Assembly: GCA_963665275.2 (NCBI GenBank)
Contig: CAXXIN010000007.1
Coordinates: forward strand, 1 to 64,000
DNA length: 64,000 nucleotides
DNA from: Negativicutes bacterium
Lineage (GTDB): Bacteria; Bacillota; Negativicutes; UBA1444
Reading direction: 5' to 3'
Shown: positions 1 to 64,000 of the stretch, piece by piece
How the letters are laid out: every line of letters starts with the position of its first letter
How positions within the stretch are numbered: the first letter of the stretch is position 1
The notes under the pieces: generated by a model
What the model saw: the letters and a program-made list of their open reading frames with translations, nothing else
Told to the model about the DNA's origin: nothing
Databases searched by the model: none
Made by a program: the position numbers and the translations under genes

Positions 1-41
1 ATCTTGAACCATCATTCATTCTCCTCTCTTCGATCACTTTG

Positions 42-59
42 CAGTGAATTTTTTCACAG
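42..59. promoter_or_regulatory. Rex-like operator upstream of a minus-strand gene that starts near nt 12-19 and runs off the window
   Basis: CAGTGAATTTTTTCACAG matches TTGTGAA-N4-TTCACAA with an intact GTGAA/TTCAC core; RBS (AGGAG on minus) at 21-25. Confidence 0.45.
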
Positions 60-67
60 ACTCATTT

Positions 68-111
68 AAAAAGGACTGTCCGACGGACCTATCAGAGTCC
101 GCCGGACAGTC
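68..111 (-). terminator. Intrinsic terminator of the thl-bcd-etf operon
   Basis: Stem GACTGTCCG...CGGACAGTC followed by a T-tract on the minus strand, ~40 nt after the etfA stop. Confidence 0.7.
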
Positions 112-149
112 TGATCAGTTCGGTGCGTAGTATTCAGCCGTTGACTGTT

Positions 150-1353
150 TTATTTGCAGGAGGCTTTGTACTTCGCGAATTCAGCCGTCAGTAACGGCAG
201 GACTTCCATGACATCCCCTACGATACCGTAATCGGCAACTTTGAAAATAGGAGCATCGAGATCCTTGTTAATCGCAATGATGGTGTCTGACGAGGACATG
301 CCTGCCAGATGCTGAATAGCGCCGGAAATACCGCAGGCAAAGTAGATCTTGGGGCCAACAGTTTTACCGGTCTGTCCGACTTGGTGCAGTGCAGGTTTCC
401 AACCAGCGTCGACCGCTGCGCGGGAAGCGCCAACCGCTCCACCGAGGACATTTGCCAACTCTTCGATTGCGGCAAAATTCTCCGGCTTGTTCATCCCACG
501 TCCACCGGAAACGATGATGTCCGCTTCTTCCAGTTTGCAATTGGAGGTGCAAACCGAAATGATTTCCAGCAGTTTGACTTTCAAGTCTTCCGCTTTGACT
601 TTGCTGGCCACTTTGATCACTTCGCCGGTTCGGCCGGGATCAGCAACGGGCCGTTTGAACACTTTGGGCCGTACGGTTCCCATCTGCGGACGGTGATCAG
701 GGCAGAGGATGTCAGCCATGATATTGCCGCCGAATGCCGGACGGGTCCAGATCACTAGACGGGTTTCGGGATCAATGCCGAGGCCGGTGCAGTCGGCGCA
801 AAGGCCGGTGCGTGTCCGGGCCGCAACGCGAGGTCCGAGATCCCTGCCGTCGTTGGTCGCGCCGACCAAAACAGCGAGCGGGTTTGTATGTTTTAATCAA
901 ATCGACGAAAGCAACCGTATAGGCTTCCGTATCGTAGTGGGAATACTCGGGACCTTCCACTAGATAGACTTTGTCGGCGCCGCTGGCGATCAGTTCGCTG
1001 GTCATGCCTGCTACCTGATTGCCGATCAATACGGCGGCCACTTCTTCTCCGAGTTCGTCGGCCAGTTTGCGGGCTTCGCCCAGCAGTTCGTGGGCAACCC
1101 CCTTGATTTGACCTTCGCTTTGTTCAGCGAAGACCCAGACACCTTTGTACTCGGTTTTGTCCATGGAAACGGTGCGCTCGATTTCTTCCCGATAAATTGC
1201 CTCTACGGGGCATACGGAAACACAAGCTCCGCACATGGTGCATTTTTCAGTGATATACGCTTTGCCTTCCTGCATTACGATCGCATCGAACGGGCAAGCA
1301 GGAACACAGGCGCCGCAACCAACGCATTTGTTCTGATTGACGATTACAGCCAT
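150..1353 (-). CDS. etfA: Electron transfer flavoprotein alpha subunit with N-terminal 2x[4Fe-4S] ferredoxin domain; split by a +1 frameshift at ~880-882
   Basis: ORF 772..1353 has two CxxCxxCxxxCP motifs plus the EtfA N-terminus; ORF 150..869 has SGGRG, GASRAAVD, QVGQTGK and GISGAIQH; removing one C from the CCC run joins them as KTYKPLAVLVGATNDGRD. Confidence 0.9.
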
Positions 1354-1372
1354 TTCATTGTCCCTCCTTGCC

Positions 1373-2158
1373 TCAGATTATTTTGGCGTCGCTGAGCTTT
1401 TGCATCAACGCCGCAACTGATTTTTGAGCAGTTTCTTCCTGGATCAGTTCACCTTGGTTCCGCTGTTTCGGTGTGAAAATCCGGCGGACTTGGGTCGGGG
1501 ATCCCGGCATGCCGATCCGTTTTTCATCGGCCCCGATTTCGGCCGCTGTCCACACGGGAATCTGAGCCCGATTGGCTTTCATGGTCCCTTTGACTGTCGG
1601 GAAACGAGGTTCGGCGATCGATTTGACCACCGTCACCACGATCGGCAGTGGAGCTTCCATGATTTCATAGCCGTCTTCATGCTCGCGGTCAACCTTGATC
1701 ACATTACCGTTGACTTCGATCTTAGCAGCATACGTGATTTGAGGGAATCCGAGGTTTTCGGCAATGCCGGGGCCCACTTGCGCGGTGTCGCCGTCAATCG
1801 CCTGTTTGCCGCAGATGATGAGATCAACCGGGCCCATCTTCTCGATAGAGGTTGACAAGGCATATGCTGTGGCCAGCGTATCGGCGCCACCAAAGGCCCG
1901 GTCACTTACGAGCACCGCTTCATCGGCGCCCATGGCAAGACATTCTTTCAGAGCATCCGCAGCTTGCGGTGGTCCCATGGAAATGACTCTGACTCTTCCA
2001 CCATGTTTTTCTTTCAGTTGCAGGGCCACTTCCACCGCGATTTTGTCGAACGGATTGACAATGCTCGGCACGCCTTCGCGGATCAGGGTGTTTTTTACCG
2101 GGTCGATTTTAACTTCCGTTGTGTCAGGCACTTGCTTGACACAGACCACGATTTCCAT
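1373..2158 (-). CDS. etfB: Electron transfer flavoprotein beta subunit
   Basis: VCVKQVPDT, DRAFGGADTLAT and GKQAIDGDTAQVG motifs. Confidence 0.95.
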   Translation of the reverse strand: MEIVVCVKQVPDTTEVKIDPVKNTLIREGVPSIVNPFDKIAVEVALQLKEKHGGRVRVISMGPPQAADALKECLAMGADEAVLVSDRAFGGADTLATAYALSTSIEKMGPVDLIICGKQAIDGDTAQVGPGIAENLGFPQITYAAKIEVNGNVIKVDREHEDGYEIMEAPLPIVVTVVKSIAEPRFPTVKGTMKANRAQIPVWTAAEIGADEKRIGMPGSPTQVRRIFTPKQRNQGELIQEETAQKSVAALMQKLSDAKII

Positions 2159-2195
2159 TGATAAGGTACCTCCTTAATTTCGAAGTGATATGTAC

Positions 2196-3332
2196 TTACC
2201 GAAGCACCGCGCCACCGATGACCATACGCTGCGCCTGGTTCGTGCCTTCGTAGATCTGGCAGATTTTTGCATCCCGCATGTAGCGTTCTGTCGGATATTC
2301 GCGGATGTAACCGTAGCCGCCGAGGATCTGCACGGCGTCCGTTGTGACTTCCATTGCAATATCGGAAGCAAACAATTTAGCCATAGCCGCTTCTTTGGAG
2401 TAAGGTTTATGGGCATCTTTAAATGCGGCTGCACGATAAACCAGCAAGCGGGCTGCATCGATTTTGGTCGCCATGTCGGCGATCATGAAGGAAATAGCCT
2501 GATTGGCGGAAATCGGTTTGCCGAATTGAACGCGTTCTTTGGAATATTTCACGGCGGCATCGAATGCGGCCTGCGCAATTCCCAGAGCCTGAGCCGCGAC
2601 GCCGATGCGGCCGCCGTCAAGCGTACTCATGGCGATCTTGAAGCCTTCGCCTTCTTTGCCGAGCAAATTGGCAACCGGAACTTTGACGTCCTGGAAAATC
2701 AGTTCCATGGTCTGTGAGGACCGTATCCCCATTTTATGCTCTTTCTTGCCAAATGTGAAGCCTGGCATGCCTTTTTCCATAATAAATGCAGAGATTCCGC
2801 GCATCCCTTTGGCCTTGTCTGTCATGGCAAACACAATGTATACTTCGGCTTCGCCGGCATTGGTAATGAAAATTTTGCTACCGTTGATGATGTAATTATC
2901 GCCGTCAAGAATCGCTACGGTCTGCTGTCCACCGGCGTCCGTACCTGCACCTGGCTCCGTCAATCCGAAGGCGCCCATCTTGACTCCTTCAGCCAAAGGT
3001 TTGAGGTATTTTTGTTTCTGTTCTTCAGTTCCATAAGCAAAAATAGGCCATGCACAAAGGGAAACTGTAGCTGAGAGGGAAATCCCCAGACCGGAGTCCG
3101 CTTTGCAGATCTCTTCGATTGCCAGGATATAGCTCAGGACGTCGCCGTCCGCTCCGCCATATTGTTCCGGGAAGCAGATGCTCGAGAGTCCCAGTCCGAC
3201 CATTTCATCATACAGAGGACGGGAAAAAGCTTCGTGCTCATCTCTTTCCTCGGCGCCGGGAGCGACTTGCTTTTCGGCGAAATCGCGGGCAACTTTTTGC
3301 ATCATCTTTTGGTCTTCTGTCAGTTCAAACAT
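2196..3332 (-). CDS. bcd: Butyryl-CoA/short-chain acyl-CoA dehydrogenase
   Basis: FGLTEPGAGTD, NGSKIFITN, GGYGYIREYP and IYEGTNQ motifs; start placed at MFELTED behind an RBS. Confidence 0.9.
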   Translation of the reverse strand: MFELTEDQKMMQKVARDFAEKQVAPGAEERDEHEAFSRPLYDEMVGLGLSSICFPEQYGGADGDVLSYILAIEEICKADSGLGISLSATVSLCAWPIFAYGTEEQKQKYLKPLAEGVKMGAFGLTEPGAGTDAGGQQTVAILDGDNYIINGSKIFITNAGEAEVYIVFAMTDKAKGMRGISAFIMEKGMPGFTFGKKEHKMGIRSSQTMELIFQDVKVPVANLLGKEGEGFKIAMSTLDGGRIGVAAQALGIAQAAFDAAVKYSKERVQFGKPISANQAISFMIADMATKIDAARLLVYRAAAFKDAHKPYSKEAAMAKLFASDIAMEVTTDAVQILGGYGYIREYPTERYMRDAKICQIYEGTNQAQRMVIGGAVLR

Positions 3333-3440
3333 TTTTTTTACCCCTTTCTTCTTTGTTTTTTTGCATAACATATGCACCGGGAGCTCCCAGAGCCCCCGGC
3401 GCAATTACCGCCGATGGCTGGTATTCCTTGACCGTAAAAA

Positions 3441-4619
3441 TTACAGGCGTTCGATGATGGTGGCGCAACCTTGGCCGCCACCGATGCACAGCGTCGCCAG
3501 GCCGATTTTTTTGTTCTGCTGTTCAAGTGAATGCAACAATGTGACCAAAATACGAGCCCCGCTGGCGCCGATCGGATGCCCGATCGCGATGGCTCCACCG
3601 TGAATGTTTACTTTTTCCGCCGGCCAGCCTAATTCCTTGCCGACTGCTAAAAATTGCGCAGCAAAAGCTTCGTTGGCTTCAATCAGATCCAGTTGATCGA
3701 TGGTCAGTCCTGCTTTGGCCAATGCCTTACGCGTGGCGGGCACCGGTCCCATCCCCATGATGGATGGATCAACGCCGCCGGAACCGTAGCCGAGGATTCG
3801 GGCCAACGGTTTGAGACCCAGTGCTTTGGCCTTGTCGGCAGTCATCAGCACCAATGCGGCAGACCCGTCATTGATCCCGGAAGCATTGCCGGCTGTAACC
3901 GTTCCATCTTTCTTGAAGGCGGGTTTGAGACAGGCCAGTTTAGCAAGAGCCGCATCACGTTTAGGGAATTCATCGGTATCGAAAATCACGTCGCCTTTTT
4001 TGCCTTTAATGACGACAGGTAATATTTCTTTTTTGAAACTGCCGTCATCAATCGCTTTGACAGCCTTGGTCTGCGATTCAAAAGCCAGCTGATCCTGAGC
4101 TTCCCGCGTGATACCGAATTTTTCGGCCACGTTTTCAGCAGTTATCCCCATGTGATAATCATTGAATGCACACCAAAGGCCATCCTGAATCATGACATCC
4201 ACGAGCTTCGAGTTCCCCATCCGCAGACCCCAGCGGACTTTATCAAGAACATAGGGAGCTTGTGTCATGCTCTCCGTTCCGCCTGCGACGATGATGTCCG
4301 CATCCTCACACATCAGTGCCTGTGCAGCCAGATTGACAGTCTTCAGACCAGAGCCGCAAACTTTGTTCACTGTGAAGGAAGGTGTTGTGTCGGGAATTCC
4401 GGCCTTGATTGAACACTGCCGGGCTACGTTCTGTCCGAGGCCTGCCTGAAGTACGTTGCCAAAGATGACCTCATCCACTTGATTGGGTTTCAGTTGCGCT
4501 CTCTTGACCGCCTCAGCGATGGTCAAAGCTCCCATTTCCGCCGCAGATAATGAGGCTAATCCTCCATTGAAGGATCCGACAGGTGTGCGCACTGCGCTGA
4601 CGATGACAACTTCTTTCAT
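3441..4619 (-). CDS. thlA: Acetyl-CoA acetyltransferase (thiolase)
   Basis: [23 protein letters not shown] and CIGGGQG catalytic motifs. Confidence 0.95.
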
Positions 4620-4649
4620 AAAAACATATCCCCTTTCCCTACAAAATAG

Positions 4650-4679
4650 ATCGTACCATTATTCACATACTTAATGCAA
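4650..4679 (-). promoter_or_regulatory. Putative sigma-A promoter of the thl-bcd-etf operon
   Basis: Minus strand TTGCAT-18 nt-TACGAT with a TGn extension. Confidence 0.4.
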
Positions 4680-4682
4680 GTA

Positions 4683-7600
4683 TCATGCCAGAATTACCGA
4701 CCCCGACCCCAAAATGTCCTCAATCCGCTTTACAGCGATTGGAGACGGGTTTATCCAAAAGTTCTTGTCCGTTTTTATGATCCGCTTTTGGTCCAACAAT
4801 TGCAAAAATACAATGGCATCCCCGTGACAGGAAGTGAAAATCTGCTTCAAGCGGTCAAATGTCTCGGGCGTTTCCTGTTCCCTGCGAATATTAATGCGCA
4901 CCTCCTGAGCATTTTTTTGTCCAAGCGGCTTCACGGACTCTGCAATGATTTTGATTTTATCGTCTGTGATGCTGACGCGACCCCGAACCGTAATTGCACG
5001 GTCGATAGTCAACAAAGGGCCCGCCCGTTCAAACGTGCGTGGAAAAGCAATGACTTCCACCGCGCCTGTGAAATCTTCGAGGGTGACGAAACACATGGTT
5101 TCACCATTTTTCGTCGGAATGCGTTTAGCGGCCATCACGATTCCGGCAATCTGAACTGTTTGATTGTCTGTACACTCATTAGACACTAATGTCCCAATGG
5201 GAGACAATCCTTTGAGTTGCTCGCGATATTCATCCAGTGGATGTCCCGTCACAAAGAAGCCTGTCATTTCCTTCTCCATGGCCAGAATCTGCGGCTTCGG
5301 CAGTTCCTCCATGTCCGGGGGAACCAATTCCTGAAAGGCATCCGTCGGTTCATCGCCAAACAATCCCATCTGCCCGCTGGCTTTGTCTTTCTGGCGGGAT
5401 GCCGCCAAGTCCACAGCCTGCTCGCTGACCGCCAGCAGTTGCGACCGTCGCCAGCCTGTCGAGTCAAAAGCACCGCATTTAATCAGACTCTCCAGAACCC
5501 TTTTATTGACCAGACGCGTATCAATGCGTTCGCAGAAATCAACCAGTGATTTAAAATCACCTTCCTGACGGGCTTTCAAAATGCTCTCAATAGCTCCATC
5601 GCCCACATTTTTCACACCAGCCAGCCCAAACCGAACCGATGCAGCTTCGACGGAAAAGCTGAGGCCGCTGCGATTGATATCCGGCGGCAGAATTTTGATC
5701 CCCTGCTTGCGACATTCTTCGATGAAATAGCCGACCCGACCACTGTCCCCCATGACACTGGTCAACATCGCCGCCATGAATTCTTCCGGATAATGAGCTT
5801 TCAGATAGGCCGTCTGATAGGCGACCAAGGCATAGGCGGCGCTGTGCGATTTATTGAAGCCATAATCAGCGAATTTTTCCATCAGGCTGAACACTTCGTT
5901 GGCGATGGCTGCATCAACGCCTTGTCCGGCTGCTCCGGCCAAAAATCGTTCCCGCTGGGCCGCCAGCACATCGTGCTTCTTTTTGCCCATGGCCCGCCGC
6001 AGCAGGTCCGCCTGACCCAGAGTGAATCCGCCCATCACGGAGGCGATCTGCATCACCTGCTCCTGATAGAGAATGACGCCGAAAGTGTCCCGCAAAATCG
6101 GTTCCAGCAACGGGTGTTGGTAGGCGACTGTCTTGGCGCCGTGCCGCCCGCGCACGAAGTCCTCCACCATCCCGCTGTTCAAGGGACCTGGGCGATAGAG
6201 AGCTACCAAAGGGATCAGGTCCTCAAACTGCTGTGGACGCAATTCTTTGACCAGATTCGTCATGCCGCCCGATTCCATCTGAAAAACGCCCACGGTTTCC
6301 CCGCGGGATAACATTTCACAGGTGGCCGCATCCGCCAGCGGAATTTGTTCCATGTCGACGTCGATGCCCCGGTTGTCCCGCAGCATATCCACCGCATCAC
6401 CGATCACCGTCAGGGTTCGCAGTCCCAGCAAATCCATCTTCAAAAAGCCGATTTCTTCGATACAGTCCTTGTCGAACTGGGTCGTGATGAAACCGTCCGC
6501 CGAACTCTGCACCGGAACCTGACAATTCAAGGAATCCCTGGCGATCACCAGCCCTGCTGCATGGGTCGAAGCATGGCGCGGCAAGCCTTCCAGCGACATC
6601 GCCAGATCGAGAATTTTCCGGGCCGTGGCATCCGTGTCATAGGCGCTTTTCAGCTCCTGGCTCATGGCCAGAGCCTCTTTCAGCGTAATATTCAATACCG
6701 TCGGAATCATTTTGGCAATCCGATCGACTTCACCAAACGGTGCATTCAAAGCCCGTCCCACATCTCGGATTGCAGCGCGGGCCGCCATTGTTCCGAAAGT
6801 GATGATCTGCGCTACATGGTCGGCGCCGTAGCGAGACGAGACGTATTCGATAATTTTGCCGCGGCGCACGTAGCAAAAGTCGATATCGATATCCGGCATT
6901 GTTATCCGCTCAGGGTTCAGGAACCGTTCGAACAGCAGCCCGTACTTCAACGGATCGATATTGGTGATCTTCAGCAGATACGCGACAATGCTGCCGGCGG
7001 CCGAACCACGTCCAGGTCCGACAGGAATGCGCGATTCGCGGGCGAAGCGGACGAAATCCCAGACAATCAAAAAATAGCTGGCGAATCCCATGCTGCCGAT
7101 AACAGAAAGTTCGTAGTCCAGTCTCTCCTGCTCAAGGCTACCGGCTGCAGGGTAACGGACAGGCAATGCCGCCATGCATAGCTCCCGCAGATAGTTTTCC
7201 GCCGTTTCTCCTGGCGGCAGGGGAAAATCCGGCAGTTTTAGGTTGCCGAATTCAAATTCAACCTGACAGCGATCCGCTATCCGGCAGGTGTTGCTCATTG
7301 CTTCAGGGTACTCGGGAAACAGCGCCGCCATTTCTTCGCCGGACTTCAGATAAAATTCCGGCGACGGGAATCGCATGCGTCCGACATCTTCAACGCACTT
7401 GCCTGTCTGAATGCACAGGAGCACATCATGGGCATCCGCATCAGAACGGTCGATGTAATGGATATCATTGGTGGCCACCAGCCCGACGCCCAGTTTCCTG
7501 GCCAGTTCCACCAGTTTCGGATTGGCTTCTTGCTGTTCCGGAATTCCATGATCCTGAAGCTCGATGAAAAAATTATCCGGGCCAAAAATATTCGAATAGT

Positions 7601-8081
7601 CGCGGGCAGCTGCTTCCGCGCCAGCCATGTCACCTTTTAATATCAGCGAAGGAACTTCGCCCGCAATACAGGCGCTGAGACCGATCAGCCCTTCATGATG
7701 CTGCGCCAGCAGTTCCTTGTCGATGCGGGGTTTATAATAAAACCCTTCGGTATAAGCTCTGGAGACAAGCTCGACCAATTGGCTGTAACCGGCCTGTGTC
7801 TCGGCCAGCAATATCAAATGATAATAAGACTCGCCTTCTATCGCAATCTTGTCGAACCGGCTCCGTGGCGCAATATACACCTCACAGCCGATAATCGGTT
7901 TGACTCCGTACTTTTTGGCCTGTTTATAAAATTCGACAGCTCCATACATATTGCCGTGGTCGGTTAGGGCAACAGATTTCATCCCCGCTTCGCCGGCCCG
8001 TCGAACGAGATCGCTTATCCGTCCGGCGCCGTCTAGCAAACTGTATTCACTGTGTACATGAAGATGGACAAAATCAGACAT
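4683..8081 (-). CDS. dnaE: DNA polymerase III alpha subunit
   Basis: PHP domain FVHLHVHSEYSLLDG, GRGSAAGS, PDIDIDF, FNKSHSAAY and C-terminal OB fold; start at MSDFVH. Confidence 0.97.
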   Translation of the reverse strand: MSDFVHLHVHSEYSLLDGAGRISDLVRRAGEAGMKSVALTDHGNMYGAVEFYKQAKKYGVKPIIGCEVYIAPRSRFDKIAIEGESYYHLILLAETQAGYSQLVELVSRAYTEGFYYKPRIDKELLAQHHEGLIGLSACIAGEVPSLILKGDMAGAEAAARDYSNIFGPDNFFIELQDHGIPEQQEANPKLVELARKLGVGLVATNDIHYIDRSDADAHDVLLCIQTGKCVEDVGRMRFPSPEFYLKSGEEMAALFPEYPEAMSNTCRIADRCQVEFEFGNLKLPDFPLPPGETAENYLRELCMAALPVRYPAAGSLEQERLDYELSVIGSMGFASYFLIVWDFVRFARESRIPVGPGRGSAAGSIVAYLLKITNIDPLKYGLLFERFLNPERITMPDIDIDFCYVRRGKIIEYVSSRYGADHVAQIITFGTMAARAAIRDVGRALNAPFGEVDRIAKMIPTVLNITLKEALAMSQELKSAYDTDATARKILDLAMSLEGLPRHASTHAAGLVIARDSLNCQVPVQSSADGFITTQFDKDCIEEIGFLKMDLLGLRTLTVIGDAVDMLRDNRGIDVDMEQIPLADAATCEMLSRGETVGVFQMESGGMTNLVKELRPQQFEDLIPLVALYRPGPLNSGMVEDFVRGRHGAKTVAYQHPLLEPILRDTFGVILYQEQVMQIASVMGGFTLGQADLLRRAMGKKKHDVLAAQRERFLAGAAGQGVDAAIANEVFSLMEKFADYGFNKSHSAAYALVAYQTAYLKAHYPEEFMAAMLTSVMGDSGRVGYFIEECRKQGIKILPPDINRSGLSFSVEAASVRFGLAGVKNVGDGAIESILKARQEGDFKSLVDFCERIDTRLVNKRVLESLIKCGAFDSTGWRRSQLLAVSEQAVDLAASRQKDKASGQMGLFGDEPTDAFQELVPPDMEELPKPQILAMEKEMTGFFVTGHPLDEYREQLKGLSPIGTLVSNECTDNQTVQIAGIVMAAKRIPTKNGETMCFVTLEDFTGAVEVIAFPRTFERAGPLLTIDRAITVRGRVSITDDKIKIIAESVKPLGQKNAQEVRINIRREQETPETFDRLKQIFTSCHGDAIVFLQLLDQKRIIKTDKNFWINPSPIAVKRIEDILGSGSVILA

Positions 8082-8463
8082 CCGTTCGCTTCTTCCCTGC
8101 ACCCAGATTTCCATAATAGGAGACGACTTCGTCAACAATGTGCATCGTCGCCGGTACATAGATCTGTACGTTGTCCGAAACCGGGCGGCTACTTCCACCC
8201 AGTACGTAGGCCGCGCCGTCAAGGAAATCGACGATTCGTTGATAGCCCGATTCATCCAGGCACTCGCCATTGATCACCACGCCGCTGCCATTTTTCATGG
8301 CTTCCGCAGACCGGGCGGCATCTTCATAGGAGGAAGGCATATAAACCGCGAACTTTACGTTGTCCGTTTTGTTCGTGCGGCGGGCACTGACTTCTTCGTC
8401 CGCGTTGGATTGTTCTCCGCTTGCAAATCTTCCGGTCATTTTGGACCAGAATCCCTGTCCCAT
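8074..8463 (-). CDS. sepF: SepF family cell division protein
   Basis: PSSYEDA...VVIN...QRIVDFLDGAAYVLGG core of SepF; stop overlaps the dnaE start. Confidence 0.8.
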   Translation of the reverse strand: MGQGFWSKMTGRFASGEQSNADEEVSARRTNKTDNVKFAVYMPSSYEDAARSAEAMKNGSGVVINGECLDESGYQRIVDFLDGAAYVLGGSSRPVSDNVQIYVPATMHIVDEVVSYYGNLGAGKKRTDV

Positions 8464-8486
8464 CTCATTCCCTCCCGTTAGCATCC

Positions 8487-8615
8487 CATTTATCCATCGC
8501 ACAGCCTGTAAGACCCCGCCCTCTTAGGTCGGGGATAAACAGGCTGTAGTTCGAAGTAAATTCGACTAAGATTCAGGTGGTGTTAAAACACCATATGAAT
8601 CAAGTCTACATTTAT
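8487..8615. mobile_element. Non-coding hairpin-rich element, possibly an IS200/IS605-derived MITE/PATE
   Basis: Nested stems ACAGCCTGT..CCCCG..CGGGG..ACAGGCTGT (8501-8547), TCGAA/TTCGA, and GACT..GATTCA..TGGTGTT/AACACCA..TGAATC..GTC (8565-8606); CATTTAT direct repeat at both edges. Confidence 0.5.
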
Positions 8616-10228
8616 AAATTACCCAGCGTTTGGCGGACAAACTTGCGCACCTTAGCCAGGCTTTTCAAAACCACCGCCATCTTAGCTGAATCGGCCGCCA
8701 CTAGATTTTCCAGCTTCTGCTTGTCTTCTACCCACTCGCTGTCCAATTCATTCAATGCGTCCTGCAATTCTTTTCCTGGAGCTTCGACAGCAGCCGGTAG
8801 TTCGGGCGCCGCAGACGTAACCTGCCAGGACCTGCCGTCAAAGGCCACCTCATCCCCATAATGCGGGATATAGGAAGGGATCGACAATTTCTCGGTGATC
8901 GTCATCGACAGAGCCTGGGCGCTTGCCACTTCACCATGGACCAGGAATATATTGGCCGGCTTTTTCGTGAAGCAGGAAAGCCATTTGATGATATCGTCGC
9001 GGTCAGCATGGGCCGATAAGCCCTCCAGATTGTAAATATGGGCTCGAACGCCAATTTCCTCTCCCATAATCCGCACTTTTTTCACGCCTTCGACCAGGCG
9101 GCGACCCAGGCTTCCTTCCGCCTGGAATCCGACGAACAACACACTGCTTTCCTGCCGCCATAGATTATGCTTCAAGTGGTGCAGTATCCGGCCCGCATCA
9201 GCCATGCCGCTCGCCGAAATGATGATGGCGGGAGTCTCCATGTAATTCAGCGCCTTGGATTCCTCGGAGGTCCGTGTAAATCGCAGCTGCGGCATTTCCA
9301 GCGGGTTTTGATGTTCGCTGGCCATCGTGGCTTTTGCTTCCTGATCGTAATATCCGGTATTGCGCCGGAAAATATCGGTGGCGGAAATCGCCAGAGGGCT
9401 GTCGATAATCACCGGCACATCAGGAATCCGGCTGGTCCGGAACAATCGGTGCAGATAATACAGGATGATTTGGGTCCGTCCTACGGCAAAGGCAGGAATA
9501 ATAATATTTCCCTTACGGTCCAGCGTTTCATTGATGATTTCCGCCAACTTGTCTTCCCAGTTGATTTCCGCATGATCCCGATCTCCATAGGTCGATTCCA
9601 TGATGACAAAGTCGGCTGATTTGACGCAGGTCGGATCCTTCAGGATCGGCTGATTCGGACGACCGAGGTCACCGGAAAACAAAAAATCTGTTTCTTTGCC
9701 GGCTTCTGTCGCATGAATTTCCAAAATGGATGACCCGAGAATGTGTCCGGCATCATGGAAATGCACGTGAATTCCTTCCCCGAGGGAAAAATCCACTTCA
9801 TATTCAACCGGGCGGAAATGGGTAAGACATTTCTGCGCATCCTCCACGCTGTATAGCGGCTCCACAGGAGCGCGTCCCATCCGCCGACCCTTGCGGTTCT
9901 CAATTTCAGCGTCAAATTCCTGAATGTAAGCACTATCCGGCAGCATGATGGAACACAGTTCAATCGTCGCTTCCGTAGCATAGATCGGTCCCCGGAATCC
10001 TGCCTTGCATAATTTGGGCAGCAGCCCGCTATGGTCGATATGAGCATGCGTCAGCAACACACATTGGAGTTCCGAGGGCTTGAAGCCGAAGGGGCGTCGG
10101 TTGAGCGCACTGACTATTTTGGAGCCCTGGAACATGCCGCAATCGATCAATATTTTTCGGCCCCCGATTTCCAGCAGATGGCTGGACCCCGTCACGCCCA
10201 TGGTAGCACCCAAAAAAGTCAAATTCAT
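8612..10228 (-). CDS. MBL-fold/beta-CASP RNA-processing nuclease
   Basis: LTHAHIDHSG, AGHILGS, MESTYG, PAFAVGR, SASGM and SAHAD motifs. Confidence 0.9.
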   Translation of the reverse strand: MNLTFLGATMGVTGSSHLLEIGGRKILIDCGMFQGSKIVSALNRRPFGFKPSELQCVLLTHAHIDHSGLLPKLCKAGFRGPIYATEATIELCSIMLPDSAYIQEFDAEIENRKGRRMGRAPVEPLYSVEDAQKCLTHFRPVEYEVDFSLGEGIHVHFHDAGHILGSSILEIHATEAGKETDFLFSGDLGRPNQPILKDPTCVKSADFVIMESTYGDRDHAEINWEDKLAEIINETLDRKGNIIIPAFAVGRTQIILYYLHRLFRTSRIPDVPVIIDSPLAISATDIFRRNTGYYDQEAKATMASEHQNPLEMPQLRFTRTSEESKALNYMETPAIIISASGMADAGRILHHLKHNLWRQESSVLFVGFQAEGSLGRRLVEGVKKVRIMGEEIGVRAHIYNLEGLSAHADRDDIIKWLSCFTKKPANIFLVHGEVASAQALSMTITEKLSIPSYIPHYGDEVAFDGRSWQVTSAAPELPAAVEAPGKELQDALNELDSEWVEDKQKLENLVAADSAKMAVVLKSLAKVRKFVRQTLGNL

Positions 10229-10238
10229 GATCTAAAAT

Positions 10239-11132
10239 TCACTCCTCACCCAATACGATTACTTCCGGCCATAATTCGACCCCTGAATGTTGCTTGACTT
10301 TCGCCTGCACCTCGCGGATCAAGCCCTGTACATCGGCGGCGCTGGCTTGACCGGCATTGATAATGAATCCGGCGTGTTTCTCCGACACCTGTGCATTACC
10401 ACAGCGCAAACCCTTGCAGCCAGCCTGTTCCACCAATGTTCCGGCGAAAAAGCCCTGCGGTCGCCTGAACGTGCTGCCGGCGCTGGGCCATTCCAGCGGT
10501 TGCTTACTTTCCCGGCGCCGGGTCAACTCCGCCATCCGTGCGGTGATTTCTGCCTGATTCCCCGGACGCAGCTTCAGCCGCACCTCGCAGATCACGCAGT
10601 GGTTTTCCTGAAAAAGGCTGTGCCGGTAACCGAACCGGATCCCGGCAGCAGCATAAGTATTGATAGAACCATCCATTCCGACTGCAGTTACCTGCTCCAC
10701 AACATTGCCCATCTCTCCGTCGTAGGCGCCGGCATTCATGAATACCGCCCCGCCGATGCTCCCGGGTATACCCACCGCAAACTCAAGACCGGCCAAGCTG
10801 TTTTGCGCCGCAAACTTCGATACGTCAGCCAACAGCGCGCCGGCTCCAGCAATGACCATATCGCCCTCGCAGCGAAGAAAAGCCATAGGCTCCCCGAGCT
10901 TCATCACCACGCCCCGAATCCCCTTGTCACGCACCAATAAGTTGGAGCCTTTTCCGATCACGGTCAGGGAAATCGAACACTCGGCCGCCGCCTGAATCAC
11001 AGCCGCTGCTTCGGCAGTCGTAGACGGTAGCGCCATCCAGTCAGCGGGGCCACCAATTTCAAAGGTAGTGTGGCCAGACATAGGCTCCTGAATTAAAAGT
11101 TGGTTAGCTGGAAAAGAACGCTCAGACAGCAC
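10239..11132 (-). CDS. murB: UDP-N-acetylmuramate dehydrogenase (start uncertain)
   Basis: HTTFEIGG, GKGSNLL, GIPGSIGGAVFMNAGAY, PSAGSTF and KHAGFIIN motifs. Confidence 0.93.
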   Translation of the reverse strand: MLSERSFPANQLLIQEPMSGHTTFEIGGPADWMALPSTTAEAAAVIQAAAECSISLTVIGKGSNLLVRDKGIRGVVMKLGEPMAFLRCEGDMVIAGAGALLADVSKFAAQNSLAGLEFAVGIPGSIGGAVFMNAGAYDGEMGNVVEQVTAVGMDGSINTYAAAGIRFGYRHSLFQENHCVICEVRLKLRPGNQAEITARMAELTRRRESKQPLEWPSAGSTFRRPQGFFAGTLVEQAGCKGLRCGNAQVSEKHAGFIINAGQASAADVQGLIREVQAKVKQHSGVELWPEVIVLGEE

Positions 11133-11157
11133 CGCGGTAAATTCCCGTCCGGACTGA

Positions 11158-11508
11158 TTATTTTTCGGCAAAAGGATCCAATCCTTCCCCGACGGCATCG
11201 CCGATCATTTTGTAGATGTCCTGCATCACCTGCTGAAACCGGAAATACGCGGAAATATAATCGCGCGCCCGCGCGTTCAGCGACAACAGTTCGCCCAGCT
11301 TTTGCAGCGAGTCCTGCTTCGACTTCACGTCCGCTTTGCCTGACATCACTTCAATCTGCATTTCCATCTGTTTGCGCAAAAAATCTTTCACCATGTCCCG
11401 TGCGCCCGCATCAGTATCCAACTCCCGGCGTGCTTTGCCCAGCGCCTTGAATTCGTCGGATTCTTTCAGTGCACGGGCCAATTCAGTTCCTTTGTCATAT
11501 GCGTTCAT
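11158..11508 (-). CDS. YlbF/YmcA family regulator
   Basis: YDKGTELARALKESDEF N-terminus; ~116-aa helical protein. Confidence 0.75.
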   Translation of the reverse strand: MNAYDKGTELARALKESDEFKALGKARRELDTDAGARDMVKDFLRKQMEMQIEVMSGKADVKSKQDSLQKLGELLSLNARARDYISAYFRFQQVMQDIYKMIGDAVGEGLDPFAEK

Positions 11509-11562
11509 ATCGATTCCTCCCATAGTAAGTCATAGACCTGATTATCCCCAAGGACAGCTTTA

Positions 11563-12420
11563 TTAAGATTTCAATAAAGCGTTGTAGAAATCCTGCATCG
11601 TCTTCGCATCTTCAGACTGCGTACCCGCTGATTCGCAAATAATCCGTGGGGTGAGCTTATGCTCCACGATCCACTGAATCAGCGGCTGATGGGGTGGTCC
11701 ATAGTCATTGTGAAAACCCCAGTGACGTTTTTCGCCGCCCTTGGTAAATTCGATGCTGCTAAAATGGATGTGCAGCATTTTGGCGGTCTCATCCCCCAAC
11801 CCCCGGGCAATCGTTTCAAAAACCGAACCGTAGTCTCTGGGCGTCGAAAATCCTCCGCCAGCCACGGCGTATAAATGCGCAAAATCGACCAGGGGAATCA
11901 GTTGAGGAGAAAGTTTGCACACTTCGATGATTTCATCGACCGTACCCAGCTGATTGACTTTTCCGTGGGTTTCAGCTGCCAGCTTCGGCCCCGTCAAGCC
12001 CCGTTTTTCAGCCTCCTCCAGTATTTTTTCCAACCTGCGTTTAGCAAGCTCCAGAGCTTCATAACGTGACAATTTGCCGATGCCGCCCATATGAAAAGCG
12101 ATGCGGTCTGCGCCGAACCAGAGTGCCGCTTCTAGTGATTTCAGAAAATGATTCATTGTATTGGCTGCCGTCTTCTCATCCTCCGTCGCCAGACTGATAT
12201 AATACGGCGCATGAACGCTCATGACGATGCCGAACCGGGCCGCCTCATCGCCAATGGCCCGGGCAGTCGTCTCCCCGACATTCACTCCCCGAGTCAAGGA
12301 ATATTCATAAGCATTGAGTCCCAATCCCGCCAGCCATTCCGGCATCTCGACCGACGCCTTGCGCCCAGAAGCATAAAAACTGTCCGGATTTCCGGACGGA
12401 CCAAACAAAGCCTTCTGCAT
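11563..12420 (-). CDS. Endonuclease IV-like (AP endonuclease 2) TIM-barrel protein
   Basis: SVHAPYYISL, FHMGG, ETHGK, DFAHLYA, HIHFS and GEKRH motifs. Confidence 0.8.
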   Translation of the reverse strand: MQKALFGPSGNPDSFYASGRKASVEMPEWLAGLGLNAYEYSLTRGVNVGETTARAIGDEAARFGIVMSVHAPYYISLATEDEKTAANTMNHFLKSLEAALWFGADRIAFHMGGIGKLSRYEALELAKRRLEKILEEAEKRGLTGPKLAAETHGKVNQLGTVDEIIEVCKLSPQLIPLVDFAHLYAVAGGGFSTPRDYGSVFETIARGLGDETAKMLHIHFSSIEFTKGGEKRHWGFHNDYGPPHQPLIQWIVEHKLTPRIICESAGTQSEDAKTMQDFYNALLKS

Positions 12421-12455
12421 CGCAGGCACTCTCCCTCATCCGTTATTTTGAACCC

Positions 12456-12935
12456 TCAAGTCAGTCCCGCATAACCCGTCTGGCGCAGCGCTTCATAAAC
12501 GGCAACCGCCACGGAGTTGGAAAGATTCAGGGACCGGGCGCCGCTGATCATCGGCAGACGAACGCACTGCCCCGGGTATTGGGCCAGAATCTCCGGCGGC
12601 AAGCCGGCCGTCTCTTTACCAAAAACCAGAAAATCGCCACCTTGAAAGGAAGCATCACTATGAAAACGGTCACTCTTCGTCGTATGGCAGAAAAAACGCC
12701 CGGCAGGATAAAGGGCTTGCAACTGGGCAAAGCTGTCATGATAGGAAATGTCCAGCAAATGCCAATAATCGAGGCCGGCTCGCTTCAAATGCTTATCATC
12801 CGTCGAAAAGCCGAGGGGACGGACAAGATGAAGCCTGCAGGCAGTTGCAGCGCACAGGCGCGCGATATTCCCAGTATTGCCGGGTATTTCCGGTTCGACG
12901 AGCACGACGTGCAGTTCAATCGGTGTTTGATTCAA
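12456..12935 (-). CDS. trmL: tRNA (cytidine/uridine-34-2'-O)-methyltransferase
   Basis: PEIPGNTGNI, KRAGLDYW, FGKETAGL and RSLNLSN motifs. Confidence 0.93.
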   Translation of the reverse strand: MNQTPIELHVVLVEPEIPGNTGNIARLCAATACRLHLVRPLGFSTDDKHLKRAGLDYWHLLDISYHDSFAQLQALYPAGRFFCHTTKSDRFHSDASFQGGDFLVFGKETAGLPPEILAQYPGQCVRLPMISGARSLNLSNSVAVAVYEALRQTGYAGLT

Positions 12936-12986
12936 AATTCATTTCTCCTAGCATGATCTTTTCTGCTATTCATTTTACCACTTATT

Positions 12987-14375
12987 TTACGATCCGACCC
13001 GCGCATGCACTTGCCGTAACAATCCATAGCCAACGAAGAACGCGCTCACGATGAGTCCGGCAAACAGAGGATCCATTCCATGCGGGAACAGGAATTTCCA
13101 TCCAATCGTTGCCACCGTACCCATGGCAATGGCCCACACGGCGACCTTGGGGCCAAGAAGGCCCGGCCTGAATATGGCCAGGCTAAAAGGCAAAATCATG
13201 CCAGCACCCCGCAAGCCCATCGAAAGATAATTCCATTCCAGCACCAGCGACTGCAGATTCCCGAACGTAAACAAGGCCGCACCTAACATAACCAGAAAAA
13301 CAGCGATCCGATTGGTGCACAACGCATGAGCTTCACAAAATCGCCAATGGGCTGCAGGCAAAATATCACGATTCAGCATCGTCCCCACTCCCAGTGCGAG
13401 ACCAGCTGCGGAACCGATGGATGCCAGCAACAGGGCGGCTATCGACAAGCCTCCCAGCCAGGGAGGCAAATAGGTGAGAACAAACAAAGGCAGTGCATTA
13501 ATGGGCGAAATATCCGGATGATGCACACGCATGAACAATCCGACCATAACAGCCGGGATGCCTGCCGGCAGAGTGATCAGAGCCGCCGTGATCGCGCCGT
13601 TTCTGGCAGTTTGTTCATCTTTGGCGGAAAACAACGCCTGAATATAGGTCTGCGTCGTCAACGTTCCGACCAGCAACGACAAGGCGCTGCCCAGATCAGC
13701 CCCCCACCCCCGGCCAAGCAGACTGAACCACGGATAGGCGGGAAATGCGGCATAAAATCCGCTCCAGCCACCCATTCGTGTATAGGTAACGTATCCTGCG
13801 GCCATCAATGTGATGTAAATCAGCAGGGTCTTCAATATCCCTACCCGTCCGGTAGCCCAGACACCGCCAAACAAAACATATACCACAGTCAGGGCCATGA
13901 CAAAGGCTACCGCGCGCATGGAGTTCGTCTGGAACAACACAACCACCAACGGGGTCGCGGAAAGGACATTGGCAACGATGCTGAAAAATATTCCGACTGA
14001 GGCGGCAATGGCAGAGAGCATCCCTGCACGCGGGCCAAAATGTTGGACCAGAAACTGAGGGATGGTCTGGAGTTTTGAAGCCCTTAGCGGAGCGGCATAA
14101 AAAAACGCCATCACTAGTAAGGCAAATCCGGCGCCAAGGGTAAACCACCAGGCTGAAAGCCCGATGGAAAAAGCCAGTTGAGCTGTCCCTACCGTCGCGG
14201 CGCCACCGATAATGGTACCGACAATTGTTCCTGACACCATCGGGACACCTGATTTTCGCCCGCCTAAGGCAAAGTCTGTCGCATTTTTGATCTTCCGGGC
14301 CGCGCTAACCCCAACCCAGGATATCAATAGAAGGACGCTGAAAAAAGCAATCAAATGGCCGTCTGTTAAAGTCAT
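12987..14375 (-). CDS. Sodium:solute symporter family transporter
   Basis: ~13 hydrophobic segments; DFALGGR, TIPQFLVQHFG and YVLFGG motifs. Confidence 0.85.
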   Translation of the reverse strand: MTLTDGHLIAFFSVLLLISWVGVSAARKIKNATDFALGGRKSGVPMVSGTIVGTIIGGAATVGTAQLAFSIGLSAWWFTLGAGFALLVMAFFYAAPLRASKLQTIPQFLVQHFGPRAGMLSAIAASVGIFFSIVANVLSATPLVVVLFQTNSMRAVAFVMALTVVYVLFGGVWATGRVGILKTLLIYITLMAAGYVTYTRMGGWSGFYAAFPAYPWFSLLGRGWGADLGSALSLLVGTLTTQTYIQALFSAKDEQTARNGAITAALITLPAGIPAVMVGLFMRVHHPDISPINALPLFVLTYLPPWLGGLSIAALLLASIGSAAGLALGVGTMLNRDILPAAHWRFCEAHALCTNRIAVFLVMLGAALFTFGNLQSLVLEWNYLSMGLRGAGMILPFSLAIFRPGLLGPKVAVWAIAMGTVATIGWKFLFPHGMDPLFAGLIVSAFFVGYGLLRQVHARVGS

Positions 14376-14538
14376 GTATACACCCGCCAACTATACGAAT
14401 TATTTTTTTATTGTTAAAATCAACTTCTGACGCGTATTTATTGGCAACATCGGTAGGAATAAATCCGCGCGCAGCGAAATACTTACATAGCGAATTACTT
14501 AATAAAGCATCGCGCTTAATAAAAAGAGGGGGATCTGT

Positions 14539-15924
14539 TTGATTAAACACTACGTGCTTGATACGAATGTTCTTTTGCATTCGCCCCACGCGCTATTTAC
14601 CTTCAGCGAACATACCCTCGTAATTCCGGAAGTGGTGCTGGAAGAACTGGACCGGTTCAAATCGGAATCAAACGATCGGGGCGCCAACAGCCGGGAAGTC
14701 AGTCGCCTCATTGATCAACTGCGGGCACGGGGCAATCTGATTGAAGGAGTATCTCTGAACGAAGAAGGCGGTCTACTGCGTATCGCCATCAACCACTTGG
14801 AAACGCCGATGCCTCCCCACTGGGACAAGTTCAAGGCCGACAACCGCATCCTGCAGGTCTGCCGCGGCTTGGCCGGAGAAGGGCAAACAGTCGTATTGGT
14901 GAGCCGGGATACCAACATGCGGGTAAAAGCCGATATTTTGGGGATTGCCGCCGAGGATTTCCGCAATGAAAAAGTTGCCAAGATTGAAGACCAATACACC
15001 GGGAGAGCGAAAGTGTACGCGACTTCTGATACGATCGACCGGTTTTATGCCTGCGACACCAACTTCTTATCTATAGAAGACCTGCGTATCTTTAACGACT
15101 CGACGCAAAGCATGGTCGAACCTGAATTGACGACCAACCAATTTTTGGTGATCCATGCCGACGACAATCCTCGCCAGACGGCCCTGGGCCGATTTGACGG
15201 CTCGAAGATCGTGCCGCTGAAGTATCGCGACTACAATCCATTTGGGGTCACACCCCGTAACGTCGGGCAGATTTTCATGCAGGAGTGCCTCATGTTGGGT
15301 GCTGACGAAGCCCCGTTAGTGATTATCAAAGGCCCGGCCGGAACCGCCAAAACTTTTTATTCCCTGGCTGTCGGGTTGCACCGGTTTATGGACTGCCGGC
15401 CGCGCGACTACCATCATCTGCTGATCTGCCGCCCCAATGTCCCCATGGACGAAGATCTCGGCTACCTGCCGGGCTCCGAGCAGGAGAAAATCGATCCCTA
15501 CATGCGGGCGGTCCGGGATAATCTCTTCACCCTCATGTCTGGCCACGGCATTACCGAATCCAAAGAAATCGAGCAGGTAGAAGACACAGTCCAAATGCTG
15601 TTTGAAAAAAGAGTCATTCAGACAGAAGCGCTGGCCTACCAACGCGGCCGGTCACTGCAGCGATACTGGATGATTCTGGATGAAATGCAAAATTCGACGC
15701 CGCGTCAGGCCAAAGGCGTCATCACACGGCCCGGTGTCGGAACGAAAATCATCCTGCTCGGCGATCCGGAACAGATTGATCACCCGTTTCTCGATAGTCG
15801 CACCAATGGTCTGGTGTACGCTTCCGAAAAGATGAAAGGCAGCAAGTTCTGCTTCCAGGTATCGCTGAACTACGATGAATGTGAACGTTCGCCGTTAGCG
15901 GCGGAAGCAGCGATCCGGTTGTGA
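14539..15924 (+). CDS. PIN-domain PhoH-family ATPase (PhoH2/YlaK-like)
   Basis: PIN motif YVLDTNVLL; Walker A GPAGTAKT; LGYLPG, RGRSL, DEMQN and GDPEQID motifs. Confidence 0.9.
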   Translation: MIKHYVLDTNVLLHSPHALFTFSEHTLVIPEVVLEELDRFKSESNDRGANSREVSRLIDQLRARGNLIEGVSLNEEGGLLRIAINHLETPMPPHWDKFKADNRILQVCRGLAGEGQTVVLVSRDTNMRVKADILGIAAEDFRNEKVAKIEDQYTGRAKVYATSDTIDRFYACDTNFLSIEDLRIFNDSTQSMVEPELTTNQFLVIHADDNPRQTALGRFDGSKIVPLKYRDYNPFGVTPRNVGQIFMQECLMLGADEAPLVIIKGPAGTAKTFYSLAVGLHRFMDCRPRDYHHLLICRPNVPMDEDLGYLPGSEQEKIDPYMRAVRDNLFTLMSGHGITESKEIEQVEDTVQMLFEKRVIQTEALAYQRGRSLQRYWMILDEMQNSTPRQAKGVITRPGVGTKIILLGDPEQIDHPFLDSRTNGLVYASEKMKGSKFCFQVSLNYDECERSPLAAEAAIRL

Positions 15925-16017
15925 AAACTTCTCTTATTGTATAATAATTGGCTCCGGCGGGCAAACCAGAACGCAAAAAAATGACGCGAAAAAGCTTAAG
16001 GAAAGTGGGGACATGAA

Positions 16018-17814
16018 TTGAAAGGGACAGTAGTTGCAACCTGGGTCCAGACCGCGCGAAGCCTATGGGGAAACGAGATTACCGCCCAAGCGATGAAACG
16101 GGCCGGTTGGGAACCGGGACGAATTTTCACTCCTACGGAAGACGTGGAAGATTCCAAGCCCAAAGCCATGGTAGCCGAAATTGCCGCCGCAATCGGCAAA
16201 ACCGAAGACGAAGTTTGGATGGCAATCGGCAAGGACAATATCGGCACTTTTTTCCGAACTTACCCGGCTTTTTTCCAGAAAGAAAATCTCTATTCTTTTC
16301 TCCGTTCCATGTTTGACGTTCATGTCATTGTTACCAAACGAATTCCAGGCGCCAATCCGCCAGAACTTTTGATTGAACCCATTTCAGAAAAGGAAGCCAT
16401 ATTATCCTACCGCTCCCAACGGGGCATGTTCGGATACCTCAAAGGATTGCTGGCCGGTGCGGCCGCGCATTATAAAGAAGCCATTGACACAGAGATTGTT
16501 GAATCCTCAGCCCAAAACATGAAGATTAAGATCCGCTTCCCTGAAGTCATTCGCAATACCGTTTCACATGGTCTGAACCGCTTTCTTTCCTTTGGCATGA
16601 TTCGCAGTGTGGCAATCAAAATAGGAATATTTTCTACTTTTTTAGCATTGGGAATTTCGGCGCTTTTAGCGCTTGCTGGTCTTTCCTCACCTTTGTGGGG
16701 CGCAGTTGCCGGCGGACTAGGCGCGCTCCTGGCCGCTACCTTGCTGTTGCGACCCGTGCAGACCATTCTCAATGAAATCAAGACCATGCAGGAACGAAAG
16801 TATTTTTATGAAACCCAGTTCCGTTCCGGTGATGAGTTTGAAACCGTCATGGAGGGTCTCGCCTCTTACAAAACCCGCCTCAAAAAAGAATTCGTCGGCT
16901 TCAAGGGTATAGCCGATGAAATGAACAAATATGCCAATGATTTTAATGGACTAGCAGAAAAAATGAAATCAACTTCCAGTGAAATTACCGGTGTTGTGAA
17001 TGATGTTGCGACTGCCGCCATGCATCAGGCTGAAAACACCACCGAGTCCGTTGCAATATTGAACGGAAATCTGTCGACACTGAAACTGGTCGTCAGCGAA
17101 CAGGATAAAAACAAAGCCCGGTTGGAAGCGGCAGTCTCCGAGATCAGTCAGGGTTTTAAAGATGTTGAACTATCCAGTCAAAAACTGGAGCATAGCATGA
17201 GTCAATTCGCCGAAGTCAAAACCTCGGCCGAACATCTGGAAACGCAGGCCAGTCGAATCAACGAAATCACATCCATGGTTTCGGCCATTGCCGCACAGAC
17301 CAATTTGCTGGCTCTCAATGCGGCAATCGAAGCGGCCCGGGCCGGCGAACAGGGGCGCGGATTCGCCGTGGTGGCTGAAGAAGTCCGCAAACTCGCGGAA
17401 CAGTCGCAACATCATTCCGATAGCATTGCCACCGATCTGAAAGTGTTGATGGAAATCATCAGCAGTGTAGTATCCATGGTCGATACCGAATATAACGTAC
17501 TGGCATCAGAGGCCAAACAACTTTCCTCTGTCGTAGCAGGCAATAACCGTCATGTCGAAAACGTCCATCTCGTCGCGGATAATATTGTTGATATGATCGA
17601 CAAGCTGGAAAACGAAATGAAGGCTATGAATCTGGTTTATGGCAAAATCGAGAACCTGGCTGCCATATCGGAAGAAAATTCCGCTGCCAGCGAGGAAGTG
17701 AGTGCGGCAGTTCAAGTCTATAATGAAAAACTGCATGACATGATGGCCCGTATCACTGAATTCAAAGTCGTCATCGGGCACTTTAGTGAAGACGTGAACC
17801 AATACCGCACCTGA
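16018..17814 (+). CDS. H-NOX domain methyl-accepting chemotaxis protein
   Basis: MKGTVV start, H102, P115, YRSQR; two TM helices; [35 protein letters not shown] signalling hairpin. Confidence 0.93.
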
Positions 17815-17866
17815 AGAACGGGAATTAATCAAAAGTCAGCAACCGTGCGCTGACTATAGAGCTATA

Positions 17867-17914
17867 AATAAAGAGGATGTCCGATCTGGCAGCAGATCGG
17901 ACATCCTCTTTATT
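17867..17914. terminator. Bidirectional intrinsic terminator
   Basis: Perfect 22-bp inverted repeat AATAAAGAGGATGTCCGATCTG with a 4-nt loop, between convergent genes. Confidence 0.85.
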
Positions 17915-17921
17915 GGTTCGA

Positions 17922-18350
17922 TTATTGCTGCATTGTATGAGCTTCCGCCCGAGAATCCCCAAACAGAGTGGACCGTTGAACCGCTACCGTTTCGTCTTTG
18001 ACCGGCCTCCCAGAGACTACACCGTTAGTCGCAATATAAACGGTTGGCGGGTTAATCATACCCAGCTGGCCTACCGCTATATTTTGAACGCGTTGCGGCG
18101 ATTTTAGCCGAGCCATCTCCAGACGCAAAAGTTCATTTTGTTTTTCGAGGTTTCTCATGCTCCCTCTCGCTTGCACCAATTCATAACCCGCATCTACAAT
18201 CGAAGAACTTCCCCACGTCACAAACATGCCCAAAAGCCCAACGAGTACTGCGGATACCAAACATTCAGTACGCAAACACACATGTGACTGATGGCAAAAA
18301 CGGCGTTCCTTTTTTGCCGGGAGCTGTTGTTGTTTGCGAATTCGTCCCAT
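17922..18350 (-). CDS. ftsL: FtsL-like cell division protein
   Basis: Basic N-terminus, single TM helix, coiled coil LEKQNELLRLEMARLKSPQRVQNIA..LGM. Confidence 0.7.
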   Translation of the reverse strand: MGRIRKQQQLPAKKERRFCHQSHVCLRTECLVSAVLVGLLGMFVTWGSSSIVDAGYELVQARGSMRNLEKQNELLRLEMARLKSPQRVQNIAVGQLGMINPPTVYIATNGVVSGRPVKDETVAVQRSTLFGDSRAEAHTMQQ

Positions 18351-18396
18351 TACCGAACCCCCTCTGTACTATCATCAAGTACTTTCACGAAAAGCA

Positions 18397-19593
18397 TCAA
18401 TTCGAATAATAGTAATCGAATACCTGACCGAAATCGATTCCCACCACAATCTTGCCGCGATACTGATTGTGCAGGCGCTGACAGGCTTCCTCCAGGTGCT
18501 GCGACTTGATTCCGTGCTGCATGGAAAGCGTTGCCTCAATGAAAGCCGCCAGATGGTCACAGATTTTCAGAATCTTGCCATCCAGCGGCATGAATTCCGC
18601 CGCGTTGTATTGGGCCGAAATCTCTTCATTGGTGAATCCCTTTTGAATTTCACCGCCAACCTTTACTTTGTTGGCAAATTCATCTTCGATATAATAGCGA
18701 ATTTCCTCATGCCAGGAAGCCGGCAACAAGGGCAGCAGTTTTTCTTCTACCAGAACCTTTTCGTACTCCTTGATGATTTCTTCGATTCCAGCCACCGAAC
18801 TCTTGACCGGCGAAACGATATCACGGGTCAGCACCTCCGGCAAATCATGAAAAAGCGCACCGAAATAATTATTGATCGTCCTCTGGGGACACGCTTTCAT
18901 TTCCACAGAACACAGATACGACAACATCGCAACGATCAGCATGTGTCCCAGCACGGAAGTTTTGGGGATTCGGGGAGTCTGGGCCCAGCGTTGCTGGAAG
19001 CGGAGCTGACCGCAAAAATCAATGAAACCAAAGGACTTCTTACCCAACATCAGTTTCTGCACACCGAGCAGATCATAGTGATCTTCGATCTGGTTTTCCA
19101 GTTCTGCTTTTGTGTCTTCGATCCCATAAATGAAAGGCGTCAGATTATAAATAATTTTGAACTCCCAATTGGTGGCCAGGTAGTGGGAGGCGCGCAATAT
19201 GCGCCGTTCCAACACGGAATGTCCATCTTCTTCCAAATACGCCACAAACCGTTCCTTAAAGCCGCCCGGAACATCTCGGATATCCGCATCCAGTTGTTGC
19301 AGAACCCAGCTATTGAGTTCCTTGCGCTTCGTTTGCATCAGACGGTGAAATACCGGCGGTTTCAAATCAGTCAGCACGACGCGCTGCAAAAACTCGAACA
19401 GCCCTCCTTCAATCAGTCGAACCCAATCCACAGGCTTTCCCCGTTCAGTTTCCTCGCATTTGGCCAGAACAAAGGCGATGATCATCTTATGCGCCTGCTT
19501 GTCCAGCTCCGTCAGCTCAAACGGCCTCACATGGTCATTCCAGCGCTGAATACTGGCCGCTTCATAAAACCGTTCGATCAATCCCTTACGCAC
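18397..19593 (-). CDS. Tandem HD-domain hydrolase (YfbR-like C-terminal domain)
   Basis: QRW..SVLGH..ALFHDLPEVLTRDIVSPVK..CD; degenerate N-terminal copy. Confidence 0.8.
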   Translation of the reverse strand: MRKGLIERFYEAASIQRWNDHVRPFELTELDKQAHKMIIAFVLAKCEETERGKPVDWVRLIEGGLFEFLQRVVLTDLKPPVFHRLMQTKRKELNSWVLQQLDADIRDVPGGFKERFVAYLEEDGHSVLERRILRASHYLATNWEFKIIYNLTPFIYGIEDTKAELENQIEDHYDLLGVQKLMLGKKSFGFIDFCGQLRFQQRWAQTPRIPKTSVLGHMLIVAMLSYLCSVEMKACPQRTINNYFGALFHDLPEVLTRDIVSPVKSSVAGIEEIIKEYEKVLVEEKLLPLLPASWHEEIRYYIEDEFANKVKVGGEIQKGFTNEEISAQYNAAEFMPLDGKILKICDHLAAFIEATLSMQHGIKSQHLEEACQRLHNQYRGKIVVGIDFGQVFDYYYSN

Positions 19594-19609
19594 GATTCAG
19601 CCTGCCTCC

Positions 19610-20155
19610 TCACTCTTTCTTTTCGAGTTCTTCCAGACAGTCTTCCGCCCAAAGAACCAGTGCCTCGGCTACTATATTGGAACGGCGCATGGTCATCCGC
19701 CGGTACATCGCCTGGTCGGAATTCTTCCTGGCCATTGTTTCATAATTTCTTTCCAACATGCTGTATGTCGCGATTTCACTTTGCTTTTCGCGGATGAAAC
19801 GTCGCAATTGAAACTGCATTTCATCTCGTGAAGATCTGCTGCCCAAAAACACCCGCAGCGCAAATTCATCGCGGCACGGGCTCAACAGGGATTTAGGGAA
19901 TTGATTCATCCATTCGGCAAAAACTTGTTTGCCTGCGGCAGTGATCGTATACACTTTTCGATCCGGTCTGGATTCCTGCACTTCAATTCTGGAATCCACC
20001 CATTCTTTTGCTTCCAGCGTTCCGAGTTCCCGATAGATCTGACTCATCTGGGCAGGCCAAAAGGGATTCAGTTCCTTGTCAAACAAAAGTTTCATATCAT
20101 AGCCTGTCATCGGTCGATCCAGTAGAAGACCCAGAAGCGCATGAGGCAAAGACAA
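19610..20155 (-). CDS. PadR/AphA-type transcriptional regulator
   Basis: LLGLL..PMTGYD, SQIYREL, RPDRKVYTITAAG and a C-terminal helical domain. Confidence 0.9.
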   Translation of the reverse strand: MSLPHALLGLLLDRPMTGYDMKLLFDKELNPFWPAQMSQIYRELGTLEAKEWVDSRIEVQESRPDRKVYTITAAGKQVFAEWMNQFPKSLLSPCRDEFALRVFLGSRSSRDEMQFQLRRFIREKQSEIATYSMLERNYETMARKNSDQAMYRRMTMRRSNIVAEALVLWAEDCLEELEKKE

Positions 20156-20393
20156 GGTGTTTCCCTCCTTGAATATAAACTTATTTATATTTTCTATTTA
20201 CTATTATATTACTCATATATCAAATGTCAAATTATCAGCAGCATATTTTCCATTGTTTCCTATATTTTCCGTCCAATTCTGTGTGAATTGTTTTTTTGAT
20301 GTCTCCCACTATTTTAAAAGGATTATTGCACGACGCGGCGAACTAATATAAATGGGAAAACACGAACTACTAATATTTAAGGAGGATTTTTTG

Positions 20394-21443
20394 GTGACCC
20401 ACAAGCAACTTTCTATTACCTTACTTGCCTTATTAATGTCTGCCACAGCCTCGCTCCCCATCGCTGCGGCTGCAAAACAGGAAGCTCCGCCTTCTCAGAG
20501 CGTCACAGGCAAAATTGTCGGCAAAGTCTCCTGTCAGGTATCCTCGATTGAAAAAAACGCTGATGGAACCCTCAAAAAATGCGTACTGACCGAAAACAAA
20601 ACCATTCCCGGCGCCGATTTCACTTGTTCCGCCAACAAACCTATGATATTGGACGCTGAAGGAAATTTGGCGCAATGTACACTGGCATTCGACCGTTCTT
20701 ATCCGGACCCTGTAGGGGTTGTTTGCGATGATGGGCATACCATCGACGTATACCCCAACGGAAATCTTGCCAAGTGCACGGCGGCAACCCAAAAAACAGC
20801 CGTTATTGTTGGTGGCGCATGTGCTGTCAACCAGCCTGTGGAATTCTATTCTGACGGTCAGCTAAAAGAATGTACGTCCGTTTCTGGCAGAAAAATTACA
20901 GAAACCACTACCAAAGAAGTTTATATTTCAGAGCTTACTTGTGCACCCAATAGCGTAGTTGCCATACACCCGAATGGAAAAGTGGCGAAGTGCACACCGA
21001 CCGATGCGGTCTTCATGCGCGGGAAGGGCACTTGCCTCGCCAATGAGAAGATACTGCTGCACCCGGATGGAAAGGTTCAGGAATGCACCTATACCTATCC
21101 GCTCTATCAGAACAGAAGCTGCAAAGTCGAAGACAGAGCCTCCTTCCACCCTAACGGGAACTTTAAAGATTGCACCCTGCCGGAAGATAAACCAGTAGGC
21201 AAAGCCATGTGCAAAGCCGACGCACCCGTGTCCTACCGGGCTGATGGATCCGTCGCATCCTGCACTCTGGCAGCACCTGCCGAACAGGCCCCCGGCAAAG
21301 TAATCCCGGCTGGAGCAGTGGTCACAATTGATGAAAAGCACGTGCTTACCGAAAAGCCTGGAACGGCTCCAGTAAAACCAGCTGCACCTCCTGCACCACC
21401 AGCAGCGCCTGCGAAACCGGCCGCTGCACCTGAGAAAAAATAG
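20394..21443 (+). CDS. Secreted cysteine-paired repeat protein of unknown function
   Basis: GGAGG RBS, signal peptide ending AAAA, eight C-x15/16-C repeats with (P/A/S)(N/D/E)G turns, Pro/Ala/Lys tail. Confidence 0.8.
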   Translation: MTHKQLSITLLALLMSATASLPIAAAAKQEAPPSQSVTGKIVGKVSCQVSSIEKNADGTLKKCVLTENKTIPGADFTCSANKPMILDAEGNLAQCTLAFDRSYPDPVGVVCDDGHTIDVYPNGNLAKCTAATQKTAVIVGGACAVNQPVEFYSDGQLKECTSVSGRKITETTTKEVYISELTCAPNSVVAIHPNGKVAKCTPTDAVFMRGKGTCLANEKILLHPDGKVQECTYTYPLYQNRSCKVEDRASFHPNGNFKDCTLPEDKPVGKAMCKADAPVSYRADGSVASCTLAAPAEQAPGKVIPAGAVVTIDEKHVLTEKPGTAPVKPAAPPAPPAAPAKPAAAPEKK

Positions 21444-21478
21444 TCTTTTATTTACGCACGAATTAAGTTACAGCAACA

Positions 21479-21519
21479 AAAAGGTCTGCCAACCGGAAAT
21501 ACCGGTTGACAGACCTTTT
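21479..21519. terminator. Bidirectional intrinsic terminator
   Basis: AAAAGGTCTGCCAACCGG / CCGGTTGACAGACCTTTT inverted repeat between convergent genes. Confidence 0.8.
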
Positions 21520-21570
21520 AATTTGTCGACTTCAGAATTTAAACTTTAAGCCGCAAGCCACCCTAAAACG

Positions 21571-21765
21571 TCATACGTAAATATCTACATTATGTCCTAA
21601 AAATGGATGAGTGAAGCTTTGGGCATTGCCGGTTCTGCCGCCGCCACTGGTCTCCTGATTCTGGCGAGCGGCTTCCAGGGACTTTTGCGCGACCATGACC
21701 CCGATCTTATCGGTTGCGAGCTTCACATTCGGCGTCTGTGCACGATTGACTACTGAAACATTCAT
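21571..21765 (-). CDS. Small protein resembling the YjfB (putative motility) family
   Basis: 64 aa; VMVAQKSLE and C-terminal HPFLGHNVDIYV; GGGGAAG RBS. Confidence 0.6.
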   Translation of the reverse strand: MNVSVVNRAQTPNVKLATDKIGVMVAQKSLEAARQNQETSGGGRTGNAQSFTHPFLGHNVDIYV

Positions 21766-21824
21766 TTTTTACTTCCCCCGGCTCAAAATTCCTTGAACGA
21801 CCCTAACTTACGAAAGAGGTCTGC

Positions 21825-22553
21825 TTACAGGCGGTCCAGCGCCAGCAGCAGCCCGTACAATAAAGCTTGGGGCCTCGGTGGGCATCCCGGCACATACACA
21901 TCGACCGGGACGAACTTATCCACCGCCCCTTCCTGTGCGTAGGTTTCGCCAAAAACTTTCCCTGAGCTGGCGCAAGCCCCCACAGCCATCACCAGTCGCG
22001 GTGTCGGCGTCGCCTTGAGAACTGCTTCGAGCGCCGGTCGCAGGTTACGTGTCACCACACCGGTTACCATCAGCATATCGGCATGTCGCGGAGATGCAAC
22101 GAAGTCGATGCCATATTGGGTGATGTCAAATACCGGGTTCAAAAGAGCGCTCATCTCAAAATCGCAAGCATTGCAGGAGCCGGTGTCGACGTGCCGGATA
22201 GCCAGCGACCTCCCTAATACCGAACGAATTTTCCGAGCAACGCTCTCGCCTAGATCCTCACATAGTTGGCCGCTCAAATGAGCGCATTCATAGTTGAGAG
22301 TATGCCGTAGGGCATTTTTTTCACAAAACTCAACACACCTGCCGCAAAAGATGCATGCATCAGAATCAACGCTTAGCTTGTAATTGCGCAACCCGATCGC
22401 ACCTGTGGGGCAAACTCCCACACATTTCATGCAATCGCGGCAACTCTGGTCTTCCACCTCGAGGCGGCCACGAAAACGCGCCGGGACCCCCGACATGAAA
22501 TAATCCTCGGTTGCTATCCCCTGTTGCATGATTTTTCTTAGCATTCTTAACAT
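21825..22553 (-). CDS. Hydrogenase-4-type small subunit: 2x[4Fe-4S] ferredoxin (HyfH-like) fused to NuoB/HyfI domain
   Basis: CRDCMKCVGVCP, CIFCGRCVEFC, GSCNACD, ASPRHAD, VGAC and PGCPP motifs. Confidence 0.88.
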   Translation of the reverse strand: MLRMLRKIMQQGIATEDYFMSGVPARFRGRLEVEDQSCRDCMKCVGVCPTGAIGLRNYKLSVDSDACIFCGRCVEFCEKNALRHTLNYECAHLSGQLCEDLGESVARKIRSVLGRSLAIRHVDTGSCNACDFEMSALLNPVFDITQYGIDFVASPRHADMLMVTGVVTRNLRPALEAVLKATPTPRLVMAVGACASSGKVFGETYAQEGAVDKFVPVDVYVPGCPPRPQALLYGLLLALDRL

Positions 22554-22563
22554 CGATATCCCC

Positions 22564-24078
22564 TCACCGGTCCAAACATGCGTAACACAGTTCGAAACTT
22601 TTATTGATCAACGGGAAATCCGGGATGATGTTTCCAGGCGCGGCAATGGTCAACGCCGGCCAGTTGGGATAGGAGGCGGAACGGATGAAGCAACGGTAAA
22701 TTTTTTGACTGGCGTCCAGCATTACCCAATGAAAATTCGCACCCCTGGCGGATTCACTCCAGCCAAGTCCGGTCGCCCAGGCAGCAGCCGGTTCCAACTC
22801 AACCCGAATCATCCCTTTGTGTTCCGCCAGCGCCGACAATGTCTGCTTGATAATTCCGCAGGATTCTCGAACTTCTGCCACCCTCAGCCACATACGATCT
22901 TCTACGTCGCCATGGGTTCGGACAGGAACTTTAAAGGAAAGTTGGGAGTAAGCCGCATAGGGATGATCGCGCCTCAGATCGATATCTATCCCGGACGCGC
23001 GGGCCGCCGGTCCAACGATGGCCAGATCCGCCGCCGCCTGTCGGGGCAGGATGCCGGTGCGTCGCACCCGATCCTGCACTCCTGCGCTTTCCTGAATGAT
23101 CGTGACCAGTTCATTAAAATCCAGTTCCAGTGCGTTGATAAGGCTCGAAGCCTGCCGGATGAGATCTCCGGTCAGATCAAAGGCCACGCCGCCTGGAACG
23201 ATCATGCCGCGCAAGAAACGGTTGCCTGTCAGTTCTTCATTGAACCGCATCAGCATTTCCTTTTGCCGTGCACCCTGGCTCGTTCCCACTGCGAATCCGA
23301 TGCCTGCGCACATATTGCCCACATCGCCGACATGATTGTACAAGCGCTCAAGTTCCGCCGTCAAAACCCTTATATAAGATGCACGAACCGGGATTTTCGT
23401 CGAACCCGTAGCCTCGAGGGCCTGGCAGAAAGAAAGGGCGTTGGATACACTGCATGCGCCGCAGGTACGCTCCACCCGCAAGATCGCCTGCGTGGCCGTC
23501 TGGCCCTCCAGAGATTTTTCCACGCCACGGTGTGTGAAAAACAGAGTGGGGTCCAGATGGATCACGTTTTCACCCGCCTGACTGAAACGGAAATGTCCGG
23601 GTTCGATGATGCCTGCGTGAATCGGACCTACCGGCACTTCAAAGACGCCTTCCCCATGAACATGAGGATGAGGGCTCTCTCGTAGCGGGGTTTTCCCCTT
23701 GGGAATTTTTTTAAAATCCTTACGCAGCGGATAGCAGCCTTGCGGCCAATTATTATGCAACACCAGGGGGCGCAGGTCGGGATGTCCCACCGGTGTAAGT
23801 CCGAACAGATCATGGATTTCCCGTTCATACCAGGCCGCAGCCGGCAAGAGCGGGGTGAGGGATGGGAATTCAGGCGGTTGCCCTTCGGCGATCCAGCCTT
23901 TAATAACAGCAAAATTTCCCGGTTCCGTGCCGGAAAAAATCACATAAATACAAAAATTTCCGTTGATCTGGCGTTCATCATTGGCAAACATTGCATGGAG
24001 AGGCAACCGGCCGCCCTTGGAAATCGCATTCGCGGCCGCACGCAGTCCAGATACCGCCACTTCTTTTACTACCGTCAT
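22564..24078 (-). CDS. Group 4 [NiFe]-hydrogenase-type large subunit (NuoC-NuoD fusion, HyfG/HycE-like)
   Basis: WYEREIHDLFG, VGPIHAGIIEPGHFRF, L1 ERTCGAC, ESARG and C-terminal L2 ELCYACLDR. Confidence 0.88.
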   Translation of the reverse strand: MTVVKEVAVSGLRAAANAISKGGRLPLHAMFANDERQINGNFCIYVIFSGTEPGNFAVIKGWIAEGQPPEFPSLTPLLPAAAWYEREIHDLFGLTPVGHPDLRPLVLHNNWPQGCYPLRKDFKKIPKGKTPLRESPHPHVHGEGVFEVPVGPIHAGIIEPGHFRFSQAGENVIHLDPTLFFTHRGVEKSLEGQTATQAILRVERTCGACSVSNALSFCQALEATGSTKIPVRASYIRVLTAELERLYNHVGDVGNMCAGIGFAVGTSQGARQKEMLMRFNEELTGNRFLRGMIVPGGVAFDLTGDLIRQASSLINALELDFNELVTIIQESAGVQDRVRRTGILPRQAAADLAIVGPAARASGIDIDLRRDHPYAAYSQLSFKVPVRTHGDVEDRMWLRVAEVRESCGIIKQTLSALAEHKGMIRVELEPAAAWATGLGWSESARGANFHWVMLDASQKIYRCFIRSASYPNWPALTIAAPGNIIPDFPLINKSFELCYACLDR

Positions 24079-25553
24079 TTACGCACCCCTCCCCCGACCA
24101 CGATTTCCGACGCTCCGCGAAGCAAGGAGTCCAGCCAGTCAGGAATATAAATTCCACTTACAGCCAAAACCAGAACCGAAATCAAAATAGCCGGCAACAT
24201 CCCCAGCGACATATCATGCTTCCCCAAGCTGTCCGACGGGGTCCCCAACGCCATTCCCAACATATAATATATCAACCCGGCAAAAACCCCGCCCAGTAGG
24301 AGGAGTGTGAACAGTGCCACCCACCAGCCTTCAGCGAACAGAGCCTGGACAATAATCAACTTACTGAGAAACAGGCTGAAAGGCGGCATGCCCGCCACAG
24401 CCAACACAACAACCACAAACAGGCAGCCCAAAATCGGCGCTGCGCCGATAATCCCACGGATACGCAGGATTTGTTTGGTGTGATACTGCTGGATCATAAC
24501 GCCGGCGACATAAAACAGAGCCGATTTACCGACCGCATGGTTGATGAGGTGAAGCAGCGCTCCGTACAAGCCAAGCGGGGTCCCTGTTCCGATTCCCAGA
24601 GCGATCAGTCCCATATTCTCGACGCTGGAGTAAGCCAGCAATCGCTTGATATCATGCTGGAGGAGCAGAAACGGCACGGCCACGGCGATGGAAAACAGAC
24701 CGAACCCCATCAAGAGTTTCCCTGCAGTGACCCCCACTTCCGGCAACAGATTGATCACCGCCATATTGCGCGCAATCGCATACATGGCGCAACTGAGCAG
24801 CGCTCCAGACAGCAGTCCGCTGATCGGCGTCGGCGCCTGGCTGTGAGCATCAGGCAGCCAGGTGTGCATAGGCGCCAGACCGGCTTTGGTACCATACCCA
24901 ATAATAATGAATACCACCGCCAGCCTGACGAGCGCCGGATTAAAGTGCACCGCTTGCTGTCGCAGTTGCAGCCAGCTCAGCGGTTGTCCGTCAATGAAGC
25001 CTGCCTGCACCTGGGCATAATAAAGCAAGATCAGACCCAAAAGAGCCATTGCGATACCGACGCTGCAAACCATCACATATTTCCATGCCGCTTCGAGGGA
25101 AGATCTGTTCAGGTAATAGGCGACCAGTAGTGCGGAAACCAGAGTTGTCGCCTCTACTGCGACCCACAACAGACCGATGTTTTCCACCACTAGCGTGAAG
25201 ATCATCGTCAAAACAAAAAACTGAAACATCGCATAATACCGTGGGATCATCTTTGTCGTCACATGACCCGCCTGCAATTCGTGGTTCATGTAAGGAAACG
25301 AATATAAAGCCGCTGTGAAACTCAGGAAACCCACAATCAGCAAAAACACTGCATTTAAGGGATCCAGCAGAAATATTCCTTGTTGGAACGGCCCCGCTGC
25401 AACAAGAAGCCTGACGATCCAGAACAAAGTCCCGGCGGTCACCGAAGAAGCGGCTAGATTCATCCATGACACCACCTCCGGATTCTTCACCCAGAGTGCC
25501 AACAGACCCGCTATCAAGGGTATGGCTAAAGCAAAGACTATAAAATCGAACAT
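24075..25553 (-). CDS. hyfF: Hydrogenase-4 component F-like antiporter subunit
   Basis: LEAAWKY, GYGTKAGLAPMHTWLPDAHSQAP and KRLLAYSSVEN motifs. Confidence 0.85.
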   Translation of the reverse strand: MFDFIVFALAIPLIAGLLALWVKNPEVVSWMNLAASSVTAGTLFWIVRLLVAAGPFQQGIFLLDPLNAVFLLIVGFLSFTAALYSFPYMNHELQAGHVTTKMIPRYYAMFQFFVLTMIFTLVVENIGLLWVAVEATTLVSALLVAYYLNRSSLEAAWKYVMVCSVGIAMALLGLILLYYAQVQAGFIDGQPLSWLQLRQQAVHFNPALVRLAVVFIIIGYGTKAGLAPMHTWLPDAHSQAPTPISGLLSGALLSCAMYAIARNMAVINLLPEVGVTAGKLLMGFGLFSIAVAVPFLLLQHDIKRLLAYSSVENMGLIALGIGTGTPLGLYGALLHLINHAVGKSALFYVAGVMIQQYHTKQILRIRGIIGAAPILGCLFVVVVLAVAGMPPFSLFLSKLIIVQALFAEGWWVALFTLLLLGGVFAGLIYYMLGMALGTPSDSLGKHDMSLGMLPAILISVLVLAVSGIYIPDWLDSLLRGASEIVVGGGVRK

Positions 25554-25557
25554 TGTT

Positions 25558-26181
25558 TCATCCCTTTAACTTTCGAAGTACTGTAGTATCGGTCGTCTGA
25601 AATGAAAGCTTGAGACGCCAGGTCAAAATGCCAAGTACGATAACGGCAACCAGCACATCGAAGAATACGCCGAATTCAATGATCAGCGGCAATCCCGCGG
25701 TCATGGACAAGCCCAACAGGTACAGTCCGTTTTCCATCATAATCAGACCGATGATCTGCAGTACGGCTTGTCGACGGGTGATCATGATGAGCAGTCCGAT
25801 CAGAAACAAAGCCAGGGCGCCGGATAATATATCCCTACTCACGCCGGGCAGCGCCTGATCCATCAGGCCGTAGGCAACCGCAAGCACAAGCGCGGCGGCC
25901 AAAGAGGTCTGATTATGAGAGATGATTGGTTTTTCCTCCCGCTCATCACGCAACCGTTTGACGACGCGAAACAATGCATACGGAATCATCCAAACTTTGA
26001 TCACGACAGTCAGCAATGCAGCAATATAAGTATGCATGGACTCGGCTTCGATCCCGCTCCACACGCAGGCCGCCGCCACAGCAACCGACTGGACCAGCAG
26101 GATCTGTATCCCCAGACGAAGACTGGAGACCCGTGTAATCAAGAAAGCAGTAAAGAGTAATAAAACGGTCAATAGGTTCAT
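25558..26181 (-). CDS. hyfE: Hydrogenase-4 component E-like membrane subunit
   Basis: Hydrophobic; QIIGLIMMENG, PLIIEFGVFFD and C-terminal LRKLKG. Confidence 0.8.
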   Translation of the reverse strand: MNLLTVLLLFTAFLITRVSSLRLGIQILLVQSVAVAAACVWSGIEAESMHTYIAALLTVVIKVWMIPYALFRVVKRLRDEREEKPIISHNQTSLAAALVLAVAYGLMDQALPGVSRDILSGALALFLIGLLIMITRRQAVLQIIGLIMMENGLYLLGLSMTAGLPLIIEFGVFFDVLVAVIVLGILTWRLKLSFQTTDTTVLRKLKG

Positions 26182-26196
26182 GCAACGTCCCCCAGA

Positions 26197-27096
26197 TCAG
26201 CGAGCCACAAGGGCCAGCAAAGATAAAAGGCCCGAAGCGGCCAAAAAATTGGGCAACCGGAACAAACGCATTTTGGCGGTGCTGGTTTCAGTTAACGCCA
26301 TCAACATGCCCAACAGAAATATTTTCCCTACTGTCCAGAAAAACTCCGACGGTAACAGACCCATCCAGTTCCATGGCAAAAACAGCTCAATAAACAGGAG
26401 GATCATCGCAAGCTGCCGGACATAAATCGACCACTGAAGCAGTGCCAGATGCCGCCCTGAGTATTCAATCAGCAAAGCTTCCTGAAACATGGTGAGTTCC
26501 AGATGAGTATCGGGATTATCCACAGGGATCCGGCCGCATTCCGCAATCGTCACGATGAAAAATGCCACTGCAGCCAAAACATAGGGCAAGGTGAAAGAGT
26601 GATTCACGGCAGCATTCGCCATGGCGCCAAGCTCGGTAGACACACCCGCTCCAGCGGCGGCGAGGATTGCGAGCAAAAAAGCCGGCTCCACCAGCACTGC
26701 CAGATACATTTCGCGGGAACTGCCCATGCCGCCAAAGGAGTTCCCGGCATCCAGCCCCGCCAGCGACATCGCAAAACGACTGAGTGCAAAAAGATATACA
26801 ATCAGGAACAGATCGGAAATCCCGCCGCTGGCCGAATCCAGAGCGAATGGAAGCAGGCCGGCAACTGCAAAGGCAGAGCCGAAGCAGACAAACGGCGTGA
26901 AATCAGTTATCCATGACGCGGTGCGGGCGATGACCAGATCCTTGGACATCAGCTTGAACAGTGTCAGATAGGGCTGCCAGGGCGCAGGGCCCCGACGGTT
27001 TTGCAGACGGGCCTTGCACCATTGGATGAAGCCCTGGATCAGAGGCGCCAGTGCAACGATCATCAGCGCCTGAATGAACATTTTCAATATCGGCAT
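26197..27096 (-). CDS. hyfC: Hydrogenase-4 component C-like (NuoH family) membrane subunit
   Basis: ARLQNRRGP, FGGMGSSRE, RIPVDNPDTHLELTM and EYSG motifs. Confidence 0.85.
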   Translation of the reverse strand: MPILKMFIQALMIVALAPLIQGFIQWCKARLQNRRGPAPWQPYLTLFKLMSKDLVIARTASWITDFTPFVCFGSAFAVAGLLPFALDSASGGISDLFLIVYLFALSRFAMSLAGLDAGNSFGGMGSSREMYLAVLVEPAFLLAILAAAGAGVSTELGAMANAAVNHSFTLPYVLAAVAFFIVTIAECGRIPVDNPDTHLELTMFQEALLIEYSGRHLALLQWSIYVRQLAMILLFIELFLPWNWMGLLPSEFFWTVGKIFLLGMLMALTETSTAKMRLFRLPNFLAASGLLSLLALVAR

Positions 27097-27105
27097 TGTT
27101 TCACC

Positions 27106-29142
27106 TCAGTTCCTGCTGATCCAGGCCAGTACCACAATCGTCACGATGAGAACATACCCAACGTAAAGTTGCACACTGCCGGCCTGTAACTGTTTCGCAT
27201 ATTTGGCCCTCTTGAGAATCCAGCGTTGCGCCGTATTGTATAGGATCTCGTCAAAAACGTAGTGGATGGTTTGATGGTAGGCCAATTTGCGACCCGCATA
27301 AAGATTTTCATTTTCATCGACGATCCGTTCCCTCTGGGAGCGCAGAACCCACCGAAACGCCCAACGGATCGGCTTGGAAAAGCCCATCGAGGTATACTGG
27401 TTTCTGTGCGTGGGAATGATGCCGCAGGCCCATATTTCTTGGATTTCCCTGTGTGGTTTTCCTTTAAAATAGTACAACCCCAGCGCAACCATACAACCGA
27501 TTGCAAATAGCACGACTACGGAATCGACCGAAAGGAAACCCTCAGCCGAATTTGCCTGAAATACGGTACCCATCCACTCTTGGCGGAACAAGCCAACCGA
27601 AGTGATGCCGGTAAACGGAGCCAGTACCTGATTGATCAGCCCAAGCAGAAACCCAGGATACAACCCGAGGCCAGCGCAACCAAGAGCCAGGGCTGCCATC
27701 GGCACTAGCGACATGACAGAAGTTTCTTTCGCAGCCTCTGCTTTTTTGGTCCGTGCACGTGCCAGAAAAGTGATGCCAAAGGCTTTGACAAAACAGGCCG
27801 CCACGAGGGCCGCCGTCATCCCGAGAGTGATGAACAACAAGCCGCCGAAGATCTTGCCTGACAGACCCGATATCGCCACAGGCAAAAAGAACAACGCCTG
27901 CAAGGTCATCCACTCGCTGATGAATCCGTTGAGAGGCGGCAATGCGGATATGGCAGCAGCCCCCACGAGAAAGAACAGCGCCGTGAATGGCATCTTGTGA
28001 ATCAGCCCGCCCATAGCGTCCATCTCGCGCGATCCGGCTGCACGCACCACCGATCCAGCACCCATGAACAGCAACGATTTGAATACCGCATGATTAAAAA
28101 CATGATACAAAGCAGCAGTCCATGCCAGTCCCGCGAGAAGCGCCTGATGATTCGATGCGTAGACCATGCCCGCTCCGATCCCCAGCAGTATGACACCCAT
28201 GTTTTCCAGACTGGAGTATGCCAATAAGCGTTTGATATCATTTTCCATCATCGCATACAGCACTCCCATGAAGGCGGAAAGAATGCCAAAACCCATTACT
28301 ACCATGCCCCACCAGGCAGGACCTACACCGAGAAACTCCAGATAAAAACGACACATCCCGTAAATCGCCGTTTTCAGCATAACGCCCGACAACAGGGCGG
28401 ATACGTGGCTAGGCGCAGCAGGATGTGCTTTGGGCAACCAGATATGCAACGGGATAATGCCCGCCTTGGTGCCAAACCCGATAAAGGCGAACAGGAACAC
28501 GAGATTCCGTGTGCTTTCCGGCAACGAAGTCCCGCCAAGCATCTGAAAACTGAGGCTGCCGGCCGACATCGACAAGAGGAAAAACGCGCCGATGATGAAA
28601 GCCGTTCCAACATGGGTCATGACCACGTAAACAAAGCCGGCCCTGACATTGGCCGCATGCTCATGTTCAAATAGGATCAGAAACAAAGAAGTCAGGCTCA
28701 TGAGTTCCCATACAATGAGAAAAACCGCGACGTGGCTGGCTGTGAGAACAAAGAAAAGCGAAAGCAAAAACAGGCTAAACAAGGTCGGCAGGATGAAGTA
28801 GCGGGGGGTATAGTGATCCGCCGTATAGCCAATGGCATACACTGACGCCGCAGCTCCGACAAAGCCCAACAGCAATACAAAAAAAGCCGCCAATGCATCG
28901 ATGCGGAAAGTTACCACTCCGCCATGCAGCCAAAGCCCTGCGTAAAAATGTTCAGTTGCGCCCTGCCCTAGAACCTTCCAGGCCAAAACCATCATTACAA
29001 TGCAACCGGCAGCCGCCAGTCCATGCGAAAGCCAGTTGGCAACCACGGGGCGTCGCAAGGTCAAGATAGCCGATAGGCTTCCCGCCAATAACAATCCAAT
29101 TACAATCTGAAAAAGAGAAAAAGGTTCCACCCTATTCACCAT
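27106..29142 (-). CDS. hyfB: Hydrogenase-4 component B-like antiporter subunit (start uncertain)
   Basis: WELMSL, GTKAGIIPLHIWLPKAHPAAPSHVSALLSG and LPPLNGFISEW motifs. Confidence 0.85.
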   Translation of the reverse strand: MVNRVEPFSLFQIVIGLLLAGSLSAILTLRRPVVANWLSHGLAAAGCIVMMVLAWKVLGQGATEHFYAGLWLHGGVVTFRIDALAAFFVLLLGFVGAAASVYAIGYTADHYTPRYFILPTLFSLFLLSLFFVLTASHVAVFLIVWELMSLTSLFLILFEHEHAANVRAGFVYVVMTHVGTAFIIGAFFLLSMSAGSLSFQMLGGTSLPESTRNLVFLFAFIGFGTKAGIIPLHIWLPKAHPAAPSHVSALLSGVMLKTAIYGMCRFYLEFLGVGPAWWGMVVMGFGILSAFMGVLYAMMENDIKRLLAYSSLENMGVILLGIGAGMVYASNHQALLAGLAWTAALYHVFNHAVFKSLLFMGAGSVVRAAGSREMDAMGGLIHKMPFTALFFLVGAAAISALPPLNGFISEWMTLQALFFLPVAISGLSGKIFGGLLFITLGMTAALVAACFVKAFGITFLARARTKKAEAAKETSVMSLVPMAALALGCAGLGLYPGFLLGLINQVLAPFTGITSVGLFRQEWMGTVFQANSAEGFLSVDSVVVLFAIGCMVALGLYYFKGKPHREIQEIWACGIIPTHRNQYTSMGFSKPIRWAFRWVLRSQRERIVDENENLYAGRKLAYHQTIHYVFDEILYNTAQRWILKRAKYAKQLQAGSVQLYVGYVLIVTIVVLAWISRN

Positions 29143-29196
29143 GCCTCGCTTGAAAATTCGCCCGGACCCATCCATTCCAACAGTCAGCAGCGTTAA

Positions 29197-30450
29197 TCAG
29201 CGTACCAGCTGGGAAACAAACACAAATTGAATTCCCTTTGCTTCAAGTTCTGGAATCATTTCGCGCAAGGCCGCCACCGTTGCCGGGCGGGCATGTCCAA
29301 TCACCGTGACGCTGCCCAGCCGCAACGCCATATCTCCGGCCGCACGCAGCTGCTTTTTGATATAAGTGGGGTCCGCCATCCCGTCCAGGAACAGATCATT
29401 CTCCGTCGTCTTCACTTTTTCTCGTCGGGCCGTTTCTGCGGCTACCGAGCGGCCATTCGTCCGGCTGTCAACGAAAAACAGCCCTTTTTGCCGAATATCC
29501 CTGAGTACGGTTTCCATCGTCGCACGATCCGCTGTGGCTTTGGACCCCTGATGATTGTTCACGCCGACAATTCCCGGCAGGCTGGCTGTCGCTTTGTCGA
29601 CGATTTCACCAATCTGCGTTGCAGTCATCCCAACGCGTATCGTCGTCGGAACCTCGGAGGCCTCGATGCCGGACATAGGTTCCATCGGCAAGTGCAACAT
29701 CACTTGGTGTCCACTGGCAAGGCCCCTGGCTGCAGCATCCTTGCTGAACTGCTTCAGGGGAATGACAGCAAAGGTAAACGAACGGCGTATCGCTGCGAAT
29801 TCGGTGACCATATCGTGACTATAACCGAAATCATCAATGATCAGAGCGATCTCGCCTTTATGCGCCGAGCTGGTTTTCTGACGATTCCCCTGGGCGATCG
29901 GCTTACTGGGTTTTTCGGCCAGATACAACCGATCACAGACAATGGACAAGGGCCCGCCACCCAACTGGTCCTGGAATCCGATGTCGAACCGAGTCACCGC
30001 GAAACCGTGGTATTGATCCGGTTCTGACTTCACAACAAGGCCGCCGGCTTGCTTAAGCGCCGCTTCCAGTGCTGTTCTAATGCTGCCGACGGAAACGCCT
30101 CCTGGACTTTCAATCAAGGAGTTCCGGGCATTCCAACGGATTTTTCCTTCAGTCTTTTGCCTGGGAGCTTCCTTCGGTTCCTGTTGGACGTCAGACACCA
30201 CCAGGTTCTGACCAGCCAGCACTTTGTCAACAACAGCATGCAGGGCATCGCAGCGGGCATTGAAATCAACATCATCCTTTGCCCCCGGCGTAGAACCCGG
30301 CGTTGGCGGCGTCGTCCCCGTCTGCTGAAAAACCAGATAAGCGGCAGCAAGTAAAACGATGAGGAGCGCAAGGAGAATTGTTCCCGCGCCCCAGTTGTTA
30401 GCTGTATTTTTTTTTGTTTGAGGCTTACTTTCCTTTTGCGACTTCCACAT
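29197..30450 (-). CDS. Membrane-anchored divergent polysaccharide deacetylase family protein
   Basis: N-terminal TM helix; ALIIDDFG, HLPMEP, NNHQGS, FVDSRT and IGHARP motifs. Confidence 0.88.
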   Translation of the reverse strand: MWKSQKESKPQTKKNTANNWGAGTILLALLIVLLAAAYLVFQQTGTTPPTPGSTPGAKDDVDFNARCDALHAVVDKVLAGQNLVVSDVQQEPKEAPRQKTEGKIRWNARNSLIESPGGVSVGSIRTALEAALKQAGGLVVKSEPDQYHGFAVTRFDIGFQDQLGGGPLSIVCDRLYLAEKPSKPIAQGNRQKTSSAHKGEIALIIDDFGYSHDMVTEFAAIRRSFTFAVIPLKQFSKDAAARGLASGHQVMLHLPMEPMSGIEASEVPTTIRVGMTATQIGEIVDKATASLPGIVGVNNHQGSKATADRATMETVLRDIRQKGLFFVDSRTNGRSVAAETARREKVKTTENDLFLDGMADPTYIKKQLRAAGDMALRLGSVTVIGHARPATVAALREMIPELEAKGIQFVFVSQLVR

Positions 30451-32023
30451 TAATTTTTAACCCTTTGATCCGATTTCCATGAAGTGCAGACACAACGCGT
30501 TCCGCCAAATCTTCCGGCACTTCAACAAAGGAAAAGTTGCTGTAAATTTTAATGAGCCCGATGGCGCTGCCGGGAATGTCAGCCTCGCCGGCAAACGTTC
30601 GAACGATGTCTTCCGGGCGGATATTGTTGTCGCGGCCGGCATTGACAAAGAGGCGAACCATACCAGATTCGGCGGCCCCTGTGGGCGACTGGGAAGAAGA
30701 TTGAACCTCCACCTCGGCGCCGCCTTCTTTAAAGCCTTCCTGGAAGAGTTTCAAAGCGGCCGCCGCAATGTCGATCGGATCATAGTCCGCCGAAAGATCG
30801 GCAACAACCGGATGATAGTTGCTGAAAGCATTTTGTTCCAGCGTTTTGATAACGCGATGCTTGATAACTTCAAGTTGGCGTTCGAGAATATCGGCCGGCG
30901 AAGGCAGTTGCCCCCGGATGATCCGCTGCCGGATTTCACGTTCCACCTGTTTTAGCTGACGAAATTCGCGCGGGTGAATGAACGTGATGGCCGTGCCTTT
31001 TTTGCCTGCGCGGCCGGTTCGGCCGATCCGGTGGACATAGGATTCAGGATCCTGCGGGATATCAAAGTTGACTACGTGCGTCACGTTTTCGACGTCCAAG
31101 CCTCTAGCCGCCACATCGGTGGCAACCAAAATCTCCAGCTTGCCATCGCGGAACTTTTTCATAACCCGATCACGCTGCACCTGGCTCAAATCGCCGTGAA
31201 GCGCTTCCGCCATGTAACCGCGTGCGCCGAGAGAAGCCGTCAGTTCATCTGCGCCTTTCTTGGTGCGGCAGAAAATAATGGTCCGTTCCATATCGCCCGC
31301 ATCCAGAATGCTTGAGAGGCCTTCCAGTTTTTCACGGGTTTCATAGTAATATTGGTCGATTTGCGGCACAGTCAGTTGCTCTTTGCTGACGGTCACAAAT
31401 ACGGGTTTGTTCATGTGCTTGTCAGCCAAAGTTCGGATCTGCTGCGGCATCGTCGCAGAGAAGAGCAGCGTCTGACGCCCTTCCTTCGGAATATTCTCCA
31501 TGATGGTCATAATGTCGTCGATGAACCCCATGTCGAGCATTTCATCAGCTTCGTCCAGGATCAGCATCTTGACAGTATCCAGCTTAATGGTCTTCCGGCG
31601 GATGTGGTCCAAGAGACGTCCCGGCGTGCCGATGACTACCTGCACACCGAAGTGCAGGGCTCTAATCTGACGGTCAATGGACTGACCGCCGTAAACCGGC
31701 AGCGTTTTGATCTTCTTGAACAGGCCGATCTTGGCGATTTCTTCTGAAACCTGCAACGCCAATTCGCGGGTCGGCGTCATGATCAGCGCCTGTACTTGAC
31801 GAATATCCTGAACCCTCTCCACAATTGGAATGCCAAAGGCCGCCGTCTTCCCCGTTCCTGTCTGAGCCTGACCAATGACATCATGACCCTCCATGATTGG
31901 AGGAATGGTCTTGGCCTGAATGGGGGAAGGTTCTTCAAACCCCATCGCTTCAATCGCCGACATTACCTTGTGGCTTAAGGCAAGACTGCCAAAAAAACCT
32001 TGTTCCTTCTCTTTTGTAACCAT
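30425..32023 (-). CDS. cshA: DEAD-box RNA helicase with DbpA RNA-binding domain
   Basis: Q motif, AQTGTGKT, PTRELA, DEADEM, SAT and HRIGRTGR; C-terminal RRM-like domain. Confidence 0.93.
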   Translation of the reverse strand: MVTKEKEQGFFGSLALSHKVMSAIEAMGFEEPSPIQAKTIPPIMEGHDVIGQAQTGTGKTAAFGIPIVERVQDIRQVQALIMTPTRELALQVSEEIAKIGLFKKIKTLPVYGGQSIDRQIRALHFGVQVVIGTPGRLLDHIRRKTIKLDTVKMLILDEADEMLDMGFIDDIMTIMENIPKEGRQTLLFSATMPQQIRTLADKHMNKPVFVTVSKEQLTVPQIDQYYYETREKLEGLSSILDAGDMERTIIFCRTKKGADELTASLGARGYMAEALHGDLSQVQRDRVMKKFRDGKLEILVATDVAARGLDVENVTHVVNFDIPQDPESYVHRIGRTGRAGKKGTAITFIHPREFRQLKQVEREIRQRIIRGQLPSPADILERQLEVIKHRVIKTLEQNAFSNYHPVVADLSADYDPIDIAAAALKLFQEGFKEGGAEVEVQSSSQSPTGAAESGMVRLFVNAGRDNNIRPEDIVRTFAGEADIPGSAIGLIKIYSNFSFVEVPEDLAERVVSALHGNRIKGLKINVEVAKGK

Positions 32024-32111
32024 AAAATCTATCTCCTTTAAAGTGTAATTTTGTCATGTAATAGGTGTCTATTTCACTTGACTTTATATTATAGCATGGA
32101 ATTGCCATTTA

Positions 32112-33047
32112 TTAAACAATTCCTGCTTGGCGGCTCTTCTTTTTGCGCCAGAGGGCGTTGGGCCCCCGTCCCATGCAACGGAGCTTTCCGGCCGCTTTTT
32201 GCTCCTTTAAAATTTTGCGGATCAGTTCGATGCCGCACTCGGGTGCCAGCTGCTGAAGCTGCCGAATAGAGAAATCGGTCTGCAACAATCCAATCACCGT
32301 CAACACCATATTCGTCTTGACACCGCGCCTGCCGCTGAGAGCTTCTGAACGGGTACTCAAGGCACGGTAGGAATCCAGAATGACCTCCAACCAGCAGGAC
32401 CACCACGGCGTAATATCCAAAGAAGAGCTTCTCGAATCCAGCGCCGCTTGCGCCAACGCAGCTCGAAACTTTTGGTCTATTGTCTCCAGTATCCGTTCCA
32501 TGCTGACATATCGGCAAGCCGAATATCCCCTGCGGTTTAACAGCCACACAGCAATCAGCAGAGCAGTTCGCAGATTTCCTGATGCAAACGGGCGGATGCG
32601 CAAAAATTCGCTAATGAAAGTCCCAACGAGCAACAGGCCTTCGGTCGAGGAATCCAGGGCCCGAAAGCCGTCACACAGTTCCGCAACCGCATCGGCGGCC
32701 TCCGTTGATACAAATCCTGCAACCTCACTGCCCGAGCCGGTAAACAGCCCTGCCTGAATCAGCTTGACCGTAGTGACCTCCATAGGCAGCGTCGTCGCAG
32801 CATCCTGCAGTTCCAAAACCAACCGCCGATAGTTGGCCTGTTCGATAGAAGTTTCAGTCAGTTCCAGACGACAGGCCGCTGCCGCCGAATGCTCCGCCGT
32901 CACCTGCCGCAACAGTTCCATCGCGGCCAGAACATGAGTCCCGAACATTTCCGCCCGGCCTTTGTGCTCGCCGATCTCTCGCAAACAAGCCGCCATCTTT
33001 AAATCGATCGTCTGTTTCGCCAACCACTTTGATGACAGTACGCTCAC
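32112..33047 (-). CDS. Fic-fold protein with degenerate catalytic motif
   Basis: EFLRIRPFASGNLRTALL aligns to FxxIHPFxDGNGRxxR; YVSMERI; C-terminal wHTH-like GRGPNALW. Confidence 0.7.
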   Translation of the reverse strand: MSVLSSKWLAKQTIDLKMAACLREIGEHKGRAEMFGTHVLAAMELLRQVTAEHSAAAACRLELTETSIEQANYRRLVLELQDAATTLPMEVTTVKLIQAGLFTGSGSEVAGFVSTEAADAVAELCDGFRALDSSTEGLLLVGTFISEFLRIRPFASGNLRTALLIAVWLLNRRGYSACRYVSMERILETIDQKFRAALAQAALDSRSSSLDITPWWSCWLEVILDSYRALSTRSEALSGRRGVKTNMVLTVIGLLQTDFSIRQLQQLAPECGIELIRKILKEQKAAGKLRCMGRGPNALWRKKKSRQAGIV

Positions 33048-33050
33048 ACT

Positions 33051-36000
33051 TTAACCCTGCCTTCCAATATTCTGCATCTCCAATGGATTTGAAACCAGTT
33101 GGGCATATAGCTCTTTGGTTTTATCCGACTGTTGCACACAAAGTTCTTCCTGCAAAACCATACAGCATTTTTTATAGGTTCGCACAACCATCGGGATGTT
33201 CTGCAGATTTCCATAACACTGCATTTTCAACTGATAGGCCTGCTCCCAGCACTTATCATGGCGTAGCAGAACATCCGCCCAATGCAGTGCTTCTTCATAG
33301 CGGTTTTGCTGCATGCAAAGCCGGATCAAACTCTCCGCCGCTTGAATAAACAGACCGGATAAACGTTCGCGTTCCATGATCACCAGTTCGTTTTGCAAAT
33401 CACAATTCAAATAGTCTCCCTGATATAACGCTATTGCCTTTTGCAGTAACCGTTTCGCTTCCCCGGGGTTCTGTTGCAACCAACTTACAGCCTGTTTGGT
33501 CAAGCTTTCAAATTCATCGGAATCGAGGTAGTACTCAGCCGATAAGTTAAACCGATAAACCGTTCCTTGTCGCTGGATAAAGCTGCAAGCCTGCCGCGGC
33601 TGCCGGTCCGGCTCCAAAACGATCATCAGATTGCTCAGCGCAACTTTGAAATTTCGGCTCGCCGCCAAAATATCCGATTCCGGCCACAAATAATACAGGA
33701 GGGTATCTTTATGGACCGGTTCATGCCGTGTGGCCAATAACAGGGCAAATAATTGGCGCGAACTTTCCCGGCGCCAGCCCGACGGAGTCACAAGCTCACC
33801 CTCACGCCAGACTTTCAGCTCCCCGAAAGTTTGAATCCGCAATTTATAGGGCTTTTCCATCTGCACTACCGGCGCCGCCGGGAAATTGAGTCGAGAGGTC
33901 GACCCTGCTTCGATTGTCTTGTCCACAGTATCGCTTATCCCCAAACGCCTTGCTTCCATAACGAAAGGAGCGGTTGAAAAATTAGCTATATCGCCAAGCA
34001 ACGAAGGCCTTGCCAATAAAAATTCGCAATGATATTCCCGGCACAAGGCGCATAGCGTCCGATACGAAGCCGCAAAGGCAGCTTCCTGCCGCGTACATAG
34101 CCCGACATAAGTTGCCCACCAAGCCGCTGCCGTCTGACCAAAATGGTCGCCACAGAGTCGGAACAATCGAAAGCCTTTTTGCAAGTAAAGATCCGCTTCG
34201 GAAAAATGTTTGCACAACGCCGCGCTCATGCCCAGCGTATGATACAGGACTGCCGTAAACCAACGATCACAGCATTTTTCCGTGATTGCGATTCCAGCAC
34301 AGCCGCACTTTTCAGCAGCTGGCCAATCCCCTGCCAGCGCATGCAACAATGCTTGCCCCTGCAACACTTCGGTTCGGCTGCGCGGAATATCTAGAGTAGA
34401 GCTGATTGCCAGGCTCTGCCGGTACGCCGACCAGCACTGTTCCAGATCCGGATTCGGCTGAATTAACAGGGCGTGCCCCAATCTGGCATAGCCGACAGCC
34501 GAAATGAAGGGCGAACCCATTTGATCGCCGATCTCGATGCCTTGCTTGGCGGCTGCCAAGGCTTCTGCAGCCTGCCCAGTATAGACATAACAAATCGATA
34601 GGATCAATGGACTCTCGCGAAACGAACACGGAACATGATAAATATTCTTTTCGAACGGAACTTCCTGCGTCTTAAGATCGATTACTTCTTGCAGACGCCC
34701 TGTTCGCAATAATATGCGCGCTTCCAAATTGTTGTTGTCTTCGAAGTGTATCTTGTTGCGCGCAAGTCTGATGTATCGTTCGGCACGAATCGGGCTCCCT
34801 TGATTGATCATGTTCTCGGCCATTAATATCAAAATAGCGGCTCGCGCTTCAGATTGTCCCGGCGGCAGCACTTTGTAGGCTCGGCGCAAAAAATTATCGG
34901 CCTGCAATGGTTGAATAATATCCAGATAGGTTTCACCAATCCCCAACAGTGCGGAACTTTCACTAAGCCCGTTGCGTTCCTCATGGTAAACGGCGGCGGC
35001 TTTTTCGTATAGCGCAATCGCGTTTTTATATTGGCAGGCAAATCGTGCTTCATCCCCAAGAGCCAGAATAATATCCGTCCGGGATTTCGCCTCCGGTAAT
35101 TGAGCCAGAAAATGATGCAACCGGCGGTTCCTACCGCTGCGTACCAAGTCCCTGGCAATTCCAGCCAGGATATCAATGCTCTGAGCAGAGTTTCCGCCTA
35201 AAATGAAATAATGCAGGGCCCGCTCCATTTCCGCGCATTGCAGATAATATTGCCCGGCTCTACGATACAAAGAAGGTAAGTCGGCGACCCGCCGAGCCGC
35301 TTCTTGAATTAAAAACTCGCGGAACAGTTGGTGATAGCGGTACGTTCCTTTACCCACCTCGGATAAAAACAAACCGCGCTTAAAAGCCGAATCCAGATAT
35401 TCATATCGAAAAGCCTCCCCTAATACGGCTTGGCATGCTTTCACAGTAAATGAGTCCAAAATGGCTGACTGAAGCAAAAAATTCTGCACTTCCAGCGTTT
35501 GACGCACCAATACATCGTGAGCCAAATAGTCGAATAGCGCCTCTATTTCTTCCGGCTGCCCCGAAGGTTGCATCTTGTGGCTTCCAGCATTGGCAAACAG
35601 GCGAATTACCATGATCCACCCTTCGGTGAGGTCACATATTCTCCGTATATCCTCCATGGTATAACGGTCCGGTAAAATCCGACTCATGAATTGACAGGTC
35701 TCTTCATAACGAAACATTAAATCGGCATTTTGGATTTCCAGCAGCTTGCCGCTCACTTGCAGCCGACTCAGCTCCGGCAGATTGATTTTTTCGCGCGACA
35801 ACATCACCACATGCAAACCCGCTGGCTTGCACGCCAAAAAACGATCAAAAAACTGCTGAATTTCCGTGTCTTTATGAACTAAATGCCAATCATCAATCAC
35901 TAGTACAGCTGCCGTCTGATCATAATTTTCCATCCCTGCCATAAATATCGCAAAGGCAGTCTTCCAGTTAAGTTGGCTCTCCTGCTTCAGGTTCGTAAAA

Positions 36001-36290
36001 TACCATTCTCGGAAGCCGGGATAGGCATGATCCAGCGCTCCGGCCAAGTAAGCCGAAAACGCAAAGATGTTATCATCTTCCGGGCCGGGGTTATACCAAC
36101 AGCAAGGAACCTCCAAGTTTTCCATAGCCTGTACCACCGCTGTGGTTTTACCATACCCGGCGCCGGCGAAAACCACAGTCACGGAGTATTGTTGAATATT
36201 ACCCACAGTTAGCTTCAACCCTGGTCGTTGGAGAACGTCTTGATCCAATCGGGGTATCGCCAATTTACTTTTTAGCAATATCGGTTTCAT
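33051..36290 (-). CDS. MalT-like STAND transcriptional activator with C-terminal wHTH-BTAD (SARP-type) domain
   Basis: SKLAIP, Walker A AGAGYGKTT, Walker B LVIDDWH, TEGW, YRYHQLF, TPR-like region, IQTFGEL..LWPE..D..EFE..LYQGDYL..WEQAYQ. Confidence 0.88.
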   Translation of the reverse strand: MKPILLKSKLAIPRLDQDVLQRPGLKLTVGNIQQYSVTVVFAGAGYGKTTAVVQAMENLEVPCCWYNPGPEDDNIFAFSAYLAGALDHAYPGFREWYFTNLKQESQLNWKTAFAIFMAGMENYDQTAAVLVIDDWHLVHKDTEIQQFFDRFLACKPAGLHVVMLSREKINLPELSRLQVSGKLLEIQNADLMFRYEETCQFMSRILPDRYTMEDIRRICDLTEGWIMVIRLFANAGSHKMQPSGQPEEIEALFDYLAHDVLVRQTLEVQNFLLQSAILDSFTVKACQAVLGEAFRYEYLDSAFKRGLFLSEVGKGTYRYHQLFREFLIQEAARRVADLPSLYRRAGQYYLQCAEMERALHYFILGGNSAQSIDILAGIARDLVRSGRNRRLHHFLAQLPEAKSRTDIILALGDEARFACQYKNAIALYEKAAAVYHEERNGLSESSALLGIGETYLDIIQPLQADNFLRRAYKVLPPGQSEARAAILILMAENMINQGSPIRAERYIRLARNKIHFEDNNNLEARILLRTGRLQEVIDLKTQEVPFEKNIYHVPCSFRESPLILSICYVYTGQAAEALAAAKQGIEIGDQMGSPFISAVGYARLGHALLIQPNPDLEQCWSAYRQSLAISSTLDIPRSRTEVLQGQALLHALAGDWPAAEKCGCAGIAITEKCCDRWFTAVLYHTLGMSAALCKHFSEADLYLQKGFRLFRLCGDHFGQTAAAWWATYVGLCTRQEAAFAASYRTLCALCREYHCEFLLARPSLLGDIANFSTAPFVMEARRLGISDTVDKTIEAGSTSRLNFPAAPVVQMEKPYKLRIQTFGELKVWREGELVTPSGWRRESSRQLFALLLATRHEPVHKDTLLYYLWPESDILAASRNFKVALSNLMIVLEPDRQPRQACSFIQRQGTVYRFNLSAEYYLDSDEFESLTKQAVSWLQQNPGEAKRLLQKAIALYQGDYLNCDLQNELVIMERERLSGLFIQAAESLIRLCMQQNRYEEALHWADVLLRHDKCWEQAYQLKMQCYGNLQNIPMVVRTYKKCCMVLQEELCVQQSDKTKELYAQLVSNPLEMQNIGRQG

Positions 36291-36441
36291 TAGGATCATC
36301 CCCCATCAGGAAATACTATTCCTTCATTCTCGGTAAAAGAAAATAATGCGTGTCCACATATCCGCCCAAGTATATCTTACTCCTGTTGGCGCTTTTTTTT
36401 AATCCTTATTGGCAAAACTATTTTATCCGATGTGAAACCAC

Positions 36442-36483
36442 AAAATCCCCAAAAGGCAGGTTGCTGCCTTTTAGGGACTTTTT
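36442..36483. terminator. Intrinsic terminator downstream of the amidohydrolase
   Basis: AAAATCCCCAAAAGGCAG / CTGCCTTTTAGGGACTTTT stem. Confidence 0.7.
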
Positions 36484-36519
36484 ACGGAAAATATTGTGGC
36501 TTCGGGGCCTGTTAAACGA

Positions 36520-37767
36520 TTATAGTTTATACAGTTTGCGCGAGTTTTCCCGTAAAATTCGATTTGCAATCGAAATAGCGGTTGATTCGCTGATCATTCC
36601 ATCCTCCAGCATTCCGGCCAAAGCCAGATATATGCCGTCTCTGGCAGTCTTGGCGCAAGTGTATACATATCTCTCGCCAAACAGAGCATCTGACCCATAG
36701 AGAATCTTGTCCCACAGCATCGGTTTATCCAGCCAGTTCCGCAACATCTTGGCGATATTTTGCGGATGATTGCCGAACATAATCCGCCCAGAAATATCAA
36801 TATAAACATTATTGGGGGCAAGCCCGGCCGTCGCCAGATTATTGGCATGGTCAAACGACGGATAGCTGCCGTGCAGAATCACGATCTTTGCTTTTTGCAG
36901 CTCCGGGTCATCGATAAAATTCTTCAGATTGTACGCATCGTAATAATCGACAGTGTTATCCAATACCGCGCAGTGGAACTGAACCGGCACATCAAGCTCT
37001 ACAGCTTTGCGCATAATGTGCCATACGATGAGATCCTGCAGTGCGGTATAAGCTGCCACATTGCCGTTCTTGGCCTGTTCATACAACGCCGGCCCTTCGC
37101 TTTCGCTCACCTTACGGAAAACAGTCGTGCGCTGCGTCGCCAGCAGGAATTTCAATCCAGGGCAGCCGGATTGAACATAATCAGCCACCACCTGATCAAC
37201 GAACGCCAAGTATTCCTGGAAGCCGCTCATTTGGAACCGGTATTTTTCCATCAGCAACTGCAATTCATATTCGTTGCATCTCACATACCAGCTGCCCAAA
37301 ACACGTTCTTTCAGATGATCATTATTAAAGGGTAAAATCAGGCAATCCAGCCAAGGAATGAGCTTGATGGTTTTCTTTCCTTCCAAGGATTTGGGCATTC
37401 GCATATTGGTTAAAACCAATTCAACATTGGCGGCTTCCATGACAACATCCAAAAAGCCGCTGATGTTTTCGCGTTTTTTGGCATAGGCCGCAGCCAGTAC
37501 TTCTCGTTTACTGGGATCATCCAGCTCGGAACGGGTAAAGCCGTAAAATTTTTCATAGGCTTCGTAATGCAATTCCTTGAGATAGTCCCAGCCATAGCAA
37601 CATTCCTGGGGCGTTTTAAAGACATCGGTCACAAACGCGATTCTTTTTTCCACCGGGAATGTCTCATAATACTCCACCAGTCCCAAATGGGCATGGTCGT
37701 CAATGATGGTAATCGCATCAATCGCCTTTTTCAGCACCGGATATCGAATTTCTTCCAAACTGGCCAT
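36520..37767 (-). CDS. Amidohydrolase_2 family metallohydrolase (FluG/NodGS N-terminal-like)
   Basis: IDDHAH, VQFHC, ILHGSYP, VYIDIS, YGSDA and C-terminal ILRENSRKLYKL. Confidence 0.8.
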   Translation of the reverse strand: MASLEEIRYPVLKKAIDAITIIDDHAHLGLVEYYETFPVEKRIAFVTDVFKTPQECCYGWDYLKELHYEAYEKFYGFTRSELDDPSKREVLAAAYAKKRENISGFLDVVMEAANVELVLTNMRMPKSLEGKKTIKLIPWLDCLILPFNNDHLKERVLGSWYVRCNEYELQLLMEKYRFQMSGFQEYLAFVDQVVADYVQSGCPGLKFLLATQRTTVFRKVSESEGPALYEQAKNGNVAAYTALQDLIVWHIMRKAVELDVPVQFHCAVLDNTVDYYDAYNLKNFIDDPELQKAKIVILHGSYPSFDHANNLATAGLAPNNVYIDISGRIMFGNHPQNIAKMLRNWLDKPMLWDKILYGSDALFGERYVYTCAKTARDGIYLALAGMLEDGMISESTAISIANRILRENSRKLYKL

Positions 37768-37809
37768 TATTTTTCCTCCCTGCTGTTACGCATCTTTATT
37801 TCCTATGGA

Positions 37810-39099
37810 TCATTTTGTGGCGGCAACCACATCGCCAACCGGCTGTTTCTTTTGAATCGGCCCGGACATGACGCTGACTCCTGTAGCAATCACCAGAGAA
37901 ATCAGCCACATCCACCATAACATGCTGTAGCTTTGGTTGAAGGTATCAAATACCCAGCCACCGGCATAAATGCCGAATGCTGCGCCGAATGATGCAATCA
38001 TGGCCATGGTACCAGCCACTGTACCGAGATTCTTGCGGCCAAATATGTCGGCAGCCAGCGCTGAAATGATTCCATAGCTTCCCATGGCGGCGCTGCCCAT
38101 AACCACAACAAAGATCCACATTAAAGTTGTATTCGTCGTAATGGAGAGCACATATACACCAACGGCCTGAATGATAAAGGCAATTGCCAATGCATATTTA
38201 CGTTTCACATAGTCGGAAATTGACGGGAAGAATAACATGGAGAGCACACCCAAAAACATATAGGCGGTAAATCCATCGATAACATCAGCTTTGGGCAGCC
38301 CCATCTGAACCAGATGCGGGACCATGTGGGCCTGTACGGTCCAGCTGGCGCCACCGAGTATAAAGTATGGTAAAAAGACAGTCCATGATTTTATATTCAT
38401 AATCAGTTCGCTAAGAGTCCACGTTTCGTCACGATCCAATGGCGCCGTCGCAGCAGCCGCAAGATTAGGAGTTGAAGGAGCCACAGTAGCTTCGCCGTCC
38501 GGATGCAATCCCATTTCTTCCGGTGATGATTTCATCAGGAAAAATGCCGGAATTGTAACCAGGACCCAGGAAGAAACAGCCATGATCACAAACAATGACC
38601 GCCAGCCCATATCCGGCAAAATCTGCTTGGCCAGCATGCTGAACACCATAGCGCCGCCGGGTGACGCAACCAGTGCAATCGACAATGCCCGACCACGTTT
38701 TTTGATAAAAAATCGGTTAACTGCCGTCGGCCCAGGAATCATGCCCATCCCGGTATTCGCCAAACCCAGAAGAACGCCAAACAGCAATATGAATTGCCAC
38801 ACCTGCGTTACCATGCTACACAGCATAAAAGCCGCCCCTGTCAGTAACGACCCCAACACCAGCACCATCTTGATGCCTACCTTGTCCATATACTTGCCGA
38901 CAAAAGGTGCAATAATAGCGTAAATCAGCATGTTCGCGGAAAGAGCTCCGGAAATCTCGCTTCTCGACCAATGCAAATCATTGAGCATAGGTAATTGGAT
39001 TACGCTGAAAATTCCTTTGGTGCCATACGTAATGCCGATTGACAAAAAGGCAACAAAGACGATCCACCACCCATAAAAAAAATTCTCCTGCTTTTCCAT
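37810..39099 (-). CDS. MFS transporter (OFA/MCT-like)
   Basis: FFYGWWIV start, 12 TM segments, GKYMDKVG, FFIKKRGRA and PEEMGLHPDG. Confidence 0.9.
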   Translation of the reverse strand: MEKQENFFYGWWIVFVAFLSIGITYGTKGIFSVIQLPMLNDLHWSRSEISGALSANMLIYAIIAPFVGKYMDKVGIKMVLVLGSLLTGAAFMLCSMVTQVWQFILLFGVLLGLANTGMGMIPGPTAVNRFFIKKRGRALSIALVASPGGAMVFSMLAKQILPDMGWRSLFVIMAVSSWVLVTIPAFFLMKSSPEEMGLHPDGEATVAPSTPNLAAAATAPLDRDETWTLSELIMNIKSWTVFLPYFILGGASWTVQAHMVPHLVQMGLPKADVIDGFTAYMFLGVLSMLFFPSISDYVKRKYALAIAFIIQAVGVYVLSITTNTTLMWIFVVVMGSAAMGSYGIISALAADIFGRKNLGTVAGTMAMIASFGAAFGIYAGGWVFDTFNQSYSMLWWMWLISLVIATGVSVMSGPIQKKQPVGDVVAATK

Positions 39100-39149
39100 A
39101 CAACTACCCCCTTCAAATTTTCCGGCCACCGATCAGGTTTCGCATTTCT

Positions 39150-39194
39150 ATCTTACAAACAACGAGTCACAAAACCGTTACAAAGCAGTTACAA
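39150..39194 (-). promoter_or_regulatory. Three phased heptamer direct repeats plus -10 box; candidate SARP/wHTH activator site
   Basis: Minus strand TTGTAAC-tgct-TTGTAAC-ggtt-TTGTGAC-10 nt-TAAGAT; exact 11-bp period. Confidence 0.65.
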
Positions 39195-39257
39195 TTATTA
39201 GATTTATGCGATAAATTTTTATTCTTCGAGAAATTCGGCTTTCTTAGCAGTGAGAAG

Positions 39258-39298
39258 AAAAAAATAACAGGCATGCGCCCTGTTGGGTACTGCCTGTT
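39258..39298 (-). terminator. Intrinsic terminator after aroE
   Basis: AACAGGCA...TGCCTGTT stem with a T-tract on the minus strand. Confidence 0.6.
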
Positions 39299-39319
39299 TC
39301 ACTAAATTCTCATCACATT

Positions 39320-40207
39320 TTATTTTTTGCTCTGCGATCTTGAAGCCAGTTCTGCCAGCAACTTTTCTTTCATCGCTTCAATCGGCGCCTGCGTCCCTGT
39401 CCATAACTCAAATCCAGCCACCGCTTGCCATAGTAACAGCTCCGTTCCCGGCAACGCCTGAAATCCGCTGTGCCGAGCCTGTCGCAAAAAAGACGTCTCC
39501 AGTGGATTATATACCGTTTCATAGATTACCATCTGCCGGTTCAAAAGCCCCCACTGAAAAAAGGTTTCCAGATTGCCGTTCCCGCCCATCCCGATCGAAG
39601 TGGCATTCACGAGCAAATTGGTTTGAGGTAGCGCCGTTCTCCATTCGACAGGATTCCAGTCCAAAACTTGAATTAGAGTCTTTCCCTGAGACCGCAGGAT
39701 ATCCGCCAGTTTTTCCGCTTTCTGCCGACTGCGGTTTGCAAGATACAGGTTTTGGCATCCCCAGCGCACCAACTCGGATGCGATTGCCCGGGCCGCTCCA
39801 CCCGCGCCAAGTAAAAATGCTGTTTTCGGCGCCTGTGGGAAATGAGAATTTAACGAAAGACGAAATCCTGTGCAATCGGTATTATGTCCTTCCAATATGC
39901 CTTCTCGATTGAGAACGCAGTTGACCGCGCCAACCAAGGAGGCTTCCGGTGAAAGGCGGTCCAGGCCGGGAACAATCGCTTGCTTCAGCGGCATCGTCAC
40001 ATTCATGCCCCGAATGCCGAACGCACGGACCATTTGCATCGCCAGCAAGGCATCCGACTCCCGAACTGTCAGTGCCACATAGATGGCATCAATGCCATTC
40101 GCGGCAAAAGCGGCATTCATGATGAGCGGCGACAGCGAGTGCTCTACCGGATCACCGATCACGGCATACAGTCCCGTATGGCCGGAAATTCGCAGTTCCG
40201 ACAACAT
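39320..40207 (-). CDS. aroE: Shikimate dehydrogenase
   Basis: GDPVEHSLSP, NVTMPLK, GAVN, NTD, GAGGAARA, NATSIGM and Q..GFELWTG motifs. Confidence 0.9.
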   Translation of the reverse strand: MLSELRISGHTGLYAVIGDPVEHSLSPLIMNAAFAANGIDAIYVALTVRESDALLAMQMVRAFGIRGMNVTMPLKQAIVPGLDRLSPEASLVGAVNCVLNREGILEGHNTDCTGFRLSLNSHFPQAPKTAFLLGAGGAARAIASELVRWGCQNLYLANRSRQKAEKLADILRSQGKTLIQVLDWNPVEWRTALPQTNLLVNATSIGMGGNGNLETFFQWGLLNRQMVIYETVYNPLETSFLRQARHSGFQALPGTELLLWQAVAGFELWTGTQAPIEAMKEKLLAELASRSQSKK

Positions 40208-40280
40208 CAAATCCCATTCCTCCAAGCAATTGTAGGGTGAGGCGAAATCCTCTCACGTATATTATAGAATGATTTGTCAA

Positions 40281-40335
40281 TGAAAAATAGGCAGTCGCGT
40301 CAAACTTTCGCTTGATCGCCACTGCCTATTTTCAT
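40281..40335 (-). terminator. Terminator closing the LacI-regulated catabolic cluster
   Basis: TGAAAAATAGGCAGT / ACTGCCTATTTTTCA inverted repeat 16 nt past the flavoprotein stop. Confidence 0.75.
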
Positions 40336-40351
40336 TTGATCCAGCCTCTCC

Positions 40352-42199
40352 TTATTGGATCGGCTCTCTAATCTCAGTTGCCATTACGCCGTCCGCGCAT
40401 CGGACAACAATGTATCGCTCCCAAGCGGTTTCTTTTCGCGTTACTGGAACATTGTCTTCATATTGAGCAAACCGCAAATGTGGCCCCCGGCTCTCGTCGC
40501 GCAACAACGCCGCGCGAAGGACCGCTTCCGCTGTCAACAACAAGCTTCTGTTCTCGAAGAAATAGGCCGGTGATTTCTCGCCCATAGCAAACCCTTCGGC
40601 TTTGATTGTTTCCAACTGTAATAGCCTTTCCTTAAGTCCGGCTTCTGTGCGTACGATTCCTGCCCCAGCCTCAGTCAGGCCTTGCAGCGTCCGGCGGAAC
40701 TCCATCGCATTCACAGAGCAGCCTGCTGAACTGGCAATCTCGCCGAGAATGTCCTCAACCGCCGCCTTCAGCGTTACGTCATCCGCCGCCAATTCATCGG
40801 CCGGCAACGACTTGCCTTTGGTCTCTTTCACACAGGCAGCGGCATCTTCACCGGCGATCCGCCCGAATACCTGGCAATCCAGCAATGCATTGCCGCCGGG
40901 CCGATTGGCGCCGTGCTGCCCCCCAGCCGTCTCGCCTGCTGCCCACACGCCGGGTACCGTAGTTCTCGCCTGGGCATTGATTTTAATCCCGCCTTGAAAA
41001 TGTTGAGCGCAGGCAGCCACCTCAATCAGATCGCCTTTCATCAGATTGATCCCGTACTCGGCGAACCAATCGATTGAAGGCTGGTTGATCTCCCGCAGAC
41101 GCTCAAGCGGCGTTTTGTTTCGAAGCGCCTCGCCAAGATCCATCGTCATTTCGCTGCGATACCGAGCCTGATTTTCCGCTGTCAGCCATTCAAAGGAAAA
41201 ACCTTGCGGGTTTCGCCCAAAATCGAGAAACGTCCGTCGACCGGCTTTCCATTCTTTGTAGAGAGCGATATCGATGATATGGGTTTTGTGCTCATACGAC
41301 ACCGGCCAGCTGGCGCCCTTGAGGAATACGGTATTGGCAATTTCCGCAGCAGAGGTCCCTGCCGGGAAATATTGAGCCAGGAATTCTTCCCCTTCGGAGT
41401 TGACCAATCGGGGAATCGCCCGCATCATACTGCCGGAACAATTGAACTTGGTTTTCGTGGACGCAATGCCGATCTGCACGAATTCCATGTTGACGAGTTC
41501 CGCCCCCGCTGCGTAAGCCATGGCGAAGCCGTCACCCGTCATCCCGCCGGGGAACACATTGTGTTCATAAATCATACCGCCGCCGCCGGTAGCCAGAATA
41601 GCCGCTGGTGTGCGAATGATGAACGCGGCTTGGGCAGGATCTTTCTCGCGCGTATCCAGCGCCACAGCTCCAACCAAGCGTTTCCCCGCATGAACGAGAC
41701 GCACTACCATCGCATAATCCAATACATCAATTCCCAAAGTGCAAAAATGTTTCACCAATGCGTTTTCAATGTGAACAGCTGTCCGGGGCCCGGTATAACA
41801 AGCCCTTGCATATGCCGATCCATCTGTAACGAATTGGTCGGCGTGCCCATCTTTCTTGACAAAGGGAACTCCGAGTCCGTCAAGATATTCATAGGCACCC
41901 GCAGCATTTTTCGCCAACACTTCAGCCAGATTTTTGTCTGAGACTTTGCCGCCGATGCGATAGATATCATCGGCATGATAGGACCAGGCATCGTTACCGC
42001 CCGGTTCTGTTGTCGGCAACGTGGCATGAAAAGCCATTCGATCAGAGCAAGAATTGGCAGTCACGCCGCTCTTCCCCGGCTTGCCTTTGGTCGCCACGCA
42101 CACGGACAGTCCCGACTCCGCTTCTTTGGCAGCTATAGCGGCGCGCAAGGCTGCGCCACCACTGCCGACCACCAGTACGTCACAGTCTACGATTTTCAT
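40352..42199 (-). CDS. FAD-binding oxidoreductase, SdhA/FrdA/NadB superfamily, atypical active site
   Basis: VVGSGGAAL, LATGGGG, TGDG..MAY.AGA.L.NMEFVQ, AAGE, HGANRPGGNAL and RDESRGPH motifs. Confidence 0.85.
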   Translation of the reverse strand: MKIVDCDVLVVGSGGAALRAAIAAKEAESGLSVCVATKGKPGKSGVTANSCSDRMAFHATLPTTEPGGNDAWSYHADDIYRIGGKVSDKNLAEVLAKNAAGAYEYLDGLGVPFVKKDGHADQFVTDGSAYARACYTGPRTAVHIENALVKHFCTLGIDVLDYAMVVRLVHAGKRLVGAVALDTREKDPAQAAFIIRTPAAILATGGGGMIYEHNVFPGGMTGDGFAMAYAAGAELVNMEFVQIGIASTKTKFNCSGSMMRAIPRLVNSEGEEFLAQYFPAGTSAAEIANTVFLKGASWPVSYEHKTHIIDIALYKEWKAGRRTFLDFGRNPQGFSFEWLTAENQARYRSEMTMDLGEALRNKTPLERLREINQPSIDWFAEYGINLMKGDLIEVAACAQHFQGGIKINAQARTTVPGVWAAGETAGGQHGANRPGGNALLDCQVFGRIAGEDAAACVKETKGKSLPADELAADDVTLKAAVEDILGEIASSAGCSVNAMEFRRTLQGLTEAGAGIVRTEAGLKERLLQLETIKAEGFAMGEKSPAYFFENRSLLLTAEAVLRAALLRDESRGPHLRFAQYEDNVPVTRKETAWERYIVVRCADGVMATEIREPIQ

Positions 42200-42576
42200 G
42201 CATGCTCTCCGCCTTTCATCTCTTGCGCCCAATGTTCGGCTACCGCTTTCGGCGCATAACAAAACATCATGATCATATTGTCAGTCGAAGTGTTCGTCAA
42301 CATATGAGTTGACTGGGGGGTGATGTAAATACAGTCACCGGTCTTCACGTTCCGGGTTTCGTCATCCACTGCGACGATTCCCGCCCCGGCAACAATATAA
42401 TAAACTTCTTCCTGCTGGTGAGAATGCAACGGCACGGAGCCCCCCGGATAAATCGTCACATGCCCCATCACGAACTGTTCCGCTTCCAATGGAGCGTTCG
42501 GTCCCACAATAACCCGGGTCGACCGACCGGCCGGAAACTCCATACCTTTTATATCGGCAACATTAACGATGTTCAA
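42196..42576 (-). CDS. Cupin domain protein
   Basis: PGGSVPLHSHQQEEVYY..G.G and GD.IYI.P...H motifs. Confidence 0.88.
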   Translation of the reverse strand: MNIVNVADIKGMEFPAGRSTRVIVGPNAPLEAEQFVMGHVTIYPGGSVPLHSHQQEEVYYIVAGAGIVAVDDETRNVKTGDCIYITPQSTHMLTNTSTDNMIMMFCYAPKAVAEHWAQEMKGGEHA

Positions 42577-42603
42577 TTCGTTCCCTCCCTAATCAACATG
42601 AGT

Positions 42604-43917
42604 CTACCGAACCTTGATACCCAACGGGCCTTCCAGGATCGTACGCAATTCATTCACATAGTCGCCAAAGATCACCATGTGATGGCAACCCAGCGACTCC
42701 TCGATCCGCTTTTGTGTGGAATCGATCTGGAACCGGAATTGTGTGCGGCAGGTATCCTCATCCGGATTGCTGATGAAATCAGCAGAGAATAGGGTAGCTT
42801 CCGAAAATTCATTTCCAAGCCTGAACAACGTCACTTTTTGCGGCTCCTGCACCTCGATCCGCTGCGCCACACTTACTCCGGTTTCATGATGCGACCGCAC
42901 CGTATAGCTGGTTTTCGTATCGCCGGTCAAACGGCGCGGCGCGGTGCAATGCACGATATCGAGCGTATTGTCCAGGTGGTATACGGGATTGCCCATGAAA
43001 ACCGGTTGTCCTGATACAGCCTTGCCGACCACCATTGATATGGCGGCGTCCAGATCACCTTCGCAGGCGGCAATAAGGCCCGGCTCATCGTTCAACAGGG
43101 AAAGCGCCAGGCAGGAGGTCACTCCGAGCTGTTTCACCAACGAGAAGCAGGATATCGCCATTGCATTGGCATTGTATCGCACCAGCAACCTTTTGAGTGC
43201 AAGGTATAGCCGATATGCGTCCTCCACGCTTGCCGCCGCCGGCTCCCGGCAGGAAGCCGCCGAACCAATGTAGGAAGCGACAAAACTTTTTACGGCCGCA
43301 TCCCTGGGAATCTCATGATATTCGGCGAACAGCTCCTCCAGGCCGATATGAACGCTCTGAATCCCCAACCGGTCTTCGATCCAACGTTCATCGACACTTG
43401 TTGACACAACCCACTGCTGAGTATAGCCGATAATCAGAAGCCGAGTGGCCCGAATCTTATCCATCGCCGACAACAGGAGGCATTTTTCCTGCAACGATGC
43501 CTTATCAAAGACTTTTTCGATCTGTACATGCCGGTTTCGAAGATGCGCCCAGCAATCCATCACTGCCGGCACGGCATTCTTGGATACAATCTGGCGGATG
43601 GTCTGTTCCACCGGCGCCGAAAACAGGTCGTCCCCTGGGAAATACCACCACAACAGGGATTGTTTTGCGGCCTTCGCCACAGAAAGAACCCAGCGCTGGG
43701 TGGCCCCGGAAAGGTTTACCAGCAACGGCGTCGCGTTACTGCATCCTTCAAGGTAAGAATCTACTCCTGCCTGACTGTTCAGGTACAGAGGCTCCAAAAG
43801 TTCCGTCGCCTCAGGCATTATCGCACGAACCAGTTTCATCATCGTGCCTGCATCAGACAAAAACTGCTCCTGCTCATAATAAACCGGACTGGCAAAAAAC
43901 AAAGGCTGAATTCGCAT
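42604..43917 (-). CDS. L-fucose/L-arabinose isomerase-like protein
   Basis: AISCF, CLALSLLND, ACEGD, HCTAP, RSHHETG, CRTQ and GCHH motifs. Confidence 0.75.
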   Translation of the reverse strand: MRIQPLFFASPVYYEQEQFLSDAGTMMKLVRAIMPEATELLEPLYLNSQAGVDSYLEGCSNATPLLVNLSGATQRWVLSVAKAAKQSLLWWYFPGDDLFSAPVEQTIRQIVSKNAVPAVMDCWAHLRNRHVQIEKVFDKASLQEKCLLLSAMDKIRATRLLIIGYTQQWVVSTSVDERWIEDRLGIQSVHIGLEELFAEYHEIPRDAAVKSFVASYIGSAASCREPAAASVEDAYRLYLALKRLLVRYNANAMAISCFSLVKQLGVTSCLALSLLNDEPGLIAACEGDLDAAISMVVGKAVSGQPVFMGNPVYHLDNTLDIVHCTAPRRLTGDTKTSYTVRSHHETGVSVAQRIEVQEPQKVTLFRLGNEFSEATLFSADFISNPDEDTCRTQFRFQIDSTQKRIEESLGCHHMVIFGDYVNELRTILEGPLGIKVR

Positions 43918-43934
43918 ATTGCTTCTCCTCTTAC

Positions 43935-44638
43935 TTAACGTTCCCCAAGGTATGCTTTTTTCACACCTGGGTCGCACAACAAATCTTTCCCTTTACCTTC
44001 CATCGTCACCGGCCATTTTCCAAAACATAGGCATAATCACACAAAGCCAGCGCCTTCTTGGCATTTTGTTCGACCAGCATAACCGTGATTCCCTGTTCGC
44101 GGATTTGGGCAATCAGATCAAAGATGCTTTTGACAATAATCGGGGCAAGGCCCAGCGATGGCTCATCCAACAGAATCAGTTTGGGCTCGGACATCAAGCC
44201 GCGGCACACTGCCAGCATCTGCTGCTCTCCCCCTGACAGCGTTCCAGCCTGTTGATTCCTGCGACTGGAGAGAATAGGATACAGTTGCATCATTTTTTCC
44301 GCATTGGCCTTCAGTTGGCTTGAATTTTTCAGTATATAGCCGCCGGCCAGCAGATTTTCCTCCACCGTAAGTCCGGCAAAAATCTTGCGCCCTTCCGGGA
44401 CCTGAACGATACCCAGATTGACAATATCGTGCGGGACTCTGATGAGTTCTTTTCCTTCAAATTTAATATTGCCCTGCTTCTGTTTTACAATGCCGGAAAT
44501 GGTGTTGAGGAGCGTGGTCTTTCCTGCACCGTTGGAGCCGATAATACTGACGATGCTGCCCTGCGGCACTCGGATGCTCACCCCGGATAGCGCCTGGATG
44601 TGTCCATAGGAAACATGCAGATTCTCTATAGCAAGCAC
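43935..44638 (-). CDS. livF: LivF-like ABC ATPase; 1-bp deletion near 44009 removes the last ~24 aa as sequenced
   Basis: GSNGAGKTT, LSGGEQQ and DEPSLGLAP; adding one G restores ENGRVTMEGKGKDLLCDPGVKKAYLGER*. Confidence 0.88.
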
Positions 44639-45405
44639 GCTTCATCCTCCTCACCAATGTAAGCTGTCGTTACTTCAGAATTGTTCTGTATTTCGGACGG
44701 CGTTCCGCTTGCCAGCAATTTGCCGAAATTGAGCACATAAATATTGGCGCAAAGGGTCATGATGACTTCCATGCGATGCTCAATAACTAGAACGGACAAG
44801 GCGAATTTTTCATGCACCGTTCGAATGAGTCGAATGAAGTCCTGCACTTCGCTCGGATTGAGCCCGGCCGCCGGTTCATCCAACAGCAGCACCTTGGGAT
44901 TGGAGGCCAATGCCCTGGCAAGTTCCAATTTGCGCTGTAATCCGTAGGGAAGGTTTTCCGGCTTTTCGTCCTCATATCCGGCCAGACCGACCAATGCCAA
45001 AAAACTGCGGCTCATGTCGCGAACTTCATTTTCCCGTCTTCGCTTGCGTCCACTGTACAGGAAAACGTCAGCCAGATTATACGACGAGTAGGGATCAGCC
45101 GCCGTCATGACGTTTTCAATCACGTTGAGTCCTTTGAACAGGCGGATATTCTGGAAGGTCCGGGCGAGACCCTTCTGGGTGATCTGATATTGCGGCAAAC
45201 CGCTGATTTTTTCATCATCCAGGAATACCTGCCCTTGATCGAGGGGATAAACTCCGGTCAGCAAATTGAACGCCGTAGTCTTGCCAGCGCCATTGGGGCC
45301 AATGATCCCGACGATCTGACGCTCCCCCACGGAAAATGAAAAATCATCAATCGCCTGCACTCCGCCAAAGGCTTTGGACAGATTCTTTGCTTCCAGACGG
45401 CTCAT
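44626..45405 (-). CDS. livG: LivG-like ABC ATPase
   Basis: GPNGAGKTT, RTFQNIRLF, LPYGLQR and DEPAAG motifs. Confidence 0.9.
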   Translation of the reverse strand: MSRLEAKNLSKAFGGVQAIDDFSFSVGERQIVGIIGPNGAGKTTAFNLLTGVYPLDQGQVFLDDEKISGLPQYQITQKGLARTFQNIRLFKGLNVIENVMTAADPYSSYNLADVFLYSGRKRRRENEVRDMSRSFLALVGLAGYEDEKPENLPYGLQRKLELARALASNPKVLLLDEPAAGLNPSEVQDFIRLIRTVHEKFALSVLVIEHRMEVIMTLCANIYVLNFGKLLASGTPSEIQNNSEVTTAYIGEEDEACLL

Positions 45406-46262
45406 GATGCCTTGACCCCCTTTTTCCCCAACTGCCGCAGCCATTTGAGCGTAAGCTCGAACTCGCCGAAGATCCCGATCGGCCGATAATTGATGATCAA
45501 AAGAACAATCACGCAATACACCGCTATGCGCCATTCTGATGCGAAGCGCAGCATTTCAGGCAAGCCGGTCAGCAGCAGTGTGGCAAATACTGAACCGGTC
45601 AGACTGTTGATCCCACCGACAAATACGATGATGATCCATTCGGCCGATACAATCCAGCCAAATGCCCCCGGTTCGACATAGGTCGTGTAAAAGGCATACA
45701 GAACGCCAGCGTAGCTGGTCATGGCCGCCGCGAACAGGAACGTCACCAGCTTGATGCGGTTCACGTTGATCCCCATGGCTTTCGCCGCCAGTTCATCCGC
45801 CCGAAGCGCCAGACACTGCCGACCATATTTCGAATGTTTGTATCCGACCGCCAAAGCCAGACAAACCGCCACACTGCCCCACACAATGGCAAAATTCGTG
45901 TACTGCGGAATCCCGGAAAGTCCCATGGCTCCGCCGGTCAGATTAGCCGAGTTGTTCAAGAGAGCAATGATAGCTTCGCCAAAACCAAAGGTGACGAGGG
46001 AAATATAATCCCGACGAAGACGAACCGTTGGATATCCTACCAGGAACCCGGCCAGCAGCCCGACAGCCATCGCCGCAGGCACTGCCAACAGAAATGGTAC
46101 ACCCAGGTCTTTCACCAGCATGGCCGAAGTATATGCGCCAACTGAAAAGAAGGCAGCCTGTCCAAAAGAAAACAGCCCCGTCAGTCCCGTAACCAGATAA
46201 GACCCCAGCACCCCGATTACCGTGATGCCTGTGAAAGTAAGAACTGCAAAAATGTATTCCAA
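45402..46262 (-). CDS. livM: LivM-like ABC permease
   Basis: GLFSFGQAAF, RLRRDY and DELAAKAMGIN motifs. Confidence 0.88.
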   Translation of the reverse strand: MEYIFAVLTFTGITVIGVLGSYLVTGLTGLFSFGQAAFFSVGAYTSAMLVKDLGVPFLLAVPAAMAVGLLAGFLVGYPTVRLRRDYISLVTFGFGEAIIALLNNSANLTGGAMGLSGIPQYTNFAIVWGSVAVCLALAVGYKHSKYGRQCLALRADELAAKAMGINVNRIKLVTFLFAAAMTSYAGVLYAFYTTYVEPGAFGWIVSAEWIIIVFVGGINSLTGSVFATLLLTGLPEMLRFASEWRIAVYCVIVLLIINYRPIGIFGEFELTLKWLRQLGKKGVKAS

Positions 46263-46274
46263 CGCCGCGCCCCC

Positions 46275-47165
46275 CTAAGCCTTTTCCTGCACGATGACGC
46301 CCGATATGCCGCGCGGCCTCACCAGCAGGAAAACCAGCATGACAATAAATACAAACACCGGCGCAAGACCGGCGCCTACGGCGCCAATCAGCGTCACTTC
46401 CAGAACTCCGAGCAAAACGGCTCCGATCATAGCGCCTGTGATGCTGCCCAGGCCACCGATAACTGAAGCAATGAAGCCCTTGACGATGAGCTGACCCATT
46501 TGGGGATAGAGCGTGTAGTTGATCCCCAGAAAGACGCCGGCGATGCCGCCCAGAATCCCCGCCGCAATAAAGGTGGCCATAACGACGCGGTTGGAGTCCA
46601 TTCCCATCAGATTGGCAGTATTGACATCAAACGACAAGGCCCTGATGGCAAGGCCGATCCGAGTCCGGTAGAGCACCCACAGCAAAATCATCAAAGATAT
46701 GGAGGAAAACACCAGCATCAACAAATCCGTCAAAGCGATATTGACGTGAGCGATATTCACCACGGTCAGCTCAAAAAATCTCGGATAGGAGTAAAATGTG
46801 CTGCTGGCAAAAATGGTCACGATATTTTCCATCAGGATGCCCATTGTAATCGACGATATGAAGTAATAAATAACCGGACTGTTGTTGTTGCGAATCCGTC
46901 GGAACGCCATCCGTTCCAGCACGATGCCGACCAGGGCGCCAGCCAGCGCCGCACTGAACAAAGTTGCGGCGAACAGGGACAATCCACTGAGCCAGGTGCT
47001 AAAGAACAATGCTGCGGCAAGTCCAATATAGGCGGTCAGGGTCATTACGCCGCCATGGGCAAAATTCGAAAATTTGAGAATGTTGAAAACCAGGGCAAAC
47101 CCCACCGCAATCAGTGCATATACCGACCCCAGGGAAACTCCGTTCAACAACTGCTGAATACTCAC
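46275..47165 (-). CDS. livH: LivH-like ABC permease
   Basis: QQLLNGVSLGSVYALIAVG, NFAHG and GGLGSITGA motifs. Confidence 0.9.
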   Translation of the reverse strand: MSIQQLLNGVSLGSVYALIAVGFALVFNILKFSNFAHGGVMTLTAYIGLAAALFFSTWLSGLSLFAATLFSAALAGALVGIVLERMAFRRIRNNNSPVIYYFISSITMGILMENIVTIFASSTFYSYPRFFELTVVNIAHVNIALTDLLMLVFSSISLMILLWVLYRTRIGLAIRALSFDVNTANLMGMDSNRVVMATFIAAGILGGIAGVFLGINYTLYPQMGQLIVKGFIASVIGGLGSITGAMIGAVLLGVLEVTLIGAVGAGLAPVFVFIVMLVFLLVRPRGISGVIVQEKA

Positions 47166-47266
47166 CGGATACCCTCCACTCATATATTTTAGGAATTTTC
47201 GGGCGGGACTGGACGCAGGGGATTCTATCCCCGCGCCCATCTGTCGAACGTATTGATCATTTCGGA

Positions 47267-48919
47267 TTAGAATATGGTAGCACCCTCATCAGAAGCGCTG
47301 GTCATTTTTTTGTAAAGGGCCAGCCAGCCGGTTGCCGGTTTTTCGATTGGCTTCCAGCTTGCTTTACGTTTTGCCAGTTCTTCGTCGGAAACTTTCACGT
47401 TCATTGTGCGGGCCGGTATATCGATTTCAATGATGTCACCGTTCTGGATCAGAGCCAATGCACCACCGTCATAAGCTTCCGGAGAAACGTAGCCGATGCC
47501 GAGGCCTCGAGTAGCGCCGGAAAAACGGCCATCGGTGATGAGCGCGACACTCTCGTCCAGACCTTTGCCGCACACCGCCGTCAGGAAAGTTTCCAGATGA
47601 GGCATTCCGGGCGAACCTTTGGGTCCCTCGTAGCGGATGACTACGACGTCTCCCGCCACAATTTCATCCCTCAGCAAAGCTTCCCAGCCTTCTGTCTCTG
47701 ATTCATAGACTTTGGCAGGGCCACAGAGCCGATGGGCTTTTTCTTTTACAGCCGAGAATTTCACTATCGCGCCACGGGAAGCCATATTCCCCTGCAAAAC
47801 GGCAATGCCGCCTTCCGGGCTAATCGGATTTGATACTGGATGAATAACGTCCAAATCACGATTTTCCACACCAATCAGTCGTTCCCGCAGGGTACCGGTA
47901 ATCGATCCCACATCCAGGCAGAGCTTGTCTGCTGCCGCCAGTTCCTTCAATACGGCACGGACGCCGCCGGCACGATCGAAGTCAACCATCGTATAGGTAT
48001 CATGGCTGGGGTAGATAGTGCTGAGCAAGGGAATCTCCCGACTGATCCGGTCGAAGTCTTCATAGGTGATATTGAAGCCTGCCTGTTTGGCGACTGCCGG
48101 CAGATGGAGGACGGTATTGGTTGAGCCGCCAGTGGCCATGACATATTTGATGAAATTCATATAGGATTCCAGCGTGATGTGGTCTTTGGGCTTCCAATCC
48201 TTTTTGATGAGTTCGACGATCAGTTCGCCTGACTCCCGGGCCATTTGTTTCCATTCCTCGCTGTTAGCGGCCACGCTGGCATTGCCGGGCAGCGACAGTC
48301 CCAGCACTTCGGCCATGGCGCACATGGTATTGGCCGTACCCATGAACGGACAGGCGCCGGTGGTCGGGCAGGCGTTGCGAACAACCCCCTTGTAGTCTTC
48401 ACGCGACATTATGCCACCTTTATAGGCCGCATAGGACTGTTTCGTGTGGGTCAGGGTAATCATCTTGCCTTTGTAGCTGCCGGGCTGCATGTAGCCGCCG
48501 GTGAACATGACACTGGGCAGGTTGAGCCGGTTCACGGCCATCACCATACCAGGAACGACCTTATCGCAACTCGCCAACAAGATCATGCCATCCAGTTGAT
48601 TGCCTTCCACCATGGACTCGACTTCAGCGGACACCAGATCACGGCTGGGCAGAGTATAACGATCGCCCGGCGTATTGGAGCAGATGCCGTCGCAGATGCC
48701 GGTTACGGGAATTTCCAGCGGCAAGCCCCCGGCTTTGCGGATCGCCGTCTTTATTTCCTCGACTACGCTTTTGAAATGGAAGTGTCCGGGATTGAGCTCG
48801 TTCCATGAATTGACGATGCCGACATAGGGTTTGGTAGTGTCCTCTTCTTTAAGTCCCATCGCAAACAGCAACGCATTGCGGTGGTCAATCGCTTCTTCGG
48901 AAAAATCCTGTGTTCTCAT
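47267..48919 (-). CDS. IlvD/Edd family dehydratase (probably a catabolic paralogue)
   Basis: NPGHFH, CDGI, CDKVVPG, GAC.FMGTANTM, GGSTN, YEGPKG.PGM and TDGRFSG motifs. Confidence 0.88.
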   Translation of the reverse strand: MRTQDFSEEAIDHRNALLFAMGLKEEDTTKPYVGIVNSWNELNPGHFHFKSVVEEIKTAIRKAGGLPLEIPVTGICDGICSNTPGDRYTLPSRDLVSAEVESMVEGNQLDGMILLASCDKVVPGMVMAVNRLNLPSVMFTGGYMQPGSYKGKMITLTHTKQSYAAYKGGIMSREDYKGVVRNACPTTGACPFMGTANTMCAMAEVLGLSLPGNASVAANSEEWKQMARESGELIVELIKKDWKPKDHITLESYMNFIKYVMATGGSTNTVLHLPAVAKQAGFNITYEDFDRISREIPLLSTIYPSHDTYTMVDFDRAGGVRAVLKELAAADKLCLDVGSITGTLRERLIGVENRDLDVIHPVSNPISPEGGIAVLQGNMASRGAIVKFSAVKEKAHRLCGPAKVYESETEGWEALLRDEIVAGDVVVIRYEGPKGSPGMPHLETFLTAVCGKGLDESVALITDGRFSGATRGLGIGYVSPEAYDGGALALIQNGDIIEIDIPARTMNVKVSDEELAKRKASWKPIEKPATGWLALYKKMTSASDEGATIF

Positions 48920-48954
48920 ATTTCATGCACCTATCCTTTCATAATCCAGTGACT

Positions 48955-49734
48955 CTAAAACCGCCGCAAATGGAACCCGCCGTCCACGTTGATGACATCG
49001 CCGGTAGAATACAGCAGTCCGCCGTTACTGAGGGTGAAGATCGCCTGCGCGATATCTTCGGGCTGTCCCCAGCGTTTGATCGGCAACAGACCGTTTTTGA
49101 TCAACGGATCATATTTGTCGTGCACTTTGGCCGTCAGCTCGGTTTCGATGATTCCCGGTCGTATTTCATAGACCCGTATGCCCTCCGGCGCCAGACGGTC
49201 CGCAAAAAGTTGGGTGATCATGCTCACGCCGGCTTTGGAAATGCAGTATTCCCCGCGGTTGAGCGATGTCGTGTAGGCCGACATAGAAGATATATTGATG
49301 ATCATGGGATCCATTTCGGGGTTTTCCCGTTTTTCACCGATCATGATATTGGCAATCGCCTGACTGAGAAAAAATGTGCCCCGCAGATTGATCCCCAGCA
49401 CAAAATCCATACTTTCTTCTGTTGTCTCCAGAATATCCAGCCTGACCTTGGGACCAACCCCGGCGTTGTTTACCAACAGGTCAATTCGCCCGAAATCCTG
49501 CATCAGCTGCCCGACCATCCTGTCTCTGTCTGCCGTTGATGCCAAGTCCCCCTGCACATAAATGACGGGATGACCGAAAGCCTTGACTGCGTCGATCGCT
49601 GCCTGGACTGCTTCAGCCGGCTGGCGAGAGTTCATGGCCACAGCATACCCTTCCCTGGCTAGCCGAACGGCGACCGCCAGGCCGATGCTGCGCGAAGATC
49701 CCGTTACCAGCGCTACTTTTTCCTTTATCATCAT
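48955..49734 (-). CDS. Short-chain dehydrogenase/reductase
   Basis: TGSSRSIG, NNAG, catalytic YCISK and C-terminal DGGFHLRRF. Confidence 0.9.
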   Translation of the reverse strand: MMIKEKVALVTGSSRSIGLAVAVRLAREGYAVAMNSRQPAEAVQAAIDAVKAFGHPVIYVQGDLASTADRDRMVGQLMQDFGRIDLLVNNAGVGPKVRLDILETTEESMDFVLGINLRGTFFLSQAIANIMIGEKRENPEMDPMIINISSMSAYTTSLNRGEYCISKAGVSMITQLFADRLAPEGIRVYEIRPGIIETELTAKVHDKYDPLIKNGLLPIKRWGQPEDIAQAIFTLSNGGLLYSTGDVINVDGGFHLRRF

Positions 49735-49753
49735 CTCTTGCTCCTCTCCTGCT

Positions 49754-50140
49754 TTATCCCATGGGTTTTTCCCGCCACATCAGGTGCAGGATATTTCCTT
49801 CCGGATCGCGGAAGAATAATAATTTACTGCTTTGGGTTTCCCTCCGCTCGATGAAATCGCTTATGCCGTTTTCCCGCAGGTGAGCTTCGGTAGCTGCATA
49901 GTCATCGACCGTGACGGCCAGATGACGAAATCCTGCGGCGGATTGACTGTAATCGGTTTTAGCGCCGCTGGTCGCAGGCAATATTTCGATCACCATTCCG
50001 TCCGGCGCCTTGAGCAAAAACGTGGGCGGTTGTTTGCCGTTATCGTAAACCACCCGCAGGCCGAACAACTTGATGTACCATTCCGCGAGCGCCTTGCTGT
50101 CCATCGCGGCAATCGCGAAATGTTCGAATCCCAAAATCAT
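49754..50140 (-). CDS. VOC (glyoxalase/epimerase) family protein
   Basis: EHFAI, RHLAVTVDD and FFRDPEGN motifs. Confidence 0.85.
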   Translation of the reverse strand: MILGFEHFAIAAMDSKALAEWYIKLFGLRVVYDNGKQPPTFLLKAPDGMVIEILPATSGAKTDYSQSAAGFRHLAVTVDDYAATEAHLRENGISDFIERRETQSSKLLFFRDPEGNILHLMWREKPMG

Positions 50141-50153
50141 GCGTCAGCCTCCC

Positions 50154-51173
50154 TTACGGTTTCAGAATGATCTTCACAGCTTTCTCATTCGGGTCAAGCG
50201 CAGCTTTCATCGCCTTGTCGACATCGGCCAGCGGGAAAACATGGGAAACCAGTTTCTCCAGATCCAGGGTCGAGGTAAGGGCCAGCGCAGTGTCGAAATC
50301 CCAACAGTAACCCTGGGATCCCTGCACGATGATTTCCTGTGAAACGAATATGGAAGCTGGAATCTGAATGGTCGGTTGTTCAAATATGCCCACCATCGTC
50401 GCCGTGCCACCTTTACAAAGGCAAGATATAGCTTGGACAAAGGTTTCCTCTCGTCCGGCGCACTCGAAGGATTTTCCGATACCCCGCCCGCCAGTGACTT
50501 CGCGCACGACATCCACTACCGAATCGTTCCGGGAGTTGACAGTCCGCGTCGCCCCCATGACTGCCGCCATTTGCAGGCGGGCTTCGGAGATGTCCGTAAT
50601 GATTATTTCCCGCGCGCCGGCAGCTTTGCTGACAGCTGCGATCAAAATACCGATGGGTCCGGCGCCGATAATGACTACTTTATCGCCGAGGCCGATTTTG
50701 GCGCGTTTGACCGCATGGACAGCCACTGCCAGCGGTTCGACCAACGCCCCTCCTTCATAGGAAAGATGCTCCGGCAGTTTGTAGACATAACGCTCATCGA
50801 CCACGAAATAATCGGCCATGGCGCCCTGCCCCTTGCGGTAATGGTAGCTCAGGTTGTCGCAGTAGCCATAGAGACCGCTCCTGCAGGGCGGGCAGTCGCC
50901 ACAGACAATGACAGGCTCGACCGTCACCCTGTCACCGATATGGACCGTTGTCACCCCCTCGCCTACCTCAATGACCTCGCCGGCTAGCTCGTGCCCCATA
51001 CTCATCGGTAAGGGCGCCGAAGGATGTTTTCCCTTATAAATGTGCAAATCGCCGCCACAAACACTTGTGGCCCTGATCGCAATCAGCACCTCTGTGTTGC
51101 CGAGTTTCGGGACTTCATGTTCGATGAGTTCGGCCGTTCCCGCCGTATGAACCATTGCCATTCTAGATTTCAC
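50154..51173 (-). CDS. Zinc-dependent alcohol/polyol dehydrogenase
   Basis: CGGDLH, GHE, CGDCPPC..C, EPLAVAVH and GAGPIG motifs. Confidence 0.92.
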   Translation of the reverse strand: MKSRMAMVHTAGTAELIEHEVPKLGNTEVLIAIRATSVCGGDLHIYKGKHPSAPLPMSMGHELAGEVIEVGEGVTTVHIGDRVTVEPVIVCGDCPPCRSGLYGYCDNLSYHYRKGQGAMADYFVVDERYVYKLPEHLSYEGGALVEPLAVAVHAVKRAKIGLGDKVVIIGAGPIGILIAAVSKAAGAREIIITDISEARLQMAAVMGATRTVNSRNDSVVDVVREVTGGRGIGKSFECAGREETFVQAISCLCKGGTATMVGIFEQPTIQIPASIFVSQEIIVQGSQGYCWDFDTALALTSTLDLEKLVSHVFPLADVDKAMKAALDPNEKAVKIILKP

Positions 51174-51270
51174 AGTCGATGCCTCCTCTGCTTTGTTCCA
51201 ATATGTAAAGGCCGGATCAGACCGGCGTTGCTTTCTTGTTCAGTCAGATTGTTTTCTGATTGTTTATTTT

Positions 51271-51301
51271 GTGGGGACACCGCTATTCACGGTGTCCCCA
51301 C
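51271..51301. other. Perfect 12-bp hairpin after the solute-binding protein gene (mRNA stabiliser or partial terminator)
   Basis: GTGGGGACACCG / CGGTGTCCCCAC; no U-tract on the transcribed minus strand. Confidence 0.6.
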
Positions 51302-51307
51302 TTGATC

Positions 51308-52501
51308 CTATTTTTTGTGTTTTTCCGGTACATAACGGCCAAGATCGATGTACTTGCCGTTTTCGAGTTTATACATTACCATCGACAAGCCTACCGGTTG
51401 GTGGGTTTGCGGCGAGATCGTAAGGATTCCGGTCGTTCCCTTCACACCAGTAACTTTATTCAGACCTTCGAGAATTTTATCGGGAGTAGCGCTACCGCCC
51501 TGTTTAATCGCTTCGGCCACAACCAATATTTTGTCGTAGCCCAGATAAACTTTATTGATGGGATCTTCGTTGTATTTTGCCTTGTAGGCGTTCCGCACTT
51601 CCGCCAATTGCGGTTCGGTATCAGAATAGTTGTTGGCAAAGTAAATGTTGTTGGCTGCCTGTGGATCGTTGAGCATCGAGGCGAACGGCGCTGCGTAGTC
51701 CAAGGCGCCAAGGAAGGGGATTGTCAGACCCAGCTGTTTGCTTTGCTTAGCGGTGATGATCAGCTCCTGTATGTAATTGGGAGCAAAAACAACATCTGCG
51801 CCTGAATTCTTGATTTTGTCCAATTGAGTTTTAAAATCTTTGTCGCCCTTGGAGTAAACTTCTTCGGCGACGATCGTCGCTCCGGCGGCCTTAGCATAAG
51901 CCTTAAACGGCGCCACGAGAGAAACCGCATAAGCATTGGACTGGTCATTGAAAATGGCGATCTTCTTCAGGCCCAGTTTTTCCACCGCATAACTGGCCAT
52001 GATTTCACCATATTGAACAGTACTTGGCTGCACCAGAAACATGGATGGATGCACTTTTCCATCGGTGCCTACAGTAGCGCGCGGATCAGCGAAACTGCCT
52101 ACGAAAGCCACTTTTTTGGCGTCAGCGATGGAGGCGAGGCCGATTCCGATGTTGCTGATCGGTGGTCCGATGACGACGACGGCTTTTTCCTGGTCTGCAA
52201 GACGATTAAAAGCCTTGATGGCTTCCTGCACATCGCCCTTGGTATCCATGCTGATCAATTTGATCTTGGCGCCGTTGAGTCCGCCCTGACCATTAATCTT
52301 GTCGATAGCCAGTTCAGCACCGCGTGTAACCGCGTTGCCCCATACAGAGGTTGGACCGCTCAGATCCTGCAGGTTGCCGACGATGATTTCTTTGGCGGCA
52401 GCCGGCGCCGCAGGTTTGGATGATTGACCGCCACAGCCCGCGAACAGAGCCATTCCTACAACCAGCAAACTAATCAGGGCAACTACTGTAACCTTTTTCA
52501 T
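51308..52501 (-). CDS. LivJ-like ABC substrate-binding lipoprotein
   Basis: Lipobox FAGC; LSGPTSVWG, INGQGGLNG and DFKTQL motifs. Confidence 0.9.
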   Translation of the reverse strand: MKKVTVVALISLLVVGMALFAGCGGQSSKPAAPAAAKEIIVGNLQDLSGPTSVWGNAVTRGAELAIDKINGQGGLNGAKIKLISMDTKGDVQEAIKAFNRLADQEKAVVVIGPPISNIGIGLASIADAKKVAFVGSFADPRATVGTDGKVHPSMFLVQPSTVQYGEIMASYAVEKLGLKKIAIFNDQSNAYAVSLVAPFKAYAKAAGATIVAEEVYSKGDKDFKTQLDKIKNSGADVVFAPNYIQELIITAKQSKQLGLTIPFLGALDYAAPFASMLNDPQAANNIYFANNYSDTEPQLAEVRNAYKAKYNEDPINKVYLGYDKILVVAEAIKQGGSATPDKILEGLNKVTGVKGTTGILTISPQTHQPVGLSMVMYKLENGKYIDLGRYVPEKHKK

Positions 52502-52587
52502 GTTTCTCCTCCTTCTTTCCCCAAAGCGAATTCGATAACGGAAACACGTGTGATCTTTCCAACTTCTCCCCCTTCCACCATCAACGG

Positions 52588-53946
52588 TTAAATATGTTCG
52601 GCTACCTGATCACTATCTGCCGGCGGCTTGCCTTCCCGCCCCTTCTGGTAAATGGGCGCATATTTTGCCGCATCCCGGGGAACACAGCCGGTACAGCCAC
52701 CGTCACGCATGATCGTGGTGCATTTGCTGCAGGCAAGACAGACCTTGCGTGGATCAAAAGCACCTTTGGTCAACAAGTCGGTGGCAAAATCCGGATAAGC
52801 AAAAGCCTGTCGACCGAACCCGGCCAATTTCAGCCATCCCTGCTGCACGCATGCCGCCGCTACATTCGGTGCAAACTGCCGCAGCCAGGTAAGTCCGGTT
52901 CCCATGATGGCCGCCTCCGGCACTGCCGCCTGCATGACCTTCGCCGCATTCAGCAGCAATTGAATACCTTCCAGCGGATGGAACGGCGAAACATAGCCAC
53001 CAATATCGCAGGGACGGGTCAGGTGCGGATTATAGTAAGGATTTCCCAAACTGATGTTGAAGAGCTTGACTCCTTTTTCCCACAGGATCTGCATCAGTTG
53101 AACGGGTTCGGTGAAATCCGGCTTGTGGTAATCATCCTTGTCCACGCCCCAGCCATAAGGCTGCGGCACTTCGTCGAACACTCCCAGACGGACTGCCAGT
53201 GTGATCCGGTCTCCGAGTTTATTTCTGACCTTGTCGACAATATTGCAGAGAAAACGGGTTCGATTTTCAAAACTGCCGCCGTAAGGACCGGGACGGGTTC
53301 TCGCCCCTAACAGTTCCGCCATCAGGTACCCATGGCAGGCCTTGATGTCCACCGCATCGAAACCGGCGTCGGCTGCCGCCTCGGCGGCGGCCACGTAAGT
53401 ATCCTCCAGCGCTTCCAGTTCCGCGTCGGAAATGACAGTAACGCTGGTGAACTTCGCATCGAGATGGGGATTGTGGGCGGCGACGATTGGAGCCGGGACT
53501 CCTGCCGGTTTGCTGTTGCGGCCTGAATGATTTAGTTGGACGACCGTATATGGCTTCGGATGTCCGGCTTTGCGGGCGGCTTCCAGCGCGTCTTGCAACA
53601 AAGAGGCATAAGCATCCTTCACTTCGGCATTCAACATCAATTGACGGGGATTGGCCCTTCCTTCGCTGACAACAGAAGTCGCTTCAAACCATAACAGTCC
53701 GGCGCCGCCGGCAGCAAAGCGTTCATAACGCCGCCGGGTAAGGTCACTTGGTCTGCCGTCGCCTGTACCGTCACAGCCCTCCATTGGGTTGACTGCCAGT
53801 CGATTGGGTACGGTTTTGCCGTCAATAACCAACGGCTGCCCCAAAATGCTAAGATCAGTCGACAGTGGAATATCGACGCCGATCCGGGCAATGTCCTGTT
53901 TGAGTTCTTCCAACGTTTTGTAGCTGAATTTCGCGTGCTGTGCCAT
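52588..53946 (-). CDS. NADH:flavin oxidoreductase (Old Yellow Enzyme family) with C-terminal Cys cluster
   Basis: PNRLAVNPMEG, QLNHSGR, AGFDAVDIKACHGYL, YGGSFENRTRF and CLACSKC..C motifs. Confidence 0.88.
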   Translation of the reverse strand: MAQHAKFSYKTLEELKQDIARIGVDIPLSTDLSILGQPLVIDGKTVPNRLAVNPMEGCDGTGDGRPSDLTRRRYERFAAGGAGLLWFEATSVVSEGRANPRQLMLNAEVKDAYASLLQDALEAARKAGHPKPYTVVQLNHSGRNSKPAGVPAPIVAAHNPHLDAKFTSVTVISDAELEALEDTYVAAAEAAADAGFDAVDIKACHGYLMAELLGARTRPGPYGGSFENRTRFLCNIVDKVRNKLGDRITLAVRLGVFDEVPQPYGWGVDKDDYHKPDFTEPVQLMQILWEKGVKLFNISLGNPYYNPHLTRPCDIGGYVSPFHPLEGIQLLLNAAKVMQAAVPEAAIMGTGLTWLRQFAPNVAAACVQQGWLKLAGFGRQAFAYPDFATDLLTKGAFDPRKVCLACSKCTTIMRDGGCTGCVPRDAAKYAPIYQKGREGKPPADSDQVAEHI

Positions 53947-54027
53947 GGTAGCCCCTCCATTATTCATCAGTTTCTTGTTATTTGCTGTTCTCATTGTCAT
54001 ACATACATTTCGGATTACCTCTGCAAA

Positions 54028-55020
54028 CTAAATCACCGATTTTCGGATAACCAACTGCGCCGGCAGAACTTCGATTTTGGGTCGTTTGGTTCGGCCTTTT
54101 TCAATCAGATCAATCAATCTGAGGCAGGCGCGGACTCCCATCTCATAAAAAGGCTGCGCCACGGTCGTCAGCGGTGGATCGATCTGAGTGGAAAAATCCA
54201 GATTATCAAACCCCATCACGGAGATATCTTGCGGCACCCGCAGCCCCATATCCCGAATCGCCCGGATAATTCCCATCGCCTTGGGATCGCTGGTGGCGAA
54301 TACTGCGTCCGGCCTATTGCCTGCTTCCAAAAGGTTTTTCATCACCTCATACCCATCATCCCAACCGCTGATTCCGTGAATGACCATACCGGCTGGTTCA
54401 GCCATCTTAGCCTCACGCATCGCCCGCAAATATCCTTCATAGCGGTCCCGGTAAAGAGGCAGGTCGAGACTTCCGTTGATGAACGCCAGTTTTTTCAAAC
54501 CACGGGACAGCATGTACCTGGTCGCTTCATACGCTCCGCCCTCATTGTCGAGCACCACCGTATTAATCGACTTACCGAGCTGGCGAATCAAAAAGACAGC
54601 CGGCACACCTTCAGACGGAAGATTCAACAAATATTCATGCCCGGGGCGGGCCGTTGAAAAAATAAACCCATCGATCAATCGGCGACGCAGGCTGTCAATA
54701 TATGATCTTTCTTTAGCAATATTTTCATCCGTATTGCATAAAACAACCGTGTATCCATTCTCCTCTGCCGTGTCTTCGATACCGCGTATAGCTGCGGGAA
54801 AGACCAGACTGCGTATGTTCGGAACAACCAGTCCGATCGTGCGAAGACTACCGCCCTTGAGTCCCTGCGCAAAAGCATTAGGCTGGTATTTCAACTTGCC
54901 CACGGCCTCCATCACACGATTCCGAGCTTCTTCACTTACAGGCACATTTCCGGTAAGCACCCGCGAGACTGTGCTGGTGGAAACACCTGCAGCCTTCGCC
55001 ACATCATGAATGTTAACCAA
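54028..55020 (-). CDS. LacI family transcriptional regulator
   Basis: IHDVAKAAGVSTSTVSRVL HTH, YQPN, VPQDISVMGFD and PPLTTVAQP; TTG start. Confidence 0.95.
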   Translation of the reverse strand: MVNIHDVAKAAGVSTSTVSRVLTGNVPVSEEARNRVMEAVGKLKYQPNAFAQGLKGGSLRTIGLVVPNIRSLVFPAAIRGIEDTAEENGYTVVLCNTDENIAKERSYIDSLRRRLIDGFIFSTARPGHEYLLNLPSEGVPAVFLIRQLGKSINTVVLDNEGGAYEATRYMLSRGLKKLAFINGSLDLPLYRDRYEGYLRAMREAKMAEPAGMVIHGISGWDDGYEVMKNLLEAGNRPDAVFATSDPKAMGIIRAIRDMGLRVPQDISVMGFDNLDFSTQIDPPLTTVAQPFYEMGVRACLRLIDLIEKGRTKRPKIEVLPAQLVIRKSVI

Positions 55021-55036
55021 TGAAGTTCCTCCAGTC

Positions 55037-55062
55037 TGCAAACGTTTCTGCAATCGTTTTCA
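55037..55062. promoter_or_regulatory. Tandem LacI-type operators
   Basis: TGCAATCGTTTTCA (55049-62) fits TGNAANCGNTTNCA; overlapping weaker TGCAAACGTTTCTG (55037-50); just upstream of lacI. Confidence 0.7.
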
Positions 55063-55159
55063 TGATATTATTTCGATCATTTACAGATAAATTCCTGCTT
55101 GTCAGAAAATTTTATTTAACTGACTTTTTACAAGATGAGTGTAAATATTACGGGGGCAT

Positions 55160-55190
55160 AAAAAAGCGCACTGAATCACAGCGCGCTTTT
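55160..55190 (-). terminator. Probable terminator after the CDGSH gene
   Basis: AAAAGCGC.CTG / CAG.GCGCTTTT stem with a T-tract on the minus strand. Confidence 0.55.
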
Positions 55191-55219
55191 CCTTACTTAA
55201 TCTAATACCTTAAAAACGA

Positions 55220-55357
55220 TTAGACAGTTTTGTGTGTTCCGTCACAAAACGGCTGGGTGGCTCTGCGGCCGCAGGCACACCAATAGTAGGTGTCGCCTTT
55301 CTTGAAATCTGCCGCGATTGGAGTTTTTTGACTGATAATTGGTTGTTCCATTTTCAT
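55220..55357 (-). CDS. 45-aa CDGSH iron-sulfur domain protein (absent from the ORF track)
   Basis: Manual translation MKMEQPIISQKTPIAADFKKGDTYYWCACGRRATQPFCDGTHKTV*; WCxC...PFCDGTH motif. Confidence 0.8.
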   Translation of the reverse strand: MKMEQPIISQKTPIAADFKKGDTYYWCACGRRATQPFCDGTHKTV

Positions 55358-55420
55358 CTCTCTCTTTTTCGTGTTCTTAATCATCGCGCTGGTTGTGGAA
55401 TTCTGCAGCTTGAGCCTACT

Positions 55421-55984
55421 TCAAATCCGTTTCGGCGTGTTGGCTTCAATCCATGAGGCAAATGATATCATGAATTTTTGCAAAAATTGTTGCGTCCCCT
55501 CGCTGTTGAAAGCACCCGCCTCATCAAACAGCGCTGCGACATTGCCAATATAGGCCTCAGGCTGTTGCATAGTCGGTACATTTAAAAATACCAGCGATTG
55601 CCGCAAATGATGGTTGGCGCCAAACGCACTCAACCCACCGGGCGATACACTCACCACTGCACCGGGTTTCCCATCCCAGACACTTTGTCCATAAGGACGC
55701 GAGCCGACGTCTAGAGCATTCTTCAATACCCCCGGCACAGATCGGTTGTATTCCGGCGTTACGAACAGAATCGCATCAAATTCTTTTGCCCGCTCACGAA
55801 ATGCTTTCCATTCAGCTGGAGGATTCTCATCAAAGTCTTGATTATAGAGGCTGAGATTGCTGATTTCGATTATTTCTGCTGAAAAGCCTGCCGGTACCAA
55901 CCTTATCAGTTCCTTTGCTATTTTTCGGCTATAGGATTCTTTGCGAAGACTCCCAATGAGTACGCCAATCTTCTTCGTATCCAT
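55421..55984 (-). CDS. NAD(P)H-dependent FMN reductase (ChrR-like)
   Basis: GSLRKES, VTPEYNRSVPGVLKNALD and ANHHLRQ motifs. Confidence 0.92.
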   Translation of the reverse strand: MDTKKIGVLIGSLRKESYSRKIAKELIRLVPAGFSAEIIEISNLSLYNQDFDENPPAEWKAFRERAKEFDAILFVTPEYNRSVPGVLKNALDVGSRPYGQSVWDGKPGAVVSVSPGGLSAFGANHHLRQSLVFLNVPTMQQPEAYIGNVAALFDEAGAFNSEGTQQFLQKFMISFASWIEANTPKRI

Positions 55985-56014
55985 CTACATTCCCTCCAGA
56001 AATTCAATACTTCC

Positions 56015-56345
56015 TTATACCATCTTATGCGTAAGTTGTTGTGAAAGCAATGGTACGATTTCATACAAATCGCCGACGATCCCATAATCGGCGTGGGCGA
56101 ATATCGGCGCGGCTGCGTCGGAATTGATCGCTTTTTGACCGGAGATTTACACATAATGATCCAGCGGCAGCCACTCTTTTTCTTCCGCAATCGGCCGGGA
56201 ACACCCTAATGCAGCGCTCATGGTTGGCGCCAACGTTTCGATCAGGGACAAATCCTCTTTTGCTTTTAGCCCGCGCCCGATGCTGCAGATCTTATCGGCT
56301 TAGTTTAATGTGCACATCCGGCTGCTCAATTTTGTCCGTCTTGGT
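56015..56345 (-). pseudogene. Decayed EtfA/FixB C-terminal fragment
   Basis: [64 protein letters not shown]; internal stop, frameshift, and loss of the GISG.xQH segment. Confidence 0.85.
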
Positions 56346-56390
56346 AAAAACGCCTTCACCCCGCATATAATCGATGAACGCGGTTACCTT

Positions 56391-56456
56391 TTGTCTTTAG
56401 ACAAAGAAAAATCCACTCCATCAAATATTTACAATTTAAATTGTAATGTCTAAACC
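56391..56456. promoter_or_regulatory. Two palindromes, possible operators
   Basis: TTGTCT-TT-AGACAA (56391-404) and perfect TTACAATTTAAATTGTAA (56439-56). Confidence 0.4.
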
Positions 56457-56852
56457 TACTTTAATGTCAACAATTATTGCAAAATAAAAAGCGCACCCCT
56501 TTGGACACGCTTTTCACCATTATCTGATTAATGTTCTTCCCGATCTTAATTCTCGATCATTTTCACCGGAATTTGGATTGATGACAAGTGTTTTAGGCTA
56601 TTATTGGGTGATGAATTGATCAATAATAATCCGTTCCACCGAGTCGCCGGCGACAATATAGCCTTTTTCATCCCTGTAAATTCATTCACCGGATCAAGTT
56701 GCTTAGACATTCTTCATCTCCCAGCAGTTCCTACTATCAGCATTTTACCCCGAATTCGTGGCTAAAGAGAATCGTGATGTGAAAACAAGGATTTTTACCC
56801 CGAAGCAGCTAATTCCCTGAATAGCAATAAAGTCGGATCTGGAGGAACTGTT

Positions 56853-58478
56853 TTGAATTGGCGATATAAAATACTCGCGACCTTCGCGAGTCTCTTTATT
56901 GTAATTATTTGCGTCGAAGCCGCTGATATATTTGGCTTTCAAAGTTTTCGTCCCGTCGTCGCCGTCAGCAAGGCTGGTAATGAAACAGTACTGTCCTGGC
57001 AGCGCCTTCCCTACCCTGCCTATTATGAAATTGAAGTGCTAACCCGTCTGCCTTCCGCAGAAACCAGTTCCGCCAAGACACCCTACCGTCTTATGCATTT
57101 CCACACCTTTAAAAATGAATGGACTCTGTCACAAGATTTTCCGTTTCAGACGTACTGGCGGGTGTCGGCGTCCGGAATGCTGCGCCACCCTCTAGGAACC
57201 TGGTCCGACCCTGTCACCATTTCCACCACGGCGGCGGAACCGGTAACTGAATTTGCCGCGATCAAGCCCCTCCCCTCTGCCAAAGCGCCTTCCGCGAAAA
57301 CAGTCGGGCCGCAACCGATACTTACCTGGTCCGTGGTTCCCGACGCCGTTTACTATGAAATCGAGTTTTTAGACCGTCCGCCCGAAAATCCGAATGGAGT
57401 GGACGAATCAAAACATCGAATTTTTGCATCGCGAGAAGTATTCGTGAACGGGTATAATCCAGATTTGCAAAACCTCAGTATCCGCAACCTGTACTGGAGG
57501 GTGCGCGGCCTGGATGTCCAGGGAAATCCCATCGGGGTTTTCTCTGATGCACAGCAGATTGTAGTCGACAAAACAAAAAAAGAGCCGCTAAAGCCGCTCA
57601 TTACTTCCGAACTAGGAAAAAAAGGCACCGCCGATCTGTTGTATCCCGTTTACTCCTGGATTCCGTTAAAGGAAACTGCTGTCTACGAAGTTGAGCTCAC
57701 CCGCACTCTTCCCGAGAACCCCAACGGAACAGAACCATCCCGCTATCGCATCTGGAGTTCGCGGGCCATCGGGTTCGCCTGCTATGATGAATACCCCCGC
57801 ATAGAGCCTGGTCTCTATTATTACAGGGTCAGAGGCATTATCTCCGACGGTGACCCGCTCGGAGTCTGGTCTGATGTTGCCACGTTCGATGTTGATCCCC
57901 GGCGAGGTAACTTCGCCGCCACCTTTGGCGACAGCATCACCCACGGCGGTGGCGCCATCTCCTATTCGCCGGCGGACTGGGCCTATGACTACCAGACCTA
58001 TCTGAAATTCCCCACTTATAACCTGGGACGCAGCGGCGATACTGCCGAAACAACGGCCGCCCGTTTTGACGCCGATGTATTGCCTTTTAAACCTCGCTTC
58101 CTCATCATCATGACCGGCACCAACAGTCTGCGCGCCAGTGTGGAGGGCGAGAGCGTCATTCGCGATCTTCAGAGCATCCGTGATAAATGCCTGGCCAATG
58201 GAATCCGGCCGATCTTCCTCACGTTGCCCCCCATCAATCCCGATGCCATCCATCGCACCTTCAGCGAAGAAACCTCTCCCCACTGGCAACAAGAACTGCA
58301 GATAGTCAACGCCTGGGTGCGGCGGCAACCTTATTTTGTAGACCTATACCCTCATTTTACGGATGAAGCGGGTGAACTGCCCGACCATTTCGCCATCGAC
58401 GGCCTTCATTACGATATTTCAGGCAAAAGACTGATGGCCACCCTGATCAATGCCAACTGGGAGCGGCTCACCCGGTAA
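56853..58478 (+). CDS. Secreted SGNH/GDSL hydrolase with three FN3-like repeats
   Basis: Signal peptide; three repeats W..(Y)YE.E...Y(W/Y)RV...P.G..SD; FGDSITHG, NLGRSGD, GTNS and DGLH blocks. Confidence 0.85.
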   Translation: MNWRYKILATFASLFIVIICVEAADIFGFQSFRPVVAVSKAGNETVLSWQRLPYPAYYEIEVLTRLPSAETSSAKTPYRLMHFHTFKNEWTLSQDFPFQTYWRVSASGMLRHPLGTWSDPVTISTTAAEPVTEFAAIKPLPSAKAPSAKTVGPQPILTWSVVPDAVYYEIEFLDRPPENPNGVDESKHRIFASREVFVNGYNPDLQNLSIRNLYWRVRGLDVQGNPIGVFSDAQQIVVDKTKKEPLKPLITSELGKKGTADLLYPVYSWIPLKETAVYEVELTRTLPENPNGTEPSRYRIWSSRAIGFACYDEYPRIEPGLYYYRVRGIISDGDPLGVWSDVATFDVDPRRGNFAATFGDSITHGGGAISYSPADWAYDYQTYLKFPTYNLGRSGDTAETTAARFDADVLPFKPRFLIIMTGTNSLRASVEGESVIRDLQSIRDKCLANGIRPIFLTLPPINPDAIHRTFSEETSPHWQQELQIVNAWVRRQPYFVDLYPHFTDEAGELPDHFAIDGLHYDISGKRLMATLINANWERLTR

Positions 58479-59352
58479 CAGGCGCTTTTTCCTGAGCCAG
58501 CAAAGAGTCCCGCAGTTGCTTGGCCTCGCTGAAATAGTCGTGTATGCTGGACCTGTCGCCGGAGCGGATCATCCGGGACACGTCCGAAAGCACCAATGCC
58601 AGTTCCTCGAGATTATTCGCGATATTATCCGGGTTGGTCATACAGATATCCGCCCACATATCGGCATCTGATGAAGCGATTCGAGTCGTGTCGCGAAATC
58701 CGCCTCCGATGAACCGGGCCGTTTCGGTCGGGTTCATTTCTTTTTTCAACAGATGTACCAACGCTGCCGCTGCAACATGGGGCACGTGGCTAATCACCGC
58801 CGTCACCTGGTCATGCTGCTCAACCGCCATGACTGCTGTCATGGCACCCGTCAATCCTACGAGTCGCTGCAGTTCCGCCACCAGGTTGGGCGCCGCATCT
58901 GTCGCCGGCGTGAAAATATACCACCGATTCAAAAACAAATCCGACATGGCCGCTGCCAACCCGCTCTTTTCCCTGCCGGCCATCGGATGTCCCCCGATAT
59001 ATTGAATCCCCAGGGGCAACAAAGGACGCAGCGTATCCGAAAACCAGCGTTTGGTACTGCCGACGTCAGTCAAAACTGCTCCCGATTTCATATGAGGCAG
59101 CACACTCAGGGCCATGGAAAGCATCTGTAACACTGGCGTACATAGAAATACGAAATCGGCGTCTTTGACGGCTTCCTGCGGTGAGGCCGCCATAACGTCC
59201 ACCGCTCCCAGGGAGAGAGCCTGTTCGCCTGTCTCCCTCCGGCGGGCATAGCCGGTCACATGAATTTTTTCAGTTTCGATGCACCGAAAAGCCAGCCCCA
59301 GAGAACCGCCGATCAGGCCCAACCCTAAAATGGAAACCCTGGTGTTTTTCAT
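58468..59352 (-). CDS. tyrA: Prephenate dehydrogenase
   Basis: [28 protein letters not shown] and GFRDTTRIA motifs. Confidence 0.93.
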
Positions 59353-60365
59353 GCCTGATTACGCCCCATCGCCTGAGCGATTTTATGGACTTCTTCCATC
59401 AAACCCGTGAAGTTTTCCGGCGTCAACGATTGCATGCCGTCAGACATTGCTTCGTCCGGTTTCGGATGTACTTCAATCATCAGCCCGTCGGCTCCGGCTG
59501 CCACAGCCGCCCGGGCCATCGGCCGGACTAATTTCCAGTGACCGGTGCCATGGCTGGGGTCCACGATGACCGGCAGGTGACAGTTCTTTTTCAGTACTGC
59601 CACCGCGCTGAGATCCAGCGTGTTGCGCGTAGCTGTCTCGAAGGTCCGGATACCACGCTCGCACATGATTACCTGGTAATTGCCTTCATTCATGATGTAT
59701 TCCGCAGCGTTGAGCCACTCATCAATGGTCGCCGCAATCCCCCGTTTTAAAAGCACCGGCTTGCCGGCGCGGCCCACCGTTTTCAGTAAATGAAAGTTCT
59801 GCATGTTGCGGGCGCCGATCTGAAGTACATCGGCATATTCACAGACCACCGGCACCGACTGGGGATCGACCACTTCAGTCACCACCTTCAGCCCGGTTTC
59901 TTCCCGTGCTTCCGCCAGAAATTTGAGTCCCTGCTCCTCGAGTCCCTGGAAAGAGTATGGCGAGGTACGGGGTTTATACGCGCCGCCGCGCAGGAAATCA
60001 GCTCCCGCCTTCTTGACGATCCGCGCAGATTCGAGCAGCTGTTCGCGGCTTTCGACGGCGCACGGTCCAGCCATCACCACGAGGCGATCCCCGCCGATCA
60101 AAACTCCGCCCACATCGATCACGGTATTTTCCGGTTTAAACTGCCGACTCGCCAGTTTATATCCAGAGGTAATCGCCACTACTTTTTCAACGCCTGCCAG
60201 AGCTTCCAACGGTACATCCTGCAGCAGTTTTTTGTCGCCCACCACACCAATGATAGTGACAAAACGGCCTTCCGACAAATGCACTTTCAAGCCTCGCTCC
60301 GTAACCTTGCCGATCACCCGGTCGATATCCATCTGGGCGGCGCCTGCGTTCATTACAATAATCAT
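59349..60365 (-). CDS. aroF: DAHP synthase (type I-beta, N-terminal regulatory domain)
   Basis: [38 protein letters not shown] and DPSHGTG motifs. Confidence 0.95.
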
Positions 60366-60454
60366 CTTGTCATTTCCCCTTCGCTTTTACTTTTCTACTT
60401 TGCTTCTTTGCTACTTTCCGTATTCCCGAGTGTGTTGACAGAGATCGCGAAATA

Positions 60455-60722
60455 AATAAAAAATCCCGCCCCTAAAATCAGGGACGGGAATCAATCACCG
60501 CGGTACCACCCTGCTTGCCATGCAAGCCACTCTCTTTCAAGTACGGGACTGCCGTCCGATACTCTAAGCCTTTGATAACGGAGGCATTCCGGCGCAGCCT
60601 ACTCAAAACTTTTCGGCCTGCTGCTTGCAGGTGTATTTCTGCCGGTCCGTTCACCGGGTCGCACCAACCCCCGGCTCTCTGAAGAACTTCTCCTGCGTAC
60701 TTCTCCCGCGCATCGCATTTGT
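60455..60722 (-). ncRNA. T-box riboswitch with Tyr (UAC) specifier
   Basis: Stem I with AGUA, AGAGA and GGUGCGA motifs; GAAA-UAC-ACC specifier (60633-35); T-box AGGGUGGUACCGCG (60499-512); terminator with U-tract. Confidence 0.92.
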
Positions 60723-60740
60723 GATGATGAAGTTATAAAT

Positions 60741-60769
60741 AATTTATCAGATGTTTATCGCTTTGTCAA
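60741..60769 (-). promoter_or_regulatory. Sigma-A promoter of the T-box-aroF-tyrA operon
   Basis: TTGACA-17 nt-TAAATT with a TGn extension. Confidence 0.65.
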
Positions 60770-60770
60770 C

Positions 60771-61259
60771 CTAGTGGCGAGCACATTCTACGGCTTCACC
60801 CTTCATGATGGCCAGCCCGTGCTCCAGCGCCGGCATGATGACTTCCAGACACTCCCTCACCCCTTTGGGACTGCCTGGCAGATTGATGATCAGAGTGCGA
60901 CCCCGCATCCCCGCCACTGCCCGCGAAAGCATAGCCCGCGAAGTGATTTCCAACGATTTTGCCCGCATCGCTTCAGGAATTCCGGGAACCTGTCGATCTA
61001 CCACCGCCAACGTTGCCTCAGGGGTAACGTCCCGCGGACTCATGCCCGTGCCACCGGTCGTCAGAATCAGGTCCAGACCGAGAGTATCGGCCATTACAAT
61101 CATCTCGCGGCTGATCAGCTCCACATCGTCAGAGAGCACCTTGTAACTCTTGATTTTACCCAGTTCGCTCATCATTGTCGCGATCAGATGGCCGCTGGCA
61201 TCTTCCCGTTCCCCACGCGACCCCTTGTCACTGGCAGTAATGATCCCGATATTAAACAC
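60771..61259 (-). CDS. mog: Molybdopterin adenylyltransferase (MogA/MoaB)
   Basis: ITASDKG, TTGGTG..PRDVTPEAT and NLPGSPK motifs. Confidence 0.9.
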   Translation of the reverse strand: MFNIGIITASDKGSRGEREDASGHLIATMMSELGKIKSYKVLSDDVELISREMIVMADTLGLDLILTTGGTGMSPRDVTPEATLAVVDRQVPGIPEAMRAKSLEITSRAMLSRAVAGMRGRTLIINLPGSPKGVRECLEVIMPALEHGLAIMKGEAVECARH

Positions 61260-61692
61260 TCCCGATCACCTCGACCACGTCGCCGCGGGAAATGCGTCCA
61301 CCACGCTCCACGGTAGCAAAAATTCCTTCACGAGGCATCACGCAGTCACCTACAGCTTCCCTGACAGCGCAGCCCTGATGACATTCCTTACCGATTTGGC
61401 TGACTTTTAAAACGGTATCGCCGATATGAAGAATCGTGCCCACCGGTATTTCCGGCAAGTTCAAACCTTCCACCGTCAGGTTTTCGGCGAAATCTCCCGG
61501 CACTAGTTCAGCGCATTTTTGTTTCATCTTTTCAATGCTTTCGACAGCCAGCAAACTGATCTGCCTGTGGGCAAATCCCGCATGGGCATCGCCTTCCATC
61601 CCCAGCCCTTCAATCAGAACGGCGGTCCCTACATCTACCTTGCGTTCGCCCTTTTTGGCGCTGGTACACACTGCCACGATTTTTCCCTGCAT
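61252..61692 (-). CDS. MOSC domain protein
   Basis: GDAHAG..HRQISLL, GDFAEN, QIGKECH and CVMPREGIF motifs. Confidence 0.88.
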   Translation of the reverse strand: MQGKIVAVCTSAKKGERKVDVGTAVLIEGLGMEGDAHAGFAHRQISLLAVESIEKMKQKCAELVPGDFAENLTVEGLNLPEIPVGTILHIGDTVLKVSQIGKECHQGCAVREAVGDCVMPREGIFATVERGGRISRGDVVEVIGSV

Positions 61693-61693
61693 C

Positions 61694-62179
61694 TCAATCA
61701 CCCTCCCGCTCATAGATGCCGCTCCGGCCTCCAGATTTACGCAGAAGTCTGATGCTTTCCACACTCATTCCGCGATCAATCGCCTTGCACATATCATAAA
61801 TGGTCAAGGCAGCACCGGATACGGCAGACAACGCTTCCATCTCCACGCCCGTCCGTCCTGTCGTCTTGACAACGGCACTGATCTCCACTGCTGACGCCGT
61901 GCGGTCAATAACAAAAGAAATGTCAATCCCACTCAATAGCAAGGGATGACACATAGGAATCAGTTCCCAGGTTTTTTTGGCCGCCATAATTCCGGCGACC
62001 TGCGCAACCGCCAGTACATCACCTTTGCCGATGGTTCCTTCTTCGATACGGGCCAGAGTTTCGGGCGCCATCATAATACGGCCACCCGCCTCGGCAACGC
62101 GGTCGGTTTCATTCTTGTCCGTCACATCAACCATCCGGGCCCGGCCAGCGATATTGAAGTGAGACAGTTCTTTATCCAT
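61694..62179 (-). CDS. moaC: Cyclic pyranopterin monophosphate synthase
   Basis: [28 protein letters not shown] and KSGGRSG motifs. Confidence 0.95.
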
Positions 62180-62415
62180 CAGGTACTCCCGTTTGCCGGA
62201 AACAGCTCCAGTCGGTCGCCATCAGCCAGATGACTGTCGAGACTGCTCTCTTTGCCATTTCGCAAAATATTTTTCACGTGGTCAGGATTCACTTCCATCT
62301 GTTGCAGTAACTCCTCAACAGAAAGGTTATCCGGCACATCGACCGAAATAATGCCACTCGGATCAGCCGGAGTATAGCGGCGTAACGCGGCGAAAAAACG
62401 AACTTCTATGACCAT
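62179..62415 (-). CDS. MoaD/ThiS-fold protein lacking the C-terminal Gly-Gly
   Basis: [12 protein letters not shown]...[11 protein letters not shown]; ends ANGST. Confidence 0.75.
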
Positions 62416-62515
62416 TCCTACAATAATCTCCCGTCATACGCCGATCGCGTTTTTTTGGTGATTGCTAGTAATTCGCTACGGCGCTGGGAATTCCTTCTAC
62501 AAAGCATAATTCTTT

Positions 62516-63499
62516 TCAGCCGCCAATCTGGGACATTCCCCTGACCTGAAAAGCCTGCGCGGCTTCTTCCTTCAGATGGTGCGAGGACGGTTTGCTGCGA
62601 ACAGCCAGCTGGAACAGCTCTGTCACCTCTTCATCCGGGGCCTGGCGCCGCAACGCCGCGCGCAAATCAATCTCCGTATCGGCGAGCAGACAGGGACGAA
62701 GACGTCCGTCAGCTGTCAGCCTAATCCGGTTGCATTGATCACAGTAGCCTTCAGAAATGGGAGCTATGAATCCGTACACGCCCTGATCCGATTCTCCCTG
62801 CAGGTAGTGGGCGGGCCCGCATCCGTAAGGGGCCTGGCGCGGCGGCAACAGCTTGCCGCCGGAAAGTTTGTTCAGCTGCTCAGTTACCGTGGTCACGGTC
62901 ATCCCCGAACTGACCCTGCAGCGATGGGAGGGCATATACTCGATGAAGCGCACAGCCACCGGTCTTTCCCGCACCAAACCCTGAAAAAAATGCAAATCGT
63001 CTTCCCCGACAGCTGCCGTCAGAACCACGTTGATCTTCACCGGCGCCAGTCCCACCGCGATCGCCGCCTCAATTCCCGCCAAAACATCCTGGACATCCCC
63101 GCCGCAGGTCAACTCCCGAAAACGCGACGGCTCAATGGTATCCAGGCTGATATTCACCCGATTCACCCCGGCTTCTTTCAGTTCTGCCGCATATTGCGCC
63201 AGCAGGCTCCCATTGGTGGTAACCGAAAGATCCTCAATGACGCCGAGAGCTTTGATTTGCCGAACCAAATTCACGAATCCCGGCCGAACCAAAGGCTCAC
63301 CGCCTGTCAGCCGAATCCTGGATACGCCTTGCCGTCCCAAAATCGATAAAACGCGCACGATCTCCTCATCCGTCAAAATTTCCGACGGATCAAGCCATTT
63401 CACACCTTCCGGCGGAACGCAGTAAACGCAGCGATAATTGCATCGGTCGGTCACAGACAGCCTCAGATAGCGAATATCTCTCTGAAAAGCATCCAACAC
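62516..63499 (-). CDS. moaA: GTP 3',8-cyclase
   Basis: YLRLSVTDRCNYRCVYC, TGGEP and CDQCNRIRLTADG.LRPCL; C-terminal IGG. Confidence 0.95.
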   Translation of the reverse strand: MLDAFQRDIRYLRLSVTDRCNYRCVYCVPPEGVKWLDPSEILTDEEIVRVLSILGRQGVSRIRLTGGEPLVRPGFVNLVRQIKALGVIEDLSVTTNGSLLAQYAAELKEAGVNRVNISLDTIEPSRFRELTCGGDVQDVLAGIEAAIAVGLAPVKINVVLTAAVGEDDLHFFQGLVRERPVAVRFIEYMPSHRCRVSSGMTVTTVTEQLNKLSGGKLLPPRQAPYGCGPAHYLQGESDQGVYGFIAPISEGYCDQCNRIRLTADGRLRPCLLADTEIDLRAALRRQAPDEEVTELFQLAVRSKPSSHHLKEEAAQAFQVRGMSQIGG

Positions 63500-63660
63500 A
63501 ACAAAGTACTCCTTCTATGATGCTTAGTGATGTAAATGGTTAAATTTTCGCAATAACATAGTATTCGCTGTCAGTTGGATAATTCCCTTGCTGCCAAAAG
63601 GGGATTTGTTCTGAAAGTCGAATCAATATAATATCGAAGATTTTCTAGGAGGGTTGTAAA

Positions 63661-64000
63661 ATGCCTGAACTTAAGTATCTCGGTCATGCCTGTTTCTTGC
63701 TTCAGAATGGAAAGAACTCGCTGATCATCGACCCATTTTTGACCGGCAATCCTGTTGCGGCAACCACCGCCGATGAGATCGATTGCCAATATATCCTGGT
63801 TTCCCACGGCCACGAGGACCATATCGGCGACGCCGTCAACATTGCCAAACGAACCGGCGCCACCATCATTTCGACGGCGGAAATCGCCCGTTCCTGCGGT
63901 GAAAAAGGCGCCAAAATCCACGCGATGCATCTGGGCGGCAAACATGCCTTTGACTTCGGTTATGTTCGCCTAACCCAAGCATTTCACGGTTCAGGTATTC
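63661..64000 (+). CDS. UPF0173-type MBL-fold metal-dependent hydrolase (truncated by window end)
   Basis: Manual translation MPELKYLGHACF..IIDPFLTGNP..SHGHEDHIGD..AFHGSG; GGAGG RBS. Confidence 0.88.
   Translation, partial: MPELKYLGHACFLLQNGKNSLIIDPFLTGNPVAATTADEIDCQYILVSHGHEDHIGDAVNIAKRTGATIISTAEIARSCGEKGAKIHAMHLGGKHAFDFGYVRLTQAFHGSGI

Follow-up and report, generated by a model that had tools for sequence, protein, structure and literature searches.

A 14-gene LacI-controlled operon of an anaerobic bacterium with a predicted acidic, sugar-like substrate

Organization and regulation of the operon

The window, that is, the whole stretch of 64,000 nucleotides analyzed here, contains an operon of an anaerobic bacterium that consists of 14 co-oriented genes, all located on the minus strand between positions 40352 and 55020 and each preceded by a Shine-Dalgarno-like sequence (Table 1). 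An earlier note on this DNA had listed the same genes. This list stands, although some of its gene models had to be corrected: the OYE-like protein has 452 residues, not 470, and livG starts at position 45405. The SdhA-like gene begins with an ATG that overlaps the stop codon of the cupin gene. The encoded proteins were assigned to families using Pfam and NCBIfam profiles, except for the isomerase-like protein, for which an AF2 model was used.

Table 1. Genes and regulatory features of the operon.
Feature	Position	Strand	Length (aa)	Description
Promoter-like site	55105-55076	-		CTGACA, 18 nt spacer, AATGAT; promoter scan
Two overlapping LacI-type operator palindromes	55037-55062	-		TGAAAACGATTGCA and TGCAGAAACGTTTGCA; immediately precede the lacI ribosome-binding site
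lacI	54028-55020	-	330	TTG start; Pfam LacI HTH (E 3e-18) and Peripla_BP_3/1
OYE-like	52588-53946	-	452	PF00724 (E 5.5e-28)
SBP	51308-52501	-	397	Lipoprotein of LIV/HAAT-type ABC importer; Peripla_BP_6 (E 3.4e-62)
Intra-operon hairpin without U-tract	51271-51301	-		Just past the SBP stop; read from the sequence
ZnDH	50154-51173	-	339	Zn-dependent medium-chain polyol dehydrogenase; ADH_N and ADH_zinc_N
VOC	49754-50140	-	128	VOC/glyoxalase-fold protein; PF00903 (E 4.9e-12)
SDR	48955-49734	-	259	SDR oxidoreductase; adh_short_C2 (E 7.6e-48)
IlvD	47267-48919	-	550	IlvD/EDD-family dehydratase paralogue; ILVD_EDD_N and ILV_EDD_C
livH	46275-47240	-		Permease; BPD_transp_2
livM	45402-46262	-		Permease; BPD_transp_2
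livG	44626-45405	-		ATPase; ABC_tran; corrected start
livF	44006-44638	-		ATPase; ABC_tran
Isomerase-like	42604-43917	-	437	AraA/FucI fold; AF2 and Foldseek
Cupin	42196-42576	-	126	Small, single-domain; Cupin_2 (E 6.8e-18)
SdhA-like	40352-42199	-	615	SdhA/FrdA/NadB-like FAD flavoprotein; FAD_binding_2 and Succ_DH_flav_C
Intrinsic terminator	40277-40339	-		Closes the operon; just past the SdhA-like stop

All 14 genes are bracketed by one promoter/operator region and one terminator, as had been proposed. The tandem operators occupy the identical place in two relatives (L006 and L009). The LacI repressor itself did not reach any NCBIfam equivalog cut-off, its best match being PurR (239 bits; cut-off 501). 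In Clostridial loci, the consensus LacI palindrome TGCAAnCGnTTGCA is found in the upstream regions of SBP and X/isomerase genes: palindromes of this type precede the SBP-liv-IlvD and X/isomerase operons in seven of the eight LacI-bearing, cupin-first Clostridial loci scanned (L024, L026, L029, L032, L036, L038 and L047; none in L030). Apart from three single-mismatch matches to the first operator, no further copies with at most one mismatch to either operator or to the idealised palindrome were detected in the 3.97 Mb genome. The hairpin of the terminator has a predicted folding energy of -35.1 kcal/mol (z -7.39; none of 200 shuffled sequences folds equally well), and is followed by UUUUU. The hairpin downstream of the SBP gene, judged from its sequence, is possibly an mRNA stabiliser or attenuator.

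The encoded proteins

Only a generic SDR model and the IlvD model TIGR00110 reached their NCBIfam equivalog cut-offs with proteins of the operon, and PDB sequence searches returned distant relatives only. The literature search likewise identified no characterized pathway that matches the operon, in line with the earlier view that it does not correspond to a described one. Also as noted before, none of the 14 proteins matched a kinase, aldolase, glycosidase or CoA-ligase family in Pfam or NCBIfam.

The OYE-like protein combines an FMN TIM barrel with a C-terminal C-x2-C-x2-C-x11-C motif, and does not contain an NAD(P)H/FAD domain. The four-cysteine motif and the sequence D-[ILV]-K-x-C-H-[GR]-Y-L are kept in 20 of 20 homologues. 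Its best PDB match scored only 84 bits, and its scores against the curated models for NamA (93 bits; cut-off 431), BaiCD (77; 825) and the N-domain of bilirubin reductase (78; 425) are low. Planctomycete homologues are fused to Fer4_20 and Pyr_redox_2, a GltD-like NAD(P)H module, which suggests that the short OYE needs an external electron partner. The SdhA-like flavoprotein lacks the covalent-FAD histidine and falls below the NCBIfam cut-offs for TfrA (278 bits; 718) and nadB (176; 453). When aligned to E. coli FrdA it has Gly at the positions that we take to be H44 and H232, whereas H355 and R390 are kept.

The pair formed by the OYE-FeS and Frd-like FAD proteins is the core of the operon, and is both widespread and unstudied. 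At least 592 genome loci carry this OYE. Of 78 OYE-family loci, 46 contain a Frd-like FAD gene; among the 38 loci flanked by 6 kb or more on each side, the gene is found in 31, and its absence from the other seven counts against a couple. In L106, L108, L112, L114, L116, L137 and L176, the two genes are immediate neighbours, in one order or the other. The two flavoproteins may pair physically.

No Pfam domain matched the isomerase-like protein. Its AF2 model (pLDDT 93.4) has the fold of L-arabinose and L-fucose isomerases, which were matched by Foldseek (E 4e-21, TMq 0.79). The family is rare, with 67 relatives among 5.8 billion protein clusters, and contains five invariant cysteines without explanation. 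An hhalign comparison with E. coli AraA, whose probability is only 46.6%, aligned the invariant E286 with the Glu that we take to be E306 of AraA, and G309 with the position that we take to be E333; the absence of the second catalytic Glu of AraA at the position so aligned argues against an isomerase role. The cupin is present in 17 cluster loci (43-75% identity), and its matches in the PDB are limited to DddK, TM1459 and uncharacterised cupins.

ZnDH comes nearest to the NCBIfam models Tdh (249 bits; cut-off 380) and IolM (210; 450). In the PDB it matched dehydrogenases of xylitol, threonine, arabinitol and sorbitol, and it shares 50-54% identity with the copies in Clostridial clusters. The SDR exceeds the cut-off of NF009386 (340.6 bits; 250), and relatives with at least 45% identity lie beside OYE in 43 of 78 OYE-family loci. 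IlvD, with 59-63% identity to its counterparts in Clostridial clusters, scores 635.3 bits against TIGR00110 (cut-off 618.15), and the PDB entry that it matched best was the dihydroxy-acid dehydratase 6nte (424 bits). The IlvD of the operon is a paralogue, and a second, higher-scoring copy is present on contig C15. As for the importer, no LivH, LivM, LivG or LivF equivalog cut-off of NCBIfam was reached by the respective proteins, and the best PDB matches of the SBP, 4gnr (139 bits) and 3td9 (110 bits), are both amino-acid binders. The well-known ligands of LIV-type binding proteins are amino acids, amides and aromatic acids rather than sugars. Alignment with E. coli LivJ showed that the equivalents of Y150, Y202 and S79 are kept, the one of Y202, presumably a contact of the ligand carboxylate, being invariant among the cluster SBPs. 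T102 and E226, which we take to hold the alpha-ammonium group, are not found at the same columns.

Distribution and modularity

The gene set of the operon is co-conserved, in shuffled order, in Negativicutes, Clostridia, Tepidanaerobacter and Synergistota. Gene orders vary by lineage, and recurrence of the set in other phyla in different orders indicates that the arrangement goes beyond chance; the co-conservation that the earlier note had put forward as a check is thus observed. At least three of six enzymes (OYE, SdhA-like, cupin, IlvD, ZnDH and SDR) are encoded in 16 of 78 non-redundant isomerase loci, and the combination of OYE, FAD protein, isomerase, cupin, IlvD, ZnDH, SDR and LIV genes is found, in differing orders, in Tepidanaerobacter and at least eight Clostridial loci. 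In all five Clostridial genomes searched, the FAD gene was located just outside the flank initially taken.

The 14 genes do not form one indivisible unit but a mosaic, in which three modules with different distributions are combined: OYE-FeS plus the Frd-like FAD protein, with or without SDR; the isomerase plus the LIV-type importer; and ZnDH-SDR-IlvD. The isomerase is missing from all 78 other OYE-family loci, Spirochaetes have isomerase and LIV genes without OYE, and the ZnDH-VOC-SDR-IlvD block is missing in the five same-genus relatives in which the locus was seen. VOC is kept (85%) only in one close relative, G006, and is a singleton among the other loci.

A proposed route and its alternatives

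The reading that we favor, tentatively and at somewhat less than even confidence, is that the operon, repressed by LacI, serves the catabolism of an acidic carbohydrate. This would be a uronate- or aldonate-type compound, possibly with an unsaturated, deoxy or ether-blocked structure, that is converted into a 2-keto-3-deoxy acid and finished by PfkB and Eda. The LIV/HAAT-type ABC system would import the compound, after which the AraA/FucI-fold protein would carry out a ketol isomerisation of the aldose-ketose type, in which the cupin may aid ring opening or tautomerisation. ZnDH and SDR would interconvert hydroxyl and keto groups, and the IlvD paralogue would dehydrate the 2,3-dihydroxy-acid end to a 2-keto-3-deoxy acid. 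C=C redox on enone or enoate intermediates may be performed by a split two-flavoprotein couple, composed of the OYE-type FMN/[4Fe-4S] protein, in which the usual NAD(P)H/FAD domain is missing, and of the Frd-like protein, whose FAD is non-covalent. Finally, the predicted KDG-like product would be processed by a kinase (PfkB) and an aldolase (Eda type) whose genes lie elsewhere on the same contig. The substrate class and the order of the steps, like each chemical step, are predictions from gene content.

Several gene contexts are consistent with this reading. The OYE/SDR/FAD module occurs with a KDPG/KHG aldolase gene in 18 of 78 loci, with a PfkB kinase gene in 12 and with BNR_4 in eight, as well as with Gfo/Idh/MocA genes; Clostridial variants adjoin UxaC and Gfo/Idh/MocA genes, the Caldicoprobacter module adjoins GH9 and GH10 genes, and a Desulfobacterales locus is headed by an IclR regulator. 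In the genome itself, a PfkB gene (C7:141427-142437) is adjacent to an Eda-like aldolase gene (C7:142508-143077), 86 kb from the operon; the operator search of the genome found no operator-like site linked to this pair. The invariant counterpart of LivJ Y202 in the cluster SBPs and the status of IlvD as a paralogue also fit with a sugar acid. Because the pair would finish the route, the terms "self-contained" and "non-phosphorylative" used in the earlier note are doubtful. Its broader class, a modified sugar or sugar acid, is the reading favored by the present data, so that the earlier interpretation as a whole is partly supported. Other observations weigh against a sugar acid: most of the kinase and aldolase contexts were found in Planctomycetota, which have an OYE with only 48-52% identity, and in loci lacking the isomerase; the closest solved relatives of the SBP bind amino acids; IlvD scores as a true dihydroxy-acid dehydratase, the L-arabinonate dehydratase model giving 439 bits against a cut-off of 882; and a core version of the cluster is present in Synergistaceae, which are mainly amino-acid fermenters.

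An unlikely alternative is the catabolism of an amino-acid-linked or amino sugar acid, such as an Amadori or Heyns compound, a glycosyl-amino acid or glucosaminate. The SBP would bind the amino-acid part, the isomerase would act on the sugar part, and the NadB-like flavoprotein would oxidise a C-N bond. Besides the SBP relatives and the Synergistaceae, this would fit with L-threonine 3-dehydrogenase as the best model for ZnDH, with the nadB match of the flavoprotein and with a MetE-like gene beside the Spirochaete isomerase-plus-LIV variant. However, the presumed alpha-ammonium residues of LivJ are not conserved in the SBP, no deglycase, aminotransferase or deaminase was identified among the 14 proteins with Pfam and NCBIfam, and the LacI-type regulators and the sugar-type contexts in Clostridia and Planctomycetota speak against it. 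It is similarly improbable that there is not one pathway but two or three unrelated modules (importer with isomerase, flavoprotein couple and dehydrogenase/IlvD block) that share a promoter in this lineage. The different distributions of the modules described above would be accounted for, but not the recurrence of the eight-part combination, the LacI palindrome shared by more than one operon in Clostridial loci, or the single promoter/operator and single terminator around all 14 genes.

Least probable of all is a pathway that reduces or ferments hydroaromatic acids, namely quinate or shikimate. In it, AroE would take part, dehydrogenases would lead to 3-dehydroshikimate, and the OYE and Frd-like enzymes would reduce the ring C=C. 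The cluster does lie within an aro locus, with DAHP synthase and prephenate dehydrogenase genes upstream and aroE downstream. In the short-variant relative L002, aroE starts 9 nt past the end of the SdhA-like ORF, and it directly follows the cluster in the related L004 and L006 too. Moreover, aromatic and alicyclic acids are among the ligands of LIV-type SBPs, 3-dehydroshikimate contains an enone and shikimate an enoate group, and lactobacilli reportedly make dihydroshikimate (work attributed to Whiting and Coggins). On the other hand, AroE is the sole shikimate-dehydrogenase homologue in the genome (92.6% complete) and is therefore probably a biosynthetic, housekeeping enzyme. A type II dehydroquinase is encoded elsewhere in the genome and not within the cluster. 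The adjacency is limited to three of 17 close loci, all Negativicutes, and to none of 61 others, and in the window the strong terminator separates the operon from aroE. Furthermore, it is not obvious how an AraA-fold isomerase or IlvD would act on quinate, a compound without a 2,3-dihydroxy-acid motif, and the aldolase, PfkB and UxaC contexts favor open-chain sugar acids.

Comparison with known systems

In a genomic survey (PMC7371122), 80 cluster families were predicted to serve saccharide catabolism.

The logic of the proposed sugar-acid route is shared with the conversion of uronates and unsaturated uronates into KDG: isomerisation and reduction are followed by dehydration to a 2-keto-3-deoxy acid, on which a kinase and an aldolase then act. 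These pathways proceed via UxaC-UxuB-UxuA and KdgF-KduI-KduD-KdgK-KdgA. Regulators of the LacI or IclR type, a small cupin and an SDR are common to both, as are the aldolase and PfkB kinase of related loci and the UxaC beside Clostridial variants. However, there are no orthologous enzymes (with the KduD model the SDR reaches 148 bits, the cut-off being 339), the isomerase has the AraA/FucI fold rather than being UxaC or KduI, the dehydratase is of the IlvD type and not UxuA or UxaA, the two flavoproteins have no counterpart, and the importer is of the LIV type. The L-idonate/5-ketogluconate pathway employs the Zn-dehydrogenase IdnD, the SDR IdnO and the LacI-type repressor IdnR, followed by Edd. 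It thus has in common with the operon these three families and an IlvD/EDD-family dehydratase, which acts on an aldonic acid. Matches of the operon to IdnD (169 bits; cut-off 469), gluconate 5-dehydrogenase (139; 279) and IdnR (148; 500) are weak, and the operon differs in lacking a gluconate kinase and in its extra isomerase, cupin and flavoproteins.

At the level of single proteins, the isomerase-like protein has the fold of L-arabinose and L-fucose isomerases and of the sulfoquinovose isomerase SftI, to which it is near in length; the SftI model matches residues 162-392 weakly (E 1e-14; 54 bits against a cut-off of 700). An invariant Glu of the family aligns with the presumed E306 of AraA, and a Gly with the presumed E333. 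With soluble fumarate-reductase-like flavoproteins (TfrA, NadB, flavocytochrome c and urocanate reductase), the SdhA-like protein shares FAD_binding_2 and Succ_DH_flav_C, the residues H355 and R390, and the lack of a covalent-FAD His. It departs from them in the Gly at H232 and the low TfrA score, and the operon has no TfrB/SdhB-type Fe-S subunit, cytochrome or FMN_bind domain.

According to a review (PMC11574389), the functions of most members of the 2,4-dienoyl-CoA reductase/2-enoate reductase family are unknown. This family, which includes BaiCD, BaiH, BilR and daidzein reductase, has the N-terminal PF00724 FMN TIM barrel and the four-cysteine motif in common with the OYE of the operon, and likewise occurs in anaerobes within catabolic clusters. 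In what we take to be its H-x-x-H/N-G-Y motif, the first His is Lys in 20 of 20 short-OYE homologues. In addition, where the family has a C-terminal FAD/NAD(P)H domain, the operon instead has a separate Frd-like FAD partner.

Gene content of the operon

The earlier note had listed 14 co-oriented genes, from lacI to the gene of an SdhA-like (Frd-like) flavoprotein, and Pfam and NCBIfam searches bore this list out. As the note had also held, no kinase, aldolase, glycosidase or CoA-ligase family was matched by any of the 14 proteins in these databases. Four gene starts were corrected using homologue lengths and ribosome-binding sites.

Features of the operon, its surroundings and selected homologues (positions in the window unless a contig or locus is named)
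Feature	Coordinates	Strand	Remarks
DAHP synthase and prephenate dehydrogenase genes	58468-60365		upstream flank
FMN_red flavoprotein gene	55421-55984
40-codon ORF	55221-55342	minus	ends W-C-A-C-G-R-R-A-T-Q-P-F-C-D-G-T-H
Terminator hairpin of the 40-codon ORF	~55165-55196
Predicted operator tandem	55037-55062		overlapping palindromes
lacI	start 55020 (corrected)	minus	N-terminal LacI HTH domain (PF00356 E 3e-18); effector domain of periplasmic-binding-protein type (PF13377 E 3e-38)
OYE-family protein gene	start 53946 (corrected)	minus	452 aa; PF00724
Binding protein (SBP) gene		minus	Peripla_BP_6
Zn-dehydrogenase (ZnDH), VOC protein and SDR genes		minus	Pfam/NCBIfam
IlvD/EDD dehydratase gene		minus	PF00920 E 4.5e-114; PF24877 E 7.5e-71
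livH, livM, livG, livF		minus	BPD_transp_2 twice (permeases), two ATPases
Isomerase-fold protein gene	start 43917 (corrected)	minus	437 aa; no Pfam match
Cupin gene		minus	Cupin_2
SdhA-like flavoprotein gene	start 42199 (corrected)	minus	ATG overlaps cupin stop; FAD_binding_2 E 4.6e-43; Succ_DH_flav_C E 1.2e-7
aroE	39320-40225		downstream flank
Regulator, Amidohydro_2 and MFS genes	33051-39129	minus	between aroE and a Fic gene
Downstream Amidohydro_2 gene	36520-37767
Hydrogenase-like cluster	21825-29175	minus	syntenic in relatives
Second Eda-like aldolase gene	G000:C13:340111-341717		another contig of the window's genome; internal TAG stops
Protein X genes (Clostridial loci)	L024:8985-9851; L026:9078-9986
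Fused OYE genes (Planctomycetes)	L161:7944-10637; L127:7959-10643		~895 aa

The importer has the make-up of the HAAT (LIV) family: its binding protein is of the Peripla_BP_6 type, and it comprises two BPD_transp_2 permeases and two ATPases. Its components score below the LivJ/H/M/G/F equivalog cut-offs, so no substrate is assigned to it. The binding protein conserves a tyrosine that we take to be the carboxylate-binding Tyr of LivJ, and comparison with the LivJ residues leaves the ligand class ambiguous. The dehydratase scores above the IlvD model TIGR00110 (635.3 against a cut-off of 618.15). Since the genome carries a second IlvD on contig C15, the copy in the operon is a dedicated paralogue, whose physiological substrate need not be dihydroxy-isovalerate.

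Elsewhere in the window, a cluster of Mrp/complex-I-like membrane subunits and NiFe-hydrogenase large- and small-subunit-like genes (domains Complex1_49kDa/NiFeSe_Hases, and Oxidored_q6 with Fer4) looks like a group-4 energy-converting hydrogenase. Downstream of aroE, the genes for a 1082-aa BTAD/TPR regulator, an Amidohydro_2 protein and an MFS transporter of the lactate/oxalate-formate type are absent from the syntenic region of relatives, and thus form a separate insertion. The downstream Amidohydro_2 gene was rejected as a cluster member, being unrelated to the Amidohydro_2 gene of Clostridial variants (BLASTP E 0.12).

Control elements

The palindromes TGAAAACGATTGCA and TGCAGAAACGTTTGCA, each with a central CG, overlap each other; upstream of them is a promoter-like site and downstream the ribosome-binding site of lacI. 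They are predicted to form a LacI operator tandem, as in the LacI/GalR family. The tandem occurs at the equivalent position in two relatives (L006 and L009, LacI 76-77% identical), in which the surrounding spacer differs. Clostridial loci encoding a LacI of 46-48% identity carry the consensus TGCAAnCGnTTGCA 5' of the binding-protein gene and 5' of the X/isomerase genes, and one locus (L036) has a perfect palindrome. No comparable second operator was found in the window's genome. Within one mismatch, neither the second operator nor the idealised palindrome has a further match in that genome; the first operator has three single-mismatch matches. At two mismatches there are 18 distinct sites. This search named no additional regulon member in the window's genome.

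The operon ends in a terminator hairpin (-35.1 kcal/mol, z -7.4) with UUUUU after it, and a second hairpin, lacking a U-tract, directly follows the binding-protein gene. No Rfam family reached its gathering score within 36000-58000. Just upstream of the operon promoter, and after the FMN_red flavoprotein gene, lies a 40-codon ORF with its own terminator hairpin; its C-terminal end is presumably a CDGSH iron-sulfur motif.

Co-conservation of the cluster enzymes

A family-alignment pattern search of representative genomes gave 151 isomerase relatives, the best 80 of which were retained. With L002 and L018 dropped as redundant, L008 as the locus of the window itself and L063 for lack of a full-length match, the set comprised 78 loci. 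At least three of six cluster enzymes were found in 16 of these 78 (best 80 of 151). One redundant pair, L017 and L018, consists of contigs that agree in number, in length (9117 bp) and in their match coordinates and identities, and that are deposited in MAGs from two phyla (Synergistales and Phycisphaerales); it is probably a binning artefact, and was counted once.

At isomerase identities of at least 45% there are 17 loci, from Negativicutes, Synergistaceae and Rhodoplanes, many on contigs of only 2-10 kb; they contain OYE (5), SdhA-like (6), cupin (7), SBP (6) and livF (11) genes. The neighbours in Rhodoplanes (FAD_oxidored, enoyl-CoA hydratase, CoA-transferase, DHDPS-like, epimerase and MFS genes) offer no usable clue. 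At 29-36% identity there are 34 loci, mostly of Clostridia, with OYE (13), SBP (13), cupin (12), IlvD (12), ZnDH (10), LacI (10), SDR (5) and FAD protein (5); in all five genomes of this group that were searched further, the FAD gene lies immediately beyond the fetched flank. Below 29% identity (27 loci of Planctomycetota, Acidobacteriota and Verrucomicrobiota), cluster genes occur in one locus only. Gene orders vary among lineages.

Gene orders at isomerase loci of different lineages
Lineage	Order
Tepidanaerobacter	livHMGF-IlvD-OYE-ZnDH-SDR-FAD-isomerase-cupin
Limiplasma and Oscillospiraceae	cupin-X-isomerase-SBP-livHMGF-IlvD-LacI-OYE-ZnDH-SDR-FAD
Synergistaceae	GntR-OYE-SBP-livHMGF-isomerase-SdhA; cupin and a ZnDH divergent
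Further Clostridial form	AP_endonuc_2, Amidohydro_2, isomerase, OYE, SDR, FAD, then Gfo/Idh/MocA genes and UxaC

Protein X, which has no Pfam or NCBIfam match, is present in L024, L026 and seven other Clostridial loci, always encoded between cupin and isomerase. Its N-terminal domain has a KDPG/KHG-aldolase fold without an invariant Lys, and its His-rich C-terminal domain has invariant H196, E236, H248 and H298. The query used gave no match to protein X in the window's genome (92.6% complete). The VOC protein of the window was rejected as a counterpart of the C-terminal domain (BLASTP E 0.13; hhalign probability 0.11%).

The short OYE family is much larger than the isomerase family. At least 592 relatives were confirmed, from Clostridia (including the cultured Caldicoprobacter), Moorella, Desulfobacterales, Chloroflexota, Planctomycetota and Armatimonadota among those listed; 80 were retained, and omission of the already known L110 and L158 left 78 loci. 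The Frd-like FAD gene is present in 46 of the 78 and an SDR at least 45% identical in 43; in the subset of 38 loci flanked by 6 kb or more on either side, these numbers are 31 and 25. Clustering and Pfam further identified a KDPG/KHG aldolase (18/78), LacI (14/78), PfkB kinase (12/78), a second ZnDH type (10/78), BNR_4 (8/78) and URO-D (6/78), and the isomerase in none of the 78. In several loci the OYE and FAD genes are immediate neighbours, in either order. One Desulfobacterales locus additionally encodes ETF alpha and beta as well as a regulator of the IclR type, and in Caldicoprobacter the pair adjoins GH9 and GH10 genes.

Genes of the URO-D/MetE methyltransferase-like clan recur beside both families: Meth_synt_2 next to isomerase-LIV genes (L043 and L025 of Spirochaetaceae, and L034), and URO-D next to OYE-FAD genes (L127, L137 and L147 among others, Moorella included). 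Their recurrence hints at methylated substrates.

Three modules and two forms of the operon

The operon is a mosaic of three modules: the widespread OYE-FeS/Frd-like couple, with or without the SDR; the isomerase with the LIV importer, which in Spirochaetes lies beside a MetE-like gene without OYE; and a ZnDH-(VOC)-SDR-IlvD block, 50-63% identical to Clostridial copies. An accidental juxtaposition of these modules is less well supported than their functional association in one route.

The window's genome belongs to a small GTDB order, in which the isomerase is encoded by 7 of 13 species genomes. An identical 5' half occupies this chromosomal site in a genome of another genus (G006), with identities of 84-94% (VOC 85%). 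Five genomes of the same genus have a shorter form, which lacks the ZnDH-VOC-SDR-IlvD block and has a different ZnDH. When the two forms are compared, identities are 79-94% for the permeases and ATPases (permeases 87-94%), 61-63% for the SBP and 57-59% for the OYE. The window's form is closer to that of the other genus than to that of the same-genus relatives, to which its lacI, OYE and SBP are 57-77% identical (loci compared: L105 on contig C10 of G006, L006 and L009). For the flanking DAHP synthase the value is 87-90% in either form. The existence of two allelic forms at one chromosomal site within one family, with equally similar flanks, suggests replacement of a cassette by recombination. 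We read the 5' half as a putative specificity cassette, so that the substrates of the two forms would probably be related but not the same, and this natural experiment may show how substrate specificity gets swapped. In relatives with the short variant, aroE starts about 10 nt after the SdhA-like gene and, judged from this spacing, may be co-transcribed with the LacI-repressed operon.

The isomerase-like protein

The isomerase-like family is rare: a search of 5.8 billion protein clusters gave 67 relatives at E <= 0.001. An AF2 model based on a 17-sequence alignment (pLDDT 93.4) shows the three-domain AraA/FucI fold: Foldseek matched the model to L-arabinose isomerases (7chl and 7cwv, E 4e-21, TMq 0.79) and to L-fucose isomerases (E 1e-15), and a language-model atlas concurs. 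From this modelled fold we infer isomerase chemistry. In a profile comparison with E. coli AraA whose probability was only 46.6%, the invariant Glu of a CEGD motif (E286) stands opposite E306 and G309 opposite E333, the two AraA residues being, we assume, the catalytic, metal-binding Glu pair. The other invariant residues H323, H343, H344, E345 and H412 could complete a metal site.

The two flavoproteins

The FMN TIM barrel of the OYE matches PF00724 (E 5.5e-28) over residues 55-278 of the long ORF. The motifs C-x2-C-x2-C-x11-C and D-[ILV]-K-x-C-H-[GR]-Y-L are present in 20 of 20 homologues, and C403, C406, C409 and C421, which follow the barrel and are the predicted [4Fe-4S] ligands, are invariant in the alignment. 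Both flavoproteins fall below every curated NCBIfam cut-off. In the SdhA-like protein, E. coli FrdA H44, which we take to be the covalent-FAD His, and H232 are both replaced by Gly, whereas H355 and R390 are retained; the R287 region of FrdA does not align. We take H232, R287, H355 and R390 to be substrate-binding or catalytic residues. The putative pairing of OYE and FAD protein is drawn from gene neighbourhood, and the two probably supply C=C redox steps.

Proposed substrate and route

The neighbours, regulators, binding-protein Tyr and IlvD suggest that an acidic carbohydrate is turned into a KDG-like 2-keto-3-deoxy acid: aldolase, PfkB, UxaC, Gfo and GH genes recur as contexts, the regulators are LacI and IclR, the Tyr would bind a carboxylate if its presumed role holds, and the dehydratase is an IlvD paralogue. 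An ordinary kinase/aldolase branch would probably complete the route, which weakens the earlier reading of the pathway as non-phosphorylative and self-contained. An Eda-type aldolase gene with an adjacent PfkB kinase gene lies on the same contig, 86 kb from the operon. On contig C13, the interrupted second Eda-like gene lies beside fragmented PfkB matches, and the remnants look like a decayed copy of the kinase/aldolase pair.

Several observations speak against a sugar acid: the nearest solved relatives of the LIV-type importer bind amino acids, the IlvD resembles a true dihydroxy-acid dehydratase, and the kinase and aldolase context derives from loci without the isomerase. Amino-acid-linked sugars are, as substrates, less well supported than acidic carbohydrates. 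The same holds for hydroaromatic acids. The operon does lie inside an aromatic-amino-acid locus, between DAHP synthase and prephenate dehydrogenase genes on one side and aroE on the other. However, AroE is the sole shikimate-dehydrogenase homologue in the 92.6% complete genome and a type II dehydroquinase is encoded on another contig, so AroE is most simply biosynthetic. Among the 78 isomerase loci (best 80 of 151), aroE accompanies the cluster only in Negativicutes.

Returning to acidic carbohydrates, a bolder reading, which we consider rather unlikely, is that the OYE-[4Fe-4S] and Frd-like proteins form a new split two-flavin oxidoreductase, widespread in anaerobes (at least 592 loci). Sugar-acid catabolism would then include an undescribed redox branch, in which desaturation or reduction beside the carboxylate would take place at one site and reduction of an enone at the other. 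Blocked or unsaturated uronates (for example 4-O-methylglucuronate, anhydro- or unsaturated uronates) could thereby be converted to KDG under anoxic conditions, and the operon described here would represent a version that brings along its own importer, isomerase and IlvD-type dehydratase.

We regard the operon as an uncharacterised repressor-controlled sugar-acid catabolic operon, in which a putative split flavoenzyme pair that is widespread but unstudied occurs together with a member of a rare isomerase family. Identification of its substrate would allow hundreds of loci from bacteria of digesters, guts and sediments to be assigned a function, add a route of carbon flow for plant- or algal-derived acidic sugars under anoxia, and provide new ene-reductase chemistry as well as a first function for the rare AraA-fold isomerase family.

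Comparison with known systems

The earlier note did not recognise a described pathway, and we likewise found no match to a characterised one: the specific curated models all missed, the PDB relatives are distant, and full-text literature searches yielded nothing specific to this gene set. The SDR is not orthologous to KduD of the unsaturated-uronate route (TIGR01832, 147.7 bits against a cut-off of 338.85), and no KdgF-named entry is among 49 PDB matches of the cupin. A gene-cluster survey of Fe-S flavoenzymes distinguishes 849 cluster families, the majority without an assignment (PMC7371122); its main text does not mention an isomerase, dehydratase, ABC transporter, LacI, fumarate reductase or cupin, and its supplementary tables might list this cluster family.

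Fe-S flavoenzymes have undergone a large expansion in anaerobes and, according to a review (PMC11574389), most lack a known function. The operon provides a concrete, regulated context, conserved across phyla, for one large subfamily, the short OYE proteins, which have no NAD(P)H module of their own and travel with a fumarate-reductase-like flavoprotein. Like the DCR/enoate reductase Fe-S flavoenzymes, the OYE of the operon has an FMN barrel and the four-Cys motif. However, those enzymes continue into a C-terminal FAD and NAD(P)H (Pyr_redox_2) domain, by which the family architecture is defined (PMC11574389), whereas the operon's OYE ends before such a domain. The Planctomycete homologues, the only ones in which the OYE is fused to Fer4_20 and a GltD-like Pyr_redox_2 domain, represent a third architecture for Fe-S flavoenzymes, and we interpret this fusion as indicating that the unfused OYE needs an external electron partner.
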